Assembly (NCBI GenBank): GCA_044892525.1
Contig: CM097887.1
Location: 72,540,001 to 72,604,000, forward strand
Length of the DNA: 64,000 nt
Reading direction: 5' to 3'
Origin: Schmidtea polychroa
Taxonomy: Eukaryota
In this document: positions 1-64,000 of the stretch, one piece after another
Position numbering within the stretch: position 1 is the first letter of the stretch
Layout: each line of letters starts with the position of its first letter
The notes under the pieces: model-generated
Database searches by the model: none
The model's input: the letters and a program-made list of their open reading frames with translations, nothing else
What the model was told of the DNA's origin: nothing
Program-made: the position numbers and the translations under genes

Positions 1-495
1 TTTCTGCCATTGTCAATACATTGATCTCCCCCAATCTCATGGGTGTTATTCCGACATCTGCATTATCATCTAACGATTTTCCGAATAGTTGTAGGTGAAA
101 TGGAGTTTCGTATGCTAATTTCTTTTTTAACTCTCTGATCTTTGTTGTTGGATGTACTTCTGTATCCTCAATGCTTTTGTCGGGATACTTGACTCGGATA
201 CGATACCTTTCCTGGGTATCTTGTGCCCACTCTTGGTTTCTCCATTTTCTAATAATTTGTTCTAGCTGTTCTGGGTACCATTCGTTATATTGTCGGTATT
301 CCTCAATCGCTTTCGCCATTTCTCTTAGATTGTGGATATTCTCTGATGTCTTTAGGATGATGTTAGCCAATGCTACTACTTGTCGTTTTTGATTTTTTGC
401 TCCCGTTGCTAAGATATCACCTAATTGTTTATATCTTTCCTTCTCTTCTCGTTCTCGAGCTTCCATCGCTTCCTCGCTGTCCATATCGGCATATT
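1..495 (-). CDS. Continuation of the polyprotein with a third ubiquitin-like domain (open to the window edge; not in the ORF track)
   Basis: ...YRIRVKYPDKSIEDTEVHPTTKIRELKKKLAYETPFHLQLFGKSLDDNADVGITPMRLGEINVLTMAE shows the ubiquitin/NEDD8 pattern (I.VK..K.IE..V.PT.KI..LK.KL...L...GK.L.D). Confidence 0.7.
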
Positions 496-779
496 CGCGT
501 TCTTTCTTTCTCATCGCATGAATATGTCTGGTTTCCGTTTCACTTTCGGACGTGACGTCCGTTTCGCTTTCCTCGTCGTCGTTCGTGTTCACCAATGTCT
601 GTTTCTACGAAAATTCCTTTCCTGACTTCCCACTCTTTATTTTCCGCATTCCACATCCTTTCCCAGGGAGTTCGTCTGCAAGATCTAGTACTCAGTTTCT
701 TTATTTTCCCTTGTAGTTCCTTTTCGTTTAACCATTGTTGATGAATTTCAATTATTTCTACTGATTTTTGGTATAGCGT

Positions 780-2879
780 TTACATCCTGTCGCGTATCTC
801 TTTCTGGTATGTCACATCTCTTGTTCGGAATTCGTCCATTGGCAATATTCTAATTATTTGATGATTATCCCACATTCCCATTTCGCTTAACGAGGTGTCG
901 TCCTCAGCCCGTAATATTATTTTGTCGTATATCATGACTACATTATCTATCATACCATCGCTACTCTCGCTTCGCACCTTTTCTGTTATCTCTTGGTTTA
1001 TCTTTGATACTAAGTCATCCACCGTACTTTGATTACTCATTTTTATTCGTCGTTTCTCCTCGTTTGGTAACCATATGGTTATTTCCAATCTCTGCGGTTG
1101 CGTTTCTTTTATTCTTCCATATTTGTGGATCAAATTTATGGTTCTCCAATCGCTCATTCTGAGCAATTCTGTATCTCGTAATCGGCTCATTAGTTCATGC
1201 ATAGCTGGAGTTCGTTTTGCTATGAGCAAATCCCAGTTGTCTTCAACTTGTTCTTGGATTTGTTTGATTAATTTATCTAGATTTCGTCGCAAAGTACATT
1301 GTTTTATTTGTTCTAATTTTAGCTTGATATTAAAATCGTATTCGGCCTTGGCGTCCTTCGCCCATTCGTAAACGTTGGCTGGTTGTTTCTCTTTATGCAA
1401 CTTCAATATTTGAGTTTCCCCTGGCCAGATCAATGCATCTATTAGGTGCATGTCTGGTTTAATTTGTTCTCCTTGGTATTGATATAGATACTCTTTCTTT
1501 CTCGAGCTGCCCCAATGTTCTCTTATCCAATCAAAAAGCTCGTCTGTGACTGTACTTTTTATCCATATTCTCTCGAGCTCTTTACTCGTTCCGATTTTTA
1601 TTACATAGCGTGTTGTCTCCGCTTGTTTCATTTTTTCCATATACTTCTTTATTATCGTTTTCTCCTCGCTTGGTATCAAGTCTTTTTCGTTTCTTTCTAG
1701 TTTCATTATCTTTTGTAAGAAGCGTTTATATGGTATAAGGTCGATGAACTCCTGGTTTCTTACTACCACTGGAAGTATTTCCTTTACTTGTTTTATCGCT
1801 TCCTCTCTTTCTTTTCTCAATTTCATCTCGATATTCTCATCTTCACTTTCACTTGTCACGTCGCTTTCACTCTCGTCTTCATCTGCTCCGATCTTCTCTC
1901 TTAGTTGTTCGATATTTTCATTTAACTGCAATGTTTCTCCACCCAGGCTACTCACGTAGTCCTCATCGTCATCTGTTGACAATACCTTCTTTGTCGTCCT
2001 CATCATATTAATTCGTAAATTTCTCATTCTTGGAACTTTCTTTAACTTTTTATTCTCGAGTATTGTTAGCTCTTCGGAGCCTAATTCCTGTACCATGTCA
2101 TGATTTAGATGATTACTCTGTTTCTCATTTTCGTCATTTTCCACTTCCGCCTCTGTTTTGCTTTTCTCGTGCTCTCTTTCGATTTTTTCTTTTATCTTTT
2201 TCCAAAATATTTTCTGAATTCTCTGATTACCTTTTAACGGTGTTGTTGGATTTTCCTTTTTCGCTTCTGTAATCGTTTCTTTCGGTTTCTCTGGTTCGAT
2301 CAATGGGACTACTCTTGGATTTTTCCCATAATTGTAGCAATATTGCTCTTTTATCTCCTTTACCATCCTCATCATATTTATTCGTAATGGTTGTTCTTGT
2401 CGCTGCTGAATTCGCTCTCTTTTTATTCTCTCTTCTTCAGCTTGTAGTCTCTGCCATTCTTGTGCATGTTGTTGTACTTCGTAATTGTTAAGATTCTCGG
2501 TGCTCCTCATCATACGTATATTCTGAGTTTGTTGTGGTGCTGGTTCTTGTCTTGGTCTCATCATTTGTTGCATCATTTGTTTCATTTGGGAAATTTCTTG
2601 CATCACATTCATTTGTTTTCCCTCACTGGGGTTACCTTGTCGTTGCTGATTTGGTGCATAATTATTATTTCGCTGTGGTGGTCGTTGTTGTTGGCCCCTT
2701 TCTCGGCAGTCTCTTGAGATGTGACCCGGCTGACCACAGTTAAAACATCCTCTCAATTGACATATGTTTTCCGTGTGTCCTCGTCGTCCGCACCTATTAC
2801 AATTGGCGTTTCTATAACAATCTCTATCCCAATGCCCTGGTTTACCGCATGTTCGGCATTGTTTGCTGTCGTTCGTATT
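780..2879 (-). CDS. Gag nucleocapsid (3 CX2CX4HX4C knuckles) plus long extension with two ubiquitin-like domains
   Basis: Reading through from 2879 gives CRTCGKPGHWDRDC, CNRCGRRGHTENIC and CFNCGQPGHISRDC. Ubl-like segments lie at about 1612-1390 (RYVIKIG...YQYQGEQIKPDMHLID) and 1092-838 (LEITIWLPNEEKRRIKM...STVDDLVSKI...LRAEDDTSLSEMGM). Confidence 0.75.
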   Translation of the reverse strand, partial: NTNDSKQCRTCGKPGHWDRDCYRNANCNRCGRRGHTENICQLRGCFNCGQPGHISRDCRERGQQQRPPQRNNNYAPNQQRQGNPSEGKQMNVMQEISQMKQMMQQMMRPRQEPAPQQTQNIRMMRSTENLNNYEVQQHAQEWQRLQAEEERIKRERIQQRQEQPLRINMMRMVKEIKEQYCYNYGKNPRVVPLIEPEKPKETITEAKKENPTTPLKGNQRIQKIFWKKIKEKIEREHEKSKTEAEVENDENEKQSNHLNHDMVQELGSEELTILENKKLKKVPRMRNLRINMMRTTKKVLSTDDDEDYVSSLGGETLQLNENIEQLREKIGADEDESESDVTSESEDENIEMKLRKEREEAIKQVKEILPVVVRNQEFIDLIPYKRFLQKIMKLERNEKDLIPSEEKTIIKKYMEKMKQAETTRYVIKIGTSKELERIWIKSTVTDELFDWIREHWGSSRKKEYLYQYQGEQIKPDMHLIDALIWPGETQILKLHKEKQPANVYEWAKDAKAEYDFNIKLKLEQIKQCTLRRNLDKLIKQIQEQVEDNWDLLIAKRTPAMHELMSRLRDTELLRMSDWRTINLIHKYGRIKETQPQRLEITIWLPNEEKRRIKMSNQSTVDDLVSKINQEITEKVRSESSDGMIDNVVMIYDKIILRAEDDTSLSEMGMWDNHQIIRILPMDEFRTRDVTYQKEIRDRM

Positions 2880-3611
2880 TCATCGATTATTAAAGTTGTT
2901 CCCATTATTTGAGTTGTTGCGTTCGTTGTTATTCCCGTTTGATCGTCCTTGTGGTGGTTTGAAAATTTGATGCGAACCTGGTATAAACTGATTCATCTTT
3001 GGTTCGTGATTGTTGTTATCTCCATTTTCCGTTTTCACCGTTGCTGATGCGATTCTTCCCTCCTCTTGCATGACATTCATTTGTGCTGGGAGGTGTAGTT
3101 CGCATCTTGTGGCCCAATCTATGGCCTCTTCTAGTGTTTTACACATTTGACATCCCACCGAGGCTCTTACCTCCTCTCGGCGTAGTCCTTCTATGAAATA
3201 ACCAATTAAATTTTCCTCCGGCAGGTTTCCGTTCATGGCTTTTTTTGCCAATCTTCGCAATTCGCTGGCGTATAACGTTATTGACTCGTTTGCTCTTTGT
3301 TTTCTACTTACCAGTTCACCTAACGCTTGATTTATTGGTTTGCTGGCTCCGAAGGTTTTCCTCAAAAATGTTTTGATGCTTTCCCAATTGTCTAACTTCG
3401 TATTCCTCTCTTTTGCTTCTAGGTATACTTCGAGTGCGCTATCGCACAAAAACAGAGGCATTCGTTTGCTAATTGCTTCCGCTGTCCATCCGCACACATC
3501 GATATAGACTTCAAAATTGGTTATGAACGTTGCCAACTTGTTCGCATTCCCGTTAAATGGTTCGCCTCTAAATTTTTCTTTATACTCGTCGGTTTTTACC
3601 GCATTCGTCAT
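2880..3611 (-). CDS. gag: Retrotransposon Gag capsid domain
   Basis: EPFNGNANKLATFITNFEVY...WESIKTFLRKTF, MHR-like RKQRANESITLYASELRRLA, and YFIEGL...TLEEAI. Confidence 0.85.
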   Translation of the reverse strand: MTNAVKTDEYKEKFRGEPFNGNANKLATFITNFEVYIDVCGWTAEAISKRMPLFLCDSALEVYLEAKERNTKLDNWESIKTFLRKTFGASKPINQALGELVSRKQRANESITLYASELRRLAKKAMNGNLPEENLIGYFIEGLRREEVRASVGCQMCKTLEEAIDWATRCELHLPAQMNVMQEEGRIASATVKTENGDNNNHEPKMNQFIPGSHQIFKPPQGRSNGNNNERNNSNNGNNFNNR

Positions 3612-4866
3612 GACTGGTTCTTGAAACTCTATTGTTTCTTTTAAATTTTCCAGCGATGTCGCTAAATTATGGACGGATAATTCTTCTGTTGACCCGGTTA
3701 GGTTGTTTGTTATATCGGATAGGCTTTCTCTGCTTCTAGATCGACTAGGGGTGTATCCGAGGTTTTCTTGGTCAAATGTTGGTACTTGATTTGTTCTTCT
3801 TGCTTCTTGTGATATTCCTCTTTGCTGTTTTATGGACCGTCCTCTTCTGAGCTGTTCTAGTTCGTCTCCTGAAAATAATACGTCTCTTGACTTACTTGAG
3901 GATCTGAGATTTGGTTTCTCCGTGATTCCTTCTTACGCCTCTTTATCGTCTCTTATGGATTTCTCGGCAATTAGCGGCTGCTGACTTGAGTGAATTCGGT
4001 TCTGTCGGTGTTCCGAGTCCTTGGCAAATGGTTGTTAATGCTATGAGACGTCTTCCGTTCTTGGAATCTTCGGGTTGTGTTACTCCTACTGAGCGGGTTC
4101 TGGATTGGTTATTTCTGGTTGGTCGTTGATTTCTTCGAATTCCTTTGTGTAGGTTCTGGATTGGCTTGATTGACTGGGTTGGTTTGCTATCTAAAATGAA
4201 AAAATGATCTCGTGTTGCATCTGCTTACACGACTTCATCATTCTTTCTGCAACATTCAAACACAGACACCGTTTAGGGCCTCTGTTATGCTTTTCTTTAT
4301 TTCCCCATACAATTCCTCGTGGATTATAGTTACCCATCAACCCATAGTTTTCGTCGATTTTAAATTATCTATTTGGGGTAGTAATAATTATCTATATGGT
4401 CGTATCAATTATCTATAGTTATCATTTATAATATCGATAGGTCGTTGTCAGTTACTGCTTATCACCCCCCATATCCTTTTACGCGGTTCCGCTATTTTAC
4501 TTAATCTTTCGTCTCTGTTTCCCTTTACTCGGTTCTACTCTGAACCAAAAATCAAATTCGTTTATCCGGTTTAAACCCACAAAAAAAATCTGTAGAACTC
4601 CGTCTACTCACCTGGGGTCCCTTTAATTAATTAAAATTTTTCTTCTTTTATTCATCATCTAATCACACTTATTCTTTGTTTTCATTAACCTTAATTCATT
4701 TTCCTTTTTTGTTTCTTTGTTTCCACTAAAAGAATTTTACCATTATCTTCTACGAGCTCGTTTAATCCTTTCCAAATTCAAATTCCTGTATCTGAATTCA
4801 GTTCGTCTCTAGCTAGCTTAATATTTTACCTCATTATTAACTTAAATACTATCCAATCATTTTCTA

Positions 4867-5690
4867 GGCCTTTACGACTGGCTGGCACTTTTCAACAGCT
4901 CAATCTTCATCATCTCCGAACTGGCTGGACTTTTCACAGCTCAGTTTTTAATTGTTCCTGACCGGCTGGACTTTTCCAACAGCTCGGCCTTACGACTGGC
5001 TGGCACTTTTCAACAGCTCAATCTTCTTCATCTCCGAACTGGCTGGACTTTTCACAGCTCAGTTTTAATTTTCCTGACCGGCTGGACTTCTCGACAGCTC
5101 GGCCTTACGACTGGCTGGCACTTTTCAACAGCTCAATCTTCTTCATCTCCGAACTGGCTGGACTTTTCACAGCTCAGTTTTTAATTTTTCCTGACCGGCT
5201 GGACTTTTCGACAGCTCGGCCTTACGACTGGCTGGCACTTTTCAACAGCTCAATCTTCTTCATCTCCGAACTAGCTGGACTTTTCACAGCTCAGTTTTTA
5301 ATTTTTCCTGACCGGCTGGACTTTTCCAACAGCTCGGCCTTACGACTGGCTGGCACTTTTCAACAGCTCAATCTTCTTCATCTCCGAACTGGCTGGACTT
5401 TTCACAGCTCAGTTTTAATTTTCCTGACCGGCTGGACTTCTCGACAGCTCGGCCTTACGACTGGCTGGCACTTTTCAACAGCTCAATCTTCTTCATCTCC
5501 GAACTGGCTGGACTTTTCACAGCTCAGTTTTTAATTTTTCCTGACCGGCTGGACTTTTCGACAGCTCGGCCTTACGACTGGCTGGCACTTTTCAACAGCT
5601 CAATCTTCTTCATCTCCGAACTGGCTGGACTTTTCACAGCTCAGTTTTTAATTTTTCCTGACCGGCTGGACTTTTCCAACAGCTCGGCCT
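4867..5690. repeat. Hierarchical tandem array: 7 units of ~117 bp, each with 3 copies of a ~22-nt core
   Basis: Units start at 4867, 4986, 5101, 5218, 5336, 5451 and 5568 (lengths 119, 115, 117, 118, 115, 117, 118). Core is CYGGCTGG(C)ACTTTTC..ACAGCTC, present 21 times. No ORF. Confidence 0.95.
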
Positions 5691-6270
5691 TAATATCTCC
5701 GATTCTGCATGCTTCCACTTCTTTCCTATCTTTATTCTAGACTGTCCTTTTCCTATTTTTACTTTTTATTTGTCGATCTAATCTGTGCCGCTTGAGAATG
5801 TTTCCCCTTTCCCCCCTTGCTCAAAACGCAAAACGATCGCATTGATCCATTTCTACATTGGTATGGTGATCAGCCATACCGCAGAAACTTTTCAATATTC
5901 GCGATGGTACCTCGCCTTACATCTCTTACTCGGGGTGATCGGTTATCCCTTCCCAACCGGTTTTCGTGTATCGTACCTCCCGAAGGTGGCTCGGTTTATT
6001 CCCCTTTTAATCCTATGTTGGGACTAGTTCCACTTTATGCAAATCACTTAACTTATAGATAATCTCTCTCCATGGTGAAAATTAATCATAAAATTACTGA
6101 GATTCACAACAAAAATGAACACACAAAGATTTCTATTCGTAATTCAGCATTGCGCCACATACAATATATTATATTACTAGAAAATTGTTGATACATTAAA
6201 TAAAAGTTAAAAGAAACGTTCAATCAAATTGTCAGTTAAATCAATTCTTCCATCGAGTGATGATCGCATC

Positions 6271-6750
6271 TTAATTGAAATATACCGTGTGCTTCTCCTT
6301 TATCACGCACGCACACAAAGAACAATGGGTTAAGTCAACGACGCACTCATCACAATGACTTAGATGTCCGCAAGGTAAGATCAGCATTCTGCCGGGCCGC
6401 GTCTTACAGATGTTGCACGTTCTTAATGCTGCGGCTTTTTCCTCAATCAAGGCTCGAATTCTTTTAGTCAGAGTCTTTACCTGTCCGCGTATCCTTACGT
6501 ATTCTGTATTTAAATCGGGATCGTCGAGACGTTGTTGAAGCCACTGGTAGTGCAGAGACAAGTCGGTGTCGGTATTGGCTGCTCCCAGTTTATCGGTTAA
6601 GAAGTTTTGTTTCGATATTAGTGGGGCGTTATGGCGTTGTTGTTCTACCCTCTCTATTTGCTTCAGTTTCTCTTTTAATGTCCTTATCGAATCATTTTCT
6701 ATGTCGATGAATCTACTTAGCTGTTGTAGATGTTTTCTAGCTTCCGACAT
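6271..6750 (-). CDS. Element-borne coiled-coil + C-terminal C3HC4 RING protein (IAP/RNF34/MDM2-type RING), 159 aa, intact
   Basis: CNIC-x11-CGH-x3-CDEC-x6-CSLC followed by 13 residues ending TVYFN. ATG start and stop are intact, and a TTTTTTTAG acceptor lies 2 nt upstream of the ATG. Confidence 0.85.
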   Translation of the reverse strand: MSEARKHLQQLSRFIDIENDSIRTLKEKLKQIERVEQQRHNAPLISKQNFLTDKLGAANTDTDLSLHYQWLQQRLDDPDLNTEYVRIRGQVKTLTKRIRALIEEKAAALRTCNICKTRPGRMLILPCGHLSHCDECVVDLTHCSLCACVIKEKHTVYFN

Positions 6751-7209
6751 ATCTAAAAAAAATGTGTTGTTATTATTTGTTCTTACTGGTATTACTAGTA
6801 ATATTATTATGTTTGTATTTAATATTCGTTTGATTTTTATTTGTTATTGTTTCTAACTTTTGCGTTTTATTCAATCTTTGAAATTCCCCTCGTGTTGTCA
6901 CTTTAATCATTTAATTTTATTATCCTTACTTCCCCTTGTTCCCCCTTTTTAATAAATAAATTCAGATTAGTAATAAAAACTTAGTTAATTCCCGTTTTCT
7001 TTTCCCATCATACTCAATCATGTTCCTTCATACTCATTTAGACTCATTTATATTCATGCATGCTCTAGGTCAAACACAAACAGTTCGTATAATCATTCTA
7101 TTGCAAATACCGATTCGTTTCCGTCCCGATTCTATTTCGTTATCATGATTAATTGAGTTAACACATCATAGCACAGTAACAGGCAATCAAAGCAAATCGA
7201 ATTGACAAT

Positions 7210-7227
7210 ATCCCGGCTGAGCCCCCA
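7210..7227 (-). promoter_or_regulatory. Primer binding site, tRNA-Pro type
   Basis: Minus strand reads TGGGGGCTCAGCCGGGAT, a 16/18 match to the classical tRNA-Pro PBS TGGGGGCTCGTCCGGGAT, located 7 nt inside the LTR end CCCAACA. Confidence 0.85.
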
Positions 7228-7414
7228 AAAATCATGTTGGGCGTAGGTGGGGAAGAGAAAAGTATACATGCATTTCTATCACGCCTATCAAGCCTCATCA
7301 TTTCGTTTAGACGCTCCCCATACATACTCCACATGATCATTCGCATATTCCCACGTATGAGCCCGTGGTGATGTTCCACGTTGGTGCTGCTCACACAGGT
7401 CGGAAAGAGTTAGC

Positions 7415-7489
7415 AGGTGAGCCCCTGCCTTAGGACTACTCCTAACCCTTTTCTCGGTACGGGTCCTACGGTGCCTTAGAAGGACTTAC
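7415..7489 (-). promoter_or_regulatory. Conserved LTR box with a 5' splice donor (GTAAGTCCTT ... GAGTAGTCCTAAGGNAGGGGCTCACCT)
   Basis: The same two blocks in the same order, about 190-250 nt from a CCAACA LTR end, occur at 35846-35924 (+) and 53447-53520 (+). Confidence 0.75.
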
Positions 7490-7811
7490 CCATGCTTCAC
7501 GCATCATTCGGTCCACCCTGGTCCAAAGGGGACGACATTCAAGCTTCTACTACTCCTTCAGGATCCTCCACTCATGAGATTCAATCATAGCCAATCATAC
7601 ATATAATTAACGCAATCGGAAAACAAGCGAACAGCTGTATTAGAACAAAACATCAAAATACACTCAAAATTAGGTAAGTAGACACAAAACATTAACGACT
7701 TGTACAAAATAATGTCACTCCTTCGAATTCGTTCATGGTAGTAGGGGAATCGAGACTTGAGAGAAAACTCACTGTGAGAATGCTTCTCCTTCCGCGAGCA
7801 TCTCGTCGATG

Positions 7812-8369
7812 TCAACGGGCAACCGGTATTGGCCCGAGTATTGGAGCCAAGATAGGGTCCGAGGGTCCACCAGACATAGGCCGATAACCAGAGAGAACGG
7901 GGGCGGGAATTGGTGGCAATTGTGGGCCATGCCCCTTGCAATTAGTTACTGACGATGATTCAGCTGACTGGTGATGCCCGGGGAACACATTAGTCCCCTC
8001 TTGTATCGGGTATTCGCGAACTCGCTTCGCTATCTCTGCTTCGGAGTATACTTTATGCAGCGCCTCTGATTGGGCTTTTATGGTTAGCCGCTGGCATCTA
8101 CTCTCTTCCAGGAGACTGTCACGGCAGTGCTCCAGGCGTAGAATCTTACTCTTCTCCTCTTTCATCTGTGGTGGGGAGAACCACGTTCCCTCATAGAGGT
8201 CAATTCTCTTCTTTAATTCCCCAATGTACAAGTGCAACTGTGCGATGTCTGCATTTTTGTCCGAACATGAGAAGCATGGACGGAGATCTTTTCTGGACTG
8301 GATCGGTGTAGTCATCTGAAGATAAAGAAGGTTTCCATTAAGGCGGGGTTGCGAACAGCTTTCCCTCAT
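7812..8369 (-). CDS. ORF-X copy 1: unknown LTR-encoded protein (CxxC, coiled coil, EGTWFSP motif); likely start at Met 8315
   Basis: PCFSCSDKN...IDLYEGTWFSPPQMKE...LEHCRDSL...QSEALHKVY...NVFPGHH...CKG. Homologous to four other copies in the window. A CTTCAG acceptor lies directly before ATG 8315. Confidence 0.7.
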   Translation of the reverse strand: MRESCSQPRLNGNLLYLQMTTPIQSRKDLRPCFSCSDKNADIAQLHLYIGELKKRIDLYEGTWFSPPQMKEEKSKILRLEHCRDSLLEESRCQRLTIKAQSEALHKVYSEAEIAKRVREYPIQEGTNVFPGHHQSAESSSVTNCKGHGPQLPPIPAPVLSGYRPMSGGPSDPILAPILGPIPVAR

Positions 8370-8524
8370 GATTATTTAGTTCCCTCAACATACAATTTCG
8401 CTGACCCTCGACCGGTCTCCGATCGGAGACGGTCCTTAAAACCATTATTTACTACGACCACTCATATTCACATCAACGTAAACCATGCAAGATTAGAAGA
8501 AAACGGGAGTCATAAATAAAACAC

Positions 8525-8617
8525 TTTATTATATTTGCTATGTACTGTATATCTCCTACATGTTGATGATTTATCTAAGTTATTCTGCTAATTTTCGGGA
8601 AAACCTTCGCTTTTATA
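8525..8617 (-). promoter_or_regulatory. Putative LTR TATA box (8617-8610) and polyadenylation signal (8530-8525)
   Basis: TATAAAAG followed about 80 nt downstream by AATAAA on the element strand. Motif match only. Confidence 0.45.
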
Positions 8618-11054
8618 ATTATAACATTTAAATTTTCCGTTGTTTGTTATCGGTGACAATTTTATTCAATATCGTGACCTATTGAGAGTCGTTGGGTCTG
8701 AATGTCACAGGGAGTGAAATGACTATCGCTTGGAGTACTCGACCTCCTCGTACCGGAAATGAGAATTTAAAAAAACTCGTCGAGAATTTTAATTATTACT
8801 TCGAATTATCTAAAAGTTCGTTTAAATTAGCGGCGTTAGTGTAGTCATGGAAACCCCAACTATTCATTCCTACTCTGCATGTATGTGAGTATGCATATAT
8901 TTCACTGTGTTAAGATTATAGTATGCCGGTATTACTCTTACCCACGGCTAGACAATTCTCGTTGAAATTAATTTCACTAAATGATTTCGATGTCGCTGAC
9001 TATGTTCGCACACACCGTCTCACACTGTTATATCATTACGTCATTTTCCTACTCGAGTTACTACGGTGGATCAGCTTGCTTGTGTGCATCATTGGACATA
9101 CTGATGATTATGCATGGCGTGGATACCTGATTTGATACTAGAAATATTCAGTTAGATCTATCAACACAGTGTTTCGAATTTGGAGTTTTATTATCGCCTT
9201 GCCAAGTTGGAATTATGAGTGAGTGATTATAAGGTCTACTCGATGTTTATCTCTGCTAATCTCTATCAAGCGCCGTTACTGGACCTTCATGGCCTCGTTA
9301 TCCGGGTATTGGAGGTGCTCAGGCGAATGCTTATCGGTCGTCTACGACTAATTTCCAGCAGGCCCGGACTAAAAGATAATTTCCCTAGTTTGCTGACCTC
9401 AGATTTTCTCAAGGCTGTCGTGAATATTTACATTCACTATCGGATGATTTTCATGTGTCGTATAGGTTCTACTTTTAGCGACGATAAGGCCTGTCAAGAA
9501 TGATTGTAGAGTCTGATTAAAGCCGAGAGGATGGATGTACTCGCTAATGCTCTAGTGGTTCAAATCTCTGAAGAAAACTAGAGACAGTTTATACAGACCT
9601 GTCTGGGATTTTCCTTTGCAGCCGAAAACTATGATCCCTTCATAATCAATTCACCGAAATTCGAAAGTTTAAAACAATAATCATGTCGAATTGGAGCATA
9701 ATGAAGTACGGCAGTACGTGGAAATGAAGATTCTGTCTCATGTCTTTTCCGGAAAGTTTTAAACGGAGTTATTATTTGTATCAATTGTCGCAATTCTGTC
9801 TCTTCTCACCCCTCCTGACTCACACAAGCACAGCATGCATCGCTGCCGCCGCATTTGGACCGTCAGGAAGGACGATTCCATCCCCTCAGATTTCTATCTT
9901 CTTCATCGAAAACAATCATCGCAAATAAACAATAAATTCGTCCGACAATTCAATATTAACGAAATATTATTATTATATAAAATAGTTAGTTACCCGGCGA
10001 CCACGCCGCCTGAAACTCGAACATGATACAAAGTCGGAATGATCCTCGTACACTTCATTTTCCATTCTCAGTGGGATTTAAATTCTCGATTCGATGTCTT
10101 TATTTTCATTACTCGTCTACGAGTATCATCTAGCCCATTCATTCGCGTTTCTGCATCATGTCCGAATTCCAGACGACATCGTCGCCGGTCGCATGGAGAG
10201 AGAGAACATCTTTATAATCAAATAGAAAAATTTATTAAAATTAAATTATTTTGTTCATTCCTTTTTATATAAAAACAAAATTAAAATATGCATCATACTT
10301 ACAATACGTTTCCTTCGAGAGTATTGGAAAAATATCGGTTGAAGTTTTCTGTTCCCAGGTGAATAATATTAATGCTCTGTGGAAATCTCGATAACTGTAT
10401 GAATAGTGTTTCTTGAGTATAGTCCTTGCGAATTGATTTAATGAAGTTTGCTGTAGAGTTTGGTTAAAAAGTGGTCGTTAACAAATTAAAATTTTACCTG
10501 TAGAGTTTGGTTAAAAAGTGGTACTCTACAGATATTTTCCGTTTCTTTTATATTATTTTCTGTCCAATCAGGACGCGACTTGCGTGTAATATTATTATTT
10601 ATTACTATTTTTATGTTTTTTAATGCAATAAGGTATATTTTAATGACTTTTCTCTATTTTTATTATCATTTTATTTATTTTTCTATTTTTTATTATTTCC
10701 CTCCTGTTTTTCCTATGACTTTATTGTTTTTTGGTTATAGTCTAATTTTTTGTTTTAATTAGTTTATGTATTTATTTGATAATGATTTATTTTTATTTTA
10801 TTTCCTAATTTCTGGTTTATTTTTCTTACATTTATTATTTTATTTCCTTATGCTATTATGTGTGGTGCGTTATTTTCTTTTCTCATCTTGTTTTTTCATC
10901 TTTTATTGTTTTCATTGGTTATTGGTCATTCCTTTTATTTCTGTTATGTTTATCTAATTTTATTTGTTCTTCTATTTTTCGCGCTTTTCGTGCAATTTAT
11001 TTTATCCCCCTTATTTATTCTTAACCGGTTTTGCAATACTCTCGAAGCTTGGCC

Positions 11055-11059
<5 letters not shown>

Positions 11060-11087
<28 letters not shown>
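11060..11087. repeat. (TA)n microsatellite at the insertion site of element A; other (TA)n runs at about 14805, 14968, 26815, 48290 and 48454
   Basis: Read directly from the sequence. Confidence 0.95.
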
Positions 11088-11090
<3 letters not shown>

Positions 11091-12674
11091 TTATATTGTT
11101 TTATATAGTTTTATATTTATTTTTGCAAATATTCTCATTATTTTTAATAAACTTTCAGTTTTAAACAGTAAAAATGAAACAGGTAAATATATTATATTTT
11201 AAAAGTAATTTTATAAGTTAAAAGGTGGCTTTCGATGTAGATGCTTTTCGTTGAATCATTTTATTTTATTATTTATTGCAAATCTTTTACCCATTATATT
11301 TTTAAAATCATAATGATACAATACTTTTAATAGAAAGTATTAGTCCATAATTTCTAGAATTGCATATCGAATATTCCTAGCAGAAACATGCAAATATTCA
11401 AACATTCCAATATTTCATTTTAAATTATGATTTTTTTCAAGCCGTGTTTCTCAGCCGGGGCCACAGAACCTAAACCAACATTTTAAGGCCCATGGAATAG
11501 AACATATGAAATAAATTGAAATTCAATGTTTAAATTATTACAAAAATGTAAATTTAGAAATGTGATTTTTTAATTGATTTATACATATGTTGTTACTGTA
11601 CCAAAAAGAATTAAAACTGAGCGAAAAGTGACTATCAATACACCCTGGAATAATTACTTCCTAAATTATTAATAAAGCATCATTCTACATAAATTATAAA
11701 TGGTTTTTATAATATATAAAATAGGAACAAAAAAAATTCCCTAAAATACCACAGTAAAAATATCAGAGAATCTGGTAGCTCAACTTTACTTTCCATTAAA
11801 ATCGAATTAAAAAAAGTAGATTTTGGTACTTTTTATTGCTTTTTAACGCTTTAATACCTTAATTATTATTTTAACCAATATTTTAGAATATTTTAGAATT
11901 CAAAAACCCATAAATTAAATTGGATATTTTTTTTAATTTAGAATAATTCTTATGAACTAATTTGAATCATTTGTTAACTGTAAAATTCGCATCTATAGAA
12001 TTCTTTCTAAAATTTCTTGTTGATATGATACACCAAACCCGGATATCTCCATGACCTCATTCTTTATTGATTATCGTTGTAGGATAACTACAAATAATGC
12101 CTATTCGAAATAATATTATTGCATGTTGAATTTGTATCAGTGAATATTACGTAATATATAGCAGAATCTCAAAGGTTCGATATTGTATTATTTATGCATG
12201 TGTATTATTTATGTATTATTTATTGTATTATTTATGCATTATTTATTGCTCAAGATACAATATATTTACTTCCTCTGGAGGATAATCAGTTTTTAGTAAT
12301 AATAAATCTTATGTCTCAAAAGTCTTCTAACGATCGTAATTAACAAATTTTTCTTTCACAATTTCAAAGCACCAATAAAATTTTAATGAAAGTTCTTTCG
12401 TGATGTCCAGTTAAAAGTAATATATACTCTTTTGCTTCAAATAAATTGAAAATAAATATATACTTTGCAGCGAAAGGCTTATATCATCATTTACTGGTTT
12501 AACATTTAATTAATTCTGCTACCAGGATATCATCACCTTAGATTGTTACTTTTAGCATGGGGTTCTCAATGATGATTTTATTTAAAGTCTGATATACAAC
12601 ATTAGCCATAAGAAGTCTAAACCAGATTATAAAAAATATTACGGAAAAGATGTTTTCAAAAAAATATTTCAAAG

Positions 12675-12905
12675 CACGTTGACTGCCACTATATATACCT
12701 CTAAATGTAGATGTAAACCATAACAAAAAAAACCTTAATTTACTTTTATCAAGGTACCACTGTATATAAATAAACAGTTTAAGCCCACTGCAACAAGAAA
12801 AACGTGATTATTCAGTAGTATTATGTATGTACCACCGGCGCTACACGTGGCATATGTATAAAAATGTACTGTGTACTGCGGGCGGGGCATATGGCAGTCA
12901 ACGTG
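12675..12905. mobile_element. Small MITE with 14-bp TIRs, possibly piggyBac-derived
   Basis: CACGTTGACTGCCA (12675) and TGGCAGTCAACGTG (ending 12905). TTAA is present on the right flank only. Confidence 0.45.
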
Positions 12906-13918
12906 TTAATCTAGTTTACTTATTTTTTTTTTGTTTTTCATTTCATTTTTTTTCTTGTCAGTATATATCAAAAGTTTTTTATCAATAGAAAACATAACCT
13001 AGACATTACGCATTTGAAAAAGGACTTATTCAATAATACATGGCATGTTAAGTAACTTATCTTCGTAAATTGAGTTGTTAAAAAAAGAGAAAAAAATTGC
13101 ATATGCAAATTCAAACATCTTATTAAATCAAACTTAAATTGTTTAAAGATTATGTTTCCTTAAGGTTATGTTTATTTATTTATGATGTAATTTTTTATTA
13201 AAATATATAATAAAATTTATTTTATATATAAAATTGTCTATTTCATAATTTTACAAATACAATTTCATAAATCAGTTTTTGCCCACAAAAATTTCAATTT
13301 TAAATCACAATTTCAATTAATTTTCTGATAATTGTAATATTTAGTGTTATTTATTATGTATAGAATTAAACTATTATTGGTTTTTATATATTATAAAAAC
13401 TTTTGATTTATGAAATGAACTATGCAATAATTATCCCACAGTTTGACTAATTCAGCCGCTATCCAATTATGACAATTATCTGTCTTTTATCATGCAATTA
13501 GATTGTTAATTGTTGTGGATTCTTTAAAATTTTGCAAATCTAAACCGATTTTACTACAATCAACTTTTTACATATATTTTATTCTCTTGTTAATTTCTTA
13601 ACTTTAATTTATTTAGCGGCACTAAAAATTTAATTATCATAATTAAAATAAATTAACTATTAAATGTGAATGATAATTTTGCGATAGAAATAAAATAACA
13701 TAACATAAAGAGCCCGGCTACCATCGCCAGGCACAAAACAAATTCAATTAAAACGATTATACTTATAAGTTATACTTATAATTACATAATTAATGCTGAT
13801 TTTCTTTAATTTTAATTTTATTTCGAAATATATTGCAAAATTATTTTTTAAAAAATCATGTTCTTTCATCTGGCGATCATATAGATTTTAAATTCCTTCA
13901 TTATCCGAATCAATTCAC

Positions 13919-14117
13919 NNNNNNNNNNNNNNNNNNNNNNNNNNNNNNNNNNNNNNNNNNNNNNNNNNNNNNNNNNNNNNNNNNNNNNNNNNNNNNNNNN
14001 NNNNNNNNNNNNNNNNNNNNNNNNNNNNNNNNNNNNNNNNNNNNNNNNNNNNNNNNNNNNNNNNNNNNNNNNNNNNNNNNNNNNNNNNNNNNNNNNNNNN
14101 NNNNNNNNNNNNNNNNN
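13919..14117. other. Assembly gap (N run); others at 16193-16351, 26376-26515 and 31406-31543
   Basis: N runs in the sequence. Confidence 1.
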
Positions 14118-14404
14118 TTATTTTCGAATGTTTAATTAAATCATTTTTGATTCAGTGTTTTATTGATTTTGAAAACTATTAAGTACATTGAAATATTGGT
14201 TGTATTTATTATGACAAAATTTCAAAAATAAAGTTTTATATTTTATATACCATTTTCTATCAGTTTACAATATTTTTGACCGATATGCCAAAAACAAATT
14301 CCAAATCTAAAAATAAAAATTCATTGGTTTCGGTTTAGTTTTGTGGTTGGTTTTTTAATTACATTGAATATTTTTTGATGAGGTATCATTGTATAAATTT
14401 TCAG

Positions 14405-14963
14405 TAAACCAGGTGAATGTTTAACTGTGGAAGGGCTTTGTCACGATGGGCCAATTATGTCTGTCAGCACGCAAAAATATTCATCGTCTGATCATGACTG
14501 CAAGGATTTGTTTCTCACGTCGTCTGTCGATTATTCAGTCAAATTGTGGTCGAATTCAGAAAACTATTCATCAAATTTGATTTTTACCCTTGATGATCGT
14601 AGTGATTACGTATACGATGTTGATTGGTCACCAATACATCCTGCAGTATTCTGTTGCGTGGACGGATCAGGGAAATTGGAGGTTTGGAATTTCTTGCGCA
14701 GTGTTGAGGTAAATAAAATTTTATTTGTGATATATATATCACAATATTTATCAGAAAAAAAATCTAACTTTTGCCCAGGGTCATAGTTTTATAACATCCT
14801 GGCGATATATATATATATATATATATATCAGCGGAATGTCATAGGGTAGTTTTCAACGCAAAATTTTCACATCAGGGGGGTTAATCCTCCCATTGTATGA
14901 TTTTCTATAGTAAATATCTTTTCAAGAGAGTTTGGGCGCGTGATTGCTTTCTCAATAATTCAA

Positions 14964-15031
<68 letters not shown>

Positions 15032-18000
15032 CGCCGCAGGAAAAAAATTTTTGGCCCCATTTGGACGCACAATTGAATAAGACCAGGGTTTCCCTGCGAC
15101 GGAACACTTCGTAACTCTCGAAATTTTGATGGAACACCTTGTATATTTTGTACGATATGAGACCAGTGGCGTAGGCCTACCCAAGATTTTTTTAAGGGGG
15201 ACGGGTAAGTGTTAATTGAAAGAAGGGATCATAGTTACAGAGGAGTTTTGCGCCGCAGGCAAAACATTTTTTTGGGTCATATTTGGAAAGACGATTTAAT
15301 TAAATAATTAGAGCTCAATATACAATATAACAGTATAAATCGTTATAAAATGATAGTAATGTATCAGGGACAAATGTGTATAGCCGACAAGCGAAACAAT
15401 TTTTTTGACCCCTATATGAATGGGTGATTTACTTAGATAACTAAAGTTGTTTGCTTATACAGTATATTATTAGCGAGGGAGAGGCAGGGGGATTGCATAA
15501 GTAGGTCAAAATGCAGGTAAATAATGTACTTCATGCAATAAGTAAACAAAACAGTGGAGCTTTATTACATAAAACCACAAATCGATCATTTGGAGGTCTC
15601 TGTTGACTGATGCCGACCGTGCCGTTGTTTGACATTGTTTTCTGAAGAAAAATTAAGGAAACTTGGAAAAAAGGCTCCACTGTTTTGTGGGCCCCTATTC
15701 ATTGCTTACTCTTGCTATGTGGTAGCTACGCCACTGATATATAAATCCCATCACTGGTAATAACCATAATGAATATATATATTTTTAAAATTTATTTTAT
15801 TAAACTAGATACAGTTAGCTACATTTTAAAAAAATTGATTAAAAAATGGGAATGTTTAATGTGTGAAAATCATAAAAATATTTTTTGAAAAGTAGTGAGT
15901 CGATTAATATGAGCGGTACTGTAATGATAAAATAATGATATTTATCAATATATGTACTAACATTTTTTATTTATGTTGAACAGTTTGACTAAAGTGATTC
16001 TGGAAAATCATTTTCTTCTATATTTTATACCATAGATTTCAGTTCTCTAATAATAAATGTTTATCTAGGAACCGATAGCCAAAGTAACTATTGATTCCCA
16101 AAGTGCCATTAACAGATGTAAGTGGCACGATTCCGGTTTGTCATTAGCCACTGGAGATGATATCGGCCGAATTCGGTTACACGAAATTAATGNNNNNNNN
16201 NNNNNNNNNNNNNNNNNNNNNNNNNNNNNNNNNNNNNNNNNNNNNNNNNNNNNNNNNNNNNNNNNNNNNNNNNNNNNNNNNNNNNNNNNNNNNNNNNNNN
16301 NNNNNNNNNNNNNNNNNNNNNNNNNNNNNNNNNNNNNNNNNNNNNNNNNNNCAATAAGAGGATTATTTTTTAGTTTCTACCACTAAACTAAATTGGTCAC
16401 GTTTATTACACAGCCTCTTCCTCAAGACGTGAAGCATTGATAACACTTATTGTGAATCTATTTGACAAAATCCTGACTTAATCCGCGCTAAATTTAGAGT
16501 GATCGATCCTTGACGTTTTAGGATTCTGACTGTGTTGTTGAATCCCTTATTTGGCGAAAAATCTCCAAAAAACAATTTGCCGAAAATTAAAAAATAATGA
16601 TAAAAACATGAAACAAACTAACAATTTTCGTTCGTCAACACTGTTTTTGTTATTTAGACTTTAACATTTCGGTTCTAAATTAGTGTTTCTGAAACGGTTT
16701 AAAACGAAACCGAATCCGAAACCGCCGGTCTTTGAGTCACAAAACCGTAACCGAATTCGCACAAGTATTTTTTAGGTTTTTCGGTTATTAATTTTTCCTA
16801 TTAGTTCAACCTATAATACTATATAAAAACTTCGATGGTTGATTTAGTTTAAATTTCTTTCTTGTCATAAGCATAAAAAAGAGATAAATATAACTTTATT
16901 AGATTTAAATTTAAACATTATATAATTTTAGTTTTACAACAAAATCCTTTTTATACAGAATATATAATGCCAGGAAATGATATGCAATCACCATTTTGGC
17001 AATATTTTAACAAGATGTTCAATGATTTGACTAAAACAAAATGCACAATTTTTAAAAATACTTGTACATACTCACGTGGATCCACAGGTGCAATGATAAC
17101 TCACCTAAAAACTATGCATAGGATTATTATTGAAAGAGTGTGACATCGGAATCAGACCAAACTTTATTATACCAAAAAAACCTAAAAATATTTTGGATTT
17201 TGTATAAAAAGATTCTTTAGAAGTAACATTTTCCAAACTAGCTGCGAGAGATGGTTCTTAAATTCGTGGAATAACACGATCAGTTTTATAAGAGATTCAA
17301 TGAATGTCCGCGGATTTAAGCTTCCAAAAAATAAAATGGATGTCATGAAATTAATCCTGACAGATTATGGAATTAAAAAAGGTGAGTTGAAAAACAAATT
17401 GTAAAATGCTAAATCTGCTGGATAAAAAGTTAGTCTTAGGATGGATGAATGGATCAGCACCAAGATGAGGAGATATTTTAATATTAATTTACATGATGCT
17501 AGCGAAAAGTTTACTGATTTGGGATTGTCTCGCATAAACGGTTCTTGCAACTCAGAAAAAATTCAACAAGTTTTTCGAAATCATTTGTTACAATTTGGTA
17601 TTTCATTTGATACAGACATTGTCACTTGTACTATAGATGGTGCTGATGCTAATGTAAAATTTGGTGGAGAAAGTCCTACAGAATTTCAACTATGCCTTGC
17701 TCGTGGCGCTCATCTTGCTGTTATGGATGTGATAAAGGAGATTCTGAAGAACAATTTTGTAGAGCTGATATTGGTAGTGAAGAATCTGAAGACGATCATG
17801 ATTGTTTTATTGAAGATGACGAAAATGATATTGTTTGTTCCCAAACAAGAAACCTTAATTCAAATCTTCATCAGAATCTTGAATCACTAAGAAAAGTAGT
17901 GAAGTTTTTTCGAAATTCTACTGTTAGAAATAATAAGGTCATGTAAACAAAATGCATAATCACGAACTTGAATTACTTTTGGATTGTAATACTCGATGGA

Positions 18001-21000
18001 ACTCAATCGTTCCAATGATTGAAAGAGCTGTTCTCTTAAAAGAATGCATTTTTGATAGTTCAATAGATTTATGCGCTTTACATTTATTTAATGCTGTAGA
18101 TTTTGTTATTGGAAAAATTAAAAGCAGCATTAGTGCTAATAAAATTGACTGCGGATGCATTTTGTAGAAGTGACGCAAATATTATACAGGCCGAAAGAGC
18201 CATTAATTTCCTTTATGGAGGAATTGAATACCGAAATTAGTCCAAAACTCTTAGTATCAATGCAAAATCGAATTGAACACAGAAGAAGTCAAAATTTAAT
18301 TAATTTGGCTAAATCTATTCTGATTCCAACTATTCAACCATACAAATAGTTATGCAAGTGAAATAATAAAAAGATTATACACTGAAAATGCTGAAATTTT
18401 AACTGACATTGAAAGTTTGGATGAATAAAACAATGAATGCATTGAAAACCCAGCTGAGCTCTCATTAAAAGATGAGTTAAATTTAGCTATTCAGAAAGCC
18501 TTGTTGGAATCAGAGCCAAAATGTGATTTTTGATTTATTGAAGCAAGAGTTCGCTTTGTATAAAAAATCAAATAATAAAACTAAAAATAGAACTTTATTG
18601 TACAATACAATAAAAACCCTTAAACCTACGTCCTACGTCTACAGAAAGTGAGAGAGCTTTCTTTATAGCTGAAAACTTTTGAGCAAAAAAAAATACAGAT
18701 TGTCCGATTCTTCTTTGGATGCTTTAACCTTTTTTAAATTTCATTGCTTAAATAATAAAAATAATTAAAGTATTTTGATTCAATGAAAAAAATTTAAATT
18801 GAATTTGTATCTGTTTTTATTTATTTTTTAACTATTTTTTTTTGAAACCACATATACTGCAAAACCGCGGTTATCAATTTTCACGAAACCGAAAACCGCG
18901 GTTTTTCAGAAACCCTAGTTCTAATACAGTGGCTATACATAAAATCAGATATTCATTAATATATATTTATGTATGTTTAGTACGAATACCAATCTTCTCA
19001 AGAATGTTAAATGTTAACAATGTAATGTAATATTAAAGAAATATTTTTAAAAATTGCATTTGTTTGAATTTATTAAAGCATTGACGATAAGTTCGCTAAT
19101 TTTAAGCGAGCAAAAGTTTTTTTGCTAGAAATTGTAAAGTTTAAAATGGTTGCGACATCTCATTAGCTTTGTGACAAAACTTTACTAATAAAATACATAG
19201 ATAATTAATATTTAGTTTGCATTCCACAATTTTTGATAATGTCATTTAGTCTCTTTGAAATTGATCTGTATAGATCAAATATCATTTGGTCCGATAATAG
19301 GTTCTCTTCTGCTAAAATAATGTCCCATAATTTGATATATGTTTTCGGATTTCTTTTATATGCTTTGTCCTTCAAGATCGACCATAAATTTTCTATCATG
19401 TTTATGTCAGGTGATTTTGGGGGCTAATTACTTATGGCATAAATATCTTTCCTAACCAGAAATTCTGTAGTAGACTTCGAACGATGGCATGAAGCACCGT
19501 CTTGTATGAAGGTCTCGAAGGCCTATTTCAATAACAATTTGATAAGCAGCATAATCTAGTCTTCTCGGAAATTTTATCAACATTCATTTTCCATTCCCTA
19601 AAATTGTTCCCCACACTAATATGGAACAACCTTGTTGCACTGTTTTACTATATTTGTTTTCAAACGACTATTTATAGGTTTTCGAACATAACGACGCCGA
19701 GTGGTATATAAGTCAAACTTAAACATTACATTATTCAAAAATTCTTGAATTATAGGATTTTCACCAAGCTCTAATATTTAGCTCCTAATATTCCATATAA
19801 ACCACTTTTTCTTAAAATTCGTCAAACTGTCCAAATTGACAGTTTCTCGTTTGTTGTTACCACTCGAGATATTTCTCTAGCAGTGTCAAAGTGATTTCTT
19901 TTTGAATGAATTAAAATTAATCTTTTCTCTCTTTCCGTAGATTTCAATGGGCGTCCACTCTGCTGTTGATTTTTAACTGATCCACTTTCGCCATATGTAA
20001 CTTATAGTTGTTTGCTTCACGCAAAGCATTTTAGACACCTCCATTTGTGTTTTGCCTTTCAGTAACTTATAATTCCTTAATTTCTTTAGAAATATTTGGC
20101 ATTTCGAACAGATATATTAAATGGCTATAAAATAAATATAAAAAATTAATTATCAATCAAAATTATATGAAAACATTATATAGAATAAATTTCTAGCAAA
20201 AACTTTTGCTCGCTTAAAATTAACGAACTTATACTTTAATAAATTCAAACAAATGCAATTTTTAAAAATATTTCTTTACTATTACAATACATTATTAACA
20301 TTTAACATTCTTGAGAAGAAATATATATTAATGAATATCTGATTTTATGTACCACTAGCAAAAAAATGTGCTCGCCACTATACTATTCAGTAGTTTTTTC
20401 AGTTATGCTATTTTTCAAAACAACATCGTATTCGTCACCAAAGTAGCGCGTTTTCATGTGACTTCCAGGTTCAAAAAGGAGCAACAAACTTTGCATTGTC
20501 GTGTTAGATTTTACTTTCCCGCATTCTGTGAAATGAATTTGGTAAGTGTCGTCCTGTCATGCGCAATGGATTGGTTTTGTCCAATGATGGCCCAATTTAG
20601 ATTATCATCACTATCAAACAGAAACGTGACACGATTTTGGTATGTTATAAAACGAGGTTTGTGGGTGCCCATAACAGAAATCAAGAAAATATATTTATAA
20701 ATAAGGAAATATTTATAACAACGAAATAATGGCAGAGTATAGCCTATCAAAGAACCAGAATGAAACAATGTCAACAAATTCATAAAAGTTTTTGTTTGTA
20801 GTGATTTTACAGTCGTTTTGAGTTTATTAAAAAAACAGTAAATAAGACAAAAAAACATGTTGTTTAAATATTTAGTTTTTATGAAATGTGATTTTGAAAT
20901 TTTGATTATTAAGGAAGTAATTATAAAGCTTATTGTAAAAAATTATAATAAAAGTTAAAAGATTTGTTTATTTTTTGCATCCTAATTTAAATATCTTGTT

Positions 21001-21497
21001 GACATTATGTCATATTCCATTGTTACTATTATATTAGTCAGTTTAAGTCCCAACATTTCGAATCATATGAAATTTTAGCTGATAATTATTTTCGAAATTT
21101 TTTTTAGAAGATTTACTTTAGAAGATCTACTTCTATTGGGAATTTTGGATTTTTCATTTGTTCGCTGATGCAACATTTTCAAATAAGCAACTATAATATA
21201 ATCGATTTAATTATCGATCTGAGCTTAAAGACAAGAGGATTAGTAAAATAATGTTTATTTACTTTTCTTAATTCTGTAATTTCAAATTTATAATTTTTAG
21301 TTTATTTCTACGATTAAAACTAATTGTTTACGTTTTTATTACAAATAATAGTAATAATATTTTCGAAATTAATTGTTTTTGTATGATCTCAGCATTCAGT
21401 TCAAGCTCGCAATATAGCTTGGAATGAATTCGAAGATTTAATCAATCAATTACAATTTGATGCTGACAGTGCAACTCCGTTTAAAGATATAGTTTGA
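14405..21497 (+). CDS. DYNC1I: Cytoplasmic dynein 1 intermediate chain, last three exons (WD40 C-terminus)
   Basis: Exons 14405-14708 (LFLTSSVDYSVKLW...DYVYDVDWSPIHPAVFCCVDGSGKLEVWN), 16069-16192+ (EPIAKVTIDSQSAINRCKWHDSGLSLATGDDIGRI, running into a gap) and 21393-21497 (HSVQARNIAWNEFEDLINQL...*). The visible splice sites are GT-AG. Upstream exons were not found in the window. Confidence 0.88.
15164..15736. mobile_element. Non-autonomous TIR element (hAT-like MITE)
   Basis: 11-bp TIR CAGTGGCGTAG / CTACGCCACTG. No matching TSD is visible. Confidence 0.45.
16681..18917 (+). mobile_element. hAT DNA transposon with degraded BED-finger transposase (about 16967-18750), in a dynein IC intron
   Basis: TIR TAG(T/G)GTTTCTGAAA. 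Flanks GTTCTAAAT and GTTCTAAT give an 8-bp TSD with one indel. Subterminal AAACCG repeats. Motifs: SPFWQYF..C..T..HL..H (BED), RMDEW, TIDGA, CLARGAHLAV, DCNTRWNS, TSTESERAF. Many stops and frameshifts. Confidence 0.88.
18927..20357 (-). mobile_element. Tc1/mariner element with ~200-bp TIRs and a decayed transposase (19205-20102)
   Basis: TA|CAGTGG left end and CCACTA right end, with long inverted repeats. HTH-type N-terminus, QDGASCH, SPDINMIENLW...TKY*. Confidence 0.88.
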
Positions 21498-23568
21498 GAG
21501 GTACAAAAGGGTGAATATTATATGTGTCATGCCAATATCTGCATTTTGTGATGTTCCGCAGCTATGGTTACACATAGCTATTTGTTTTTTCTTCTGGTAT
21601 AATTGATGAAATAATTTTTTTTTCGTTTTATTATAGCTATTGTTTATTATTATTGTTTATTTGTAATAGTTTTACAGTGTCAATCAAATATATTAATTAC
21701 ATGAATTTATAATATAATTACGTCACAGCATAACAACTATGTTATCTATGTAACTCCGTGAAAGAACCTGAATATTTTTTTATTATAATAACCAATTATG
21801 TATCATTTTACAAATTCGCCTATAATAAATACTTTTTTAAATACATACATATAGAAATGTTGGCCTTAGGGGTTGCTAATTTATTTCGTTAACTTTGATT
21901 TTGAAACATCAAATTATCTTACTTTTATCCCTATGTTACAGTTGTCTCTGCTAGTAGTCATTTGGAAGGGTATAATATGGTTGAGATTAAATGGGCATAT
22001 TAAACTCAGTTAACAAAACTTGAACATACTCCTTAGCAGTTAATTTCTGTTATGTCACTTTCCAATAATGTTTTCTAACTACAATCTTCTGGTTCATTTT
22101 TAATTTTTAAATCATGATCAAAAGTCATTATTTAAAGCAAAATCCGTCAGATATCACTCATTTCAATCATTTTCATGTGTAACTACGGTATGATCTACCA
22201 TGTCTGAGGTTGTAGTAGTTGTATAGTGCAAACTCATTTTGTCGTTGTGACTAGCTTCTTGTGACAACAACCCTAAATAACAACCGTAAAATGTCGAAAT
22301 TTCAAAGTTTTCTTGTGGTAGGTTGCATGTGGAGAGAATCTTTCACTTTCTGGGTGACTATCTATTTGAAACTTTCACTATGTTCACCTTCCACTAGCAA
22401 CCGCGCACAATTATTTTAATCGACAAATAAACGCCCGCCGCAAGCGATTTTGGTACTGATATTTAGCGGGTAGCTGTCGGTAAAAGGTGAGTTCTACCAA
22501 AAGAACTGGTATGGACCCGACCAGCCTCTGGGTTCATGGGCTACAGTAAGAGGTATTACGCCCTATTTCCTCTCGTCATTTTCTCGTTTTAATTTTTCCC
22601 TTAATTTTTGTCACCTATCTTAGACTTCTAGGTAAAATCTTCTATAGAAAAAGAATTTAAAGTATTTTGGAAATTCGAGATTATAGGATAAATATCCTTT
22701 GTGAAATCATCAGTAATTACGTTAATATATTTTATATATGCATAAATTTTGTAATCAACTCAAGTTCGTTTTTTGTTTCCTAATTGTTCTAACTTTAAAT
22801 TTCTTAACTTCCAGATGAAAGAACTGCCTCAACGTTTTATTCGATTTGATGTTTATTTTTTATTGTTGTTTTGATCGATCTAATGGACTAAGATATTCTT
22901 ACACAGAAAACTGTTTTATCTGACTCCAAAGATAGACTTTCTAGCGTGTAGGTAATATAAATAAACTATATGAATTAAATGAAGATCTAAGCCATGAGTA
23001 TTGATATATATTGATATTACGGTCCCTATCCGATAACTTCTTTTCCTCAACTTCGTGAATCACTAAATTAAGTAAATCACTCATAAGTAACTCAAAGATA
23101 AAACCAATAATTGTAGGCGTCTAGCAACCAGTGTCCCTCCTCATAGTTATCACAAGTCGCCTGATTTATCGATTAGGTTTTTCCTTTGTTAACTGTTAAT
23201 GGCCTTTTAATTGGTTTTAATTTAGTTTAATCCGGTGTCGTTTAATTTTGAATGGGTTTTGTAATCTAAGTTCCTGTGCTGTTAACGTTCTACTACATTC
23301 ATTCTTCGACTCATCCTTCTTAGTCAACACTAATGATTTAATATTAATTAATAATTCCGCAATTAAGTTTTGTAAATGAAATTGTAAATGAAACAGATTA
23401 ATGGTTCAAGCTAATTTTGTATCTAATACCTTCTACTTCTTGTATCAAGTAACATGTTTATAAGGAATTATAACAAAACTCGTAAATACCACTATTTTAA
23501 ACTTAACTATAATAAATGAAACCAAATGAGCAAACTATATTCCACCTGACCTTCTAAGCCATTCATAC

Positions 23569-24472
23569 TGTTGAGTTATTGTGTTGGTGACAATGCTTGT
23601 AAATTCAAACTTTTACTCTGACTCCAAAGCGTGTTTTATTAATTCACAAATTAACAATATCGAACACGATAAGCTTTATTAATATTCACACTGGATCGCA
23701 CAAAATTCCAATTACAACCAAATAATTACACAGAGCTTATTGCAACACTACGTGACGAATAGCTCTTTTTGTAACCAGAACAATAATCACTAGCCGTCAA
23801 CCACCCAATTAGAAGGTGCATTGATCGATTGTTCTATCTGCTTTGAACACAAATTTATTTACTCCATTTCCAATTTATATTCAATTTTACAAAAAATTCT
23901 CGTCACTTCTCATTTACTGTGTTTTGAACTCTGTTTAATTCTCCTTTTAAATTTCCTTTAAATTCTCCCTTTGATTCTACTTTTAAATTCTCTAAATTTA
24001 ATTCTCCTTTTTTTGTCTTATTTCTCGGGCAACAGTCCCCCTTTATATCGCTCTTTTCATTTGTGGCACTAGAAATAAATTTTGTTTTTCATTTTCGTTT
24101 TCCTCTGTATTCCCCACTACTTCAGCCTTATCTCTGACACATGTCGAGATATGCCCTGTTTTTTACTTATGTTGTGCCGACTTTTCATGCCATTAAGCTA
24201 TCTTTGACAAACTGTCAAGATACGGCCTTCCCCATATTTTTATTTTTCTGCAATTTGAAATTCCTCCTTCGTTTTTACTTTTTAATTAACAATGACCTTT
24301 GTTTTAATTTTTTGTTTGGTTTATTTTATTTGATTTTCCTTTCTCCTTTTTCATTTTTTTCCTTCCGTTTTCTTCTCTGAGTTCCCAAAGGTCGTCCCGT
24401 TTGTCATGACGATCTTCCCCCAGGTAATTTACTTATTTATTATGCTATTTTATCATTTAGGTATCCAAAACA
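23569..24472 (-). mobile_element. Solo LTR (904 bp), Ty3/gypsy type
   Basis: TGTTG...AAACA termini with a perfect 4-bp TSD ATAC (23565-23568 and 24473-24476). Homologous to 49323-50215. TATA (ATATAAAGGG) and AATAAA are on the minus strand. Confidence 0.9.
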
Positions 24473-24783
24473 ATACACATCATTAAACCTAAAATGTAAA
24501 CTAATAACATAATTATCAAAATGTCGGATATTTTTATTGAATAAAGTTAGTCACTATATTTATTTTCTAGTTAGATTTACTAATTCACAAATTTATAAGT
24601 TTTCAATAGCAAATTGAAATTTATAAATAAATAAAAATTTTATTCGATCATAATTTATTTTCACCGAAGGTTATTTAAACGTGTTTTACTAACCTAAGGT
24701 CAAAATCATAGATCCGCTAAATTTTGGAAATTGATTTCTTATAACTGTTTTTATAAGGTAAATTAATAGGTAATTTACCTTCC

Positions 24784-27700
24784 ATGGATGAATTAATGCT
24801 GGTTATTTAATATTTATACGTATAAAATTATTAATATTAAAACATCAGGCAAGACTCCTCTTGATGACACAAAGACCTTTATTGCTTGCAGAACTAATTG
24901 AAGCTGCTGCAAGTAAATGTGATATTTGCGAAAGTATCCCAAGGAACAGAAAACTAATTCAATGCGTTTTCTGTGATAAAGAATTTTGTTTATCTTGCTT
25001 AGGGAAAGGTTAATAATCAGATTAAATTTTCATCAAGCTATAAATCATTTTCATAGAAAATACCCGTATTTGTTGCAAATGTAATTTTGTCATTGCTACA
25101 GGTGTCGATAAAAATATTCTGAAACAATTTTCTGTTGCACAGTTACGTTTAATTACTAACAACTATAATGTAAATCTAGGAACTATTAATGAAAAAGATC
25201 AAATGATAGATGCAATCTTAGCCAGTTTTAAAAAATCTATTAAAAACAATGAGCAAGTTGTAAATGTAAATGAATTGAAACAGAAAATGGTATTAAATAC
25301 ATTTTACATTTTTTTAATTGACTAATATACAGATAGACATGGAAATTAAAGATAAACTAGATAAAGAAAGACAACTTGAGGAAGAAAAACTTCAGTCGGT
25401 AAAAGATTTGATATTTATTGTTTAAATTTTAAATTTATTTCCATCGATTTAACTACAATGATATAAATGTGATAATAATTTACTATTGTTCTAGCAATTA
25501 TCAAAGTGAGTTGGTATATTTATTATTTATTATGGTAATGTAATATATAATTAGCCAGAATGAAAATTAAAAACTACATTGAGCATTTCATATTATACAT
25601 ACAATTGTAAATACTTATTTACCTAATGTCAATGAATAAATTATTCAATTATTCATGTCAAATCTCAAACTTTTTAACCCTCCATCCCCAAAACGGTAAA
25701 AGTTAAAGCTTTGTATTTCCTGTTAAATTTTCTCCCATTAATAACTTCTGTGAGCAACTAGTCTGAACTATTATATAACTTGATGTTCTATTTCTATTGA
25801 TATATTTATATTTTATGAAATGTGTGACTTATCGCGTATACAAATTGTGTATTCTTAAACCTGAACTCATCGTATTTTAAAGGAACGGTATGGGAAACAG
25901 AGTCATTAGGATCTCAGTTTCTAATATGTGCTTATTTTAATTTTAATTATTTTAAAAAACTTAAGAAAAATGTAAATTTAATAAAAAATTATATTTGTCT
26001 TTGTTGCACATATTGGCTAGAACTGATTTCTAAACCCAAAGTTAGGAAGGAGACCAAATGTGTCAGTACACAACACGCATACCCAGCATTAAGTTGACTT
26101 AAATAAAAATATATAAAACACCAAGTAAACAATGATAATAGAGAGATAATATACCCAAAAAATAAAACATCTGAATTAAAAATAAGATAAAACACGAGCA
26201 AGTATCACACGAAAACTTACTCAAATATAACTGAAAGACATAAAACAACAAAAACAAATTCAAATAAAGGCGAATAATAAAAATTAAAAAGAAAATTAAA
26301 GAAAATTTCCATAAAATCTTACGTAAAGAAAATTATATCAAAATTTTGAATAAAAATCCAGAACAATCCATAAAANNNNNNNNNNNNNNNNNNNNNNNNN
26401 NNNNNNNNNNNNNNNNNNNNNNNNNNNNNNNNNNNNNNNNNNNNNNNNNNNNNNNNNNNNNNNNNNNNNNNNNNNNNNNNNNNNNNNNNNNNNNNNNNNN
26501 NNNNNNNNNNNNNNNATTTATATTAATATTATTTCTTATTATTTCATAAGAAAAATAATCTAAATTTCATTTTTAGAAAAAATTTTCAGACTATTCAAAT
26601 ATTTGCAGTGAAAATAAGAGGTTGTCCGTGAATTTTTGCAACGATGATTCAATTGACATTTCGTTAGATGATATTCCAAAACTTACCATAAAAGAAATCA
26701 AAGTACTTTTAGATCGTTTTAAAGTCGATTATCAAAACATAATTGAAAAGAAAGATTTGATTTCGTTGGCAATTAATTTACATCAGGAATTCATTAGTAT
26801 GACTTTGTATTTCTATATATATATATATATATAGTGCCGGCTCGAGGTCGCTTAAGTAATGGAGTGCCATTTTTGTAATGTTTATATTCTCATATAAAAA
26901 TACCAGTGAATTTGATTTGCATATCTAAAAGAATAAGACACTATGTACAAACTGTTGTATTTGCGATTGAGAATAACAAATACGAACATCTCCGTCATAA
27001 ACAAATGAAAAGAATATAATATAAATGTCATTATGCTAACGTAAGAATTCAAAAAATTATTTTTTCATTATAAAATCCTCCCTATGCAACACAACACATT
27101 TTATTAAAATTCTATCGTTATTCACTCGTGCTATTTTCTTATTTATATAGTGTCAACAAGATACGAGTATACCTATATTATCAAATGAAAAGAAATACAT
27201 ACATTGATTTTGTAATGAATTTAATATTAAGAAAAATTTTTAGAAAGGAAAAAATAAAAATCGATAAAATACAATGCAATAATTTTAAAAAAATTATTTT
27301 GTAACAATTTTTTTTAATATTGAGCGCAAATCTAGTCCCCCTATCTCTTTGGTGCCCTTGGCAAATGCCAATTTCACCCTAAGGAAAACCCTGCCCTATA
27401 TTTATAGTTCATTTATTTTCATTATAGAAATAAAAAATTAATTTTCTATGAACCACAAATTTTCGTTAACGAATTTAAAGCGAGTTATAAGTGAATATAT
27501 GATGATTTCGAGTTTATTTTCTGTATAGCAATTTTTTCGATATTTTTACTTTTCTTTCTAACGAGTTTTCCATATTTTTAACATAAGTTATAGAAAATTT
27601 TAAATGATTCAATATTATTTTAGAAAAAGGTTTAGGAAAAGGTTTAAATTATTTGATAGTGAATGAAATTTTTCATTTATTTCAAATGTTTTTCATGATT

Positions 27701-29410
27701 TTACACAAAAGGTACATTTGACTTATTACGACTTATCTAATGGTACGGACTATTTAATGAAATTTGTTTTGTTTTTTTATATTTTTTTAAACCTTTATAT
27801 TAACTTTGCTGGAATTGAATGTATGTGGCACGCAAACCGTGTGAGAGTTTATTAATGCACTTCCGGTCAATCCGTTTGAGCTGAAACTTGGCGAATGGAC
27901 CTATTGTCGCTGACAATGTGTTTTATTAAGTCTTGGTATTACACTCACAAACAAACACATTGACTCATAGAAGTTGTTTTTACAGCGCTAAAACTTGAAA
28001 TTTTTAAGGCTTTTTGTAATTTGAAAAAAAATTTATATGAATTTGAAAATGATTTGAAATCATGAGATTTCGCATATAATGGATTTATACTAGATACTGC
28101 TTTTGATGGGTTGATTTTTTTATAAATATTGAATATATTTATTTTGTTAGTATAATTTAGATTTATAAAGTATTATTTCTTTTTTAACTGTTGACTTTTT
28201 CACTGTAAGCACTTTTTTCTGGTTTCCTTTTGAACTATTAATGAAATTGGTAAAAGAACTAACGAATTATTAAACATTTTCGATTAGAGGCGAAGAAAAT
28301 TATATCAAACAAATTATATTGAAAGATGAAATTCTCACTAGTATTTCTCTAACTTTTTTATATAAAGCCGTTTAATAAATAATATCGTGTTATATACACA
28401 GATTGGGAAACAAGTTAATTGACTCACTTATAAGTATGTAATTATTCGTGCTTGACTTTTGCAGTGGTCGTTACACCTTCTTTTAAAGGTTTCTCAAATA
28501 TTTCATTTAACAAAGATCATCAGTCTCATTTTTTTCTTTTGCAATTGTAGTTTAATAGCTATTCATTTTTCTAGTAATATTTTTCTACAAAATTCATTTT
28601 TGATCATCCCATGCAATTCTTTATGAAATGACGTCTATTTTTCAATAAACATGATGAGCTTTTTTAGCTTATTTCTCAATCATAAGGTGACAATAATCAT
28701 CCGTATTTTTCTTTATCATTTTTGTCAAATGACAATAAATAATTTTCAAATGTTTATTTAAAAATTATGTAATTTTCAGCTGAAAAACATCTCACCAAAC
28801 ACAAGATGTAATACTACTTTTGTTATCGTTGTCGTCGTTTTTGTTGTTATCAGTTGTCGCTGTCGTCATCTTATTAACATTTGTACTATGATACAACAAA
28901 GTTACACATGTAAATGAATATAATGTCGGTCAATTTGATCCACATCAAAGTATTAGAACTCTTTTGAATGTGTTAAGTAGTCAATGGCGCATGTTTCTCT
29001 TCCTTGTCAATATTAATAATAATTTTATTTAAATAATTTTAATTTAGTAACCAATCTAATAAACACGTGTTTACGTTACTTGAAAGTATGAACGCTTAAG
29101 TATATAATATAATAACATGTGTATTATATTGTAACTATTTGTTTATAATGCATTATTTTAATAAAACAGCAATTTATGAATTATATATAAATTGTTGAAA
29201 ATAGAATTCAAAGAAAAAAGTGGGCCACGTGCAAATATAATTCCAATGAAAGGACAATTGGAATGCAGCATTTGTATGGATGCGTCGATTAATTGTGTTT
29301 TTATTAATTGTCGCCATTCCATGTGCTGTTACAATTGCGGAATTAAGATGCACTCCTGTCCTATTTGTCGGGAGGATATCACAGAGTGTATTGAGATTTG
29401 GATTGGATAA
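24784..29410 (+). CDS. RNF34: RNF34/RFFL (CARP)-like E3 ligase: FYVE-like finger, two SAP-like helical motifs, C-terminal RING
   Basis: Exons 24784-24801, 24849-25008, 25057-25289, 25333-25398, 26590-26796 and 29205-29410, all GT-AG. CDIC..CVFC..FCLSC..CCKC; LKQFSVAQLR..EKDQMID; LTIKEIKVLL..EKKDLI; CSICMDASINCVFINCRHSMCCYNC..CPICR. One phase mismatch implies a missing exon, probably in the 26376-26515 gap. Confidence 0.82.
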
Positions 29411-29978
29411 CTTTATGTTAACTATTTACTTTTTTAACTATGGTACTTTGACTATACTTTAACGAGTTTTTGATAATTTTATGTTTAATTTATAATATAT
29501 AAAAAAAACTTTAAAATGTGCTAAAATTAAAAAACTTTTTATATAAGTCAGAATAGAGTTAGAATCAGAGCAGAATAAAAGCTTGGTGTGTAAACACTAA
29601 TTTTTACCCATTATAAAAATATTGATATTACTCTAATATTTGGATTTACATGTTTCTTTAATGATCTTTACTTGCTTTTCATGTTGATAATTTTCTTTAT
29701 TACGTATCTCATTCCTAACAAGAATCATTTTCCCCCTTTATAATTTCTAATATTTTATTCCCCTATTTCATCATTATCGTAATTCAACTTATATTTCCAT
29801 ATATTTTTGATCTTCCTTTCTGATTCAATTTTATTTTTTATGCTTCATCACATTTGAATTACCAATTGTACGATACTGCAAAATTTACAGTATATATATT
29901 TATATATACAGGCCCGCCAAGAGAGGGCAGAGGGTTCAAATGCCCAGTGGTCTGGCTTCGATTTGTTATATATTTAAA

Positions 29979-30195
29979 TATAACTAGGGGCTCTGCCCCT
30001 GTTCGCTTCGCTTCACCAACCCCGTTAGAACGTGGGGTTAATGTTAAAGTAAATATCCAGGGTATTCTTGGACAGGAGTAAGATTCAGATTATTAATATG
30101 TTTACATAACTATGATAAAAGATAATACAAACGTCTCCTTATTAAAGTAAAATTCTGATGGAGGGGACCCTTAGCTTTTTTATATATAGAGAGAT
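29979..30195. mobile_element. Short non-autonomous Helitron/Helentron-like repeat
   Basis: ACTAGGGGCTCTGCCCCTGTTCGCTTCGCTTCACCAACCCC start and GGGGACCCTTAGCTTTTTTATATATAGAG end resemble common invertebrate rolling-circle MITE ends. Pattern recognition only. Confidence 0.35.
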
Positions 30196-31589
30196 ATTAT
30201 TGACACTTAAGTTGATTAAAATACAATCAGTTTAAAGTTCAAGCATCTGATTGCCATCAGAATAAATTGAACGAACATCAGTAAGTAGTTAAATCTACAT
30301 CGGTATCATTATTCAAAAATAAAGTTTAAAAGATTTTTTAATGCTGGAATTAAAAACTGTTATATTTACTAACCATAACTACTGAAACTGAAACCATGCG
30401 TATCATTTGTGTACTATAGAACACACCCACATGCCACTACGTCAAATAAAACGTCATTTGCTATTTTATGCTTTGTACGATTAACAATTGTTAAGGGCTC
30501 GGATTTTAATCTAATATTTGTGTTTTTCTCTTTACCCATTCCTTGTTCACTCTTAAATACAGACATCGATCCCGATCAACAACCTTCAAACAATCGAATT
30601 CAGAAATTTTTTTAAATTTTAATTTGACTCAGAAAAAAATAATTCAAACTGAAAAATTCAATCAATATTCTAGATCTGGAAGGTTTCTTCTTACAAGAAA
30701 CTAATTTAAGTAGAATTTTTTTTATTATTATTTTTTATTTAAAATAAAAAAAACCTTTTGGATTTATGTTTACACAAATTTATAAAGTTTCAATTTTCAT
30801 GCATATTATTTATTGATAAAGACAATATTGAGTTTAATTTAACCGACATATTTTTATGGTTAACAATATTAATTTTTATTTTTATCCGTAATGAATTTTT
30901 AACCCTATCATTTAGTTAATATTTAATTAAAATTAATAAATTTGCCATAAAATGCCAATTTGTCAAAAATATAATGCCATTTTTTATTTTTTATGCCAAT
31001 TTCGGGTCTCCCTAATCATTACTAATGGGTAATTGTAAATGTATCCTATGCTATGCATATTTGTCCTGGACGAATCTTTCTGAAATCCCGAGCTTCGCAA
31101 TATTTTGACTGTTTTTCTTTTGTTTTAAACATATGTACCAAAAGTGGTTATTTTGTGGATTATTTTGTTGCTTATTTATCCCGGACGGTCCATAAACCTA
31201 AACACGTCAGTAGAAACATTAAGATCACACGAGATTACTCAGTTTTTCTTGATATTAGTTGAAACAATATCGATTAGAAAATCAACTTCGTTGACGACAA
31301 TTTAGAAACCAAGAATACCAAACAAAATTACTAGGAATGCCAAAACCAAATTCTCATTGATAATAATATATATAATTCCTCGCATAACAACAGGTGTAAA
31401 AAGAANNNNNNNNNNNNNNNNNNNNNNNNNNNNNNNNNNNNNNNNNNNNNNNNNNNNNNNNNNNNNNNNNNNNNNNNNNNNNNNNNNNNNNNNNNNNNNN
31501 NNNNNNNNNNNNNNNNNNNNNNNNNNNNNNNNNNNNNNNNNNNTTTACAAATAAATCATCAATTACCAGCGAAATAAATAAATTACTTG

Positions 31590-31905
31590 TAACTTTTGCA
31601 GTTCCAAATATTCTTTCAATCAATTTGTAAAGTTCTCATTAGTTTTCAAAAGTCGACAAAATTCATTTCTGAAATCATTTTTAATTGGGTACCATTATCA
31701 GAATGTAAATTTCTTGGTATAAATTTTCTGGAAATATATCTTGAATTTATACTTTTCAAAGAAATCAGCATTGTATATCGAATATAGATAACAATTATTT
31801 ATGTGGACCTGTAATATCAAAACATATATTCCCAAAAGCTTCATTTGAAAAAACACGTTTTTCAGTAGTTCCTTTTGAAGGTTGAACAATTTTTCTTTTA
31901 GAACA
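31590..31905 (-). pseudogene. Decayed Ty3/gypsy integrase core fragment, interrupted by LTR B
   Basis: FGNICFDITGP and PRNLHSDNGTQLKNDFRNEFCRLLK in shifted frames. Confidence 0.65.
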
Positions 31906-31929
31906 TGTGTTGAGTCTTATAAATAGGAA

Positions 31930-32318
31930 TACAAAGTATATGTGCAAGCCTATCACGGAAGAAGACAATGTCTTCCTCGAACTTCATCAAAAAACAGAAG
32001 TCAGACAACCAACAAGAAATCCTGCAAAAGCTGTGTGGATACGCTTTTATCGCCATGCACTTTCAATATATGTGTCACGGGGGTCAGTCAAGTGACCCCG
32101 AAATCTATTCCACCTCCAACGAAAGACACACCTCCTGTGTCACTGGTCAAATCGAAACGCCGAAAACCGACTCGATTGGAACGAAACATAAAACGAAAGG
32201 CTTTGCAGCACGAGAGACCCAACTAATTGGTGAAGTGGTTCGACAAGCCCTGAAAACTCCACCAGAGGGCAGTGGCTTCAACCGGGTAGTCGTGGGTTAC
32301 AGGTGGTCGGAGGATTAA
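31930..32318 (+). pseudogene. ORF-X copy 2 (C-terminal half, frameshifted), starting at the LTR B edge
   Basis: KVYVQA / PITEEDNVF..H / SCKSCVDTLLSPCTFNICVTGVSQVTPKSIPPPTKDTPPVSLVKSKRRK aligns with copy 4 (ACKGYVETTLSPTSSEIIITDTSQVSPKSAQQPMADKPPVVTEKPKRK). Confidence 0.7.
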
Positions 32319-32679
32319 GTGCTGTTACCAGCGTAACCCAAAATACAACATTAGAGTTTCCACTTGGTACCCTTTGAGTAATCAACGTTGGTACTGTACC
32401 AAGGGTTGAGTACTCTTAAAAAGTGAGCGCATCAAGGCACTATAATTGTCGAGTACTCCATGGGTTCACGGACTACCGATAGAAGGTGTGTGTCCGATTT
32501 CTCAGGTCCCTTATCAAAATTGTTTTCACAAAATCTCAACTCACTAATTCTCAATCACTCGATATTTGCGAACAATATACCTCCTACAACACTTGTTAAC
32601 TAAATTGTATTTATACCATAACAATAAACAACCAAAAATTCAATGCGTATAGTCCAGATGACTGTTCGTATTGCTGGGA

Positions 32680-33091
32680 TTACGTGGGCGTCGCCCTTTC
32701 TTGTCGTTCATACTCGGCTAATCTAGCCTTCTTTAGCTTTTCCCGGATGTTTCGTCCCAGCCGCTTCCTTTTGGGCTTATCTTTCGCGGCCGGAGGGTAG
32801 ATTGCTGCCAACTCCACTTATTGTGGCTCCGTGAACTGCTTGTTCATTGCATTCGGTTTCTAACGCACGGAGTTGGAGCTTCAAGGCCCGGATCTCCATC
32901 TGATCCTGCGCGGCTTGGGTCTGCAGTTGGAGGACCTGCGCCACCTTATTTTTCATATCCTGGGGACTAAACCAGGTGCTTTCTAGTTCTCGGCACCGTC
33001 CCTTGAGTCTGTCCACTCGGACTCGGTGATCCTCGGCCTGTTTTTGTGCTTCTTCCCTGTCCTTTCGCAGGTTCTCCAATAGTTTGAACAC
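32680..33091 (-). pseudogene. ORF-X copy 3 (divergent, antisense in LTR B)
   Basis: Coiled coil with ELESTWFSPQDMK; after a frameshift, KDKPKRKRLGRNIREKLKKARL. Confidence 0.6.
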
Positions 33092-33262
33092 GCTGGGGCG
33101 ACAGGTACTAGCAACGAACTAAGCTCTTCGTCTGCTTACCTTTCCTTCGGTTGTGCTCGTTATGAGTGGTTCGCTCTGCATACAAGTAATTTATTTAATT
33201 TGCTAATTTCTAAATTTCCAGGGGATGTATATCGGATCAGGATATCGATTTTTTTGTAGTTA

Positions 33263-33625
33263 CCTGTAATAATAATAATAATACTAATAGTAATAACAAT
33301 GAAATAACGATACTAATAATAATAATAATAATGATAATAATAATGATTTTAATATTAATAATAGCAATGATAATAATAATACTAATAATAATAAATTTTA
33401 ATAATGGTAATGATGGTGATAATAATAATAATACTAATAGTAATAGTAGCAAGAATAATAATAAATTTTAATAATGGTACTGATAATGATGATAATAATA
33501 ATAATGCTAATAATGATAATCATAATAACAAGAATAGTAATACTAGTAGTAATGATAATAATAATGTGGACACTACTAATAGTAATAATGAGGGAAATGA
33601 TCAGGATTATGATAATTATAATTTT
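33263..33625. repeat. Degenerate (AAT)n low-complexity tract
   Basis: Read directly from the sequence. Confidence 0.9.
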
Positions 33626-36600
33626 ATGATCCCATGGTTTAGAATTATAAATTTATGTTTCATAATTTATGCTTTGATAATTTTCGATTTATAATTTTAA
33701 ATTTTCAATTTAAGGATTTACAATTTTGTACTTTATAATTATAATTTCAGATTTTGTAATTTATACATTCGTATTTTATAAGTTATAATTGTTTATTTGG
33801 TAATTTGTAAGTTTATATTCTAAAATTTATACTTTTGTATTTTGTAATTCGTATTTTCATACTTTATAATTTGAAATTTTTTAGTCGACGGAATACACTT
33901 TTTATAACCTCCTTTCTATGATCAACATTGTTTTCCGAAGTACTTACAGATTTCCTGGTCCTATTTGTGAATTAAACTTCGGAGTGCTAACGCGTCTATC
34001 GCCTATCTGTAACTAATCCCAAGTTGATTTACGAAAAATTGTTCACTACTGTCTCTGATCAGACTTTCTCCATTAACAATTTATATTTTTAGGATCAACA
34101 TGATTGTACCTAGCTATCGTAATCATTTATAACTTATGGTTTTATAGTTAACAAAAGAATATTACAACTAAGAGTTTACACATTTACAAGTATTTTAAAG
34201 TGGAATCAGCATATCTAGATCAAGTTATACCTGTACGTATGCCGAATGTCTCTTATTTCTATGACTTTATCAAAGATCCTTACTACAAAATCTGGTTCGG
34301 CATATGTCCAAGTATAATTGAAATTACCATAAAGGATCAACTAGCTACATCACTGTGAGTGCAGAATTGTGTAATTTTAGGTACGAGCTCTGCTCAAATT
34401 AGAACCTTAGTGTAGAGTTATTGTTCAGGATTTTAAGTGTTGAGTTTAATTGTATATTACGCAATGAGTCGGGAAGAATATTGCTTCCATGGCCCCACTG
34501 TGACCACTTCCACAAACCTTAGTGTTGTGTGCTAAGTCAACCATTTACGGCTGACCTTAAATAAATACGAAGAGTCAGACGGAGGGTTTCCTCGACCTAA
34601 CTCCATGGCAGGACCATGAAGTAGTTCGACCTCCGGCTGACCCGAACAAAAAGACCCATATAATAAGAGATTATTATAATATAAATAATGCATGTGTGCA
34701 TGTGCTATGAGGATATTAACAAATTGGATGCAGGACTGAACAACGGCGCAGGAATACCAATACGCCGTTGAACATTCGTACATCAAAAAAAAATTTAATA
34801 AAAAAAAATCAAATATGGAATTACTTTAATCTTAAGTAAATCATAACTACATGATAATAATAAAAAATTCAATCATATATACTCACTATGTGGATTGGAA
34901 AAGTTTTGTTCAAAATTTGGCATAAAATAATGATTAATTCTGACTGAAACGTGTCAGTATATATACCTATTTTGTACACGTGTATGTATTGATGCATTAA
35001 AACAAACTCGAATTCTTTTTATTCCAGAATTTTCTATTTTGCGATTTTGATATTTTTAATGGCAATTTTTGTGCCATAATTTTTGTTTTTATTTTTATAT
35101 TTTTATTTTTTAATTATTTTTCGTTAATTCGACGTTCATGATGGATTTGGAACGGTTCCAGAACATTCCATGTTAATTTTAATTTTATTTTTATTCTAAC
35201 TGATGTTTTATGAATTTCTTTTTAAGATTTATTATTTTTAATACTAATTTATTTATTTTCTCTAACTTTTATTGTTCTAGCTGGCTTTTGTGATGGTCAT
35301 CGCCATTTTAATGGAATGTTCTAGGTTTTTCTGGAATTTTTTTTTTGGTTTTTATCGTCTTTTAAGTTATTCGAGTCTGTTTTACGTTTATCTGTGTTTA
35401 TTTGGTTATTTTCGAGTTCTATTTTGCATAACCTCTTGCTTTTGGTATAATTTATTTAATTTCTGTGTTTAGGTTTTTGTTGTTTTTTCCTTTAATTACT
35501 ATTGTTTATTTGGTGTAGTTTTTAATATTTAACTATACTTTTTGCTTTTCGCATGCTGTGTACTTACACATTTCAGTCACAATTAGAAATTTGGGTCTAG
35601 AAGTCAGTTCTAGCCCAACAGTAGTTTCGCGTCGATCCACCGTCCAGTACTTCCTGGGAAGAAAACGCCAGGGACTTCTTCGATTTGGACAAGATTTTAG
35701 CGCAATAAAATGATTTGAATTCATTTGGGGTTGAAGGTTTTAAATCTATGATACAACTTGGTGGAATGTGATTGATTCTTAATGTCGTGTATCTGTGGAG
35801 AAAGAGGGAGAACGCAAATCAAGCTCTCAATGAGCGAGGTAAGACGTAAGTCCTTCTAACGGCTGTCAGAAGAAGGGTAAGCCGGAATATGGTGAAGGAG
35901 TAGTCCCAAGGAAGGGGCTCACCTACTTCGCCATCATGGCACAGTACAAACATAATGTAAGTCATGGGTGTCATGGTGTGAGAATGATCATGGAGGATCT
36001 GACTAGCGATCGACAAAAAGAGTTTGTTTAGTTTGATTGACCTTCGTCCCCTAGTAGAGAGTGAATGTGTGTTGACCTAGTCGACAACCCAACACATCTC
36101 AGATTCAAACACTGCATATTTTCATCGCCCAAATCTTTTTAATTAATCAGTTAAACAGGCATAACAATTCCATTAAAGTTCTCATCTATTTTGATTTAAG
36201 TTTATCCACAAATTATTATCATGTTTAAAATTTAAATAAATTATGTTTGACCCTATTTTTCTGAGATACAAAATCAATTTTGTTGACGCTACACTTTGAT
36301 TATATTTATAAATCAAAAGCCCTATTTATAAAATCACAGACTAAATTGTTTTCTAAAACTAGTCCGTATTGCTGTGGTACATCCATTAATATTAACATTT
36401 ATTTCAAATAGTTTTTTCCTTTCTTGGGGGTCTTCTAGAGTATACTTATCCCATACTTTTGATGTTTTAGTTTTTAAAAACATAAATAATGGTTAAAATT
36501 TTTATTGATACTTTTCTAAAAATAAAACTGAATTTATTATTTATCTCACCAAGGATTTGAAAATCAACAAAATTTAAAACATTTAGTATAATTTGAATGA

Positions 36601-36896
36601 TGTTATACAATGATTTTATAAAAAATCGAAACGAATATTAGATTTTTTTCAATTTTCTTTAAAAACATTTTCAGGTAAAAAAATTTGAAAAATAAAAAAT
36701 TTTGAAAATTTTAACATTTTTTAATTTTTAATGAAATATTTTAAAAATCTAAAGAGGATATTATTTAGAAGCAATCAGAAATCACAAAAATTGATTTTTT
36801 ATTTATTTGGTCCACAGTGAAAACCATCTCAGAATTCGAGTCAATTTATTTTTATTGATAAACATAATCATTTTATTTGACTTCTTATTCAAATCT

Positions 36897-39800
36897 TCAG
36901 GTGTAATATAATTTCAAATAGGCAAGACGTCTTTGAAATCGTTTTTCTTCTTTGGTGGTGTTCAGCTGAAAATGAATTTAAAAATAAAAACAGAAACATA
37001 TTTTATATAATTGTAATTGTAACTGTAATATATTTATAAATTTTTTTATCTTTATTTTTTCTGATGTGCTGAACTATTTCTGAGATGTCTTTTTAATTTT
37101 CATGTTTAATATATAGTTTTGAAATGTACAAAATTTATTCAAAAATTCTAAAATAATTAGTAATGGATTCCTAGTGTGGTTTTTATAATAACTTACTGAA
37201 ATACTTGGCGTTGAATGGAAGTCAAAAAATAAAATAATCAATTATATACATATAGAAATCAATCCAGATTTATCTTGTTTTATTTTTCCATCTCTCGATT
37301 TCAACAGCCATTTAGCAAATAAACCAGCATTGTGAACTTCTGATAATTCAGCTCTCATATTTTATGTAAATGTTAGTTTTTGAATAGATACAATGGATGG
37401 AATTAATAGCATGAGTACTCAATGGTGCCTGTGTATCTGAAATAATTTCCAAGATAAGTTGGACTTACGATCTAGAATCTAGATGAATAGTGGCATTCCC
37501 GATTCAAATAGCCTCAAACAATATTCAGAACTAATTTCCTTTTTGAGTTTATTTAGAAAAATTATTAAATTGTGGGATTAAAAACATTTGTTTATATATT
37601 GAGTTTTGGTAAATTAAGTTTTGAATAAACGTTAATTTGAATTTTTTTTATTGTTATTACATTAAAATAAACTTTTATACCAACTTTAAACAGTTTATTC
37701 ATGGTTAAAAATATTTCATCGGGGATCCATTTTATTAGATATATTTCTTTGGAAACGATTTAAAATTGAATGGATTTCTAATGGAAATTCATTAAATGAT
37801 TTAGCTTTTACATTTCTTGACGATGATCCCGATGGCATATTCAGATATAAATATTTTTAAACGCATTTCGTTTCATTGGAAAGATCTTGCCAATCGTCAT
37901 TCAAATATTGAAAACCTAACTGCTGCTGAATATAAATCTATTTCTCACGATTCTTTGAAATGTTCATCAAATTATATAATTTCAAATAATGTAGCAGAAC
38001 AAATTGAAGACCAATTCAGTAATTGTCAAGGCCTTAAAGATTTATCAAAGTCATTACCTAACAATGTCAATCCAATTTCATTCAAAGATGGAGACGACTG
38101 CCCGATATATATAGAACATAGTGAACTACATATGAATAGTGTGAATAGTGAATCATATCAGAGAAACCTTCACGATTGTTATTATTCATGAGTGTTATAT
38201 AAATATTCTCTAAAAAAAGTTACAATATTTACAATAACGATTTAAATGAGGTGTTCCTCAATAATTCTAAGACCATTCTTCATTCATTAATATTACTATT
38301 TAAAATTCTTTTTGGTGATAATCAATTCTAAATTTTCTAAATGTGAAATTTGTGATGCAAACAACATTTAAATTTAATAATTAATTTATATTGAATTTAT
38401 TAACTAACGACGTGTTTTCTTTGCATATAAATATTCTAAAAACAATTTAAATATTAATCATAATTTTATTCATAGATATTTTGTTTAAACCATACAAAAT
38501 ACATTGGCGAGTTTTTGAAATTTTTCGATTATTTTTGTACATTTGATATCATTTGGATGATATATGTGGCTAGAAGTATGGTGTATCTGGAATAACCCTC
38601 CGATGTACTGTGTGCAGAAAGAGAATAAAGACTACTCAATGCATCAGAGAACACGAAGATATATTCAATAAATAGTTTGCTTGTCATTACAAATTCTAGT
38701 AATTTATAATATAAACTTATTGTACATGAATTGTTTTGTCTTCATTTTAGAAAAACCTTAAATTAGTTCAATGTTTTTTTCAAACATTTTACCAACAACA
38801 TCGACTTATATTTAGGATTTATTTTCCTTAAGCTTTACGAATTGTTTCTTTTCCTACATTCATTCAATTCACAATGCAAAACATGTCTAATATAGGCATG
38901 ATTTGCTCCCATTTTAATCCTTTTTAATATTCAGAATATATATGAAAAGTATTTAACCTATTCAGCAATACAGCTATTATTAAGATGAATATTTTTGTTC
39001 AACGTGGTATTACATTGAGGAAATAACATTCTCTCGATAAAAAGATACCAAATATTTTAACCTGAAATTTGAATAGTGATGAAGTATCTAAATATTCCTT
39101 GAGTGATTATTCATTTACTTGAAAAATGCATTGCCGAAAATTCGTGAATAAATATAAACATCGATATATTTACTGATTCATAGTCAAGCTTTTTTATAAA
39201 TAGTTTTTTTATAAATGGGAAATAAATCAATGGTGAAATTTGAAAAAAAAATAATGATTATTTATTATTAAATTATTTTGTAAATAAAATAATGAAATCT
39301 AAATTTTTGTTTATTTGGGAGAGAATTTTTTCAACAAATAATTGACATGAAAATCAAAGAAAAGTGTATAAAAATTAGTAAAATCTTTTGGCTTTTACAC
39401 TATTAATTTATTTTCAATTATTTTATCTTCATTTCACGCTATAAATCAATATTTCGTGTTAATTGTAAATAATTATATTGATCTATAATCTAAAAAGAAA
39501 TGAAGATGAAGGAAGTGTTATATGAAGTAACTTTACGGATGAATAATTCAATTAAATGTTTATTATACTTTTTTTTCATGTAATTTTTAAAATATTATCC
39601 AAAGTTATAATAATGAAAAATCAACCATAAAACATGGTTTTGAAACTCTATATTTCACTCTTAATTTATATTAGATTTCAAATAATATATTTGTAGCGAA
39701 CCGTTAGAGGGTTTTGTCGAAATTTGAAGTTTGGGAAACAGCAGGGCAAGAGATATATCGTAGCCTAGCTCCAATGTACTACAGAATTTAATTGATCAGA

Positions 39801-42800
39801 TTAGAAACGTCCTAGCCACTATTAAAGCCAACCTCGACAATTTAAATCATGAAATCAAGCCGTATTCATTTCAAGTCGATAGCAAAGGCAAAACCACTAA
39901 GTCATAATAGTGTAAAAATATGAAATTTGGATAATGTTCAATTTTTAAAGCCAACATACCAATCCATCGCTCAATTGGTTTTTGATAGTTATTATTTTAC
40001 TTTAGTTTGGAGAATTTATTGTTCAACAGATTATCAGATGTGTTTTTACAAGTTTTTTGTGTAGTATTTTCAAAAAAATGTAATTGATAAAAAGCACAAA
40101 TTTTATTTGGTTTGTTTAAATAGAGTAAAACATTTCATTTTTATTGAATATTAAATTTGAGTATAATTAATTGTAATATTGGTAGCCGACGAGTTGATCG
40201 AAAAATATTATTTTTAAGGAATTAAAAACTTTTAAATTTTTTCTTTATATGCAGAAACTTAAAATGTGTTTATAATAGCATTTGTTGCAAAAAATTAGTG
40301 ATAATAATTTAAATATTTAAAAAATTAATTTGAAAATGGATTTACAATTCTTTATTAGTGAAAAAGGAAAACAGAAATTGTTTTTAAATGGATGTTTATT
40401 CTATAAGGACAAAAGTTTTGAAGCCAAAATATATTGGCGATGTGAAAACTATAAAACTAAATGCAGTGCTTGTGTAATAACGGAAAACGGCATTTTAGTT
40501 AATTTTAAAAATATTCACAATCATGTGATAGATGTAGCAAGCGTTCAAGCTAAAAATGTCATCAGCTGCATTCGCCAGGAAGACCTCATTACTCGTGATG
40601 CACCACAATATATTGTAGCTTCATCTTCAGCATTAGTAAGCCGAAGTGTTGCCGCCAAATTGCCCAGCGTGCCGAATCTTGCAAGAACTATATGGACTGT
40701 TAGAGCGAAGAAAAATAAAGGCCCACCTATTCCCAGATCAAGGCGTGATATTGTATTCAGTGATGAATATACAAAAACAAACAAAAATGAAAAATTTCTT
40801 TTATATGATTCTGGAGCTGAGGATAACGACCGCATATTAATTTTTTCAACACAAACAAATTTGGATATTTTACGGCGTTCTCTTCATTGGCACGGTGATG
40901 GTACTTTTAAAACCGTTCCTCCATTATTTGAACAATTATATACTATTCATGGATTGGAAGATAATATATCAATTCCATTAGTATTTGGTCTCCTCCCAAA
41001 TAAACGAGAGGAAACATATGTACGTTTTTTGAAAGCAATAAAAGAATTAACTGGTCATTGCAATCCTCAAACTATAATGACGGATTTTGAAGTCGCAATG
41101 ATCAACGCATTTCAACGAGAATTTCCACTATCCAGGCATTGTGGTTGTTTTTTTCATTTTAATCAATGTATTTGGCGTAAAATACAATCATCTGGACTAA
41201 AACAGCAGTATGAAAATGATCCATAATACGCATTAAAATTTCGAATGCTTGCTGCAATGGCATTTGTTCCAACAAATGTTATTATAAACACATTTGAAGT
41301 TTTATGTGAAAGTAATATATTTACTGACGATATGCTACCTGTGGTTGATTATTTTGAGGACACATGGATTGGACGACCTATTCGTCTCATAGGACGCCGC
41401 CCACCGAAATTTAATCACCAATTATGGAATTGGTATGAAGTGGCATTGCAGAATTTGCACAAGACGAACAACAATCTCGAAGGATGGCACAATGGATTTC
41501 AGACATTGCTGAACGCTCTTCATCCAGGAATTTGGAAATTCATCGAACTGTTAAAGAAAGAAGAAAGCTTAAATGAACTAAAAATAGAACAATATCTAAG
41601 TGGACAGCAACCTCCACAAAAGAAGAAAAAATATCGTGATCTTGAAGCAAGATTGTTGCGGGTGTTCAATCTTTGGGATGAAAATATTGATATAAATGAT
41701 CATTTACGATCGATTGCTCACAATGTTTCATATTAAATTTTAAAATTATAATATAAATATTATGTACATATATAAATAAAATATTTAAAATTTCTGTATA
41801 TAAATAAAATATTTAAAAGTTTTTAATTTTTTAAAAAGAGACATGCTTTTTTGAGATAAAATCCTCAACTCGTAAGTTCCTTAAAAATATTATTTTTCGA
41901 TAAACTCGTCATTCGATCAATTGATCATTCGATAAACTCGTTTTCGATAAACTTACCGAGAATCGTAATATTTCCTTATTCAAAATAAAATTATGTGTGA
42001 AATTATTTATGCTTCAATGGAAATTTATATAAATACAGTTTATAATAAAAGCAAATTTGAAATATTAAATTCTTGGCTGGTTAAAGAATTTAAAGATCTT
42101 AAAGCAGCTTGAAAAAGTTATGGGATTTCTAAAGAAGAACAAATCATGTTTTAATGGGTACCACCCCCCCCCAAATAGGACCGCGTAGATAGAAATATTC
42201 GTATGTAGAAAAGAAAGATATTGTATGTATGTTGACTTCAAAATGACGTCATCCGTGACTTTTTAAGCGTCAACTGGTAAATGCCAAAAGAATGCCTACC
42301 TATCACAGAATGCGTTAGCAAGAGTGGATGTATCAGGCTGGTTAGGAAGAGAATATGTGGCGGTGCGGTGTAAAATAGAATTTAGGGTTTTCCAGAGCGA
42401 GTGTGGATAAGTGTATAGTTGTTGATGGGGTGTGAAACTTCCGGAAACAGTGTGTTTTTGTTTACTCAGTGTTTACGCGGTTCTATTGGCGGGGGCCTTT
42501 TGCCCAGAGTCCTTATATTAGAGGCCTTTTTTTCGGGTACTTTTATGTCGGGGCCGTTTTGCCAAATGCCCTTTTGTCGGGGCCTTTTTGACGGGTCACC
42601 TTTTTAATGATAGAGTTGAAAGATAATAAATTACTCAGTTCGTTTGGAATTAAATCAGAAAGTTTAATGGAGCTTATCTTTGATTTTAAAATTGAATGGT
42701 ACCAAAATCAATTGAGTGAATATCCTAACATCACCACAATATTGAAAAATGTCAACTCGAAATCTCCATAAGGAAATTGTTCATACTATTTCGCACTTTA

Positions 42801-45800
42801 GGTACCTATATTAACATAGGGTTCAAAGGTATATAACATGTTTTAGATATAATTACGTTCTCTTTAATCCGAAATTAATGAATAGATTGGAATTTATATT
42901 GAAATAAGGAAATAACACTAGATTTGAAAAATCAATATTTTTTAAATTAACCCAATTTCCCATGATAGCATGCAGTGTTCTCGATAACGAATCTACTTGC
43001 AAAATTTCATCTCAATCCGATCACAGAAAGTGGATTTATTTGGCCTCACAATATTTGCGTGGCGCATACAAACATCAGCGAAGTTAATATAGAGAGAGTA
43101 AAACATGAAAATCAGTGAGAAAATAAAATGAAAACTAAATAAACCTTTTCTGTGTTCCGACAGATTTTACTTTTTAAAGTAATATCTGGCAAATCTGTTG
43201 GTCTGCCACCAAATCCGCCGTGATATTGAACTTGCTTGCAGCCTGGCAATTCGGGGTTGTATGTTCCAGGACTAGAACAAATTGTATTACCAAATTAATA
43301 ACTTAGATTATAACCCTGGGGATTCTTCATAGGTCATATTTAGACTACCAAAACGATGGGCTTTCTGCAAAAATGGAGCCGAATTCGGTTTTTTATCATA
43401 GGAATAATCGAACTAGAGAATAAAATAAATTCTTCTTTAAATAAAAACTCGGAAACGCCAAACAAACGCAAATATAATGTAAGAACATTATCATTATCAA
43501 TTTGACATCATAATCTATGTTAACAGTTATATACGTAAACAATAATTACGTAATGGTTATGATTTAATGAGTTAGTTAAATAGTCTCAATAAATTCGTTG
43601 TGGATTGAATGTTAATTGTGATTGAGATTGAGATTAAATCACTAATACCTCACATAAAATTCTTTCCTCCTTATTATTAAAGTTTTATATGATTTTTTTT
43701 AAGTCAGTTGCACCACTACACATTTTATCTTATTGCACATTTCCCATTACACATTTTCCTGATCTTTTTAATATAATGATAATTATTTCTCTACGGCAGA
43801 AAATCTATCATTGAAGCTCATTCTGTTAAAACCATGAGATGAGAAAACTTTGTTTCTCAGCAATGCGTTCGCACGCCTCTAAAGATGTACATGAAACTCA
43901 ATGCATCGATTGCGGAATTGAAATCCGAAGCAATCAAAGAACGACATTGTAGAATGCTTATGAGAAAATAAAGTGAAAACTGGTCACTAAATGAACTGCA
44001 ACTGGGAAGTGTGTGAGATTGAATTTGTGAAAAATGAAGAAATAATAAGGAAGATATCACACCTAGATGAAATCACCAAGTATGACGATAGTGACTGGAA
44101 TATCCACATATTTGTTGATGAATCAAAAAGTGTGTACATTGCGGCAGTTTACATTATAGAAAGATGTGTATGTGAGGGTTATAAAGAATTGAGATGTTAA
44201 AGAAAGTTATTGAGACCAATAACCAAGGTTTGTTTCCTAGAGTTAAATTGGGTTGCTGATCCGCTGGAGTGGATCAAGGATGGGGAAATGTTTCGACCAG
44301 TCAGAGAGGGGAATGACTTCTCATCTGACTGGCTGTATGAATTCGGCTTCGCGTCTGTCTGCGATTGTGGTAGCTATTGTGCCAGGCACAGACGCGGGGA
44401 ATGGTGATTTATGTGGTTTGTGTGGGGTTGGTTTTGTCATTTTTATGGCGTCTATTTCCGCGTTGTTGTTAAATTGTGATTCGTGTATGTGTGCGCACAC
44501 AGACGCGGAATATATTCTTTTTTTAAGAATTAATTGGAATTGTGTGTATTTTTATAGAATTGCTGGAAATGATTTTCGAATGTTAGAATCTTCCAGAAAT
44601 CAGATATGAATTTTTGTTTAAAAACATATATATTGGAACTTTTTTGAATATCGAAAATAATATGAGCAATCCTGATAAAATATTGATGGCCGAGGAAGCG
44701 TTGAAAAGTGTTGAGGAATTATTGAAAGAATATTTATCGCGAATTTATCACATCGATTTATGTAAATTTTATTTGTGTCACATAAAAGATAAAGATAACA
44801 AAACTCCTAGTTTCAAAGAAAGAATGGCTCAAGCTTATGATTATGCTATAGATAAAATGGGTTTGGATTTAAAGACTTTTCCTATTTGGTCAGATCATAT
44901 GAATTTCTTAAAATCAACTCAAGTCAAAAGTCAATATACTGAAAGTCAAAAGACAATTGCTGCACGTCGAATATATTATCTGGCTATTGTTACTCCCATG
45001 GTTGTTATTGAAACAATTTGGAGAGGTTACAATGCTTTCGAAACTTCTATCAATAGTGTCATCGCTAAGAGAATTATCGAAGAGAGAAGTCGGGATTATA
45101 TGAACGCAAGACGAGTTACAGGAAGATTAGAAGCTGGGATTTCAAAAGATGGTCAAACTCGAGAACAATTTTTGTTGATTTATAATCTTGGAGTCAAGCA
45201 AATAATTATTGATCAAAATAAAAACTTGCTTGAGATAATTTATTTTGGTTTAATACAATCTATTCTTCCCTGGCAAAGATTTTATAAATGAATTGAGTGA
45301 AAACAAAACATAATCATTTGTTTATTAGTCCACAAAACATGCGCTGTTGTTTGACCGTGATAAGCAAGTGACTTTCGCAGTTGCCTTTGATTTATTATCA
45401 ATAAGTTCAGCTTTCAATAAAGCCAGAATGGATATGAAGCTTGTTGGTTTCGGTTCCACATGCATTGGTACTTTAATTTCAATCAAAACATCTATAGAAA
45501 ACTGTATTCCAATAACAGGATCTAGATCACTTGTTGTTAAGTGTTTTTTAATTAACCTTTTTTCATAAACATGTCCTGATGATCTATTTAGAACTGGAAC
45601 TTCAGGAATTTCGTTGGAAACAAATTAACGATATTTTATAGAAAATTAGAACAGAATAATATATTTCATCTTGAAAAGTTTTCAAATCCCCAACCGAAAC
45701 TTTATTTTTCAAATCCCAAATCTTGATAGACGATCCAGTTGCAGCACATAGCCAATATATGTTTGGTGAGAAGATATGTTCATTGATAATATTATATCTT

Positions 45801-48072
45801 TCTAAAGTGTATAAATGTCTTCCTTCAGATAAATTCCATAACATTAAAGTTCCATCCCATGACCCAGACAATGCAAATAGACCATCACTTGAGATAACAA
45901 ATTTCAAATACATCCCAAATAATCATAGATTTATCCCTTGATGCAGAAATAAGAGTTTTTGGGTATATTGGGTTAGTTGCAATTTGTGAAATAGGTCTAT
46001 CATGACCAGTGATCCCTTCAAAGTCAATTTTTCAGTCATTATTTTTCAATTTTCTTTAAAAAATTCCAATTTCAAAAAATCGCTCAAAACTTCTCTTTAA
46101 ACAAAAGCACTGACAAACTCCAGAATTCTACAACCATTCCTGGCGTCAGTGTCGCACACACAGACGCGATAAAAACGAAATCGTCACCGCCAGTCAGAGG
46201 GAGAAGTCATTCCCCCCTCTGACTGGTCGAAACAATAAATATTTTATAAAGTTTTCTTCGGTCCCATGGATTTCGTTATAACGGTATTCTACTGTATAAA
46301 GATTTTTACTATGCTGCAACCAATAAAAAATATTCCTAAATAATTATGCTATAATTATGCTACATAATGTCGATGACAAAAAATAAGTTTGTAGCTCTTT
46401 AAAATTCTCAAACCGTGTCGCTACCCGGTATTTGGCTCAATTTAGTCCGAGAGTTTGCCCAACGCTGGTCTATAGTGTAAGCCATTATTTAATGTCATGG
46501 ATTTAATTAAATGTCAGTTTTGGCTATAACGCATACACACAGATATATTATAGACAGGTTTTATTGGGAGGCAAAAAAATAATTGAAAAATGATAGTATA
46601 CTTTATATGTAATATTTATAAAAATAAATAAATAAATCAACTACTGTAAATAGGATCTTTTTGATCCTACTGAGCCATTAGATAAATTACGAGGTAGAGG
46701 CGAGATGGTTGAAATAGATTAAACTCATCTGGTTTCACGTTGGAATGGAAATGACAGAATTCTTGCATGAGAACGATACTGAATAATCGGGGTATTTTGC
46801 AGAAGAATTAAAAATGTACGTTGTTGCTTAGTACGTAATCTTATGAGAAACTTGCCATCATTTTATAATCAATAACGTGTTAGAAAGAATTTCGATTATA
46901 ATAGATAAATCGTGTGGATATAATCCAATAAACAATCGTATTGCATTTGTTTTTTTAATGATAACAACATTCATACTAAACATTTTGAGAGGTGTTGGTG
47001 AACAGCCGATTCAAAAACGCAATGTGATCATAATTGATTTGATAAGAACGATTATTGTATTAATTTTATAAAGCATTTATAAAGTCAAATCTACAACTGG
47101 AACCTAGAGAGGTTATCACAATGAAAAAATTAACAAATTATGCCTATAACAATAAACTTCTCTGTTAGACATAGTTTATTCATCCTTTTCAGTTATTTAA
47201 AATGCCTAATTCCTCAGGGGTAGTCCAAATTGTTTATTTTGAAAATTCTTCACAGTATTGCTATTTCCTATATATAATTATTTTAATAGCAGAGAAAGAT
47301 TTAAACAATCGGGGCAACTATTTGTAAAGAATATATTTTAGAAAGATTAATAGATGAATTATCTCAAATAAAACAACTGTTATGTCGGTAAATGTAACGC
47401 CTTTATAATAAAATACCAAAAATATGTGAGGATCGGTTCAAAATTGAAGAAGATTTCCCATCACAAAGAGACTAGCGCGAAAATTAGATATTATTTTAAT
47501 GATTAATATTAAGTAATTAATTATATCAAATTTGCATTGCATAAAAATGTATACAATTTGTTTATCAGCTGAATTGAAATAAAAATCAAATCTAAAGTGA
47601 AAATTAAATTATTTTTTGAAGAATATTAAATTAATATTATTGATTTTATTTAAGTCAAATAAGAGTTGTAAATAACAATAAACATTTCTCACCGTGGCAG
47701 GTGATCCTAGACTTTGTCGAGGTACGGGTTTCGCTTCATTTGATTGCTGTACTCTAATTATATTTGTATAATTACTTCACTAATTTACTTGTTGAAATCT
47801 TGGTGCAGTTTTTGATCCAAGAGCATATCCTAAATTGCTTCGAGGTATTTTATTCATTACAGCAATCATGTTAGTTTTCTTATAAAAATAGAATTATAAT
47901 TATATTCACGAAATAGCACTAACATCTTCCACGTCATAACAGCCAGGTCCGAGATTAGGCGGCCCTCTGATCGGATTCATTGAATTTCCTAATCTGTCTC
48001 GAGCCATTTGAGTTGGATAAATTTGACGATCTCCGCATGTTCCAAAAATGTAAAGGCTTTTCTTTTCAGCAA
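36897..48072 (-). CDS. PIFO: Pitchfork (PIFO/CIMAP3)-like ciliary protein with PGP-type repeats
   Basis: Exons ~48072-47924 ([31 protein letters not shown]), 47878-47789 ([19 protein letters not shown]), 47746-47693, 43412-43315 ([10 protein letters not shown]), 43271-43171 (PGTYNPE..FG) and 36965-36897 ([19 protein letters not shown]). Phases are consistent except for one missing phase 1-to-0 exon before the last. Start codon not located. Confidence 0.8.
37740..38191 (+). other. Unassigned coding-like segment inside the PIFO intron (one homopolymer frameshift)
   Basis: [11 protein letters not shown]...[13 protein letters not shown] joins [14 protein letters not shown]... if one T is removed at about 37857. 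No family recognised. Confidence 0.3.
39717..39785 (+). pseudogene. Isolated Rab5-family GTPase fragment (switch II)
   Basis: [23 protein letters not shown] versus the Rab5 consensus [23 protein letters not shown]. No flanking Rab sequence. Confidence 0.7.
40181..41958 (+). mobile_element. Mutator (MULE) DNA transposon; transposase 40330-41736 with a single in-frame stop
   Basis: FLYWCH-like YWRC..C...[29 protein letters not shown]. The TAA at 41224-41226 is in frame with the 41245 ORF. Inverted GACGAGTTKATCGAAAAATAWTATTTTTAAGGAA occurs at both ends. Confidence 0.9.
42490..42605. repeat. GGGGCCTTTTG subterminal-type repeats, probable MULE/MITE end
   Basis: Five degenerate GGGGCCTTTT(G) units ending GGGTCACC. 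Confidence 0.35.
43991..44288 (+). pseudogene. BEL/Pao pol (RNase H-like) fragment
   Basis: [18 protein letters not shown] ... [13 protein letters not shown] resembles the BEL/Pao LHxFxDASxxAYxAxxY...PRLEL pattern. Confidence 0.55.
44662..45117 (+). pseudogene. CSTF3: CstF-77/suppressor of forked N-terminal HAT-repeat fragment, uninterrupted
   Basis: [58 protein letters not shown]...A...[14 protein letters not shown]. An internal deletion follows AEEALK. Confidence 0.9.
45118..45210 (+). pseudogene. EEF1A: Elongation factor 1-alpha internal fragment fused in frame to the CSTF3 fragment
   Basis: [30 protein letters not shown] versus eEF1[31 protein letters not shown]. Confidence 0.85.
45409..45634 (-). 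pseudogene. PRPF19: PRP19 N-terminal U-box fragment (not in the ORF track)
   Basis: (ATA)[31 protein letters not shown]...DPV....LIEIKV....PKP..SI.ALLKA versus PRP19 MSLICSISNEVPEHP..S.HVYERRLIEK....DP....LIDIKV...PKP...SIPAILKA. Confidence 0.88.
45670..46039 (-). pseudogene. RACK1: RACK1 fragment: WD1, part of WD2, then WD5-WD6
   Basis: [35 protein letters not shown]; [53 protein letters not shown]. Confidence 0.9.
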
Positions 48073-48286
48073 ATATACCTTATTCGTTTAAAAAATAATC
48101 AATTTTAACTAATCGTAATTATACTTTCAATCTTGTCAAGAATACTAGGTTCTGAGCTATACATAGTCATATTAAAATCTTATATTACTATAGCTACGAA
48201 TAAAGTAATATTATTTAAACAAGGATTACGAAGTATTATGATTAAATTCAAATTTTATAAATTGTTTTTAAACTTAATATGTATGC

Positions 48287-48350
<64 letters not shown>

Positions 48351-48452
48351 ATTTTAAAATCCAATTATTCTTCAAAATAGCTGCTGTTGTATTCTCGTCT
48401 TGTCATGATACTGCATTTCATGATGTATATCTAATAAATTGACTCATAATTG

Positions 48453-48453
<1 letters not shown>

Positions 48454-48533
<80 letters not shown>

Positions 48534-51500
48534 GCATCTTTCGATGAATTGTTAAAGTTCCATAAAAAACAATAAAAGTTGTCTCAAATAAATTCGAATT
48601 ATTGTGTTTTAAAATAGTTTCTTTAGTTCGTATTGTCAATGTTTTTCTTTTTTGGCATTCTTTACAACTGCGGATTACAATCTTAATTTGTTCACGTTTA
48701 TTTTCAAAATCAAATGTTTGTACTTTCTTCACCCCTGCATGGCATAACGTTTGATGAGTGTGTTCTACGAATTGTCTTATCTTTTTCTTTGGTATCCATA
48801 TTTTCCTTTTGTTCGTTTTTATCACATTGTTTTTAATTTCAAATTTGATTTCTTCTCCTTTCAGTATTTTTTATCTTATATCAACAATCTCTATAGGGTT
48901 TTTTTGCCACATGGAACCATCATCTCCTAGCATCAACGCTAGGATTCTTGTCTTTAACCTGCCTTTCTTTGGTTCTTCGTGTATTGTTTGGTACTGTATG
49001 CATGTGTCACATTTGTTCCGTGATAAAACATCAGCATTAACATGTAATTCGCCTTTTTTGTACTTTAAATCCATATCTAAACCACTAAGATGGTTAATCC
49101 ACGTCTGAAACTGTGGTGTAATAGGTTTCTTGGTTTTAAGCATAAATGTTATTGCCTTGTGATTCGTTCGAAGTTTAAATCGCTTCCCATATAAATAATT
49201 TTTACAATATAAAGTAAAATAATAAATTCCAAGTAATTCTTTTCTAGTGATGCAATACCCTAATTCGTGTGTACTCATTGCACGCGATTCATACGTAATC
49301 ACTTTTTCATTTCCATTAGAATTGTTGGGTTATAGAGTTGTTGATAAATTTAAATGTTACTCTGACTCCAAGCGTGTCTTTGACTGATCCACAAGTAACA
49401 CTTGACAACAGAAATCTTTATTGATTATCACAAATGAAATTTCACTTTACACTGACAATCAATTCAACACTCTGCTTGGTGACTATACAATGCTTATTAC
49501 AACACTCAGTGAGGAATAGCATTTGCGGATAACACCGGATTAAAAGATCACAAATTACTGATTGGTTTATCAACTGGGACTTTGAGCTGATTGTTTTCTT
49601 TGACCTTCTTCACAAATTTAATTCAAATACTCAAGTAACTTCTTTTCTCAAATCTTCTCCAATAATTATTCTTCACAATTATTTTCTTCACAATTCTTTT
49701 TCACAAATCGTTTCTCCAATAACGTTTCGTCCAACGTTGTCTAATTTTTCCAATAATTTTCTCCCAAGTTTGTCTCTCAAGTTGTCTGAATTTGAGTCCA
49801 CCAGTTTCCCTTTATATAGTTATTTTATTTGTGGCACTGGCGACTGATTCTGTTTTCCATTTTCCTTTTCCTCTACGTCATCCTTATCTCTGACAGATAT
49901 CAAGATATTTTTTCATTTTCATTTTTTGTTAAGCCGCCTTCTCCCGATAATTTCGCTATCTTTGACAAGCTGTCAAAAATTTTTTTTTACTAGAATTTGA
50001 AATTCCACCTTCATTTGCACTTCCTTATTAATAATGACCTTTGTTTTAATTTCTTGTTTGTTTTCTTTTCTTTGATTTATCTTTCTCATTTTTAATTTCG
50101 TTTTACTTCCGTTTTCTTTTCTGAGTTCCCATAGATCATCCCGTTTGTCATGGCGATCTTCCCCCCAGGTAATTTATTTATTTATTCTGTTATTTTCATT
50201 TAGTTATCCTCAACAGAATTTAACTGTGATAACACCACTCCTATTCCATCAAAGTTGCATCTAATATAAATTCTTTTTCTAGATTCGGGAAAGCCAGTAT
50301 TGGGGCTCTCATTAATTGTTCTTTCATACCTTGAAATGCTATTTCGCATTCATCTGTCCATATTAATTTTTTTTAGTTACTCTCATATAGTTTCTCCAAG
50401 TTCTTAGAAAACTTTGTATAATTTCCAATGAATATTTGATAATAATTCGTAAGTCCCAAAAATCTCCTCAACCTCTTTTAACATTTTGGTATTTCGAACT
50501 GTTTTATTGCGTCAATTTTACAATCCTTCGTTCTTATACCATCTTTATTTATGATATGGCCTAAAAACTTAGTTTCACATTTCGAAAAGTGACATTTTTC
50601 TCGTCTCAACTTTAATTCAGTTATTTTAATTCTATCTAGAACATTTTGTACTCTTTTTATATGTTCCTCTTTAGTTTTTTGAAAATATTAGGATATCGTC
50701 CAGGTACACTACAGCTTCTTTCCAATTTAGTGATCCAAGTACACTGTTCGTTAATTTCTGGAAAGTAGCAGGAGCCGCTGGTATCCCAAATGGCTTATGA
50801 TTGAAGCAATATTGATCATTTTTTGTAGAGAAAGCCGTTTTCTTTTTTGAATCTTCAGTTAACTCCACTTTATGCACTTGGTAATATGCACTGCCTAAAT
50901 TCAGTGTTGTGAAAAATCTCGATCCATTAAGAGTGTCCATTATTTCTTCTGTATTTGGTATTGGAGAATAGGTCCTCTGTTACTAAATTTAATGCTCGAA
51001 AATCTGAGCAAATCTCATCTTTGTCTTTCTTTTATATGCATGCCAGTGGCAAATTCCAAGGTGATTCGCATTTATTTATAATACCATTCTTTTCCATCTC
51101 TTTAATATTTTCTTCTATTTTCGATAAGAGGTGTACAGGTTGATATCTTGGATAAATAACAATGGGATGTCCTGTCGTATTTATCTCATCTTCTACTACC
51201 CCATACAGTTACAGTTATATAATTATCTTTCCCATTACAGTTATGCCACTGCCGTTTGTACATTTCACTTCAATATCACATTTCTCCAAAGTTTCCAAAT
51301 CTTTTATAAATTTCGTATTCTAAAACACTAATCTTTTTCCATGTATCAAGCATACACATTGCCTTTTCTTTATTTATTTCAATTTCTACACTGGGTCTTC
51401 CTCATATATGGTTATAATTAGTTATAAATTCTTTGGGATTTTCCACTTTTATTTTCCACTTTATTATTACGTTACTAGAGTGATATGGTTTAAAAATTAA

Positions 51501-52300
51501 TTTATTTTCATTTAAATTATATAAATCATAAATATTATAATTATTAAGTTCATTCAAACTATTATCAAAATACATATCAACATTGTTCGAAATATCACTT
51601 ACATTCAATTTATGGCTCCGATCATTTCCCCAGATGTCGGAGCACATTCGTTTGGGTCATCTCCTTCCACTGATCGTTCGCACTCGTCTCCGAAAGCAGC
51701 TATGTACCGAGAACTCTGGGACTTCCTTTGTGGATTAACTTCATAACACTGGTGTTTGAAATGTCCATTCTTGTGACAATAATTGCATTTGACTTTTGGG
51801 CATTCTGATCTTAGATGACTTTCTTCTCTACAAGCCCAACAACTTCGTATGTGATTATCTTGGTTTGGATAAACATTTCTTCTAATCGATCCGTTAAAAT
51901 GTCTCGCGGGCCACTAATGTCCTTCTCGAAATTGTCCTTGATTTCTGGTCTTTTCCCACTGATTTCGATTTCCTGATCTTTGAGTATTTGTTTCCGGTCG
52001 TTCTACATTCCGACTTTGTTCGATTCTTTCGTTCATTTGACGATGATATGGTTTTCTTTGGTTCCATGTTTATCCTTCATTGAACAATGCTACTTTAGCA
52101 TAATTTTTCTTTACATGTTGTATCGAACCAAAGTTTTCGATTTCAATATCTTTTTAATATCATCATATTTGACCAATCGATTTTTTATTTCTTCGGATGT
52201 TTTTTGTCCTTGTAATTTTAAATCGAATTTAAGTCAGAAATATGTGTATTTTACAAGCATTAAATACCCCGTTATTACTCGACAGCACAAATTAAATTAA
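48454..52300 (-). mobile_element. Decayed Ty3/gypsy element (gag-PR-RT-RH-IN), split by a solo LTR
   Basis: Knuckles CWAC..ESH..SEC and CNYC..NGH...QC (~51700-51850); PR MLDTW (~51340); RT LNLGSAYYQ..KTAF..PFG..YLDD (50671-50940); RH DA..GIGVVLSQ|VITYESR..TRKELL (50300-48871); IN HHCC HQTLCHAG..CKEC (48454-48825). Confidence 0.9.
49323..50215 (-). mobile_element. Solo LTR (893 bp) inserted in the RNase H of the gypsy element
   Basis: TGTTG...CAACA termini with a perfect TSD GAAT (49319-49322 and 50216-50219). Removing it restores the reading frame SQLNSNGNEKV. Same family as 23569-24472. Confidence 0.93.
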
Positions 52301-52334
52301 TTTTAATAAAATAAAAATAATAAATCAATCCTAA

Positions 52335-53702
52335 TTGTCATCATCAGGGCCGACCACTTCAAACTCTTCTTTTTCCAGTCATTTTCTCTTCCATTTACAC
52401 CTCTTTCTCCACGAAACTTACTGCGTACCAGCTTTGACCGATCGATATTTGTCATCATTCTCTTTTTCTTTTAGACCATGTCATCGAATTCAACTAGAAA
52501 ATCAGTAATCACGCCCTGCTTTTCTTGTACCAACAAGAATATGACGATCTTAGACGATGCAGGACGAGATTGGATTTTTGAAGTGAAAGATAAACTATCT
52601 GGAGGGGACATGGTTTTTCCTGCCTAGATGAAAGAAATGCATCGAAAACTGACAAGAAGCGAGCATTGCCGGGATAGTCTGATCAAATAGACTCATCAAG
52701 GAGCAATAAGAAGCGCTCCACAAGGTCTATGTTCAGCCTGTATTCACCAGGAAGATAGTAGTATCCCAATCGCAGAAGCCGACAATGTCTATCCTATTAA
52801 CCATCATCGCCAGAGTTATAAGGACATAAGTCGGAAACGGCTTGTAAAGGGTATGTGGAGACCACTCTCTCTCCCACATCCTCCGAGATCATCATCACGG
52901 ATACCAGTCAGGTGTCACCGAAATCCGCTCAACAGCCAATGGCAGACAAACCACCCGTCGTCACGGAGAAGCCAAAAAGGAAGCAGTTGACGCGCGCCGA
53001 GTGTACCAAACGATGGAAGATGCGATAAGCCGAGGAAGAGTTTCATCTGGCGATCAACAGTGCTATGGCGGCCGCTGATGTAATCAACGCCATGAGCAAC
53101 AATCCGTCCGATAAGTTTCGTATAATACCGCCCACGGGTACACCGTGGGAAGAAGATCTCAATGATTGGTTCGATCTGGACACTCTTTTAAAGGATACCG
53201 AAGCCAGCGGGTTTTGAGGAAATGATCCCAGTAGCGACCTGGTCAGCATAAACTGAATTTTGATTTTGTTCTTTCAGTGATTCTACTCTGTCTGTTTATC
53301 AAATGTAAATATTACTGAGTTAAAATCTTCAAATTTTCTTTTATTCACGGGGTGGGTGTTCTGTAGAAACGTTTTGTTTTCCTACAAGGTTTCGAGAAGC
53401 TGATTAGTGAATAGTTGCCGTCAACCATGATAATACCTGTTGCGACGTAAGTCCTTTTTTCGGTAGTCGGGATTGTGAAGTAGAAAAATCAAGAAGTCGT
53501 CCTAAGGTAGGGGCTCACCTGATCCACGAGTTTCACCGAGGTGTTACAGTATCAACATGATATTAATCATGGGTGCTTAGTCGTTGAGAACAATCATTCG
53601 AAGTCGAACTAGTATGCGACATTTGAAAATTGTTGTGATGGTAAGAGACATTCATCCCCTAGGTGTTCGCTAGTAATGAGTCGACCTAGTGGCGCTCCAA
53701 CA
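52335..53702 (+). mobile_element. 3' portion of a third giant-type LTR ('LTR C')
   Basis: Same order as LTR A (acceptor-ORF-X, donor box, CCAACA end at 53702). The 5' boundary is uncertain. Confidence 0.6.
52478..53217 (+). pseudogene. ORF-X copy 4 (longest, ~245 codons, with stops and frameshifts; missed by the ORF track)
   Basis: MSSNSTRKSVITPCFSCTNKN...KINYLEGTWF..MKE..EHCRDSL..EALHKVY..DNVYP.NHH..CKG..KPKRKQLTR..PWEEDLNDWFDLDTLL..*. A TTTTAG acceptor lies 3 nt before the ATG. Confidence 0.8.
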
Positions 53703-53998
53703 GCTGTAATCATAGGATTCCTGATAATAATATGACAATCCTAATAATGAGGATAATGACCCAGAAAAACAGTCATCAATAATAGGCTTAACCGACCCAA
53801 AAATCACAAATACAACTCTGACAATAAATATTATGAAAACTATTTCCCCTGCCGTCGTCATCAAGTCCTGTTATTTCCAGTCAAAGTTTCGACCTAACGC
53901 ATTCTCTGTTCACTTTAGCCCTTTGAGACAATCTTAATAATTTTTCACGAAATGTGTTTTGTCTTGATTAAATTCTGTCATTTTTTTTGTACCAAGCA

Positions 53999-54402
53999 AT
54001 GAATAACCGACCACAATCCCTGATATCGTGCTTCACGTATTCTGACCAGAACGAGTCCATACGCACGTTGAACAAAAAAATCCGACTCCTGGAAGCGAAA
54101 ATCGACCGCATGGAGGGGACATTTTTTACTCCACTCCAGATGAAAGTTATCAGAAGATTAATCGCCTAGAGCGCTACCGTGACAGCTTGATCACAGAGAG
54201 CAGGCCATAGAGGACCTTGATACAGAAGCAATCTCAGGCTCTGTATCAGGCCTACACAGCACGGGAGCTCGAGACTCGCATAACTGGATTCAGGGTTGCC
54301 AACAAAGCCAACGTCGTCCCAAATCACCACCTTATACCCCCAGTATCTTGTGCCGGTTGTTATTCGTTGGCGACTTCTTCGGTTCCAACTCCGGTTAACT
54401 AA
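53999..54402 (+). pseudogene. ORF-X copy 5 (frameshifted)
   Basis: MNNRPQSLISCFTYSDQN..KIDRMEGTFFTPLQMK / LERYRDSL..QSQALYQAY..NVVPNHH..SCAGC. A pyrimidine-rich acceptor precedes the ATG. Confidence 0.75.
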
Positions 54403-54788
54403 TAATTAAAATGATTTTGTTACTCAAATTAATTTTTAATATAATTTAATAATAACTTTACACTAAAACTTTATATTAAAAATTTTATACTATAAAGGGA
54501 TGATTTCTTTGTTGCAACATTAATTAAATGTTAAACAATTAAATGATAATTTATGCCTTTTGTAGTGAAGTACATATTTAATAAAATGAAAGAAATTTCA
54601 CCTTTAAAAATCGAAAAAATTCAAACAACTAATTTTAAAATTGAAAACTCTTTCATTTTATTAAATATATACTTCCCAAAAAGGCTTTAATTATTATAAT
54701 ATACATAAAACTATATAGTAATTATCTCAATTTTAGCTTTTCATTTTATGGTACTAAATTTTAAAATGTAGTTCAATCCATATTTTTT

Positions 54789-55196
54789 ATGTGCGAACTG
54801 ATTCCAGTAACAGATTGCGTAACAAACGAAAATGATATTGATTTAATACGAAATATATTCGAAACATATAACATTTCTATTGATAATGAAGGAATATCAT
54901 CTGTTCTCAATATAATGAAAGGTTCGTATTTATTTTTTTAATTATCAAATCTGTATTATAGTATAGGCGTAACATATAATGTTATACAGGAATCCAAAGA
55001 TGTTTTGAAACATTGTAATCGAAATGAAATAAGCAAGGAAGATGTTGAATTTGTAATGGAAAGGTTTATGGATAAGCACATGAAAGTATCTGTTCCTCCG
55101 AGAGAAGTAATATCTGAATCTGCAGAATTAATAAATTTGCAAACTTTGGACTTCTCAGACTTGGTTGATAAACCGGCTCCCTGTGAAAATGATTAG
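54789..55196 (+). CDS. TAF9: Divergent TAF9-like histone-fold protein, 2 exons, ~120 aa
   Basis: Exons 54789-54921 and 54967-55196 with a 45-bp phase-1 GT-AG intron. D..LI..I....I...E....L...V....K....H......I..EDV......D.....PPRE.....A...N...L matches the TAF9 pattern. Confidence 0.7.
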
Positions 55197-56648
55197 TTTT
55201 TCATTTTACCACTGTTATTTAATATTTAGACTAAATAAATCAGGTTAATTAGGACTTCTTTATGTAAATAATTTAGTATGGATGACTTTATTACTTATTT
55301 CACAATTCGATTTAAAACAACATACACATTGATATTTCTTTTCCATTGAAATAAAATACTAATGATTTTTTAACATTAGTTACAAGTCTTATAAATATAT
55401 TTTGTTTGAAAATACTTAATGCTACAATTTTAATATAATTGATGAAAAATTAAACTTTGCTAGAACTTTCACAGATGAAAGATGAAAATTATTCTTAACA
55501 TAAGGTTAACTAAATTTTAATTACACTCAGAATAATAGCAGGACAAAATTAAGATCTGAGTACTATTTTAAAATAGAATATTGTCAGTCAAACACTCATG
55601 ATGGCATAAAAAAAGTACATTAAAAGTAATAAATGTTAATTATACATTTATTACAATTAATTTTAGAATAGTTATTTAAGTGTTAGCATATTAAAACAAT
55701 AATTCAGAATGAAAATGGCACCATATTTAAATTTATTAGTTAAACAATTTCAACATTACACAATAAAAGATATTTTTTTAAATATTTTGATAATTTAATG
55801 ATATTCCAACCCAATTGAAATGTCTTGGAATCATCATTTTAGAAGAAAATTATACATTCAAAATATTTTCCATCAAGTTCTTTTAAACCCCAACAACACA
55901 ATTATCGACAAATTCCTTCTTTTTGAACTTGTACATTAAATTTTTATTATTAAGAATTTCTTTGATGAAAATATATATTTTATATATAGGAGAATACAAA
56001 CCCAATGTGATCCTATTTCTTATGTTATTTGTAAATTAATTATTATATTTTTTTTTGTATATTAAAACTTCAATCCTACACTCTAAATTTAAATCTCGAA
56101 TGTTTTTCAATTGAAAAAGGCAGTGCCGAAAATTCGTGACTATCAACAAACATCGACATATTACTGATTTACAGTCTTCAAGCTCTCTTTTTAATAAATT
56201 CAATGGAAAAAATAATCAGTGGGGAAATTGGAAGAAAAAAAAGTTCTTATAATTTTATATATATATATCGAAGATTTTGATATTCAAGAATTTTCGCCAC
56301 TGCCTTTTTCAAGTGAATTTGATCATTATTTAAATTTTCAACATATTGTTGGGGAAAATAAGTTTATTTTTTATTTTATATTAAATTTATTGGTTAATTT
56401 TTAATTATATTTCCTTTTTTTTATATTTTATTTTTTTTAAAAAATTTTTTATAAAACGTTTTTTTAAAATTTTATATATTTTTAATTTAAATAAATGTCT
56501 CTCAGTTTTTTTTTAATTTAGTTAAAATTAATAACACAAATAAGAAACATAAAAATATAAACATTCCTTTCATATTAAAATGGATAACGAAAAAACATAA
56601 ATTCAGTAATATAAAAAACTAAACAATGCCACAAAACTTAAAAGAAAC

Positions 56649-56921
56649 TTATTCATACTTGTAGCTGGACTTTGCCTCATTCATTAAATCGTTATTATTT
56701 AATATGTAGCCGTCCATTTCACTACAACTCAGATTAAAATTAACGACATATTTCAATATGGCCTCAACTGTTTCCGGTAATAATCTATTTCTTTCGTCCG
56801 ACCATTGTATTTCCATAAGGGGAAATATACGCTCTACATTAGCATTGTGGGCAGGTATTGAAAATAAATATTCACACATCTTAAAAATGTCAATGTATTG
56901 TTTCAGAACCTCGGTTTCCAT
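56649..56921 (-). pseudogene. hAT transposase C-terminal dimerisation-domain fragment
   Basis: LFSIPAHNANVERIFPLM..QWSDERNRL..ETVEAIL. Confidence 0.8.
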
Positions 56922-57006
56922 TTTAAAAAATTATTTAATTTTTTGATTATTAGATGATTTCAAGCGCCTAATCTTTCAAATAACGTTTTTTATTCAAGTT
57001 TTCAAG

Positions 57007-58790
57007 TCAAGAATTTTGTAAACCAGATAGAATTCGGTTGTATTCGAACATGCCGATTGGTGTTACGATTGCTGTTTTTTTAATGTCCTTCTTTCTGATT
57101 GGAATTTGATGATAGGTTTTTTGCAGGTCAATTTTTGAGAAAATCTTTGCTTCTTTGAGTCTATTTATTATATCTCTTTTAATTGGCAGTGAGTATTTAT
57201 CTGGTTCTCTTATTTTGTTGAGAATTCTATAGTCTCCGCAAGCTCTCCGATTCCCGTTTGCTATTTGTTTGAACATTAGTCCTGATGACGAATCTGAATT
57301 TGATTGCGTTATTATATTGTTTTTCAGTAGTTCCTGGAAAATTTCTTTTGTGATGTTTGTCTTTTGTGGGTCTAATTATCTGACCTTTGCGTGCACTGGG
57401 TTGCCATTGGTTATAATGGCATGTTCGGTAGAGTGATTCGATTTTCCGTTGAAAGTTACTGGTTCGCTGAGTTTATCGAATTTTGCCAGAAGAGTGGTTC
57501 GATTGTTTTGATTGTTTGATGTTTGGTGTGTTTGTTTGGATTACTCCGATGTCTACTTTTGATATGTTCGTTGTTGTAATTTTGGCGGTTCCTTTATCTG
57601 TTTTGTGATTTTCAAATAATTTACTGTTTCGGCAGTCTACGATTAAGTTGTAATGTTCGAGGAAATTGGCTCCTATTTATGACTGTTGGACCTCTGCTAT
57701 TGTGAATGGCCAATTGTATTTTTTTGAATTTATTGTTAGGGTTAGTGTATGTTGGCCAAATGATTTGGTGCTGGAGCCGTTTGCAGTAGTTAGTGGTTTT
57801 CTGTGATTTTTGCATTTTTGTACATGTAATGGGGCAGTAGTGAGATTAAGGAACATATGTCGATTAGGAATTCAGTGTTATTTGTGTGCATCAAAAATGT
57901 ATTGCTTTTCTCATTGAATGTGTGTGCGATCAGCAGTGATGTTTTTAGTTTTCCTGCTCTATTTTGTGATATTTGCAGGGTTTTGTGCATTTATCTCCGA
58001 ATTTGTGTAAAAAAATTTATTTTGTTTAAAAATTTATTTATTGGTTCCCTTTTTGAGCTGTTGATTCTGTTGCTGCTGTAGTGATTTGGAGAATTTGACC
58101 GGTTTCTGTAGTTTCTGTTTGGAGATTGACTGCGGCTATAGTTTTGTCTGTTGTCTGTCTGATGGTTGGTTTGTGTAGTAGGTGTGTCTATTTTACCCGT
58201 CTGGTGATTGGTTTATATTAAAATTTTGTTTGTTGCATTTGTCTTTAATTTCGGCTAATTCCGCTTTTTTTTCATTTGTTTTCGACTATAATCTCGTCGA
58301 ATTTGCTCATTAAAGTGTTCATTAGTTTGTTCGACAATTCGTTTGGTTGCTACATATAGTCGGATAAATTTCTTCGTCTATTTTATCCGCTATGTCTGCT
58401 AGCATTTCTACGCCTGAATTACTGGTGGTTGTGAGAATGCGTGGCATTGGTCACATAAACATTTCTTTTGATCCTGAATTAGTGATATTTGGCTGGGAGT
58501 ACTCCAATTTTTATTTTAGTGGGCGGAGGAAATCTGTGAGTTTATTGTCACCTAGCTGTGTGTTGTTGAAGCATGATTCTAGCATTTGCCTCCTGCTAAA
58601 TTTTATTTTTGTTTGTTAGGATATTGCAGATCTTGGTGAACGGGGCTTCGCTTTTTGAAATTTCCTCCATTTGATCTGTGATTTCTTTTAGTTTTTTGCT
58701 TGGGAGTTGGGGTGTCCCGTTTTCGTCGCTAAAGTTATTTGGGATATTGGTTCTCGGGTTAATTACTGAATTTATACTGTGTATGTTGTA
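57007..58790 (-). mobile_element. Decayed CsRn1-like Ty3/gypsy fragment (gag, PR, N-terminal RT)
   Basis: MLADIADKIDE and the KFGDKCTKPC (CHCC-type) gag motifs; FLID..SLISLLP protease; RACGDYRILN..DKYSLP..IFSKIDL..YHQIP..KTAIVTP.G.FEY RT. Confidence 0.75.
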
Positions 58791-58957
58791 TAGTATAGAG
58801 CAGGGATGGCGAACCTTTTTTTGACTGCGTGCCAATAAATATGATTTTTATAAAATGAAAATACATGCGTGCCAATACAAATTATTTTTATTAAATGAAA
58901 ATACATGCTTTTAAAAATTATATATAGATTCATTTCTATAATATGCTGACATGTTTT

Positions 58958-60870
58958 TTAATGGGATTTTTGTTGCTGAATATTTCTCGATAATGCATCA
59001 ATATCCGGATCATAGTTTGACAATTTTAATGAAATACAAGCCTCCCCACATTCATCGGTAAGTCTGTTTCGTACATCAGATTTCATATTATTCATAATCG
59101 AAAATAGACTTTCACAGCTATACGTTGATGAAAATATTGTTAGAATAGCTAAAGACAATTTCTTCATCGCATTAAATGTTTCTGGGAGCGAACACCATGT
59201 CTTCAACAACATATTATTCATGTTTTCGTATTCTTCTTCATTTAATCTTTTTTTTCATTATTTTCTATTTCTTGCCTTAACTCTATAAATTTCAGCTTCC
59301 AAATAGAACTTGATTGAAACTCTGCCAACTGCATTTCTAAATTCTCCAACTGTAACCAGTCTAATTGATCAATTTTAGCAGTTTCCATATCAAACTTGTC
59401 TGGATATTTAATAAAGTTAATTAATGGTTGAAATTTTTTGAAATCTTGAAATCTATTAGCAAAATTGTCTTGTATGTCACTTATAACTTGGCTATAAAAA
59501 TTTATATTAATTTCATAGACTCCATGAATAGAAAATTTTTGAAGGTGATCTTTCAACAAAGGAAAATACTTAAAATTATTGTTGTCAATATCGCGTTTCA
59601 ATATTACTAATTTGGAATCAAAACCTTCAATAATATCGAACATTACATCAATTGATTTTCCGGGACCTTGCAATTTAATATTTAATTCATTTAAATGGTT
59701 GGAAATATCCGTTAAAAACATTAATTTGGTGATCCAGTTATTATCAAAAAGTTCAGGAAATTCGGTTTTTTCTTCATTAAGAAACATGATAATTTCATCA
59801 AAACATTCTACAAAACGTTGTAACACAAATCCTCTACTAAGCCAGCGTACGTGATTATACATTAACAATCCATGATAATTTGAACCTACCTCTTGTAGAA
59901 GCAACTGAAATTGCCGCTTATTCAAAGCTCGAGCTGCTATAAAATTTATTATTTTGGAAACAATACTTAAAATATCATCAAATGCTGCCAATCCAGACTT
60001 CGCACATAGAACTTCTTGATGAATTATACAATGAAAATTAATAATTGGATGCCCAACGTGTTCTTGAAAAAGAGATACAAAACCAGCTTGCCGTCCTATC
60101 ATTGAGGGAGCTCCATCAGTTGTAATTGACACTATTGTTGATGTATCTATCTCAGCTATTTGAAACGTTTTTATAACTGCATCACTAATATCTTTCCCAG
60201 TTGTTTTTGCTGATAAGGAAACTAGTGAAAGCAATTCCTCAACTATTTTTTCTCCTTTAGCATAACGAGCAATTATGGACAAGCGAGCTGAAGATGTTAC
60301 GTCGGTACTTTCATCAAGACATATAGAAAATAGATTTGCTGAACGTATATCATTTATTTTTTTAATATTAATATTTTTATGCATTTTTAATATCCTGTCT
60401 TTAACAGTATTTCGACTTATACTTAATTCTTCAATGCGCTTAAGTATCTGCTCTTTATTTTGAAAATCTTCAAATAAATGTGGTGCACATTTAATGAAAG
60501 CTTCTTTAATATAATCTCCATCGCTAAATGGTTTGCTATGAGTAGCAATAGTCTTGGAAACCTCAAAACTAGCAGAAACTAAATAATTTGTATGTTTCAA
60601 AAATGTAGTGAATGAGTTTGATTGGAAATTTTTATTTTTAACTTCACGTGCAATATATTCTTTTTGTTCTGAATCACTTTTAGATAAAAGAAATGAATGA
60701 GTAGTTTCATAATGACGTTTTACTGAGGATGTTCTGCACACTACTGTATTTCCACACAACGCACACAGGGCATTGTTATTGCTTTTCATCATTCCATATT
60801 TATCAGTCCACCAATCTTGAAATGGTCTGTTAGAGCTGGCCTCTGTTTTCCTTTTCTTATTTTCTGACAT
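58958..60870 (-). CDS. hAT transposase (~637 aa) broken only by a 1-nt frameshift in an A-run at about 59250
   Basis: C..C....RHYETTH, SICLDESTDV, ITTDGAP, HCIIHQE, VRWLSRG, STYSCESLFS..RNRL. Adding one A joins ORFs 59242-60870 and 58958-59221. Confidence 0.9.
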
Positions 60871-61006
60871 TCTAAAGTTGAAACATATTATTTATTTATC
60901 ATTAAAATTGTTAATGAATTACCTTTTGAAATCAATTATAATTGTCTTCTAAAATTATAAATAGATTTTTTTTTATTAGCAAAAAATAATACTAAAATAA
61001 GAAAAC

Positions 61007-61178
61007 ACAATTTTCAATCGCACTTACAAAGTTTTTAACTGAACTGAATTAGAATTAGTGAATTTCAATTTTGGCGAGAATGCAAATATTAAAACAATTT
61101 TCAATCGTACTTACAAAGTTTTTAACTGAACTGCATTAGAATTAGTGAATTTCAATTTTGGCGAGAATGCAAATATTC
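61007..61178. repeat. Tandem duplication of ~85 bp in the hAT 5' region
   Basis: ACAATTTTCAATCG.ACTTACAAAG...GGCGAGAATGCAAATATT occurs twice. Confidence 0.9.
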
Positions 61179-64000
61179 ATATATATATGTATGTATATAT
61201 TTGAAAATCCAAAGCATACTATATTCATTTTAACATTTTTTTTATATTTAAAATTACATGTTCATACTTGTACATACCTATACCTACATACGCAAATAAT
61301 ATAATTATATTTTAACGTTATGAATAAAGGCGCCAGAAATCTGGAAGTTCGTTTTTAAATAACAAAATTTATGCATTAAATTTGAATTGAGTTCACAATT
61401 TTTTCAATATCAAAAATGCATTTGGATTAGTCAGTACATTACATATGTATGAAAATGAAAAATATTATACGTGCCAGCGAAAATTTATCTGCGTGCCACT
61501 TTGGGCACGCGTGCCATAGGTTCGCCATCCCTGGTATAGAGAATTACCCAATATAGTCCTATTATATTTTATATAACATACACAACAATAATAAAAATAA
61601 CAATTACAAATCCTAATTATAAATAAAAAATTAACGCCACACTACATGGTGCAAATTAATAAAAAAAATATAATTAATTTAATTACGGTTCGAAAGATTA
61701 ACATCCTTAGTGAAAATAGGAAACAGATGGTAATTCTAAAAATATATAGATATTAATTAATTTCAAATTAAAAAGGACAATTCGAGTAATATACACATAA
61801 AAATACAAATTAATTAAAAATGTTTTTAAAATATCATTAATGTAAAAGAGGAAAATAAAAATAAGTTTCGATTTTTGACAGTTTGAAAACTTGATACTCA
61901 TAGATTAATAGGGATTTTATGAAATAAGATTTTTTCCATAAGGAAATTATTTCAGATTGCTGATTTTGATCAAAAATTAATTGAATTGAGTGCGTAAAGG
62001 GATAAAAGATAAAGGGATTTCTTGAACTTAAAATTGTTAACGTTCAATTGCTATTTGTATTAAAAATTTAACCAAAAGATTTTGATGTAGTCTAGTTTAA
62101 TGCCCAGATATTTTCTTTATTGTGTGTTTATTTAGGGAGCGAGAACGAAATTAGGCAGAAACCTTCAATTGTCCAAGCTCAAATGAATCTCAACAGAAAT
62201 TCGACTAGAAACAATACAAATTCAAAAATTAATTAAAATTATTAATTATTCCAAACAAAATCTCAAAATGACTTTAAATACTTGTTAGTGAGATTAGGAG
62301 GATGCTAGTTTTTATTAAAATTCATTATTGAAAAAGTTTGTTTGCATAAGATCTGTCAACAATTCAGAACATTTTCATTGCAAATTCGGTGACATGTGAA
62401 ACTAACAATTGTTGATCTGGCTTCAAAGCGTGCCTTGGTTGACAATAATAATGAATTTCAGACAATATTAACTTTTATTGATCAACACAACTGATTAACA
62501 AATTTTCAGAGACACCAATAATTCCATATTACAATGAATATGAATGATTATTGCATCCTTTCCAGAGAAATATGAACGTCTGTAACAACTCGGAATTCAC
62601 ATTCTCTTAACTACTGTTCGACAATCAGTAGAATTATTGATTGTATCCCTAAATCCAAATTTTGTTTTACTTTAAAAATATGCAATCAAATAACACTTAC
62701 AAATAATTATTTTTACTTCCAGCACATTCTTTTGGATATTCCTTAGTTTTTCTGACAGCTGTGGAGAAATATCATTTTAAGAAATGTTATTTTTTGACTT
62801 CCATTTAAAATCTTTTTTGATAATAATTGAGATAATTCAATTTGTATTTTTGTTCTCGTTTCTATTTCCACTTAATAATTAAGAACCTTTTCATGTTTCA
62901 GTGTTTAACTTTATTGACTGTTGTTTCACTTATTTTAAATTCCTTCACTTATGTCACACTTTTGTTTTTCAGAATTCTTTAATAACCCATTCCTCATTTT
63001 ATACATTCAATAATTATTGAATTTTATTATTTATGTATCCTAAACAGTTTCAACAAATTAATTTTAACGTCCACTTTATTCAAATTTTTGCAAATATTTC
63101 AAATTTTTTTTGGTCAATTTACATTGCTAAAATTAGATGAGTTTTGTTTTATTTATTCTACTTTTAATACTAGAATTACCAGACCAGGTAATATGACTGG
63201 TTTTACACTTTATCATTAATTCATCAATTAAATTTTTATGAATTATATTAACTTTTCTAGTGATATAGATATAATTTTCTAGTGTAGATATAATGAGTTT
63301 TATTTTGTGTTTGCTTAATTATAGAAAGTTAATTATACCAACACAAGTTAAAAAATTAGTAGTTTTTTGGTAGTTCCAGTGTTATGAAAATTCAGATTTC
63401 GATTTCTGATCTTCACAACGGTAACCAAAAAAATGATAATACAAATCAACATGGAGAACTACTAATAAATAAGACTTTTTCACATCTGCCTCAGGATCTC
63501 AGCATGACGTCACTGCTAATTTTCAAATAATTTCTCTACTCACTCATAATTTATATTAAAAAACAAATTTTAGTTGAAATTTGTTTTACTGAATAGTTAA
63601 AAACATGTCGCAAAAATTTATCAAGTTTTATTGATCAATTTATCATAACAAAATAATGCAAACAAAACCAAAATTGTGAAGAAATCATCATATATTGATT
63701 CAAATCCAATCTCTATATTCACATAATTGATTACAAACTCATGTTCATGCTCAAATAATATTAATACAAATCCACATTATTGATTTCACTTGAGTCGATT
63801 ATTAATAATCATCGTTATTTATAGACAAAATTGATCCAAAACAATTAATCATTAAAATCAATCAATAAAAGTGCTTCAACAAATATTTCTAATAATTTGA
63901 AATCTATAAATTCAATAAAAAATCAGTAATTGACAAATTTCAAAATACATTCAATTCAAAATTTGAAATTAATCGATAACTGTAAGACTACATGTAAAAA

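Follow-up and report, generated by a model that had tools for sequence, protein, structure and literature searches.

Conserved splice-like signals, leader hairpins and a likely non-AUG Gag start in a Burro-type giant gypsy family of Schmidtea polychroa

The first 11,059 nucleotides of a 64,000-nucleotide stretch of Schmidtea polychroa DNA (GCA_044892525.1 CM097887.1:72540001-72604000, hereafter the window) hold a long LTR, a RING gene, a tandem array and gag, and raise the question of how a giant retroelement with such extra genes is expressed. Burro elements rank with the largest retroelements so far described, and hitherto only their protein domains have been listed; here we offer coordinates for Burro-type expression, namely a donor, several acceptors, a near-cognate start, a hairpin array and two small selected genes. 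On balance we favor a reading in which the Burro-type family works like a complex retrovirus, with one short LTR leader spliced to acceptors just before each accessory gene and a giant polyprotein that starts at ACG.

Organization of the element and its likeness to Burro

Positions 1-11059 cover the 5' portion of a damaged copy, truncated on its 3' side, of a Burro-type giant gypsy family, which is present in high copy number in the S. polychroa genome. The features located in this region are the following:

7235..11059, (-): 5' LTR, 3,825 nt, TG...CA with short inverted ends; a (TA)n microsatellite adjoins
10297..10302, (-): GTAAGT resembling a donor, upstream LTR; some copies have a comparable site at a similar distance, less regular than 7489
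8315-7815, (-): LTR ORF, 167 aa here, with N-terminal coiled coil (predicted dimer), arginine-rich motif and acidic tail; AG immediately 5' of its ATG
7636..7641, (-): conserved AAT(A/C/T)A hexamer, ~410 nt upstream of the PBS; could be a poly(A) signal or a TATA-like box
7484..7489, (-): candidate major splice donor GG/GTAAG near the LTR 3' end; GTAAG in 40/43 aligned copies
7227-7210, (-): PBS for tRNA-Pro, 7 nt past the LTR, matching tRNA-Pro(TGG) gene 3' ends
6271..6754, (-): conserved acceptor AG (6754-6753) and RING gene (ATG 6750; 159 aa; Pfam match)
4867..5692, (-): hairpin array, 117-bp x 7, giving 21 stem-loops on the element sense strand
4540..4611, (-): second donor/acceptor pair, gag leader; acceptor in most copies, donor in fewer
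4191..4228, (-): donor and acceptor exactly 38 nt apart in 33/33 copies; mini-intron or two separately used sites
3921..3923, (-): ACG in RNC-ACG-G context, likely start of long Gag; first in-frame AUG at 3611
2706..3923, (-): Gag, with Ser/Arg-rich N-terminal extension, capsid and three CCHC knuckles; stop at 2882 here
1380..1622, (-): putative Ubl domain 1, dN/dS 0.03-0.10; fold support moderate
831..1100, (-): putative Ubl domain 2, dN/dS 0.05-0.08
2..208, (-): putative Ubl domain 3, Pfam ubiquitin E 0.01, past the stop at 782 and a frameshift near 606-621

The sequence-only reading had described a giant gypsy LTR element with a 3.8 kb LTR and a tRNA-Pro PBS, and each of these features was confirmed. 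Other copies are bounded on each side by LTRs of the 7235-11059 type, the two LTRs of a pair lying 26-30 kb apart with 98.7-99.9% identity; the LTR ends are the same as in the window, the copies themselves lie within (TAA)n or (TTA)n runs, and the total length of three such copies is about 26, 28.5 and 30 kb. The PBS is complementary to the 3' end of the genome's own tRNA-Pro(TGG) genes and was detected in 42/44 sampled RING-bearing tiles, 244-646 nt upstream of the RING ATG. The anticipated extension to the left yielded pol, with Pfam matches to RVP, RVT_1, RT_RNaseH, Integrase_H2C2 and rve in the Ty3/gypsy order of protease, RT, RNase H and integrase after gag, but the 3' LTR was not found in the 40 kb left of the window, this copy being broken off about 14.5 kb left of it.

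Beyond the left edge of the window, the polyprotein continues with a Bcl-2-like region (weak Pfam row, E 0.018), Env, PR, RT, RH, IN and ankyrin, and a single open frame of 4,724-4,817 codons (Gag-Ubl-Bcl2-Env-Pol-Ank) was present at 49/150 scored places. Env lies in frame between the Bcl-2-like region and the protease (Pfam Monjiviricetes_fusion, E 5e-58), and the PR-RT interval, which in Burro contains a dUTPase-like region, holds a spacer of fitting size with no Pfam row at E 0.05. MATH belongs to a separate downstream full TRAF gene outside this frame, and a search of the window and tiles L001-L020, covering five copies, gave no BIR.

Burro1/GYPSM1 of Schmidtea mediterranea and a Burro-like element of Dugesia tigrina (Jurka 2007, Grohme 2018) are described, in section 7 of PMC6431247, as near 30 kb long, with multi-kb LTRs and a single frame of ~4,800-4,900 aa running from a Gag with CCHC to integrase and ankyrins. 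Judged by this description and by layout, Burro shares with the window family a length of ~26-30 kb, multi-kb LTRs, retrotrans_gag, three CCHC, a Ubi/SUMO-like region that in the window family is putative, Bcl-2-like, a mononegavirus-type fusion protein between Gag and PR, PR-RT-RH-IN, ankyrins, MATH, tandem repeats and accessory ORFs; unlike Burro1, the window family has MATH in the separate TRAF gene and no BIR in five copies. The same section of PMC6431247 already lists a Ubi2/SUMO-like motif, MATH, BIR, Bcl-2, tandem repeats and accessory ORFs, and proposes a role in "apoptosis and ubiquitination", so that the novelty first claimed for a ubiquitin-toolkit combination was overstated. It names no stand-alone RING gene, LTR protein, non-AUG start, hairpin array or splicing. 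Furthermore, the literature searched did not contain an IAP-type RING gene that lacks BIR and follows the PBS, an acceptor 2 nt upstream of its ATG, an invariant ACG opening Gag, 21 covarying leader hairpins or an LTR protein that carries an arginine-rich motif and is predicted to dimerise. Platyhelminthes GAG-ENV-POL errantiviruses (PMC13524379) are likewise flatworm Ty3/gypsy elements with an envelope between gag and pol, and a word search of the main text gave no mention of accessory genes or splicing. Burro elements are abundant and PIWI-controlled in planarians, according to PMC8532177.

Leader hairpins and the LTR-encoded protein

Each stem-loop of the array is composed of 5 bp, a bulged A, 4 bp and a GAAAAGU-type loop, with a folding z of -6.4. 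Pairing is retained on the sense strand only (340/341 versus 185/341 at one pair). With the two G-C pairs flanking the bulge fixed by the search, 97.4% of cells were paired and 5/9 pairs had changed on both sides, the number of double-change pairs being not above shuffles (161/500). Three copies of the window family bear other repeat units, and a sister lineage has no such array and a different 131-bp repeat in 2/4 copies. Because the 7489 donor lies upstream of them and the acceptors of the gag leader lie downstream, the hairpins would be present only in unspliced RNA, where they may bind a protein that marks the unspliced genome for export or packaging. The LTR protein, predicted to be dimeric and arginine-rich, is our tentative first candidate for such a binder, and the Gag zinc knuckles are the second. 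Both the RNA structure of the array and the non-AUG start of Gag had been overlooked in the sequence-only reading.

The LTR-encoded ORF noted earlier is real and family-wide, reaching 240-260 aa in 29/40 copies (~253 aa typical); in the window it is shortened by a ~225-nt deletion. Its core has a dN/dS of 0.02-0.07. The predicted homodimer scored 0.61 against 0.00 for the best control, with pLDDT of at least 79 and at least 92% of contacts shared between runs, on a mark reached by 21/30 solved microbial pairs, 0/23 microbial single chains and 17/29 eukaryotic pairs, but only 1/7 without an older solved relative. Homologues elsewhere bear long Arg-rich runs, and 1/16 matched Pfam REV at E 0.0013, below the cut-off and of a kind that can arise from arginine content alone, with no such match for the window family's own protein. 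The LTR protein gave no fold match, and inspection by eye revealed no clear leucine-rich export signal.

The acidic tail fits a transcription activator equally well. The protein might thus be a DNA-binding activator, like foamy-virus Tas or HTLV Tax, with the array serving at the DNA level as an enhancer or insulator comparable to that of the gypsy leader, an alternative to which we assign an appreciable minority chance. The predicted parallel coiled-coil dimer, the basic motif, the acidic-hydrophobic tail and weak bZIP neighbours in the ESM Atlas (0.77) are consistent with it, and it may hold for the protein even with the array acting as RNA. For the array itself, G-U pairs kept on the sense strand only, together with compensatory changes, argue for RNA and against a DNA palindrome.

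Complex retroviruses are among the closest known parallels. HIV-1 has Rev/RRE, HTLV has Rex/RxRE and foamy virus has Tas, and MMTV sag and HIV nef lie in U3. Like them, the window family has an ORF within its LTR and, by prediction, a single donor serving many acceptors, an oligomeric protein rich in arginine and structured RNA limited to unspliced transcripts; it differs from these viruses in its Ty3/gypsy domain order and its single Gag-Env-Pol frame. In contrast to Rev/RRE, the LTR protein has no above-threshold sequence or fold relation to Rev, and 21 short hairpins take the place of one branched element. In its fullest and speculative form, which we consider rather unlikely as a whole, this parallel would mean that a Ty3/gypsy lineage independently evolved the full complex-retrovirus circuit: a dimeric arginine-rich LTR protein would bind the bulged hairpins to export or package the unspliced genome, one LTR donor would feed spliced accessory genes (BIR-less IAP RING, TRAF and others) that keep the host cell alive, and a non-AUG start would throttle the 4,800-residue polyprotein. 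If the LTR protein and hairpins do form an export switch, Rev-type regulation would have arisen outside Retroviridae, which bears on the origins of complex retroviruses, and the hairpin-protein pair would offer a natural analogue of MS2-type RNA tags.

The RING gene and the putative Ubl domains

The RING ORF reported between PBS and gag is intact (6750-6274, 159 aa; Pfam zf-C3HC4_3, E 1e-7). Its product combines an N-terminus of its own, helical and ~105 aa long, with a C-terminal IAP-type C3HC4 RING whose closest solved relatives are the IAP RINGs of cIAP1, cIAP2 and XIAP (PDB 6hpr, 3eb5, 4ic2). With these ligases it shares the C3HC4 spacing, the PCGH motif, the position at the protein end and the conserved aromatic; it differs from them in lacking BIR, UBA and CARD, in its N-terminus and in having no Arg after the last Cys (0/39 readable copies). 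Since BIR is absent, its sequence identifies it as an IAP-type RING but not an IAP. All eight RING ligands are kept in 37/40 copies, Tyr157 near the C-terminus is invariant in 19/19, and dN/dS is 0.10-0.17. Such a RING would likely dimerise via its aromatic tail.

Together with the full TRAF and the Bcl-2-like domain of the element, the IAP type of this RING points to cell-death or immune signalling. It is a serious possibility, if somewhat short of an even chance, that the RING joins these two modules in acting on cell-death or immune signalling of the host, either as a weak ligase or by partnering host IAP RINGs, instead of acting on the Gag Ubls. The BIR-less RING would represent a mobile-element version of the IAP tail, and a handle on how parasites of stem-cell-rich animals treat cell death.

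The initial proposal was instead that an E3 ligase is paired with three Ubl-like domains fused to Gag, acting on host ubiquitin/SUMO defence or particle turnover. The fusion in one frame stands, although in the window this frame is broken by stops at 2882 and 782 and by the frameshift near 606-621; Gag itself was confirmed (Pfam Retrotrans_gag, E 2.5e-11, and three CCHC knuckles). The Ubl folds are moderately supported by prediction: ESM Atlas neighbours of domains 1-2 are Rad60-SLD/ubiquitin at 0.90, there are weak Pfam and Foldseek rows for beta-grasp families, the sister homologue of domain 2 gave weak UBX/OTU1_UBXL/PI3K_rbd rows, and a beta-beta-alpha-beta pattern is visible in a poor AlphaFold model (pLDDT 40), whereas searches of Pfam and PDB and with hhalign and Foldseek returned no significant match. 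As for the pairing, the RING and the Ubls both occur throughout the family, are conserved in its sister and evolve under strong purifying selection, and the retained ligands and the Ubl-like signal of domains 1-2 are compatible with joint action. Nothing links the two, however: they are separate genes with different histories (the window RING differs from two copies at pS 0.44, though LTR ORF pS to the same two copies is merely 0.06-0.09), none of the three Ubl domains ends in Gly-Gly, and the RING is IAP-type without Arg after the last Cys. We therefore regard the pairing as improbable.

Expression signals and unity of the family

Donors and acceptors are conserved by position. The 7489-type donor lies 230-280 nt upstream of the PBS in 40/43 copies, an AG with a T tract lies 2 nt upstream of the RING ATG in 43/44 copies compared to 64/5,837 other ATGs, and among the accessory ATGs checked all but that of the last ORF have an AG 0-6 nt upstream. 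These copies share descent, and such counts represent non-independent events. The earlier suggestion of one donor with several acceptors holds for the signals, which are conserved far beyond chance; no matching junction was seen among the joints listed. As had been surmised, the accessory genes look spliced: the extra proteins of the family are likely made by splicing, as in complex retroviruses, with the 7489 donor predicted to be joined to acceptors at the RING gene, in the gag leader, at the TRAF and coiled-coil genes further downstream, and at the LTR ORF of the 3' LTR. All splicing and translation steps proposed here rest on conservation.

The ACG at the head of Gag has a Kozak context and is invariant in 35/35 readable copies; of 43 conserved four-fold columns only 2 are invariant, and this is one of them. 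Downstream of it dN/dS is 0.24-0.31, compared to 0.72-0.84 upstream; an in-frame stop lies just 5' of it in 29/33, and between the acceptor and the first AUG 31 copies hold 3 ATGs against 229 expected. The capsid gene, and with it the giant Gag-Ubl-Bcl2-Env-Pol protein, likely starts at ACG and not at AUG. Ribosomes scanning the AUG-free leader would initiate at ACG 3923 to give long Gag, and those that leak past it would reach AUG 3611 and make a short form. Viral precedents for non-AUG initiation are ACG in Sendai C' and AAV VP2 and CUG in MLV glyco-Gag; a near-cognate codon, strong context, an AUG-free leader and long and short forms by leaky scanning are common to these cases and, by prediction, to ours. 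In contrast to them, the codon would open the sole Gag-Env-Pol frame of a gypsy element, and is ACG in one lineage and ATT in its sister (AAA-ATT-G at the equivalent position, 4/4 copies).

Planarians also use spliced-leader trans-splicing, which would likewise place acceptors upstream of ATGs. Host trans-splicing that resolves the accessory genes operon-like, in place of cis-splicing from the LTR leader, would account for the AGs 0-6 nt upstream of accessory ATGs in a flatworm, but the strong donor conserved before the PBS argues against it. Furthermore, the flatworm spliced leader ends in AUG; given the conserved 2-nt spacing, this AUG and the RING ATG would lie in different frames, and it would also override an ACG start. 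We consider this explanation distinctly improbable.

The LTR, PBS, RING gene, hairpin array, LTR ORF and gag form a single unit that is conserved and evolves under purifying selection, in constant order in most copies, as first proposed; of the 40 tiles that extend far enough, 34 have capsid downstream of RING. The alternative that RING ORF, array and gag are nested insertions of independent origin, or neutral passengers, is refuted: RING gene, array and gag travel together, the order is fixed in most copies and in the sister, dN/dS is far below 1 and synonymous sites are saturated, even though parts are mosaic between copies, 6/40 tiles show RING without a downstream capsid match and 2/44 lack the PBS. 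The exceptional tiles checked contain deletions or other insertions. The sister lineage, with a capsid ~50% identical, shares the PBS, the RING gene (25%), the LTR ORF and the three Ubl homologues (41-46%). Within S. polychroa, this lineage is closer to Burro1 than the window family is, because its frame includes MATH and it carries an IAP gene with both BIR and RING.

Layout and linkage of the element family

This analysis partly confirmed what a sequence-only reading had observed at this locus and partly supported its interpretation. The stronger news appears to lie in the putative expression machinery, comprising conserved leader-splicing signals, a near-cognate start of Gag in two lineages, covarying hairpins and two small genes under selection. 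The parts of the window copy are as follows.

Features of the window copy, in element order (all on the minus strand)
11059-7235, minus: LTR, TG...CA, beginning at a (TA)n run
7227-7210, minus: PBS, 18 nt after a 7-nt spacer, complementary to the genome's own tRNA-Pro genes
6750-6274, minus: RING gene, 159 aa
4867-5692, minus: tandem array, 117-bp x 7
after a leader, minus: gag, encoding capsid and three CCHC knuckles
left of the window, in order: fusion glycoprotein, protease, RT, RNase H, integrase, ankyrins, TRAF gene, coiled-coil ORFs

The LTR with a tRNA-Pro PBS that had been proposed was thus confirmed, the primer of these elements being tRNA-Pro(TGG), whose pattern has 2,164 matches genome-wide. 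Genes for this tRNA form a long tandem array with a 475-bp period (genome tile L103; G000:C1:130.90-130.95 Mb). The copy extends about 14.5 kb to the left of the window and then stops without a 3' LTR. Stops at 2882 and 782, together with a frameshift near 606-621, disrupt it, and there are further breaks beyond. Its fusion glycoprotein matches Monjiviricetes_fusion (E 5e-58), and the TRAF gene, composed of RING, zf-TRAF and MATH, is split into two frames here and encodes 462 aa in three other copies. Both the TRAF gene and the coiled-coil ORFs are located beyond pol, at 7774-9212, 6514-7578 and 6007-6342 of the adjoining left-hand tile L002, all on the minus strand.

The element is flanked on either side by WD40 exons on the opposite strand (window 14397-14786, plus; L002:3924-4235, plus), the former matching cytoplasmic dynein intermediate chain (E 4e-21), and the copy likely sits antisense within an intron of that gene. 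A target-site duplication was unreadable, the window copy being truncated and the other copies lying in microsatellites. Two decayed relics of the LTR ORF (the reading frame inside the LTR), with 32-43% identity, are found at 52508-52807 and 54014-54330 (plus) and stem from older LTRs.

Both LTRs are present in three other copies, 98.7-99.9% identical, 26-30 kb apart and within AT-rich microsatellites, indicating that the family moved recently. The loci G000:C1:72.65-72.70 Mb and C2:107.32-107.37 Mb, where three LTR ORFs recur together with two RING genes every 26.4 kb, are tandem elements with shared LTRs. Places matching the third ubiquitin-like (Ubl) stretch that follows gag fall within open frames of 4,724-4,817 codons in 49 of 150 scored.

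A search with the RING protein yielded 150 scored matches among 3,551 candidates, with identity down to 44%, and linkage was assessed in 44 places spread over this identity range. The PBS lies 244-646 nt upstream of the RING start in 42 of the 44, and of the 40 tiles that extend far enough, 34 have a capsid after the RING. The RING frame is open in 40/44, with a dN/dS of 0.10-0.17 and synonymous saturation in 401 of 780 pairs; positive selection on the RING is ruled out by a dN/dS below 0.2. The LTR ORF is present in 40/44 tiles, measuring 240-260 aa in 29 of these 40, and its first ~105 codons have a dN/dS of 0.02-0.07. Ubl stretches 1 and 2 are constrained like the capsid (0.03-0.10). A search for BIR domains furthermore led to a sister lineage in the same genome, with capsid identity of about 50%. 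This lineage shares the PBS and carries, at the corresponding position, a 160-aa RING gene (25% identical over its full length), along with a homologue of the LTR ORF and counterparts of the three Ubl-like stretches. This recurrence, together with the order of RING, PBS and capsid in most sampled places, excludes the possibility that the RING ORF, the array and gag are independent nested insertions. LTR, PBS, RING, array, LTR ORF and gag are one unit in the family.

Divergence is nevertheless uneven along this unit. In mosaic copies (window 6274-6750 compared with tiles L009 and L017), the RING differs at a pS of 0.44 and the LTR ORF, 1 kb off, at only 0.06-0.09; likewise, capsids are 91-97% identical in copies whose RINGs are only 44-46% identical. 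This mismatch points to frequent recombination of leader modules among copies.

Splicing signals and the start of Gag

The claim that a donor with several acceptors generates spliced accessory genes held for the signals, whose conservation makes splicing likely. Of 43 copies, 40 retain a donor at 7489. The RING ATG is preceded, at a distance of exactly 2 nt, by a T-tract AG in 43/44 copies, compared with 64 of 5,837 other ATGs. An AG also lies 0-1 nt upstream of the LTR-ORF ATG (27/29) and 0-6 nt upstream of the ATG in the TRAF and coiled-coil genes, and a further donor and acceptor are exactly 38 nt apart (4228-4191) in all 33 copies. Most simply, every acceptor would receive a short leader that ends at 7490, and the LTR ORF would be expressed from the 3' copy of the LTR. 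The AAT(A/C/T)A motif conserved at 7641 is a candidate poly(A) signal or TATA-like box. Contigs of four sequencing runs (three presumed to be RNA, none recorded as RNA) aligned to window 1-10600 were neutral on splicing: among 15 of their 45 joints, 0 had splice-type ends on the element strand.

An in-frame stop at 3935 precedes the open gag frame, whose first AUG is at 3611. Of 36 copies, 35 are readable at 3923, and every one of them has an ACG there, each time preceded by a purine at -3 and followed by G at +4. Neighbouring codons vary, and invariance is seen in only 2 of 43 conserved four-fold columns; as the gag copies are related, these counts are not independent trials. The ~105 codons after the ACG have a dN/dS of 0.24-0.31, compared with 0.72-0.84 for the 20 codons before it, a region that contains a stop in 29/33. 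Furthermore, between the 4191 acceptor and the first AUG in frame (~590 nt), 29/31 copies are devoid of ATG in any frame, with 3 ATGs seen against 229 expected from shuffles. The spacing between acceptor and ACG takes all three phases among copies, which rules out a spliced upstream frame joined to Gag. In the sister lineage, AAA-ATT-G occupies the like place in 4/4 copies, and the AUG-free run spans about 90 codons. With different near-cognate codons in two lineages, a non-AUG start of Gag is therefore likely despite the kinship of the copies, and we hold it with considerable confidence.

The hairpin array and the LTR protein

The tandem array of the window copy folds, as RNA on the element strand, into 21 predicted hairpins. 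In each ~39-nt subunit a bulged A separates a 5-bp stem from a 4-bp stem, which is capped by a GAAAAGU-type loop (z = -6.4), and three or more such hairpins occur in 33/44 sequences. Base pairing over 341 units is preserved when the sense strand is read and breaks down on the antisense (340 vs 185 at one pair, 339 vs 252 at another). Among 56 distinct units, 97.4% of cells are paired and 5 of 9 pairs have changed on both sides; with the two bulge-flanking pairs held constant in the search, the covariation score was matched by 0/500 shuffles and the count of double-changed pairs by 161/500. The array sits downstream of the 7489 donor and upstream of the acceptors in the gag leader, and would therefore be kept only in unspliced RNA. 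It has no Rfam family, with one chance row in 3900-11059, and a hammerhead reading was ruled out by eye. The array is absent from the sister lineage, and in three tiles (L017, L053 and L054) the place of the 39-nt hairpin between RING and gag is taken by other short repeats that have small inverted arms. The gag leader also holds, at window 4360-4420, an AT-rich repeat of 21 nt (ATAGATAATT core) that is nearly unchanged in both lineages.

The full LTR protein, modelled from another copy, is predicted to comprise a long N-terminal coiled coil, a disordered middle, an Arg/Lys-rich helix start and an acidic tail. Two copies of residues 8-115 gave a homodimer score of 0.61 against 0.00 for the best control (contacts agreeing at least 92%, pLDDT at least 79), on a scale where the mark for a dimer was reached by 21/30 solved pairs and 0/23 single chains from microbes, by 17/29 eukaryotic pairs but by only 1/7 of those without an older relative; the protein is a predicted dimer. 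A homologue search with the LTR ORF returned nothing; PDB sequences and viral folds contained no match to the protein, nor did the Atlas above 0.85. A profile search recovered 16 distant homologues from other data sets (P0002-P0017), several with long Arg-rich runs and one touching Pfam REV below cut-off (E 0.0013). Most are gene models fused to unrelated host domains, probably through solo-LTR exons drawn in via the strong acceptor. Our first guess is that the LTR protein might play a Rev/Rex-like role on the hairpins; that it is instead a Tas-like activator is nearly as likely. We consider a full Rev-like circuit improbable.

Ubiquitin-related parts and the relation to Burro

The closest solved relatives of the RING are the C-terminal RINGs of cIAP1, cIAP2 and XIAP (E 1e-7 to 7e-6), with whose tail its end aligns in register, including an invariant Tyr; a homologue search with the RING ORF returned only one generic RING. 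All eight ligands are kept in 37/40 copies. An Arg after the last RING Cys, present in cIAP1, is the "linchpin" that activates E2-ubiquitin; in contrast, this residue in the element is Ala, Lys, Val, Thr or Ser, and Arg in 0 of 39 readable copies, and the protein has no BIR. We infer that the protein dimerises and is either a ligase, probably a weak one, or a partner for the host's own IAP RINGs, acting alongside the element's TRAF and Bcl-2-like modules.

The claim that Gag is fused to three Ubl-like domains stood as regards three conserved stretches, for which a ubiquitin-like fold is moderately supported. A beta-beta-alpha-beta pattern appears in a poor AlphaFold model (pLDDT 40), Pfam and Foldseek gave weak beta-grasp rows below significance, and the Atlas neighbours of the first two stretches are Rad60-SLD and ubiquitin (0.90, 144-146 shared features). 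No significant sequence or profile match was obtained: a homologue search among longer proteins found none, phmmer against PDB nothing relevant, and hhalign against host ubiquitins a probability below 7%, barely above reversed controls. Foldseek with the model gave no row at E 0.001, its weak rows being enriched in SUMO, ubiquitin and RBD folds, and the VIA-align output was taken up by a helical linker. The suggested pairing of an E3 RING with the Gag Ubls is unsupported, as nothing links them and the Ubls are without Gly-Gly ends.

The proposal of a complex giant LTR retroelement with a novel combination of parts stood for the giant element and lost the novelty of its ubiquitin "toolkit", which is largely anticipated in print. 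The description of Burro/GYPSM1 (PMC6431247) gives an element of more than 30 kb with a 4,873-aa frame containing Gag, three CCHC, MATH, a Ubi2/SUMO-like motif and Bcl-2. It places Env between Gag and Pol, lists ankyrins and a BIR as well as accessory ORFs and tandem repeats, and proposes interference with apoptosis and ubiquitination. A literature search of titles and abstract openings found no RING gene, Rev-like protein or ACG start in a gypsy element, and the matched passages of PMC13524379, PMC8532177, PMC11410931 and PMC5408684 do not mention a RING gene, splicing, an ACG start, hairpins or an LTR protein. Because the Burro1-like sister lineage carries a RING ORF, this leader ORF may already be annotated in the figures or supplements of Grohme 2018, Repbase entries or the supplements of PMC13524379.

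Compared with Burro1 through its published description, the layout of the window's family is alike, but MATH resides in the separate TRAF gene and no BIR was found in five copies; the family is therefore Burro-type and distinct from Burro1, and its layout makes a planarian host likely. The sister lineage is closer to Burro1, and its tiles (L091-L102) contain MATH within the big frame and a 392-393-aa BIR-RING IAP gene.

Follow-up and report, generated by a model that had tools for sequence, protein, structure and literature searches.

The minus strand of the window (the whole 64,000-nt stretch of Schmidtea polychroa DNA analysed here) carries the 5' end of a Burro-like giant Gypsy element whose genes are likely expressed in the manner of a complex retrovirus. 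We consider it probable that an AUG-free leader made in the LTR is spliced from a donor at 10302 onto several conserved acceptors, with each gene keeping its own start codon and Gag likely starting at an ACG. One of these junctions is fixed in genomic DNA by a spliced retrocopy, and the use of the same donor for the remaining acceptors is inferred from conservation. An earlier note on this DNA had expected spliced gag expression and alternative acceptors fed by one LTR donor, which our results support; it had taken 7489 to be that donor, whereas 10302 now appears to fill the role.

A Burro-like giant Gypsy element

Like Ty3/Gypsy (Metaviridae) elements, this family has LTRs with TG...CA ends, a tRNA primer binding site (PBS) and the domain order gag-PR-RT-RH-IN (Pfam, on the window and copy L011). 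As in Burro/GYPSM1, a fusion glycoprotein (PF24664, E = 5e-58) lies upstream of RVP and RVT_1, the elements are of giant size (LTR pairs 22–26 kb apart), and ankyrin, MATH/TRAF and RING cargo is present; the likeness to Burro1–4 was judged by architecture. Left of the window, gag is followed in order by the fusion glycoprotein, PR, RT, RH, IN, ankyrin and RING-TRAF-MATH. The gag of the window copy has a stop at 2882–2880 and further breaks downstream, and its fusion glycoprotein frame is interrupted by stops. Pfam gave no match for the BIR and BCL2-like domains of Burro/GYPSM1 in the 23 frames scanned (a subset of frames) and no match for ORF-X; RING and the extended Gag, used as protein queries, likewise drew no matches.

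Measured end to end, the 5' LTR of the window copy spans about 3.8 kb (TGTTGG...CCAACA), and no match for a 3' LTR was found within 30 kb. From the promoter position, the AATAAA and the spliced copy, we predict a U3 of about 540 nt, an R of about 310 nt and a U5 of about 3 kb. The host tRNA-Pro genes complementary to the PBS sit in a tandem array; the first four matches to the PBS pattern were rejected as tRNAs, being the PBS of other elements. Table 1 lists the features of the window copy.

Table 1. Features of the element copy in the window (slashes mark splice boundaries).
Feature	Positions	Strand	Remarks
5' LTR	7235..11059	-	end 7235 from LTR pair L014/L016; start at 11059
CCAAT box (ATTGG) and TATA box, predicted promoter	10545..10568	-	aligned in 17 LTRs of diverged subfamilies
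Predicted exon 1	10498..10522	-	25 nt, without ATG
Predicted intron 1	10451..10497	-	47 nt; donor AG/GTAA; last 25 nt an exact copy of exon 1
Predicted exon 2 of common leader	10303..10450	-	148 nt, without ATG
Likely major splice donor GTAAGT	10297..10302	-	donor-like motif closing the ATG-free stretch in 17/17
AATAAA, predicted poly(A) signal ending R	10231..10236	-	48–144 nt past donor in 16/17 copies
ORF-X and acceptor (AG 8317-8316, ATG 8315)	7812..8317	-	YAG directly before ATG in 48/51
AATACA, possible ORF-X poly(A) signal	7636..7641	-	function inferred
ATGG/GTAAGT, donor conserved, ATG unconserved	7484..7493	-	likely closes ORF-X exon
Covarying stem-loop in U5	7403..7453	-	16/35 predicted pairs with two-sided change (17 sequences)
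PBS, complementary to host tRNA-Pro	7210..7227	-	matches 3' end of tRNA-Pro(TGG) genes (G000) plus CCA
Acceptor (AG 6754-6753) and RING-finger ORF, own ATG 6750	6271..6754	-	PF13920, E = 8.5e-08; YAG in 60/61
Tandem repeat within predicted intron	4864..5692	-	117-nt unit, about 7 copies; unit and copy number vary between copies
Acceptor (AG 4192-4191) and 579-nt ATG-free stretch to gag ATG	3612..4192	-	YAG in 61/61, all TAG
Predicted non-AUG Gag start ACG	3921..3923	-	104 codons before ATG, three codons past in-frame stop (3935-3933)
Extra acceptor-like site TTTTCAG/G	3868..3870	-	phase 1 in gag frame; YAG in 55/57
Gag capsid (first ATG 3611) and zinc knuckles	2616..3611	-	PF03732, PF19259, PF00098 (Pfam)

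A predicted LTR leader and a spliced retrocopy

The promoter probably lies ~3 kb upstream of 7489 and is likely followed by two AUG-free leader exons ending at donor 10302. Transcription would start near 10522, giving a leader of exon 1 (25 nt) and exon 2 (127–203 nt among copies), and R would end after the AATAAA at 10236, placing ORF-X, 7489 and the stem-loop within the 3-kb U5. The exon-1 repeat with its donor was found in 17 of 23 LTR stretches, the intron being absent from L016 and L130 and the promoter missed in three. When exon 2 is closed at the first donor-like motif (some such motifs contain an ATG), it holds no ATG in 2602 nt across 17 copies, compared with 126 ATGs in an equal length just past the donor. 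A conserved block about 530 nt before ORF-X (24/51 by pattern), a candidate promoter that went with a trans-splicing model, was rejected in view of the CCAAT-TATA-exon unit (10568–10303) and the spliced copy. Donor-like sites at 8941 and 3936 were dropped for absent conservation.

Judged from its sequence, element L028 is the DNA fingerprint of an RNA spliced from the 10302 donor to ORF-X, for a single element and the ORF-X junction only. It retains promoter, exon 1, intron 1 and exon 2, and then runs directly into the ORF-X ATG. Compared with its relative L023/L114 it lacks a 2151-nt segment that starts with GT and ends with AG. Across the genome, 21 of 23 matches to the exon-2 end continue as GTAA and two as ATGA, these two being the LTRs of L028 itself. 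An alignment of the two LTRs over about 2060 bases shows 3 differences, and a 4-nt target duplication flanks the element. One base differs two positions before the joint, so that a reverse-transcription deletion falling within one base of both sites is a less likely alternative. The 7489-type donor is left unspliced in L028.

Searches for other spliced forms found no genomic copies with 7489 joined to 4190 or 6752, with exon 1 joined to ORF-X, 6752 or 4190, or with the leader joined to 4190. Copies of RNAs spliced to 6752 or 4190 would not be expected, because such RNAs lack the PBS and should not be copied. In read contigs of four runs (X1, X6, X2, X3) on copy L014, introns and exons were covered alike in three and sparsely in one, and none of the 15 joints inspected, out of 47, linked 7489 to an acceptor; these runs look like DNA and therefore give no evidence either way on splicing.

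Acceptors and start codons

The T-rich AG/AT acceptors at 6754–6753 and 4192–4191 described in the earlier note are present, and the acceptors, including that of ORF-X, are conserved across the family beyond chance (Table 1; copies are related and the counts not independent). Both CAG and TAG variants occur. The separate ORFs begin at their own ATGs 0, 1, 2, 2, 3 and 6 nt past an acceptor-like AG, spacings so varied that no single upstream phase fits all of them. A YAG 0–6 nt upstream with ≥6 T in 15 nt and no other AG, a definition chosen after the sites had been seen, stands before 5 of 6 separate ORF starts, compared with 11 of 582 sense ATGs including those five. The acceptors that had been claimed 0–3 nt before ORF-X ATGs hold for the YAG at 8315 (0 nt) and the relic at 52478 (3 nt); in the relic near 54000 there is just a weak AAG, 2 nt ahead of an ATG. 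RING is 150–175 aa long in 51 of 61 copies.

Upstream of gag, the phase-1 frame from acceptor 4190 is open for 81 codons, agreeing with the roughly 80 codons previously described. The accompanying proposal that one frameshift leads from it into gag fails: this frame ends at a TAA (3945–3943), the gag-frame TAA at 3935–3933 lies past it, and one shift therefore cannot join them; a programmed frameshift was rejected on the same stop. This is the state of the family and not damage to the window copy, since in none of 56 copies with a gag match does the open gag frame reach the acceptor (26 of these have a gag frame that is still open where the fetched stretch ends). At most 98 codons are open from 4190 in any phase, with the gag ATG 504–687 nt away.

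In 52 of 56 copies (the 56th row being a copy with an insertion) the gag leader lacks any ATG, compared with 8–18 ATGs in an equal length upstream, and in 52 of 53 copies the last upstream ATG falls 30–51 nt before the acceptor. AGT, GAT, GTA and TAG are common in this leader. The desert is modest against dinucleotide shuffles, because TG itself is depleted: a mean of 0.4–3.8 ATGs is expected, and zero ATGs occurred in 1–29 of 200 shuffles for most copies and in more than 100 of 200 in one subfamily.

The probable Gag start is a conserved ACG that lies 104 codons ahead of the first gag ATG. The ACG is in the gag frame in 56 of 57 copies; 53 combine a purine at −3 with G at +4, and in 52 it is preceded by a stop at a distance of three codons. 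The +4 G is kept across Glu, Asp and Ala codons. Among seven lineages, dN/dS was 0.35 from the ACG to 3868 (only 17 codons) and 0.30 from 3868 to the ATG, compared with 0.05 for capsid, the pairs not being independent. Coding constraint also extends upstream of 3868, and the acceptor-like site there may be coding sequence only.

Under the model we favour, the leader would be joined to 8315 for ORF-X, to 6752 for RING and to 4190 for a gag-env-pol mRNA, with 3' accessory ORFs served by further acceptors. Ribosomes scanning the gag mRNA would cross about 440 ATG-free bases before reaching the ACG at 3923, and those passing it would start at the ATG at 3611, yielding two Gag forms. Any RNA spliced to 6752 or 4190 would have lost the PBS; a gag-pol mRNA would thus be unable to prime reverse transcription, and translated and copied RNAs would form separate pools. 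A more far-reaching joint reading, to which we give slightly less than an even chance, is that Gag-Env-Pol comes solely from a spliced, ACG-start RNA without U5 and PBS, the copied RNA bearing a 6.6-kb leader that cannot be translated through; that the two-exon leader serves at least seven acceptors, with the U5 ORF as a cassette exon closed by 7489; that intron 1 rebuilds itself in each round of copying; and that Gag and RT act in trans without exception, which would account for the mosaic LTR/RING/gag subtype pairing among copies.

The 7489 donor and alternative readings

The donor ATGG/GTAAGT, with the G of its GT at 7489 on the minus strand, is present as first described. GTAAG is found in 58 of 59 located copies, again beyond chance, whereas ATGG precedes it in only 20; the relics at 35846 and 53447 read GAC/GTAAGT without ATG, bearing out the original caveat on conservation, and the caveat about another upstream ATG in phase 0 was also right. 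The proposed shared start at this donor is thus not supported, given also that RING has its own ATG and that ORF starts differ in phase. ATGs crowd the 50 nt before 7489, at 3.55 per 100 nt compared with 0.136 per 100 nt in the gag leader (53 copies), which likewise speaks against this role. Nor does 7489 look like the leader donor, as the promoter and donor 10302 lie ~3 kb upstream and 7489 stands behind the entire ORF-X frame (internally deleted by about 225 nt in the window copy, about 253 aa in other copies). The suggested splicing into a 3'-LTR ORF-X is likewise disfavoured, ORF-X apparently being reached within the U5 of the 5' LTR.

In our model 7489 would be the donor closing the ORF-X exon, and perhaps also a U1 site restraining a poly(A)-like signal that lies 150 nt further upstream. 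This AATACA falls in columns −152 to −147 relative to the donor, which hardly vary among 19 subfamily representatives, with AATATA or AATAAA in other subfamilies. Full-length copies place the ATG of the 7489 donor some 280 nt beyond the end of ORF-X, and it would not be a start. Sequence just upstream of the 7489 donor and of the ORF-X acceptor varies between subfamilies. The donor columns are unpaired in the consensus fold, and the stem-loop past them had no relevant Rfam match (one chance snoRNA match, E = 0.63).

We regard it as quite improbable that 7489 is nonetheless a working donor whose phase-1 ATG starts both RING (adding M-D) and Gag, the latter via 3868 and not 4190. The M-D-M-S-E product would indeed be in frame with the RING ORF (6750–6271, PF13920); phase 1 is common to 6752, the TRAF acceptor and 3868, and the YAG at 3868 is well conserved. 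By hand count an ATG open to the donor occurs in phase 1 in 41 of 59 copies, in phase 0 in 22 and in phase 2 in 9 (11, 6 and 4 of the 19 representatives). This phase-1 excess counts against our main reading, which offers no explanation for it. The phase-1 ATG is absent, however, from 18 of 59 copies, including whole subfamilies; neither a promoter nor an acceptor was evident directly upstream of 7489; ORF-X precedes it on RNA from the LTR promoter; coding constraint extends between the ACG and 3868; and RING keeps its own ATG in all 61 copies.

Two other explanations do without a cis-spliced leader at some or all acceptors. A host spliced leader (SL) could be trans-spliced to them, resolving polycistronic RNA in the way of flatworm operons, whether by itself or together with cis-splicing and chiefly at the distant 3' acceptors, a scenario we consider unlikely. 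Its appeal is that acceptors stand 0–6 nt before ATGs, that flatworms, a planarian included, have SL trans-splicing with acceptors often shared with cis-splicing (PMC12582326), and that SL1 is spliced to a subgenomic RNA of the gypsy element Cer1 (PMC3315495). Yet what is joined to ORF-X in L028 is exon 2 of the LTR itself and not an SL; upstream there are AUG-free exons whose donors are conserved, and an upstream donor is said to out-compete the SL (PMC4558846); and the flatworm SL, which ends in AUG (PMC12582326), would be out of frame at 6752 and open a 34-codon frame at 4190 in the window copy. It is more improbable still that 6752 and 4190 go unused, with RING and gag depending on internal promoters or on internal ribosome entry instead, and with motifs that are AT-rich look-alikes or parts of RNA structure. 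No junction was seen for either site, U5 past 7489 is conserved as structure, and some YAG lies 0–6 nt upstream of 21% of sense ATGs; that background drops to 2% once T-richness is added, CAG and TAG variants both occur, the ATG desert begins at the acceptor, and the like site before ORF-X is used in L028.

Comparison with known retroelements

The map gives exact junctions and a start codon that can be checked in existing planarian long-read, CAGE and ribosome-profiling data. If the map is right, a Gypsy lineage evolved splicing of the complex-retrovirus kind, its Gag-Pol mRNA is a species distinct from its genomic RNA, and Gag annotations miss about 104 N-terminal residues. Expression of a 25–30 kb retroelement with a huge polyprotein and about six accessory genes had no account in the literature searched, outside which lay the 2018 genome paper (Grohme et al.) and its supplements, which may bear on it; the text of PMC8532177 contains neither 'splic' nor 'intron', and that of PMC11410931 no 'trans-splic'. 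With Burro/GYPSM1 of planarians (PMC6431247) the element shares Gag CCHC knuckles, the fusion glycoprotein between gag and protease, PR-RT-RH-IN, ankyrin repeats, MATH/TRAF and RING accessory domains, tandem repeats, ~4 kb LTRs and many copies; MATH/TRAF is here, unlike there, a separate ORF downstream of pol. That account (section 7) is silent on splicing, an LTR-borne ORF and the Gag start.

The predicted start resembles that of glyco-Gag, in being a non-AUG codon upstream of the gag AUG, here an ACG on spliced RNA. MLV makes this N-terminally longer Gag from an in-frame upstream CUG on unspliced RNA. Foamy viruses express gag from unspliced RNA and accessory genes from the 3' end; in the present element gag is placed after an acceptor, the predicted leader is made of two exons, and U5 contains an ORF. 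In Ty1/Copia elements and BARE, introns lie inside gag-pol and shorten the product, whereas the intron predicted here is in the leader and would take out the PBS. Splicing in LTR retrotransposon expression is nevertheless shared with the spliced gag RNAs of Ty1/Copia, and separate translated and replicated RNA pools are announced for BARE in a title (PMC5580714, PMC3735527). As in foamy viruses, whose donor lies in R, the likely major donor is within the LTR and upstream of the predicted poly(A) signal (PMC3694450). Cer1 of C. elegans (Gypsy/Ty3; PMC3315495) also makes a spliced subgenomic RNA for an extra protein and skips splice sites for its long RNA; it uses SL1 and expresses Gag-Pol from the unspliced 8-kb RNA, whereas Gag-Pol of the planarian element is predicted to need splicing.

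The window copy and the proposed shared start

On the minus strand, window bases 1-11059 form the 5' portion of a giant Gypsy element, with gag capsid, zinc knuckles and the RING ORF inside the window, and with a viral fusion glycoprotein, protease, RT, RNase H, integrase, ankyrin repeats and a RING-TRAF-MATH ORF leftward beyond it. No 3' LTR of this copy was found within 30 kb. As the copy is damaged (stop at 2882-2880, further stops downstream), we compared 62 natural 5' stretches from the genome one by one. One close relative (L014, 7341-7356) lacks window 3935-1051, the whole of gag, but has both LTRs, making it a non-autonomous derivative. Among the copies (L017-L076), subtypes of the LTR, of RING and of the gag leader combine as mosaics, which suggests frequent template switching.

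Features of the window and of the element copy
Feature	Position	Strand	Detail
5' LTR	11059-7235	-	
Intron 1	10497-10451	-	predicted
Conserved block CATGAC ... TTTAAA	8850-8820	-	about 530 nt before ORF-X, within predicted intron 2
Covarying U5 stem-loop	7453-7403	-	loop region CCTAAGGCAGG; CCTAAGACAGG in copy L044
PBS	7227-7210	-	18 nt matching host tRNA-Pro plus CCA, after the LTR
Relics of related LTRs and ORF-X copies	31930-35900, 52478-54400		
MULE transposase with FLYWCH	40336-41736	+	
Suf/CstF-77-like fragment	44662-45291	+	
RNase H relic	48871-49278	-	
Transposase-like ORF with Spin-doc zinc finger	59242-60870	-	

The earlier note had proposed that the LTR donor at 7489 (ATGG|GTAAGT), spliced to T-rich AG|AT acceptors at 6753-6754 and 4191-4192, can supply one in-frame start to both the RING gene and gag. 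All three motifs lie at these positions, the donor 255 nt short of the LTR end, and they are conserved: GTAAG in 58/59 located donors, and YAG in 60/61 copies at 6752 and 61/61 at 4190. YAG also precedes ORF-X, the ORF inside the LTR, in 48/51 copies. Sequence immediately 5' of both that acceptor and the 7489-type donor varies by subfamily; the LTR relics at 35846 and 53447 read GAC|GTAAGT. The key claim, as written, is nevertheless wrong. ATGG precedes the 7489-type donor in only 20/59 copies, and in all 61 copies the RING ORF opens with an ATG of its own, 2 nt past the acceptor. Nor is gag reached from 4190 after a single frameshift, since the phase-1 frame stops at 3945-3943 and the gag frame at 3935-3933. 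Across 56 of the 62 stretches (six without acceptor or gag were dropped), the open gag frame never extends back to 4190 (0/56), and the distance from there to the gag ATG ranges from 504 to 687 nt with all three phases represented; the frame is open to the stretch end in 26/56.

Predicted leader exons and a copy lacking the second intron

A CCAAT box, a TATA box (10552), a predicted 25-nt exon 1, a donor (10497) and a predicted intron 1 of 46-52 nt recur in 17/23 LTR stretches. Intron 1 is closed by a copy of exon 1, exact over 25-28 nt in 16 of the 17 repeat-bearing LTRs, although the exon 1 sequence is subfamily-specific. Predicted exon 2 (127-203 nt) contains no ATG in 2602 nt across 17 copies, against 126 in an equal length after its donor (10302 in the window copy), and AATAAA follows the donor in 16/17. 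On this arrangement, R would lie at about 10522-10215, placing ORF-X and 7489, together with the covarying stem-loop, within a 3-kb U5. The 50 nt before 7489 are rich in ATG (3.55 per 100 nt; none in only 4/53 copies) and are ill-suited as a leader.

Within the predicted intron 2, the CATGAC ... TTTAAA pattern was found in 24/51 copies. GGCTCA occurs twice in U5 (7423-7414 and 7363-7356, minus strand) and again in the PBS, and the invariant GGCTCACCTG on the plus strand reads as a perfect donor, CAG|GTGAG. The tRNA-Pro pattern has 1658 genome matches, other elements' PBS among them; tRNA-Pro(TGG) genes form a tandem array with a 475-bp period at about 130.9 Mb of contig C1.

In one element copy, L028, exon 2 is joined directly to the ORF-X ATG. 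Compared with its relative L023/L114, it lacks 2151 nt, from GT to AG, and one base differs two places before the joint. Twenty-one of the 23 genomic matches to the L028 exon end continue into GTAA and two into ATGA; these two, 25.2 kb apart on one strand, are the LTRs of a single insertion, with 3 differences in about 2060 aligned bases and a 4-nt target duplication. An insertion acquires both its LTRs in a single round of reverse transcription, so the template here was most likely an RNA in which the 10302-type donor had been joined to the acceptor of ORF-X, with the 7489-type donor and PBS retained. One such event leaves the other junctions unproven. Our searches found no genomic copies joined to 6752 or 4190, as expected, because such RNAs would lack the PBS. 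L028 has intron 1 while lacking intron 2, a pattern that fits regeneration of intron 1 during strand transfer; copies L016 and L130 are without intron 1, by splicing or by deletion between the repeats.

The gag leader and other gene starts

Between 4190 and the gag ATG, 52/56 copies contain no ATG in any frame, where an equal length upstream has 8-18 (of the four exceptions, one contains an insertion; a further copy was without a gag ATG). The desert starts at the acceptor, the nearest upstream ATG lying 30-51 nt before it in 52/53 copies. In the window copy, base composition predicts seven ATGs and dinucleotide shuffles about two, because TG itself is rare in the leader, so that the test is weaker under the latter null. 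The gag frame is open for about 107 codons 5' of the first ATG, in the order stop, three codons, ACG. This ACG is present in 56/57 copies, 53 of them with a purine at -3 and G at +4, the latter kept although the following residue varies (Glu, Asp or Ala). Across seven lineages the N-terminal extension evolves in a protein-like manner (dN/dS 0.35 and 0.30, versus 0.05 for capsid). We infer that Gag starts at the ACG, with leaky scanning to the ATG at 3611.

The 3' accessory ORFs likewise have an AG close 5' of their own ATG, at 2, 6 and 3 nt (YAG) and at 1 nt (AAG). With offsets in all three phases, an upstream exon cannot supply a single reading frame. A T-rich YAG rule, defined after seeing the sites, holds for 5/6 gene starts versus 11/582 sense ATGs.

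Expression model, alternatives and known systems

The DNA itself displays these motifs and their conservation, the ATG-free segments and one fixed junction. Read from such features, the element probably splices leader exons 1-2 to one acceptor on each mRNA, each gene being translated from its own start. The gag mRNA would thereby lose U5 and PBS, while 7489 would close an ORF-X exon (8315-7490) and may also hold back a poly(A)-like hexamer at 7641. Under this mechanism, junctions 7490>6752 or 7490>4190 may exist and yet supply no start codon.

Spliced-leader trans-splicing onto the same acceptors is an unlikely but precedented alternative, described in flatworms (PMC12582326) and on Cer1 (PMC3315495). 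More doubtful is the start proposed in the earlier note, if routed through 3868. That site is acceptor-like, in phase 1, and looks like a possible further acceptor; the same bases encode Phe-Ser-Gly, and codons 5' of it are constrained. A phase-1 ATG does precede the 7489 donor in 41/59 copies, which leader splicing leaves unexplained. Least probable, by a little, is that the acceptors at 6752 and 4190 are unused.

Leader splicing with separate starts, our preferred reading, would be unusual and is directly testable. The element family is already known, as is splicing in Gypsy (Cer1) and, reportedly, in Copia elements; a literature search that did not extend to the 2018 genome paper or its supplementary data found no account of Burro splicing or of Gag initiation at a non-AUG codon in elements of this type. 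The element's architecture is that of the planarian Burro elements (PMC6431247, section 7) and points to a planarian host. The loop region of the U5 stem-loop resembles the CTE primer and AAGACA motif of PMC4330393, perhaps by chance, the motif lying in an internal loop there and in a predicted apical loop here. An LTR donor upstream of the poly(A) signal, as proposed here, likewise occurs in foamy viruses (PMC3694450).

Follow-up and report, generated by a model that had tools for sequence, protein, structure and literature searches.

Five stretches in the window (the 64,000 nucleotides of Schmidtea polychroa DNA analysed) are remnants of a single gene, ORF-X. This protein-coding gene is under strong purifying selection. 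Several families of Burro-type giant gypsy elements carry it in their LTRs, and its likely route of expression is splicing from the LTR's own predicted promoter.

The five copies are all homologous and all broken (Table 1). In tblastx, copy 1 matched copy 5 (E 1e-19), copy 4 (2e-9) and copy 3 (3e-4), and copy 4 matched copy 2 (3e-16), whereas self-blastn gave no match among the five at E<1e-5 over at least 60 nt. The protein-level likeness is thus clearer than the DNA likeness, as an earlier sequence-only reading had claimed. The search for relatives which that reading suggested found 59 naturally intact copies (247–255 aa), and intact relatives matched every window copy (best E 4e-110, 2e-7, 1e-62, 2e-28 and 8e-18 for copies 1 to 5; best E in 20 shuffled windows, 0.049). 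It had also listed ordered motifs common to the copies. Homology was borne out, but no single copy has the full set, and one listed motif, the linker CxG/CxxC, is not conserved and is missing from group E.

Each copy is damaged differently. An internal deletion near 7830 shifts the frame of copy 1 and removes its basic patch (dN 0.003, dS 0.085 against L002). In copy 2 the N-terminal half is missing, and the LTR that carries copy 3 has inserted into the rest, so its reading past 32289 is foreign. Copy 3 represents subfamily B, which is shorter and has neither PCFSC nor the acidic tail; copy 3 itself has a frameshift near 32810, and its acceptor and upstream ORF-Y are deleted. Copy 4 carries several stops and frameshifts, and no RNA element lies downstream of copy 5.

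Table 1. Features of the window bearing on ORF-X, with positions counted from its first letter.
Feature	Position	Strand	Remarks
gag and CCHC polyprotein part, broken	780..3932	-	
RING accessory ORF	6271..6750	-	acceptor before ATG; Pfam zf-C3HC4_3, E 1e-7
Primer binding site (PBS)	7212..7229	-	7 nt after LTR; presumably tRNA-Pro-like
5' LTR of decayed Burro-type element, family A, 3.8 kb	7236..11059	-	TGTTGGG...CCCAACA termini
Three-hairpin RNA element, near LTR 3' end	7337..7497	-	model R1, 122 bits
ORF-X copy 1	7772..8315	-	acceptor immediately 5' of ATG; broken
Predicted major splice donor, end of short non-coding first exon	10492..10503	-	alignment and pattern
Inverted CCAAT box and TATA box, predicted LTR promoter	10545..10571	-	sequence conservation
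ORF-X copy 2, central part	31948..32289	+	old LTR remnant
Family B solo LTR inside copy 2	32290..35620	-	4-bp target-site duplication GTAG
RNA element, family B LTR	32344..32500	-	model R1, 93 bits
ORF-X copy 3	32680..33088	-	family B form: coiled coil and basic helix
Family B TATA box and predicted donor	34880..34967	-	exon ending in A
Copy 2 remainder to LTR end	35621..36094	+	acidic tail 35625-35705; RNA element 35838-35994
ORF-X copy 4	52478..53217	+	full length; acceptor 3 nt before ATG
Copy 4 RNA element and LTR end	53439..53702	+	RNA element 53439-53600
ORF-X copy 5	53999..54402	+	N-terminal fragment, frameshifted

The proposed location in giant LTRs was confirmed by LTR pairs elsewhere in the genome, which place ORF-X inside LTRs of 3.9–4.9 kb. 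Such pairs measured 4174 bp (99.93% between the two LTRs) and 4081 bp (98.65%), with further ORF-X-bearing pairs of 3874, 3878 and 4915 bp; spacings within pairs were 21.8, 26 and 30 kb. The LTR of copy 1 matches the paired LTRs L025/L028 at 90–98%. No 3' LTR of its own element was found in the 33 kb beside the window, and env, pol and MATH pieces extend leftwards beyond the window. The position of the PBS shows that ORF-X is in the sense orientation relative to gag-pol.

The host elements span 26–35 kb and encode gag-CCHC, an in-frame fusion glycoprotein and PR-RT-RH-IN, together with ankyrin, MATH/TRAF, BIR and RING cargo; tandem repeats are also present. A single open stretch of 3100 aa contains gag, CCHC, Monjiviricetes_fusion (E 5e-72), protease and RT. 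Among the ORFs scanned, BIR was limited to family B and Pfam found no BCL2-like domain. By their size, multi-kb LTRs, env-in-frame order and cargo, these elements are Burro-type. Burro and GYPSM1 are giant gypsy-like LTR elements of planarians, and section 7 of PMC6431247 describes the same polyprotein domains and internal accessory ORFs in Burro. That section describes no LTR-internal gene, promoter and splice layout or RNA structure, and its figure may show the ORF. Other accounts of Burro (Grohme 2018, Jurka 2007, Lee 2026) may also already show it. New here are the promoter, donor and acceptor layout, the split start of family B and the RNA element. The sequence-only reading had named neither Burro as the host element nor this layout, ORF-Y or the RNA element.

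ORF-X was claimed to be an unrecognised family, and searches against known proteins agreed with this. Pfam gave no match for ORF-X beyond two weak coiled-coil matches, each from a single member, among 26, so no profile tied it to a known host or TE domain family. PDB sequences gave none, nor did Foldseek against PDB and viral structures at E<=0.001; the best Atlas results (0.85; recognition 1484; delta antigen 0.78) were all at chance level. A word-indexed search with a single ORF-X sequence found nothing among proteins, while one with the ORF-X alignment found one anonymous relative (P0001) among 1.84 billion. Viral and metagenome contigs contained no match, the protein searches revealed no host homologue, and longer proteins, as weak evidence, yielded no relative. 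The idea that ORF-X is a domain of the internal ORFs was rejected after 447 segments had been compared.

The past purifying selection proposed for the family was upheld, with median core dN/dS values of 0.03–0.07, far from the value of about 1 expected of a neutral frame. The medians were 0.031 for the group A core (38 usable of 45 pairs) and 0.068 for groups C/D (7 usable of 36 pairs), and family B gave 0.04–0.065 (5 of 6 pairs); group E gave no usable pair. Differences in the group A core fell mostly at third codon positions (383/119/1632), with dN 0.03 and dS near saturation. Open frame, start context and motifs were retained across groups that are only 33–44% identical. By region, dN/dS was 0.048 in the basic helix, 0.095 in the tail and 0.26 in the linker. 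The strongest constraint thus falls on the coiled coil and basic helix, which are also the part common to every family; family B, without tail and CxxC, is equally conserved.

Structure modelling predicted a parallel, in-register coiled-coil homodimer with a CxxC cap, a basic helix and an acidic tail. The homodimer model scored 0.56 (best of three controls, 0.02), with pLDDT 75–76 and contacts agreeing by at least 83% between runs. Among solved homodimers, 21 of 30 attain the mark used for this score, whereas none of 23 monomers does; the corresponding figures are 17 of 29 for eukaryotes, 7 of 16 for animals and 1 of 7 for proteins without a solved relative, with 0 of 30 monomers. In the modelled dimer the paired CxxC motifs would likely bind zinc. 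The basic helix has 5–7 Arg and 2–5 Lys in 22 residues and was helical in both models. The tail is a short conserved motif ending a disordered region: an acidic Phi-D/E-D/E-Phi-Phi pattern occurs in all 22 tails, partly built in by the filter used, and LxxLL in eight.

Conserved signals suggest that ORF-X is likely expressed by splicing from a promoter in its own LTR. A CCAAT box, TATA box and donor, the boxes kept in families A, A', C, D and E, lie about 2.2 kb upstream of ORF-X. CCAAT and TATA occurred in 10 of 14 upstream stretches with the donor at a fixed distance; in the other four no promoter motif was found by pattern. The donor AG/GTAA was found by pattern at TATA +54 to +58 in nine of the ten promoters. 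An acceptor-like site lies 0–9 nt 5' of the ORF-X ATG in 19 of 22 copies, compared with 12 of 307 other ATGs, and three copies have none by pattern. A short first exon would be spliced over ~2.2–3.3 kb to this acceptor, so any intact LTR, even a solo one, could be a complete gene. ORF-X was first assumed to lie in U3, an assumption dropped once the conserved promoter and donor were found upstream of it.

MMTV sag and HIV nef are also LTR-internal protein genes expressed by splicing, but those genes fall wholly or partly within U3, on the upstream side of the promoter. ORF-X differs in lying downstream of the predicted promoter (R/U5) and in a gypsy-type element.

Family B ORF-X has no ATG. Its donor is TA/GT (8 of 8) and its acceptor TAG/TG (23 of 29), compared with AG/GT donors in all other families; the start codon would therefore be split across the predicted junction. 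Trans-splicing of a spliced leader would give family B no in-frame start if that leader ends in AUG, and cis-splicing is therefore preferred. The start codon of Drosophila gypsy env is likewise made by splicing (a literature search brought no confirmation), although protein and position differ. Family B LTRs have a second gene, ORF-Y, with an acidic N-terminus and an AT-hook-like end.

Genomic searches with two junction patterns gave no processed, intron-less copies. Contigs of four presumed-RNA runs cover ORF-X; the matches listed include no junction, and the predicted donor is outside the compared stretch. AATAAA follows the TATA box by 285–440 nt in most non-B LTRs and is missing in B; it or weak variants also occur 100–165 nt past the ORF-X stop. 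A candidate poly(A) signal that precedes the ATG by 215 nt was rejected, as it is not conserved in A'.

Downstream of ORF-X, every family has a covarying three-hairpin RNA element, 110–265 nt upstream of the PBS. In the alignment 84.3% of cells were paired, compared with 69.5% after shuffling (0 of 500 shuffles reached the observed value) and 32–43% in slid controls. An invariant U-G pair (22 of 22) indicates the sense strand. Rfam, including twister, gave no match for the one LTR scanned.

What might such a protein do? By analogy only, ORF-X may well be a nuclear transactivator of its own LTR, Tas-like, and this is the reading that we tentatively favour. Translated from the spliced mRNA, the protein would form its homodimer; by the same analogy, its basic helix would mediate entry into the nucleus and contact with nucleic acid, and a coactivator recruited by its acidic, amphipathic tail might close a positive feedback loop at the promoter. 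In tailless family B, the neighbouring ORF-Y may do part of the job. Predicted multimer core, basic patch and C-terminal acidic tail follow the order in foamy Tas/Bel1, which PMC9241813 presents as a multimeric nuclear regulator with a C-terminal activation domain. In foamy LTRs, as described in PMC3694450, the poly(A) signal likewise comes after the major splice donor. However, ORF-X has no sequence or fold likeness to any transactivator, Tas included; its core is a long coiled coil, no DNA target motif was identified, and the whole gene sits within the LTR and past the predicted promoter, whereas Tas is driven by an internal promoter that follows env and precedes the 3' LTR. The sequence-only reading had named both transactivators and Rev/Rex as likenesses in organisation, and the choice between them stays an inference: a 9aaTAD pattern occurred in 0 of 22 tails (8.9 in shuffled ones), a strict NES in 1 of 22 (shuffled mean 10.8), and family B has no tail. 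The Arg-rich helix and the conserved RNA structure beside the gene also fit an RNA-binding role.

A somewhat unlikely alternative is that ORF-X is a post-transcriptional regulator, Rev/Rex-like or Tat-like on an RNA target, whose arginine-rich helices would bind the RNA element of the LTR and govern how intron-retaining genomic RNA is exported, spliced or packaged. The RNA element in every family, with its sense-strand U-G pair, speaks for it, as does the fact that all families have the coiled coil and the basic helix in common. In the sequence contexts compared, an AG lies just before the ATG of nearly all accessory ORFs; many spliced mRNAs are therefore likely made from the element, which would need export of its unspliced RNA. 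Like Rev, Rex, Rem and Rec, ORF-X combines an arginine-rich helix, predicted oligomerization, a likely spliced mRNA and a structured LTR RNA (PMC3856414). Unlike them, it has no homology to these proteins, is twice the size and has no convincing NES, whereas Rev-like proteins carry CRM1-type NESs according to the same source; even a relaxed pattern (21 of 22 tails) occurred in 17.5 shuffled ones. Priming, dimerization and packaging signals would be equally expected so close to the PBS, and simple retroviruses export RNA through a CTE with no viral protein (PMC3856414).

We regard it as unlikely that ORF-X is instead a host-directed adaptor, in which the target of the dimer's short acidic tail motif would be a host factor, perhaps one acting in silencing, apoptosis or the ubiquitin system, and not nucleic acid of the element itself. 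The RING, TRAF/MATH, BIR and ankyrin cargo of the same elements would suit this, as would the short motif ending a disordered region, the reported protection of stem cells by Burro1 B-IAP (PMC13465017) and the targeting of Burro by PIWI (PMC8532177). Against it stand the lack of a host homologue in the protein searches, a constraint that is greatest outside the tail, and a LIR-like pattern in 11 of 22 tails compared with 7.7 shuffled ones. That the frame encodes no functional protein and is kept by LTR DNA or RNA constraints or by recent copying, as the five broken window copies of a gene known here from sequence alone might suggest, is highly improbable and already largely refuted by the codon-position and dN/dS data and by motifs kept between distant groups.

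Complex vertebrate retroviruses are marked by trans-acting regulators. A conserved candidate regulator in the transcribed part of a gypsy-type LTR would mean that an invertebrate lineage had invented such control independently. It is possible, if doubtful, that Burro elements are independently evolved invertebrate complex retroviruses from gypsy stock. Each LTR would then be a regulatory operon complete in itself: a short U3 promoter, 3.5 kb of transcribed sequence containing one or two spliced regulator genes from a new protein family, and a new structured RNA element. If so, thousands of solo LTRs could be dispersed, feedback-regulated genes tuning Burro, an abundant element that PIWI keeps under control and that reportedly helps planarians regenerate; they could also tune its reported anti-apoptotic cargo in stem cells. 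For a family with no known relative, the split start codon and the RNA structure are precise predictions, and since RNAi is routine in planarians, the predicted junction, ORF-X itself and the RNA element can each be put to a direct test.

ORF-X is a real protein family, strongly selected and not recognised before, that resides in the LTRs of an element of known type, the giant gypsy element Burro. The five stretches picked out by the sequence-only reading are all present in the window and homologous, and their similarity is indeed clearer in protein than in DNA, as shown by protein comparison, which linked the copies, whereas blastn linked none of them. All five were matched by natural intact relatives (E 4e-110 to 2e-7; best E 0.049 over 20 locally shuffled windows), and none of the five is itself intact.

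Features of the window and of the fetched loci (L-numbers); bare coordinates are window positions
Feature	Position (strand)	Remarks
ORF-X copy 1	7812-8369 (-)	in LTR 7236-11059; internal deletion
ORF-X copy 2	31930-32318 (+)	central portion of old LTR gene; interrupted by family B solo LTR
Family B solo LTR	32290-35620	splits copy 2, itself bears copy 3; GTAG duplicated at the target site
ORF-X copy 3	32680-33091 (-)	
ORF-X copy 4	52478-53217 (+)	stops and frameshifts
ORF-X copy 5	53999-54402 (+)	N-terminal fragment
ORF-Y	L116:5911-6267 (+); L034:2020-2385 (-)	second LTR gene, family B; ~118 aa
gag frame	2880-3932; also L031, L032	open 107-185 codons upstream of first Met
Tandem array	4867-5692	117-bp unit, 7.1 copies, 96% match; separates the RING ORF from gag
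Weak RNA-model match	22409-22567 (-)	E 0.024; perhaps remnant of a much older LTR
WD40 host gene, exon-like parts	14397-14786, 16069-16386	resembles dynein intermediate chain (by eye)
Other TE remnants	40321-41736, 59242-60891, 48454-51913, 57007-57375	FLYWCH/MULE-like and hAT-like transposases, small gypsy gag/pol fragments (by eye)

Filtering the fetched loci for CxxC, a Met, at least 225 aa and an acidic tail left 59 natural full-length ORFs, reduced to 22 representatives of <93% identity, on which motif counts are partly set by construction. The LTR gene is conserved and under selection, and its product runs from CxxC through the coiled coil, linker and basic helix to the acidic tail. Identity between groups A, C/D and E was 33–44%, and the family B form (140–155 aa) has the coiled coil, a TWFSP kink and the basic helix only. 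The purifying selection suspected earlier was confirmed by pairwise dN/dS (pairs non-independent, saturated pairs removed; group E, with no usable pair, left out). The core gave 0.031 in group A (38 of 45 pairs) and 0.068 in C/D (7 of 36), the whole ORF 0.092 (40 of 45) and 0.106 (8 of 36), the linker ~0.26, and family B ORF-X 0.04–0.065 (5 of 6 pairs). The ratio is thus far below about 1 in group A, C/D and family B. ORF-X had no match among known families, solved structures or folds, and a profile search of 1.84 billion proteins returned a single relative, P0001, an unnamed family B-like sequence on a 638-bp ENA contig.

A search of the 781-Mb genome gave 6526 candidates with copy 1 and 4810 with copy 3 (150 scored in each), and many lay in same-strand pairs spaced 21.8, 26 or 30 kb. 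Five pairs that were checked proved to be LTR pairs of 3.9–4.9 kb with 98.1–99.97% identity, which places the gene in giant LTRs, as proposed. A domain scan of two elements showed gag-CCHC, a fusion glycoprotein in frame, pol domains, ankyrin, MATH and RING in both, with BIR in one of them as well. This is the Burro layout of PMC6431247, whose description of these elements (section 7) mentions no LTR-internal gene. Among the papers covered by a literature search none deals with such a gene, and an earlier annotation is possible. In the window, the copy 1 LTR is followed by a primer binding site, the RING ORF, the tandem array and gag.

The ORF-X LTRs lead to predictions about promoter, splicing and RNA structure that can be tested. 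The gene runs in the same direction as gag-pol, and in most copies of A, C and D it stops 500–570 nt short of the LTR end. Close to their 5' end, the LTRs of families A, A', C, D and E all contain an inverted CCAAT box and a TATA box, with an AG/GTAA donor 54–58 nt downstream of the TATA box. The promoter motif recurred in 10 of 14 further stretches; in nine of these ten the donor was picked up by pattern, and in the other it was recognised by eye. Because these signals are conserved there, U3 is likely to be only 0.4–0.7 kb, with ORF-X in the transcribed part. There is a precedent in foamy viruses (PMC3694450) for a major donor located 5' of the poly(A) signal.

Of the 22 representatives, 19 carry an acceptor-like site 0–9 nt upstream of their ATG; among other ATGs the figure is 12 of 307. 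Family B ORF-X lacks an ATG: TG follows the acceptor in 23 of 29 starts, and TA precedes the donor in 8 of 8, unlike in every other family. Splicing donor TA to acceptor TG would create the start codon, and this matched change at two sites ~3 kb apart is the best evidence for use of the predicted splice. A junction-pattern search found no processed genomic copies of the predicted spliced ORF-X. P0001 reads LV where the family B acceptor reads LV, which suggests the same split start codon in another organism. The gag start, too, may depend on splicing.

In the AlphaFold2 prediction (pTM 0.34–0.35) there are two long helices (~13–41 and 46–98), then a linker without order, a basic helix and, at the end, a short helix. 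Modelled as two copies and scored without zinc, the first 125 residues reached 0.56, compared to 0.02 for the best control, with in-register contacts from CxxC to residue 87, pLDDT 75–76 and contact agreement of at least 83%. Among solved homodimers, 21 of 30 reach the homodimer mark; for animal homodimers the figure is 7 of 16, and for monomers 0 of 23. The modelling supports a parallel dimer for the ORF-X core.

A three-hairpin structure ~265–110 nt before the LTR end is common to all families; in the window this RNA element lies 3' of copies 1–4 and is absent after fragment 5. Across 22 distinct sequences 84.3% of cells were paired, compared to 69.5% on shuffling (0 of 500 as high) and 32–43% on sliding, and two-sided changes occurred in 22 of 34 pairs (reached by 26 of 500 shuffles), although these controls overstate significance because the structure was derived from the same related sequences. 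One U-G pair, invariant in the 22 sequences, points to the sense strand. Hairpin 3 agreed with an alignment-free check, and no Rfam family matched the element. In the 7490 region and its homologues, the first hairpin of most non-B families contains a donor-like GTAAG, which B lacks. At intron-like spacing 3' of it lie GCTCAC and CAG, and all of these are in conserved loops.

What might ORF-X do? We tentatively favour a Tas-like transactivator, because its domain order parallels that of foamy Tas (PMC9241813), its tail is acidic and amphipathic, and the strict NES pattern fits only 1 of 22 tails; the protein would be made from spliced RNA, dimerise and act in the nucleus. Against this, a 9aaTAD pattern fits 0 of 22 tails, the acidic tail is missing from family B, and no DNA target motif was found. 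A Rev/Tat-like role, in which ORF-X would bind RNA at the LTR element, is less likely. Tests of homology placed ORF-X in neither the Tas nor the Rev family. That it serves as an adaptor directed at the host is somewhat less likely again.

ORF-Y has an acidic N-terminus, a predicted coiled coil and a C-terminal TPRKRGRPRK, which we take to be AT-hook-like. It had no Pfam match, and its dN/dS was 0.09–0.21 (6 of 6 pairs). Six of the accessory ORFs scanned in the internal regions of L029-L032, L116-L119 and L125 (214–533 aa) also had no Pfam match. Accessory ORFs in these regions stand in rows, and nearly all have an AG 0–6 nt before the first ATG.
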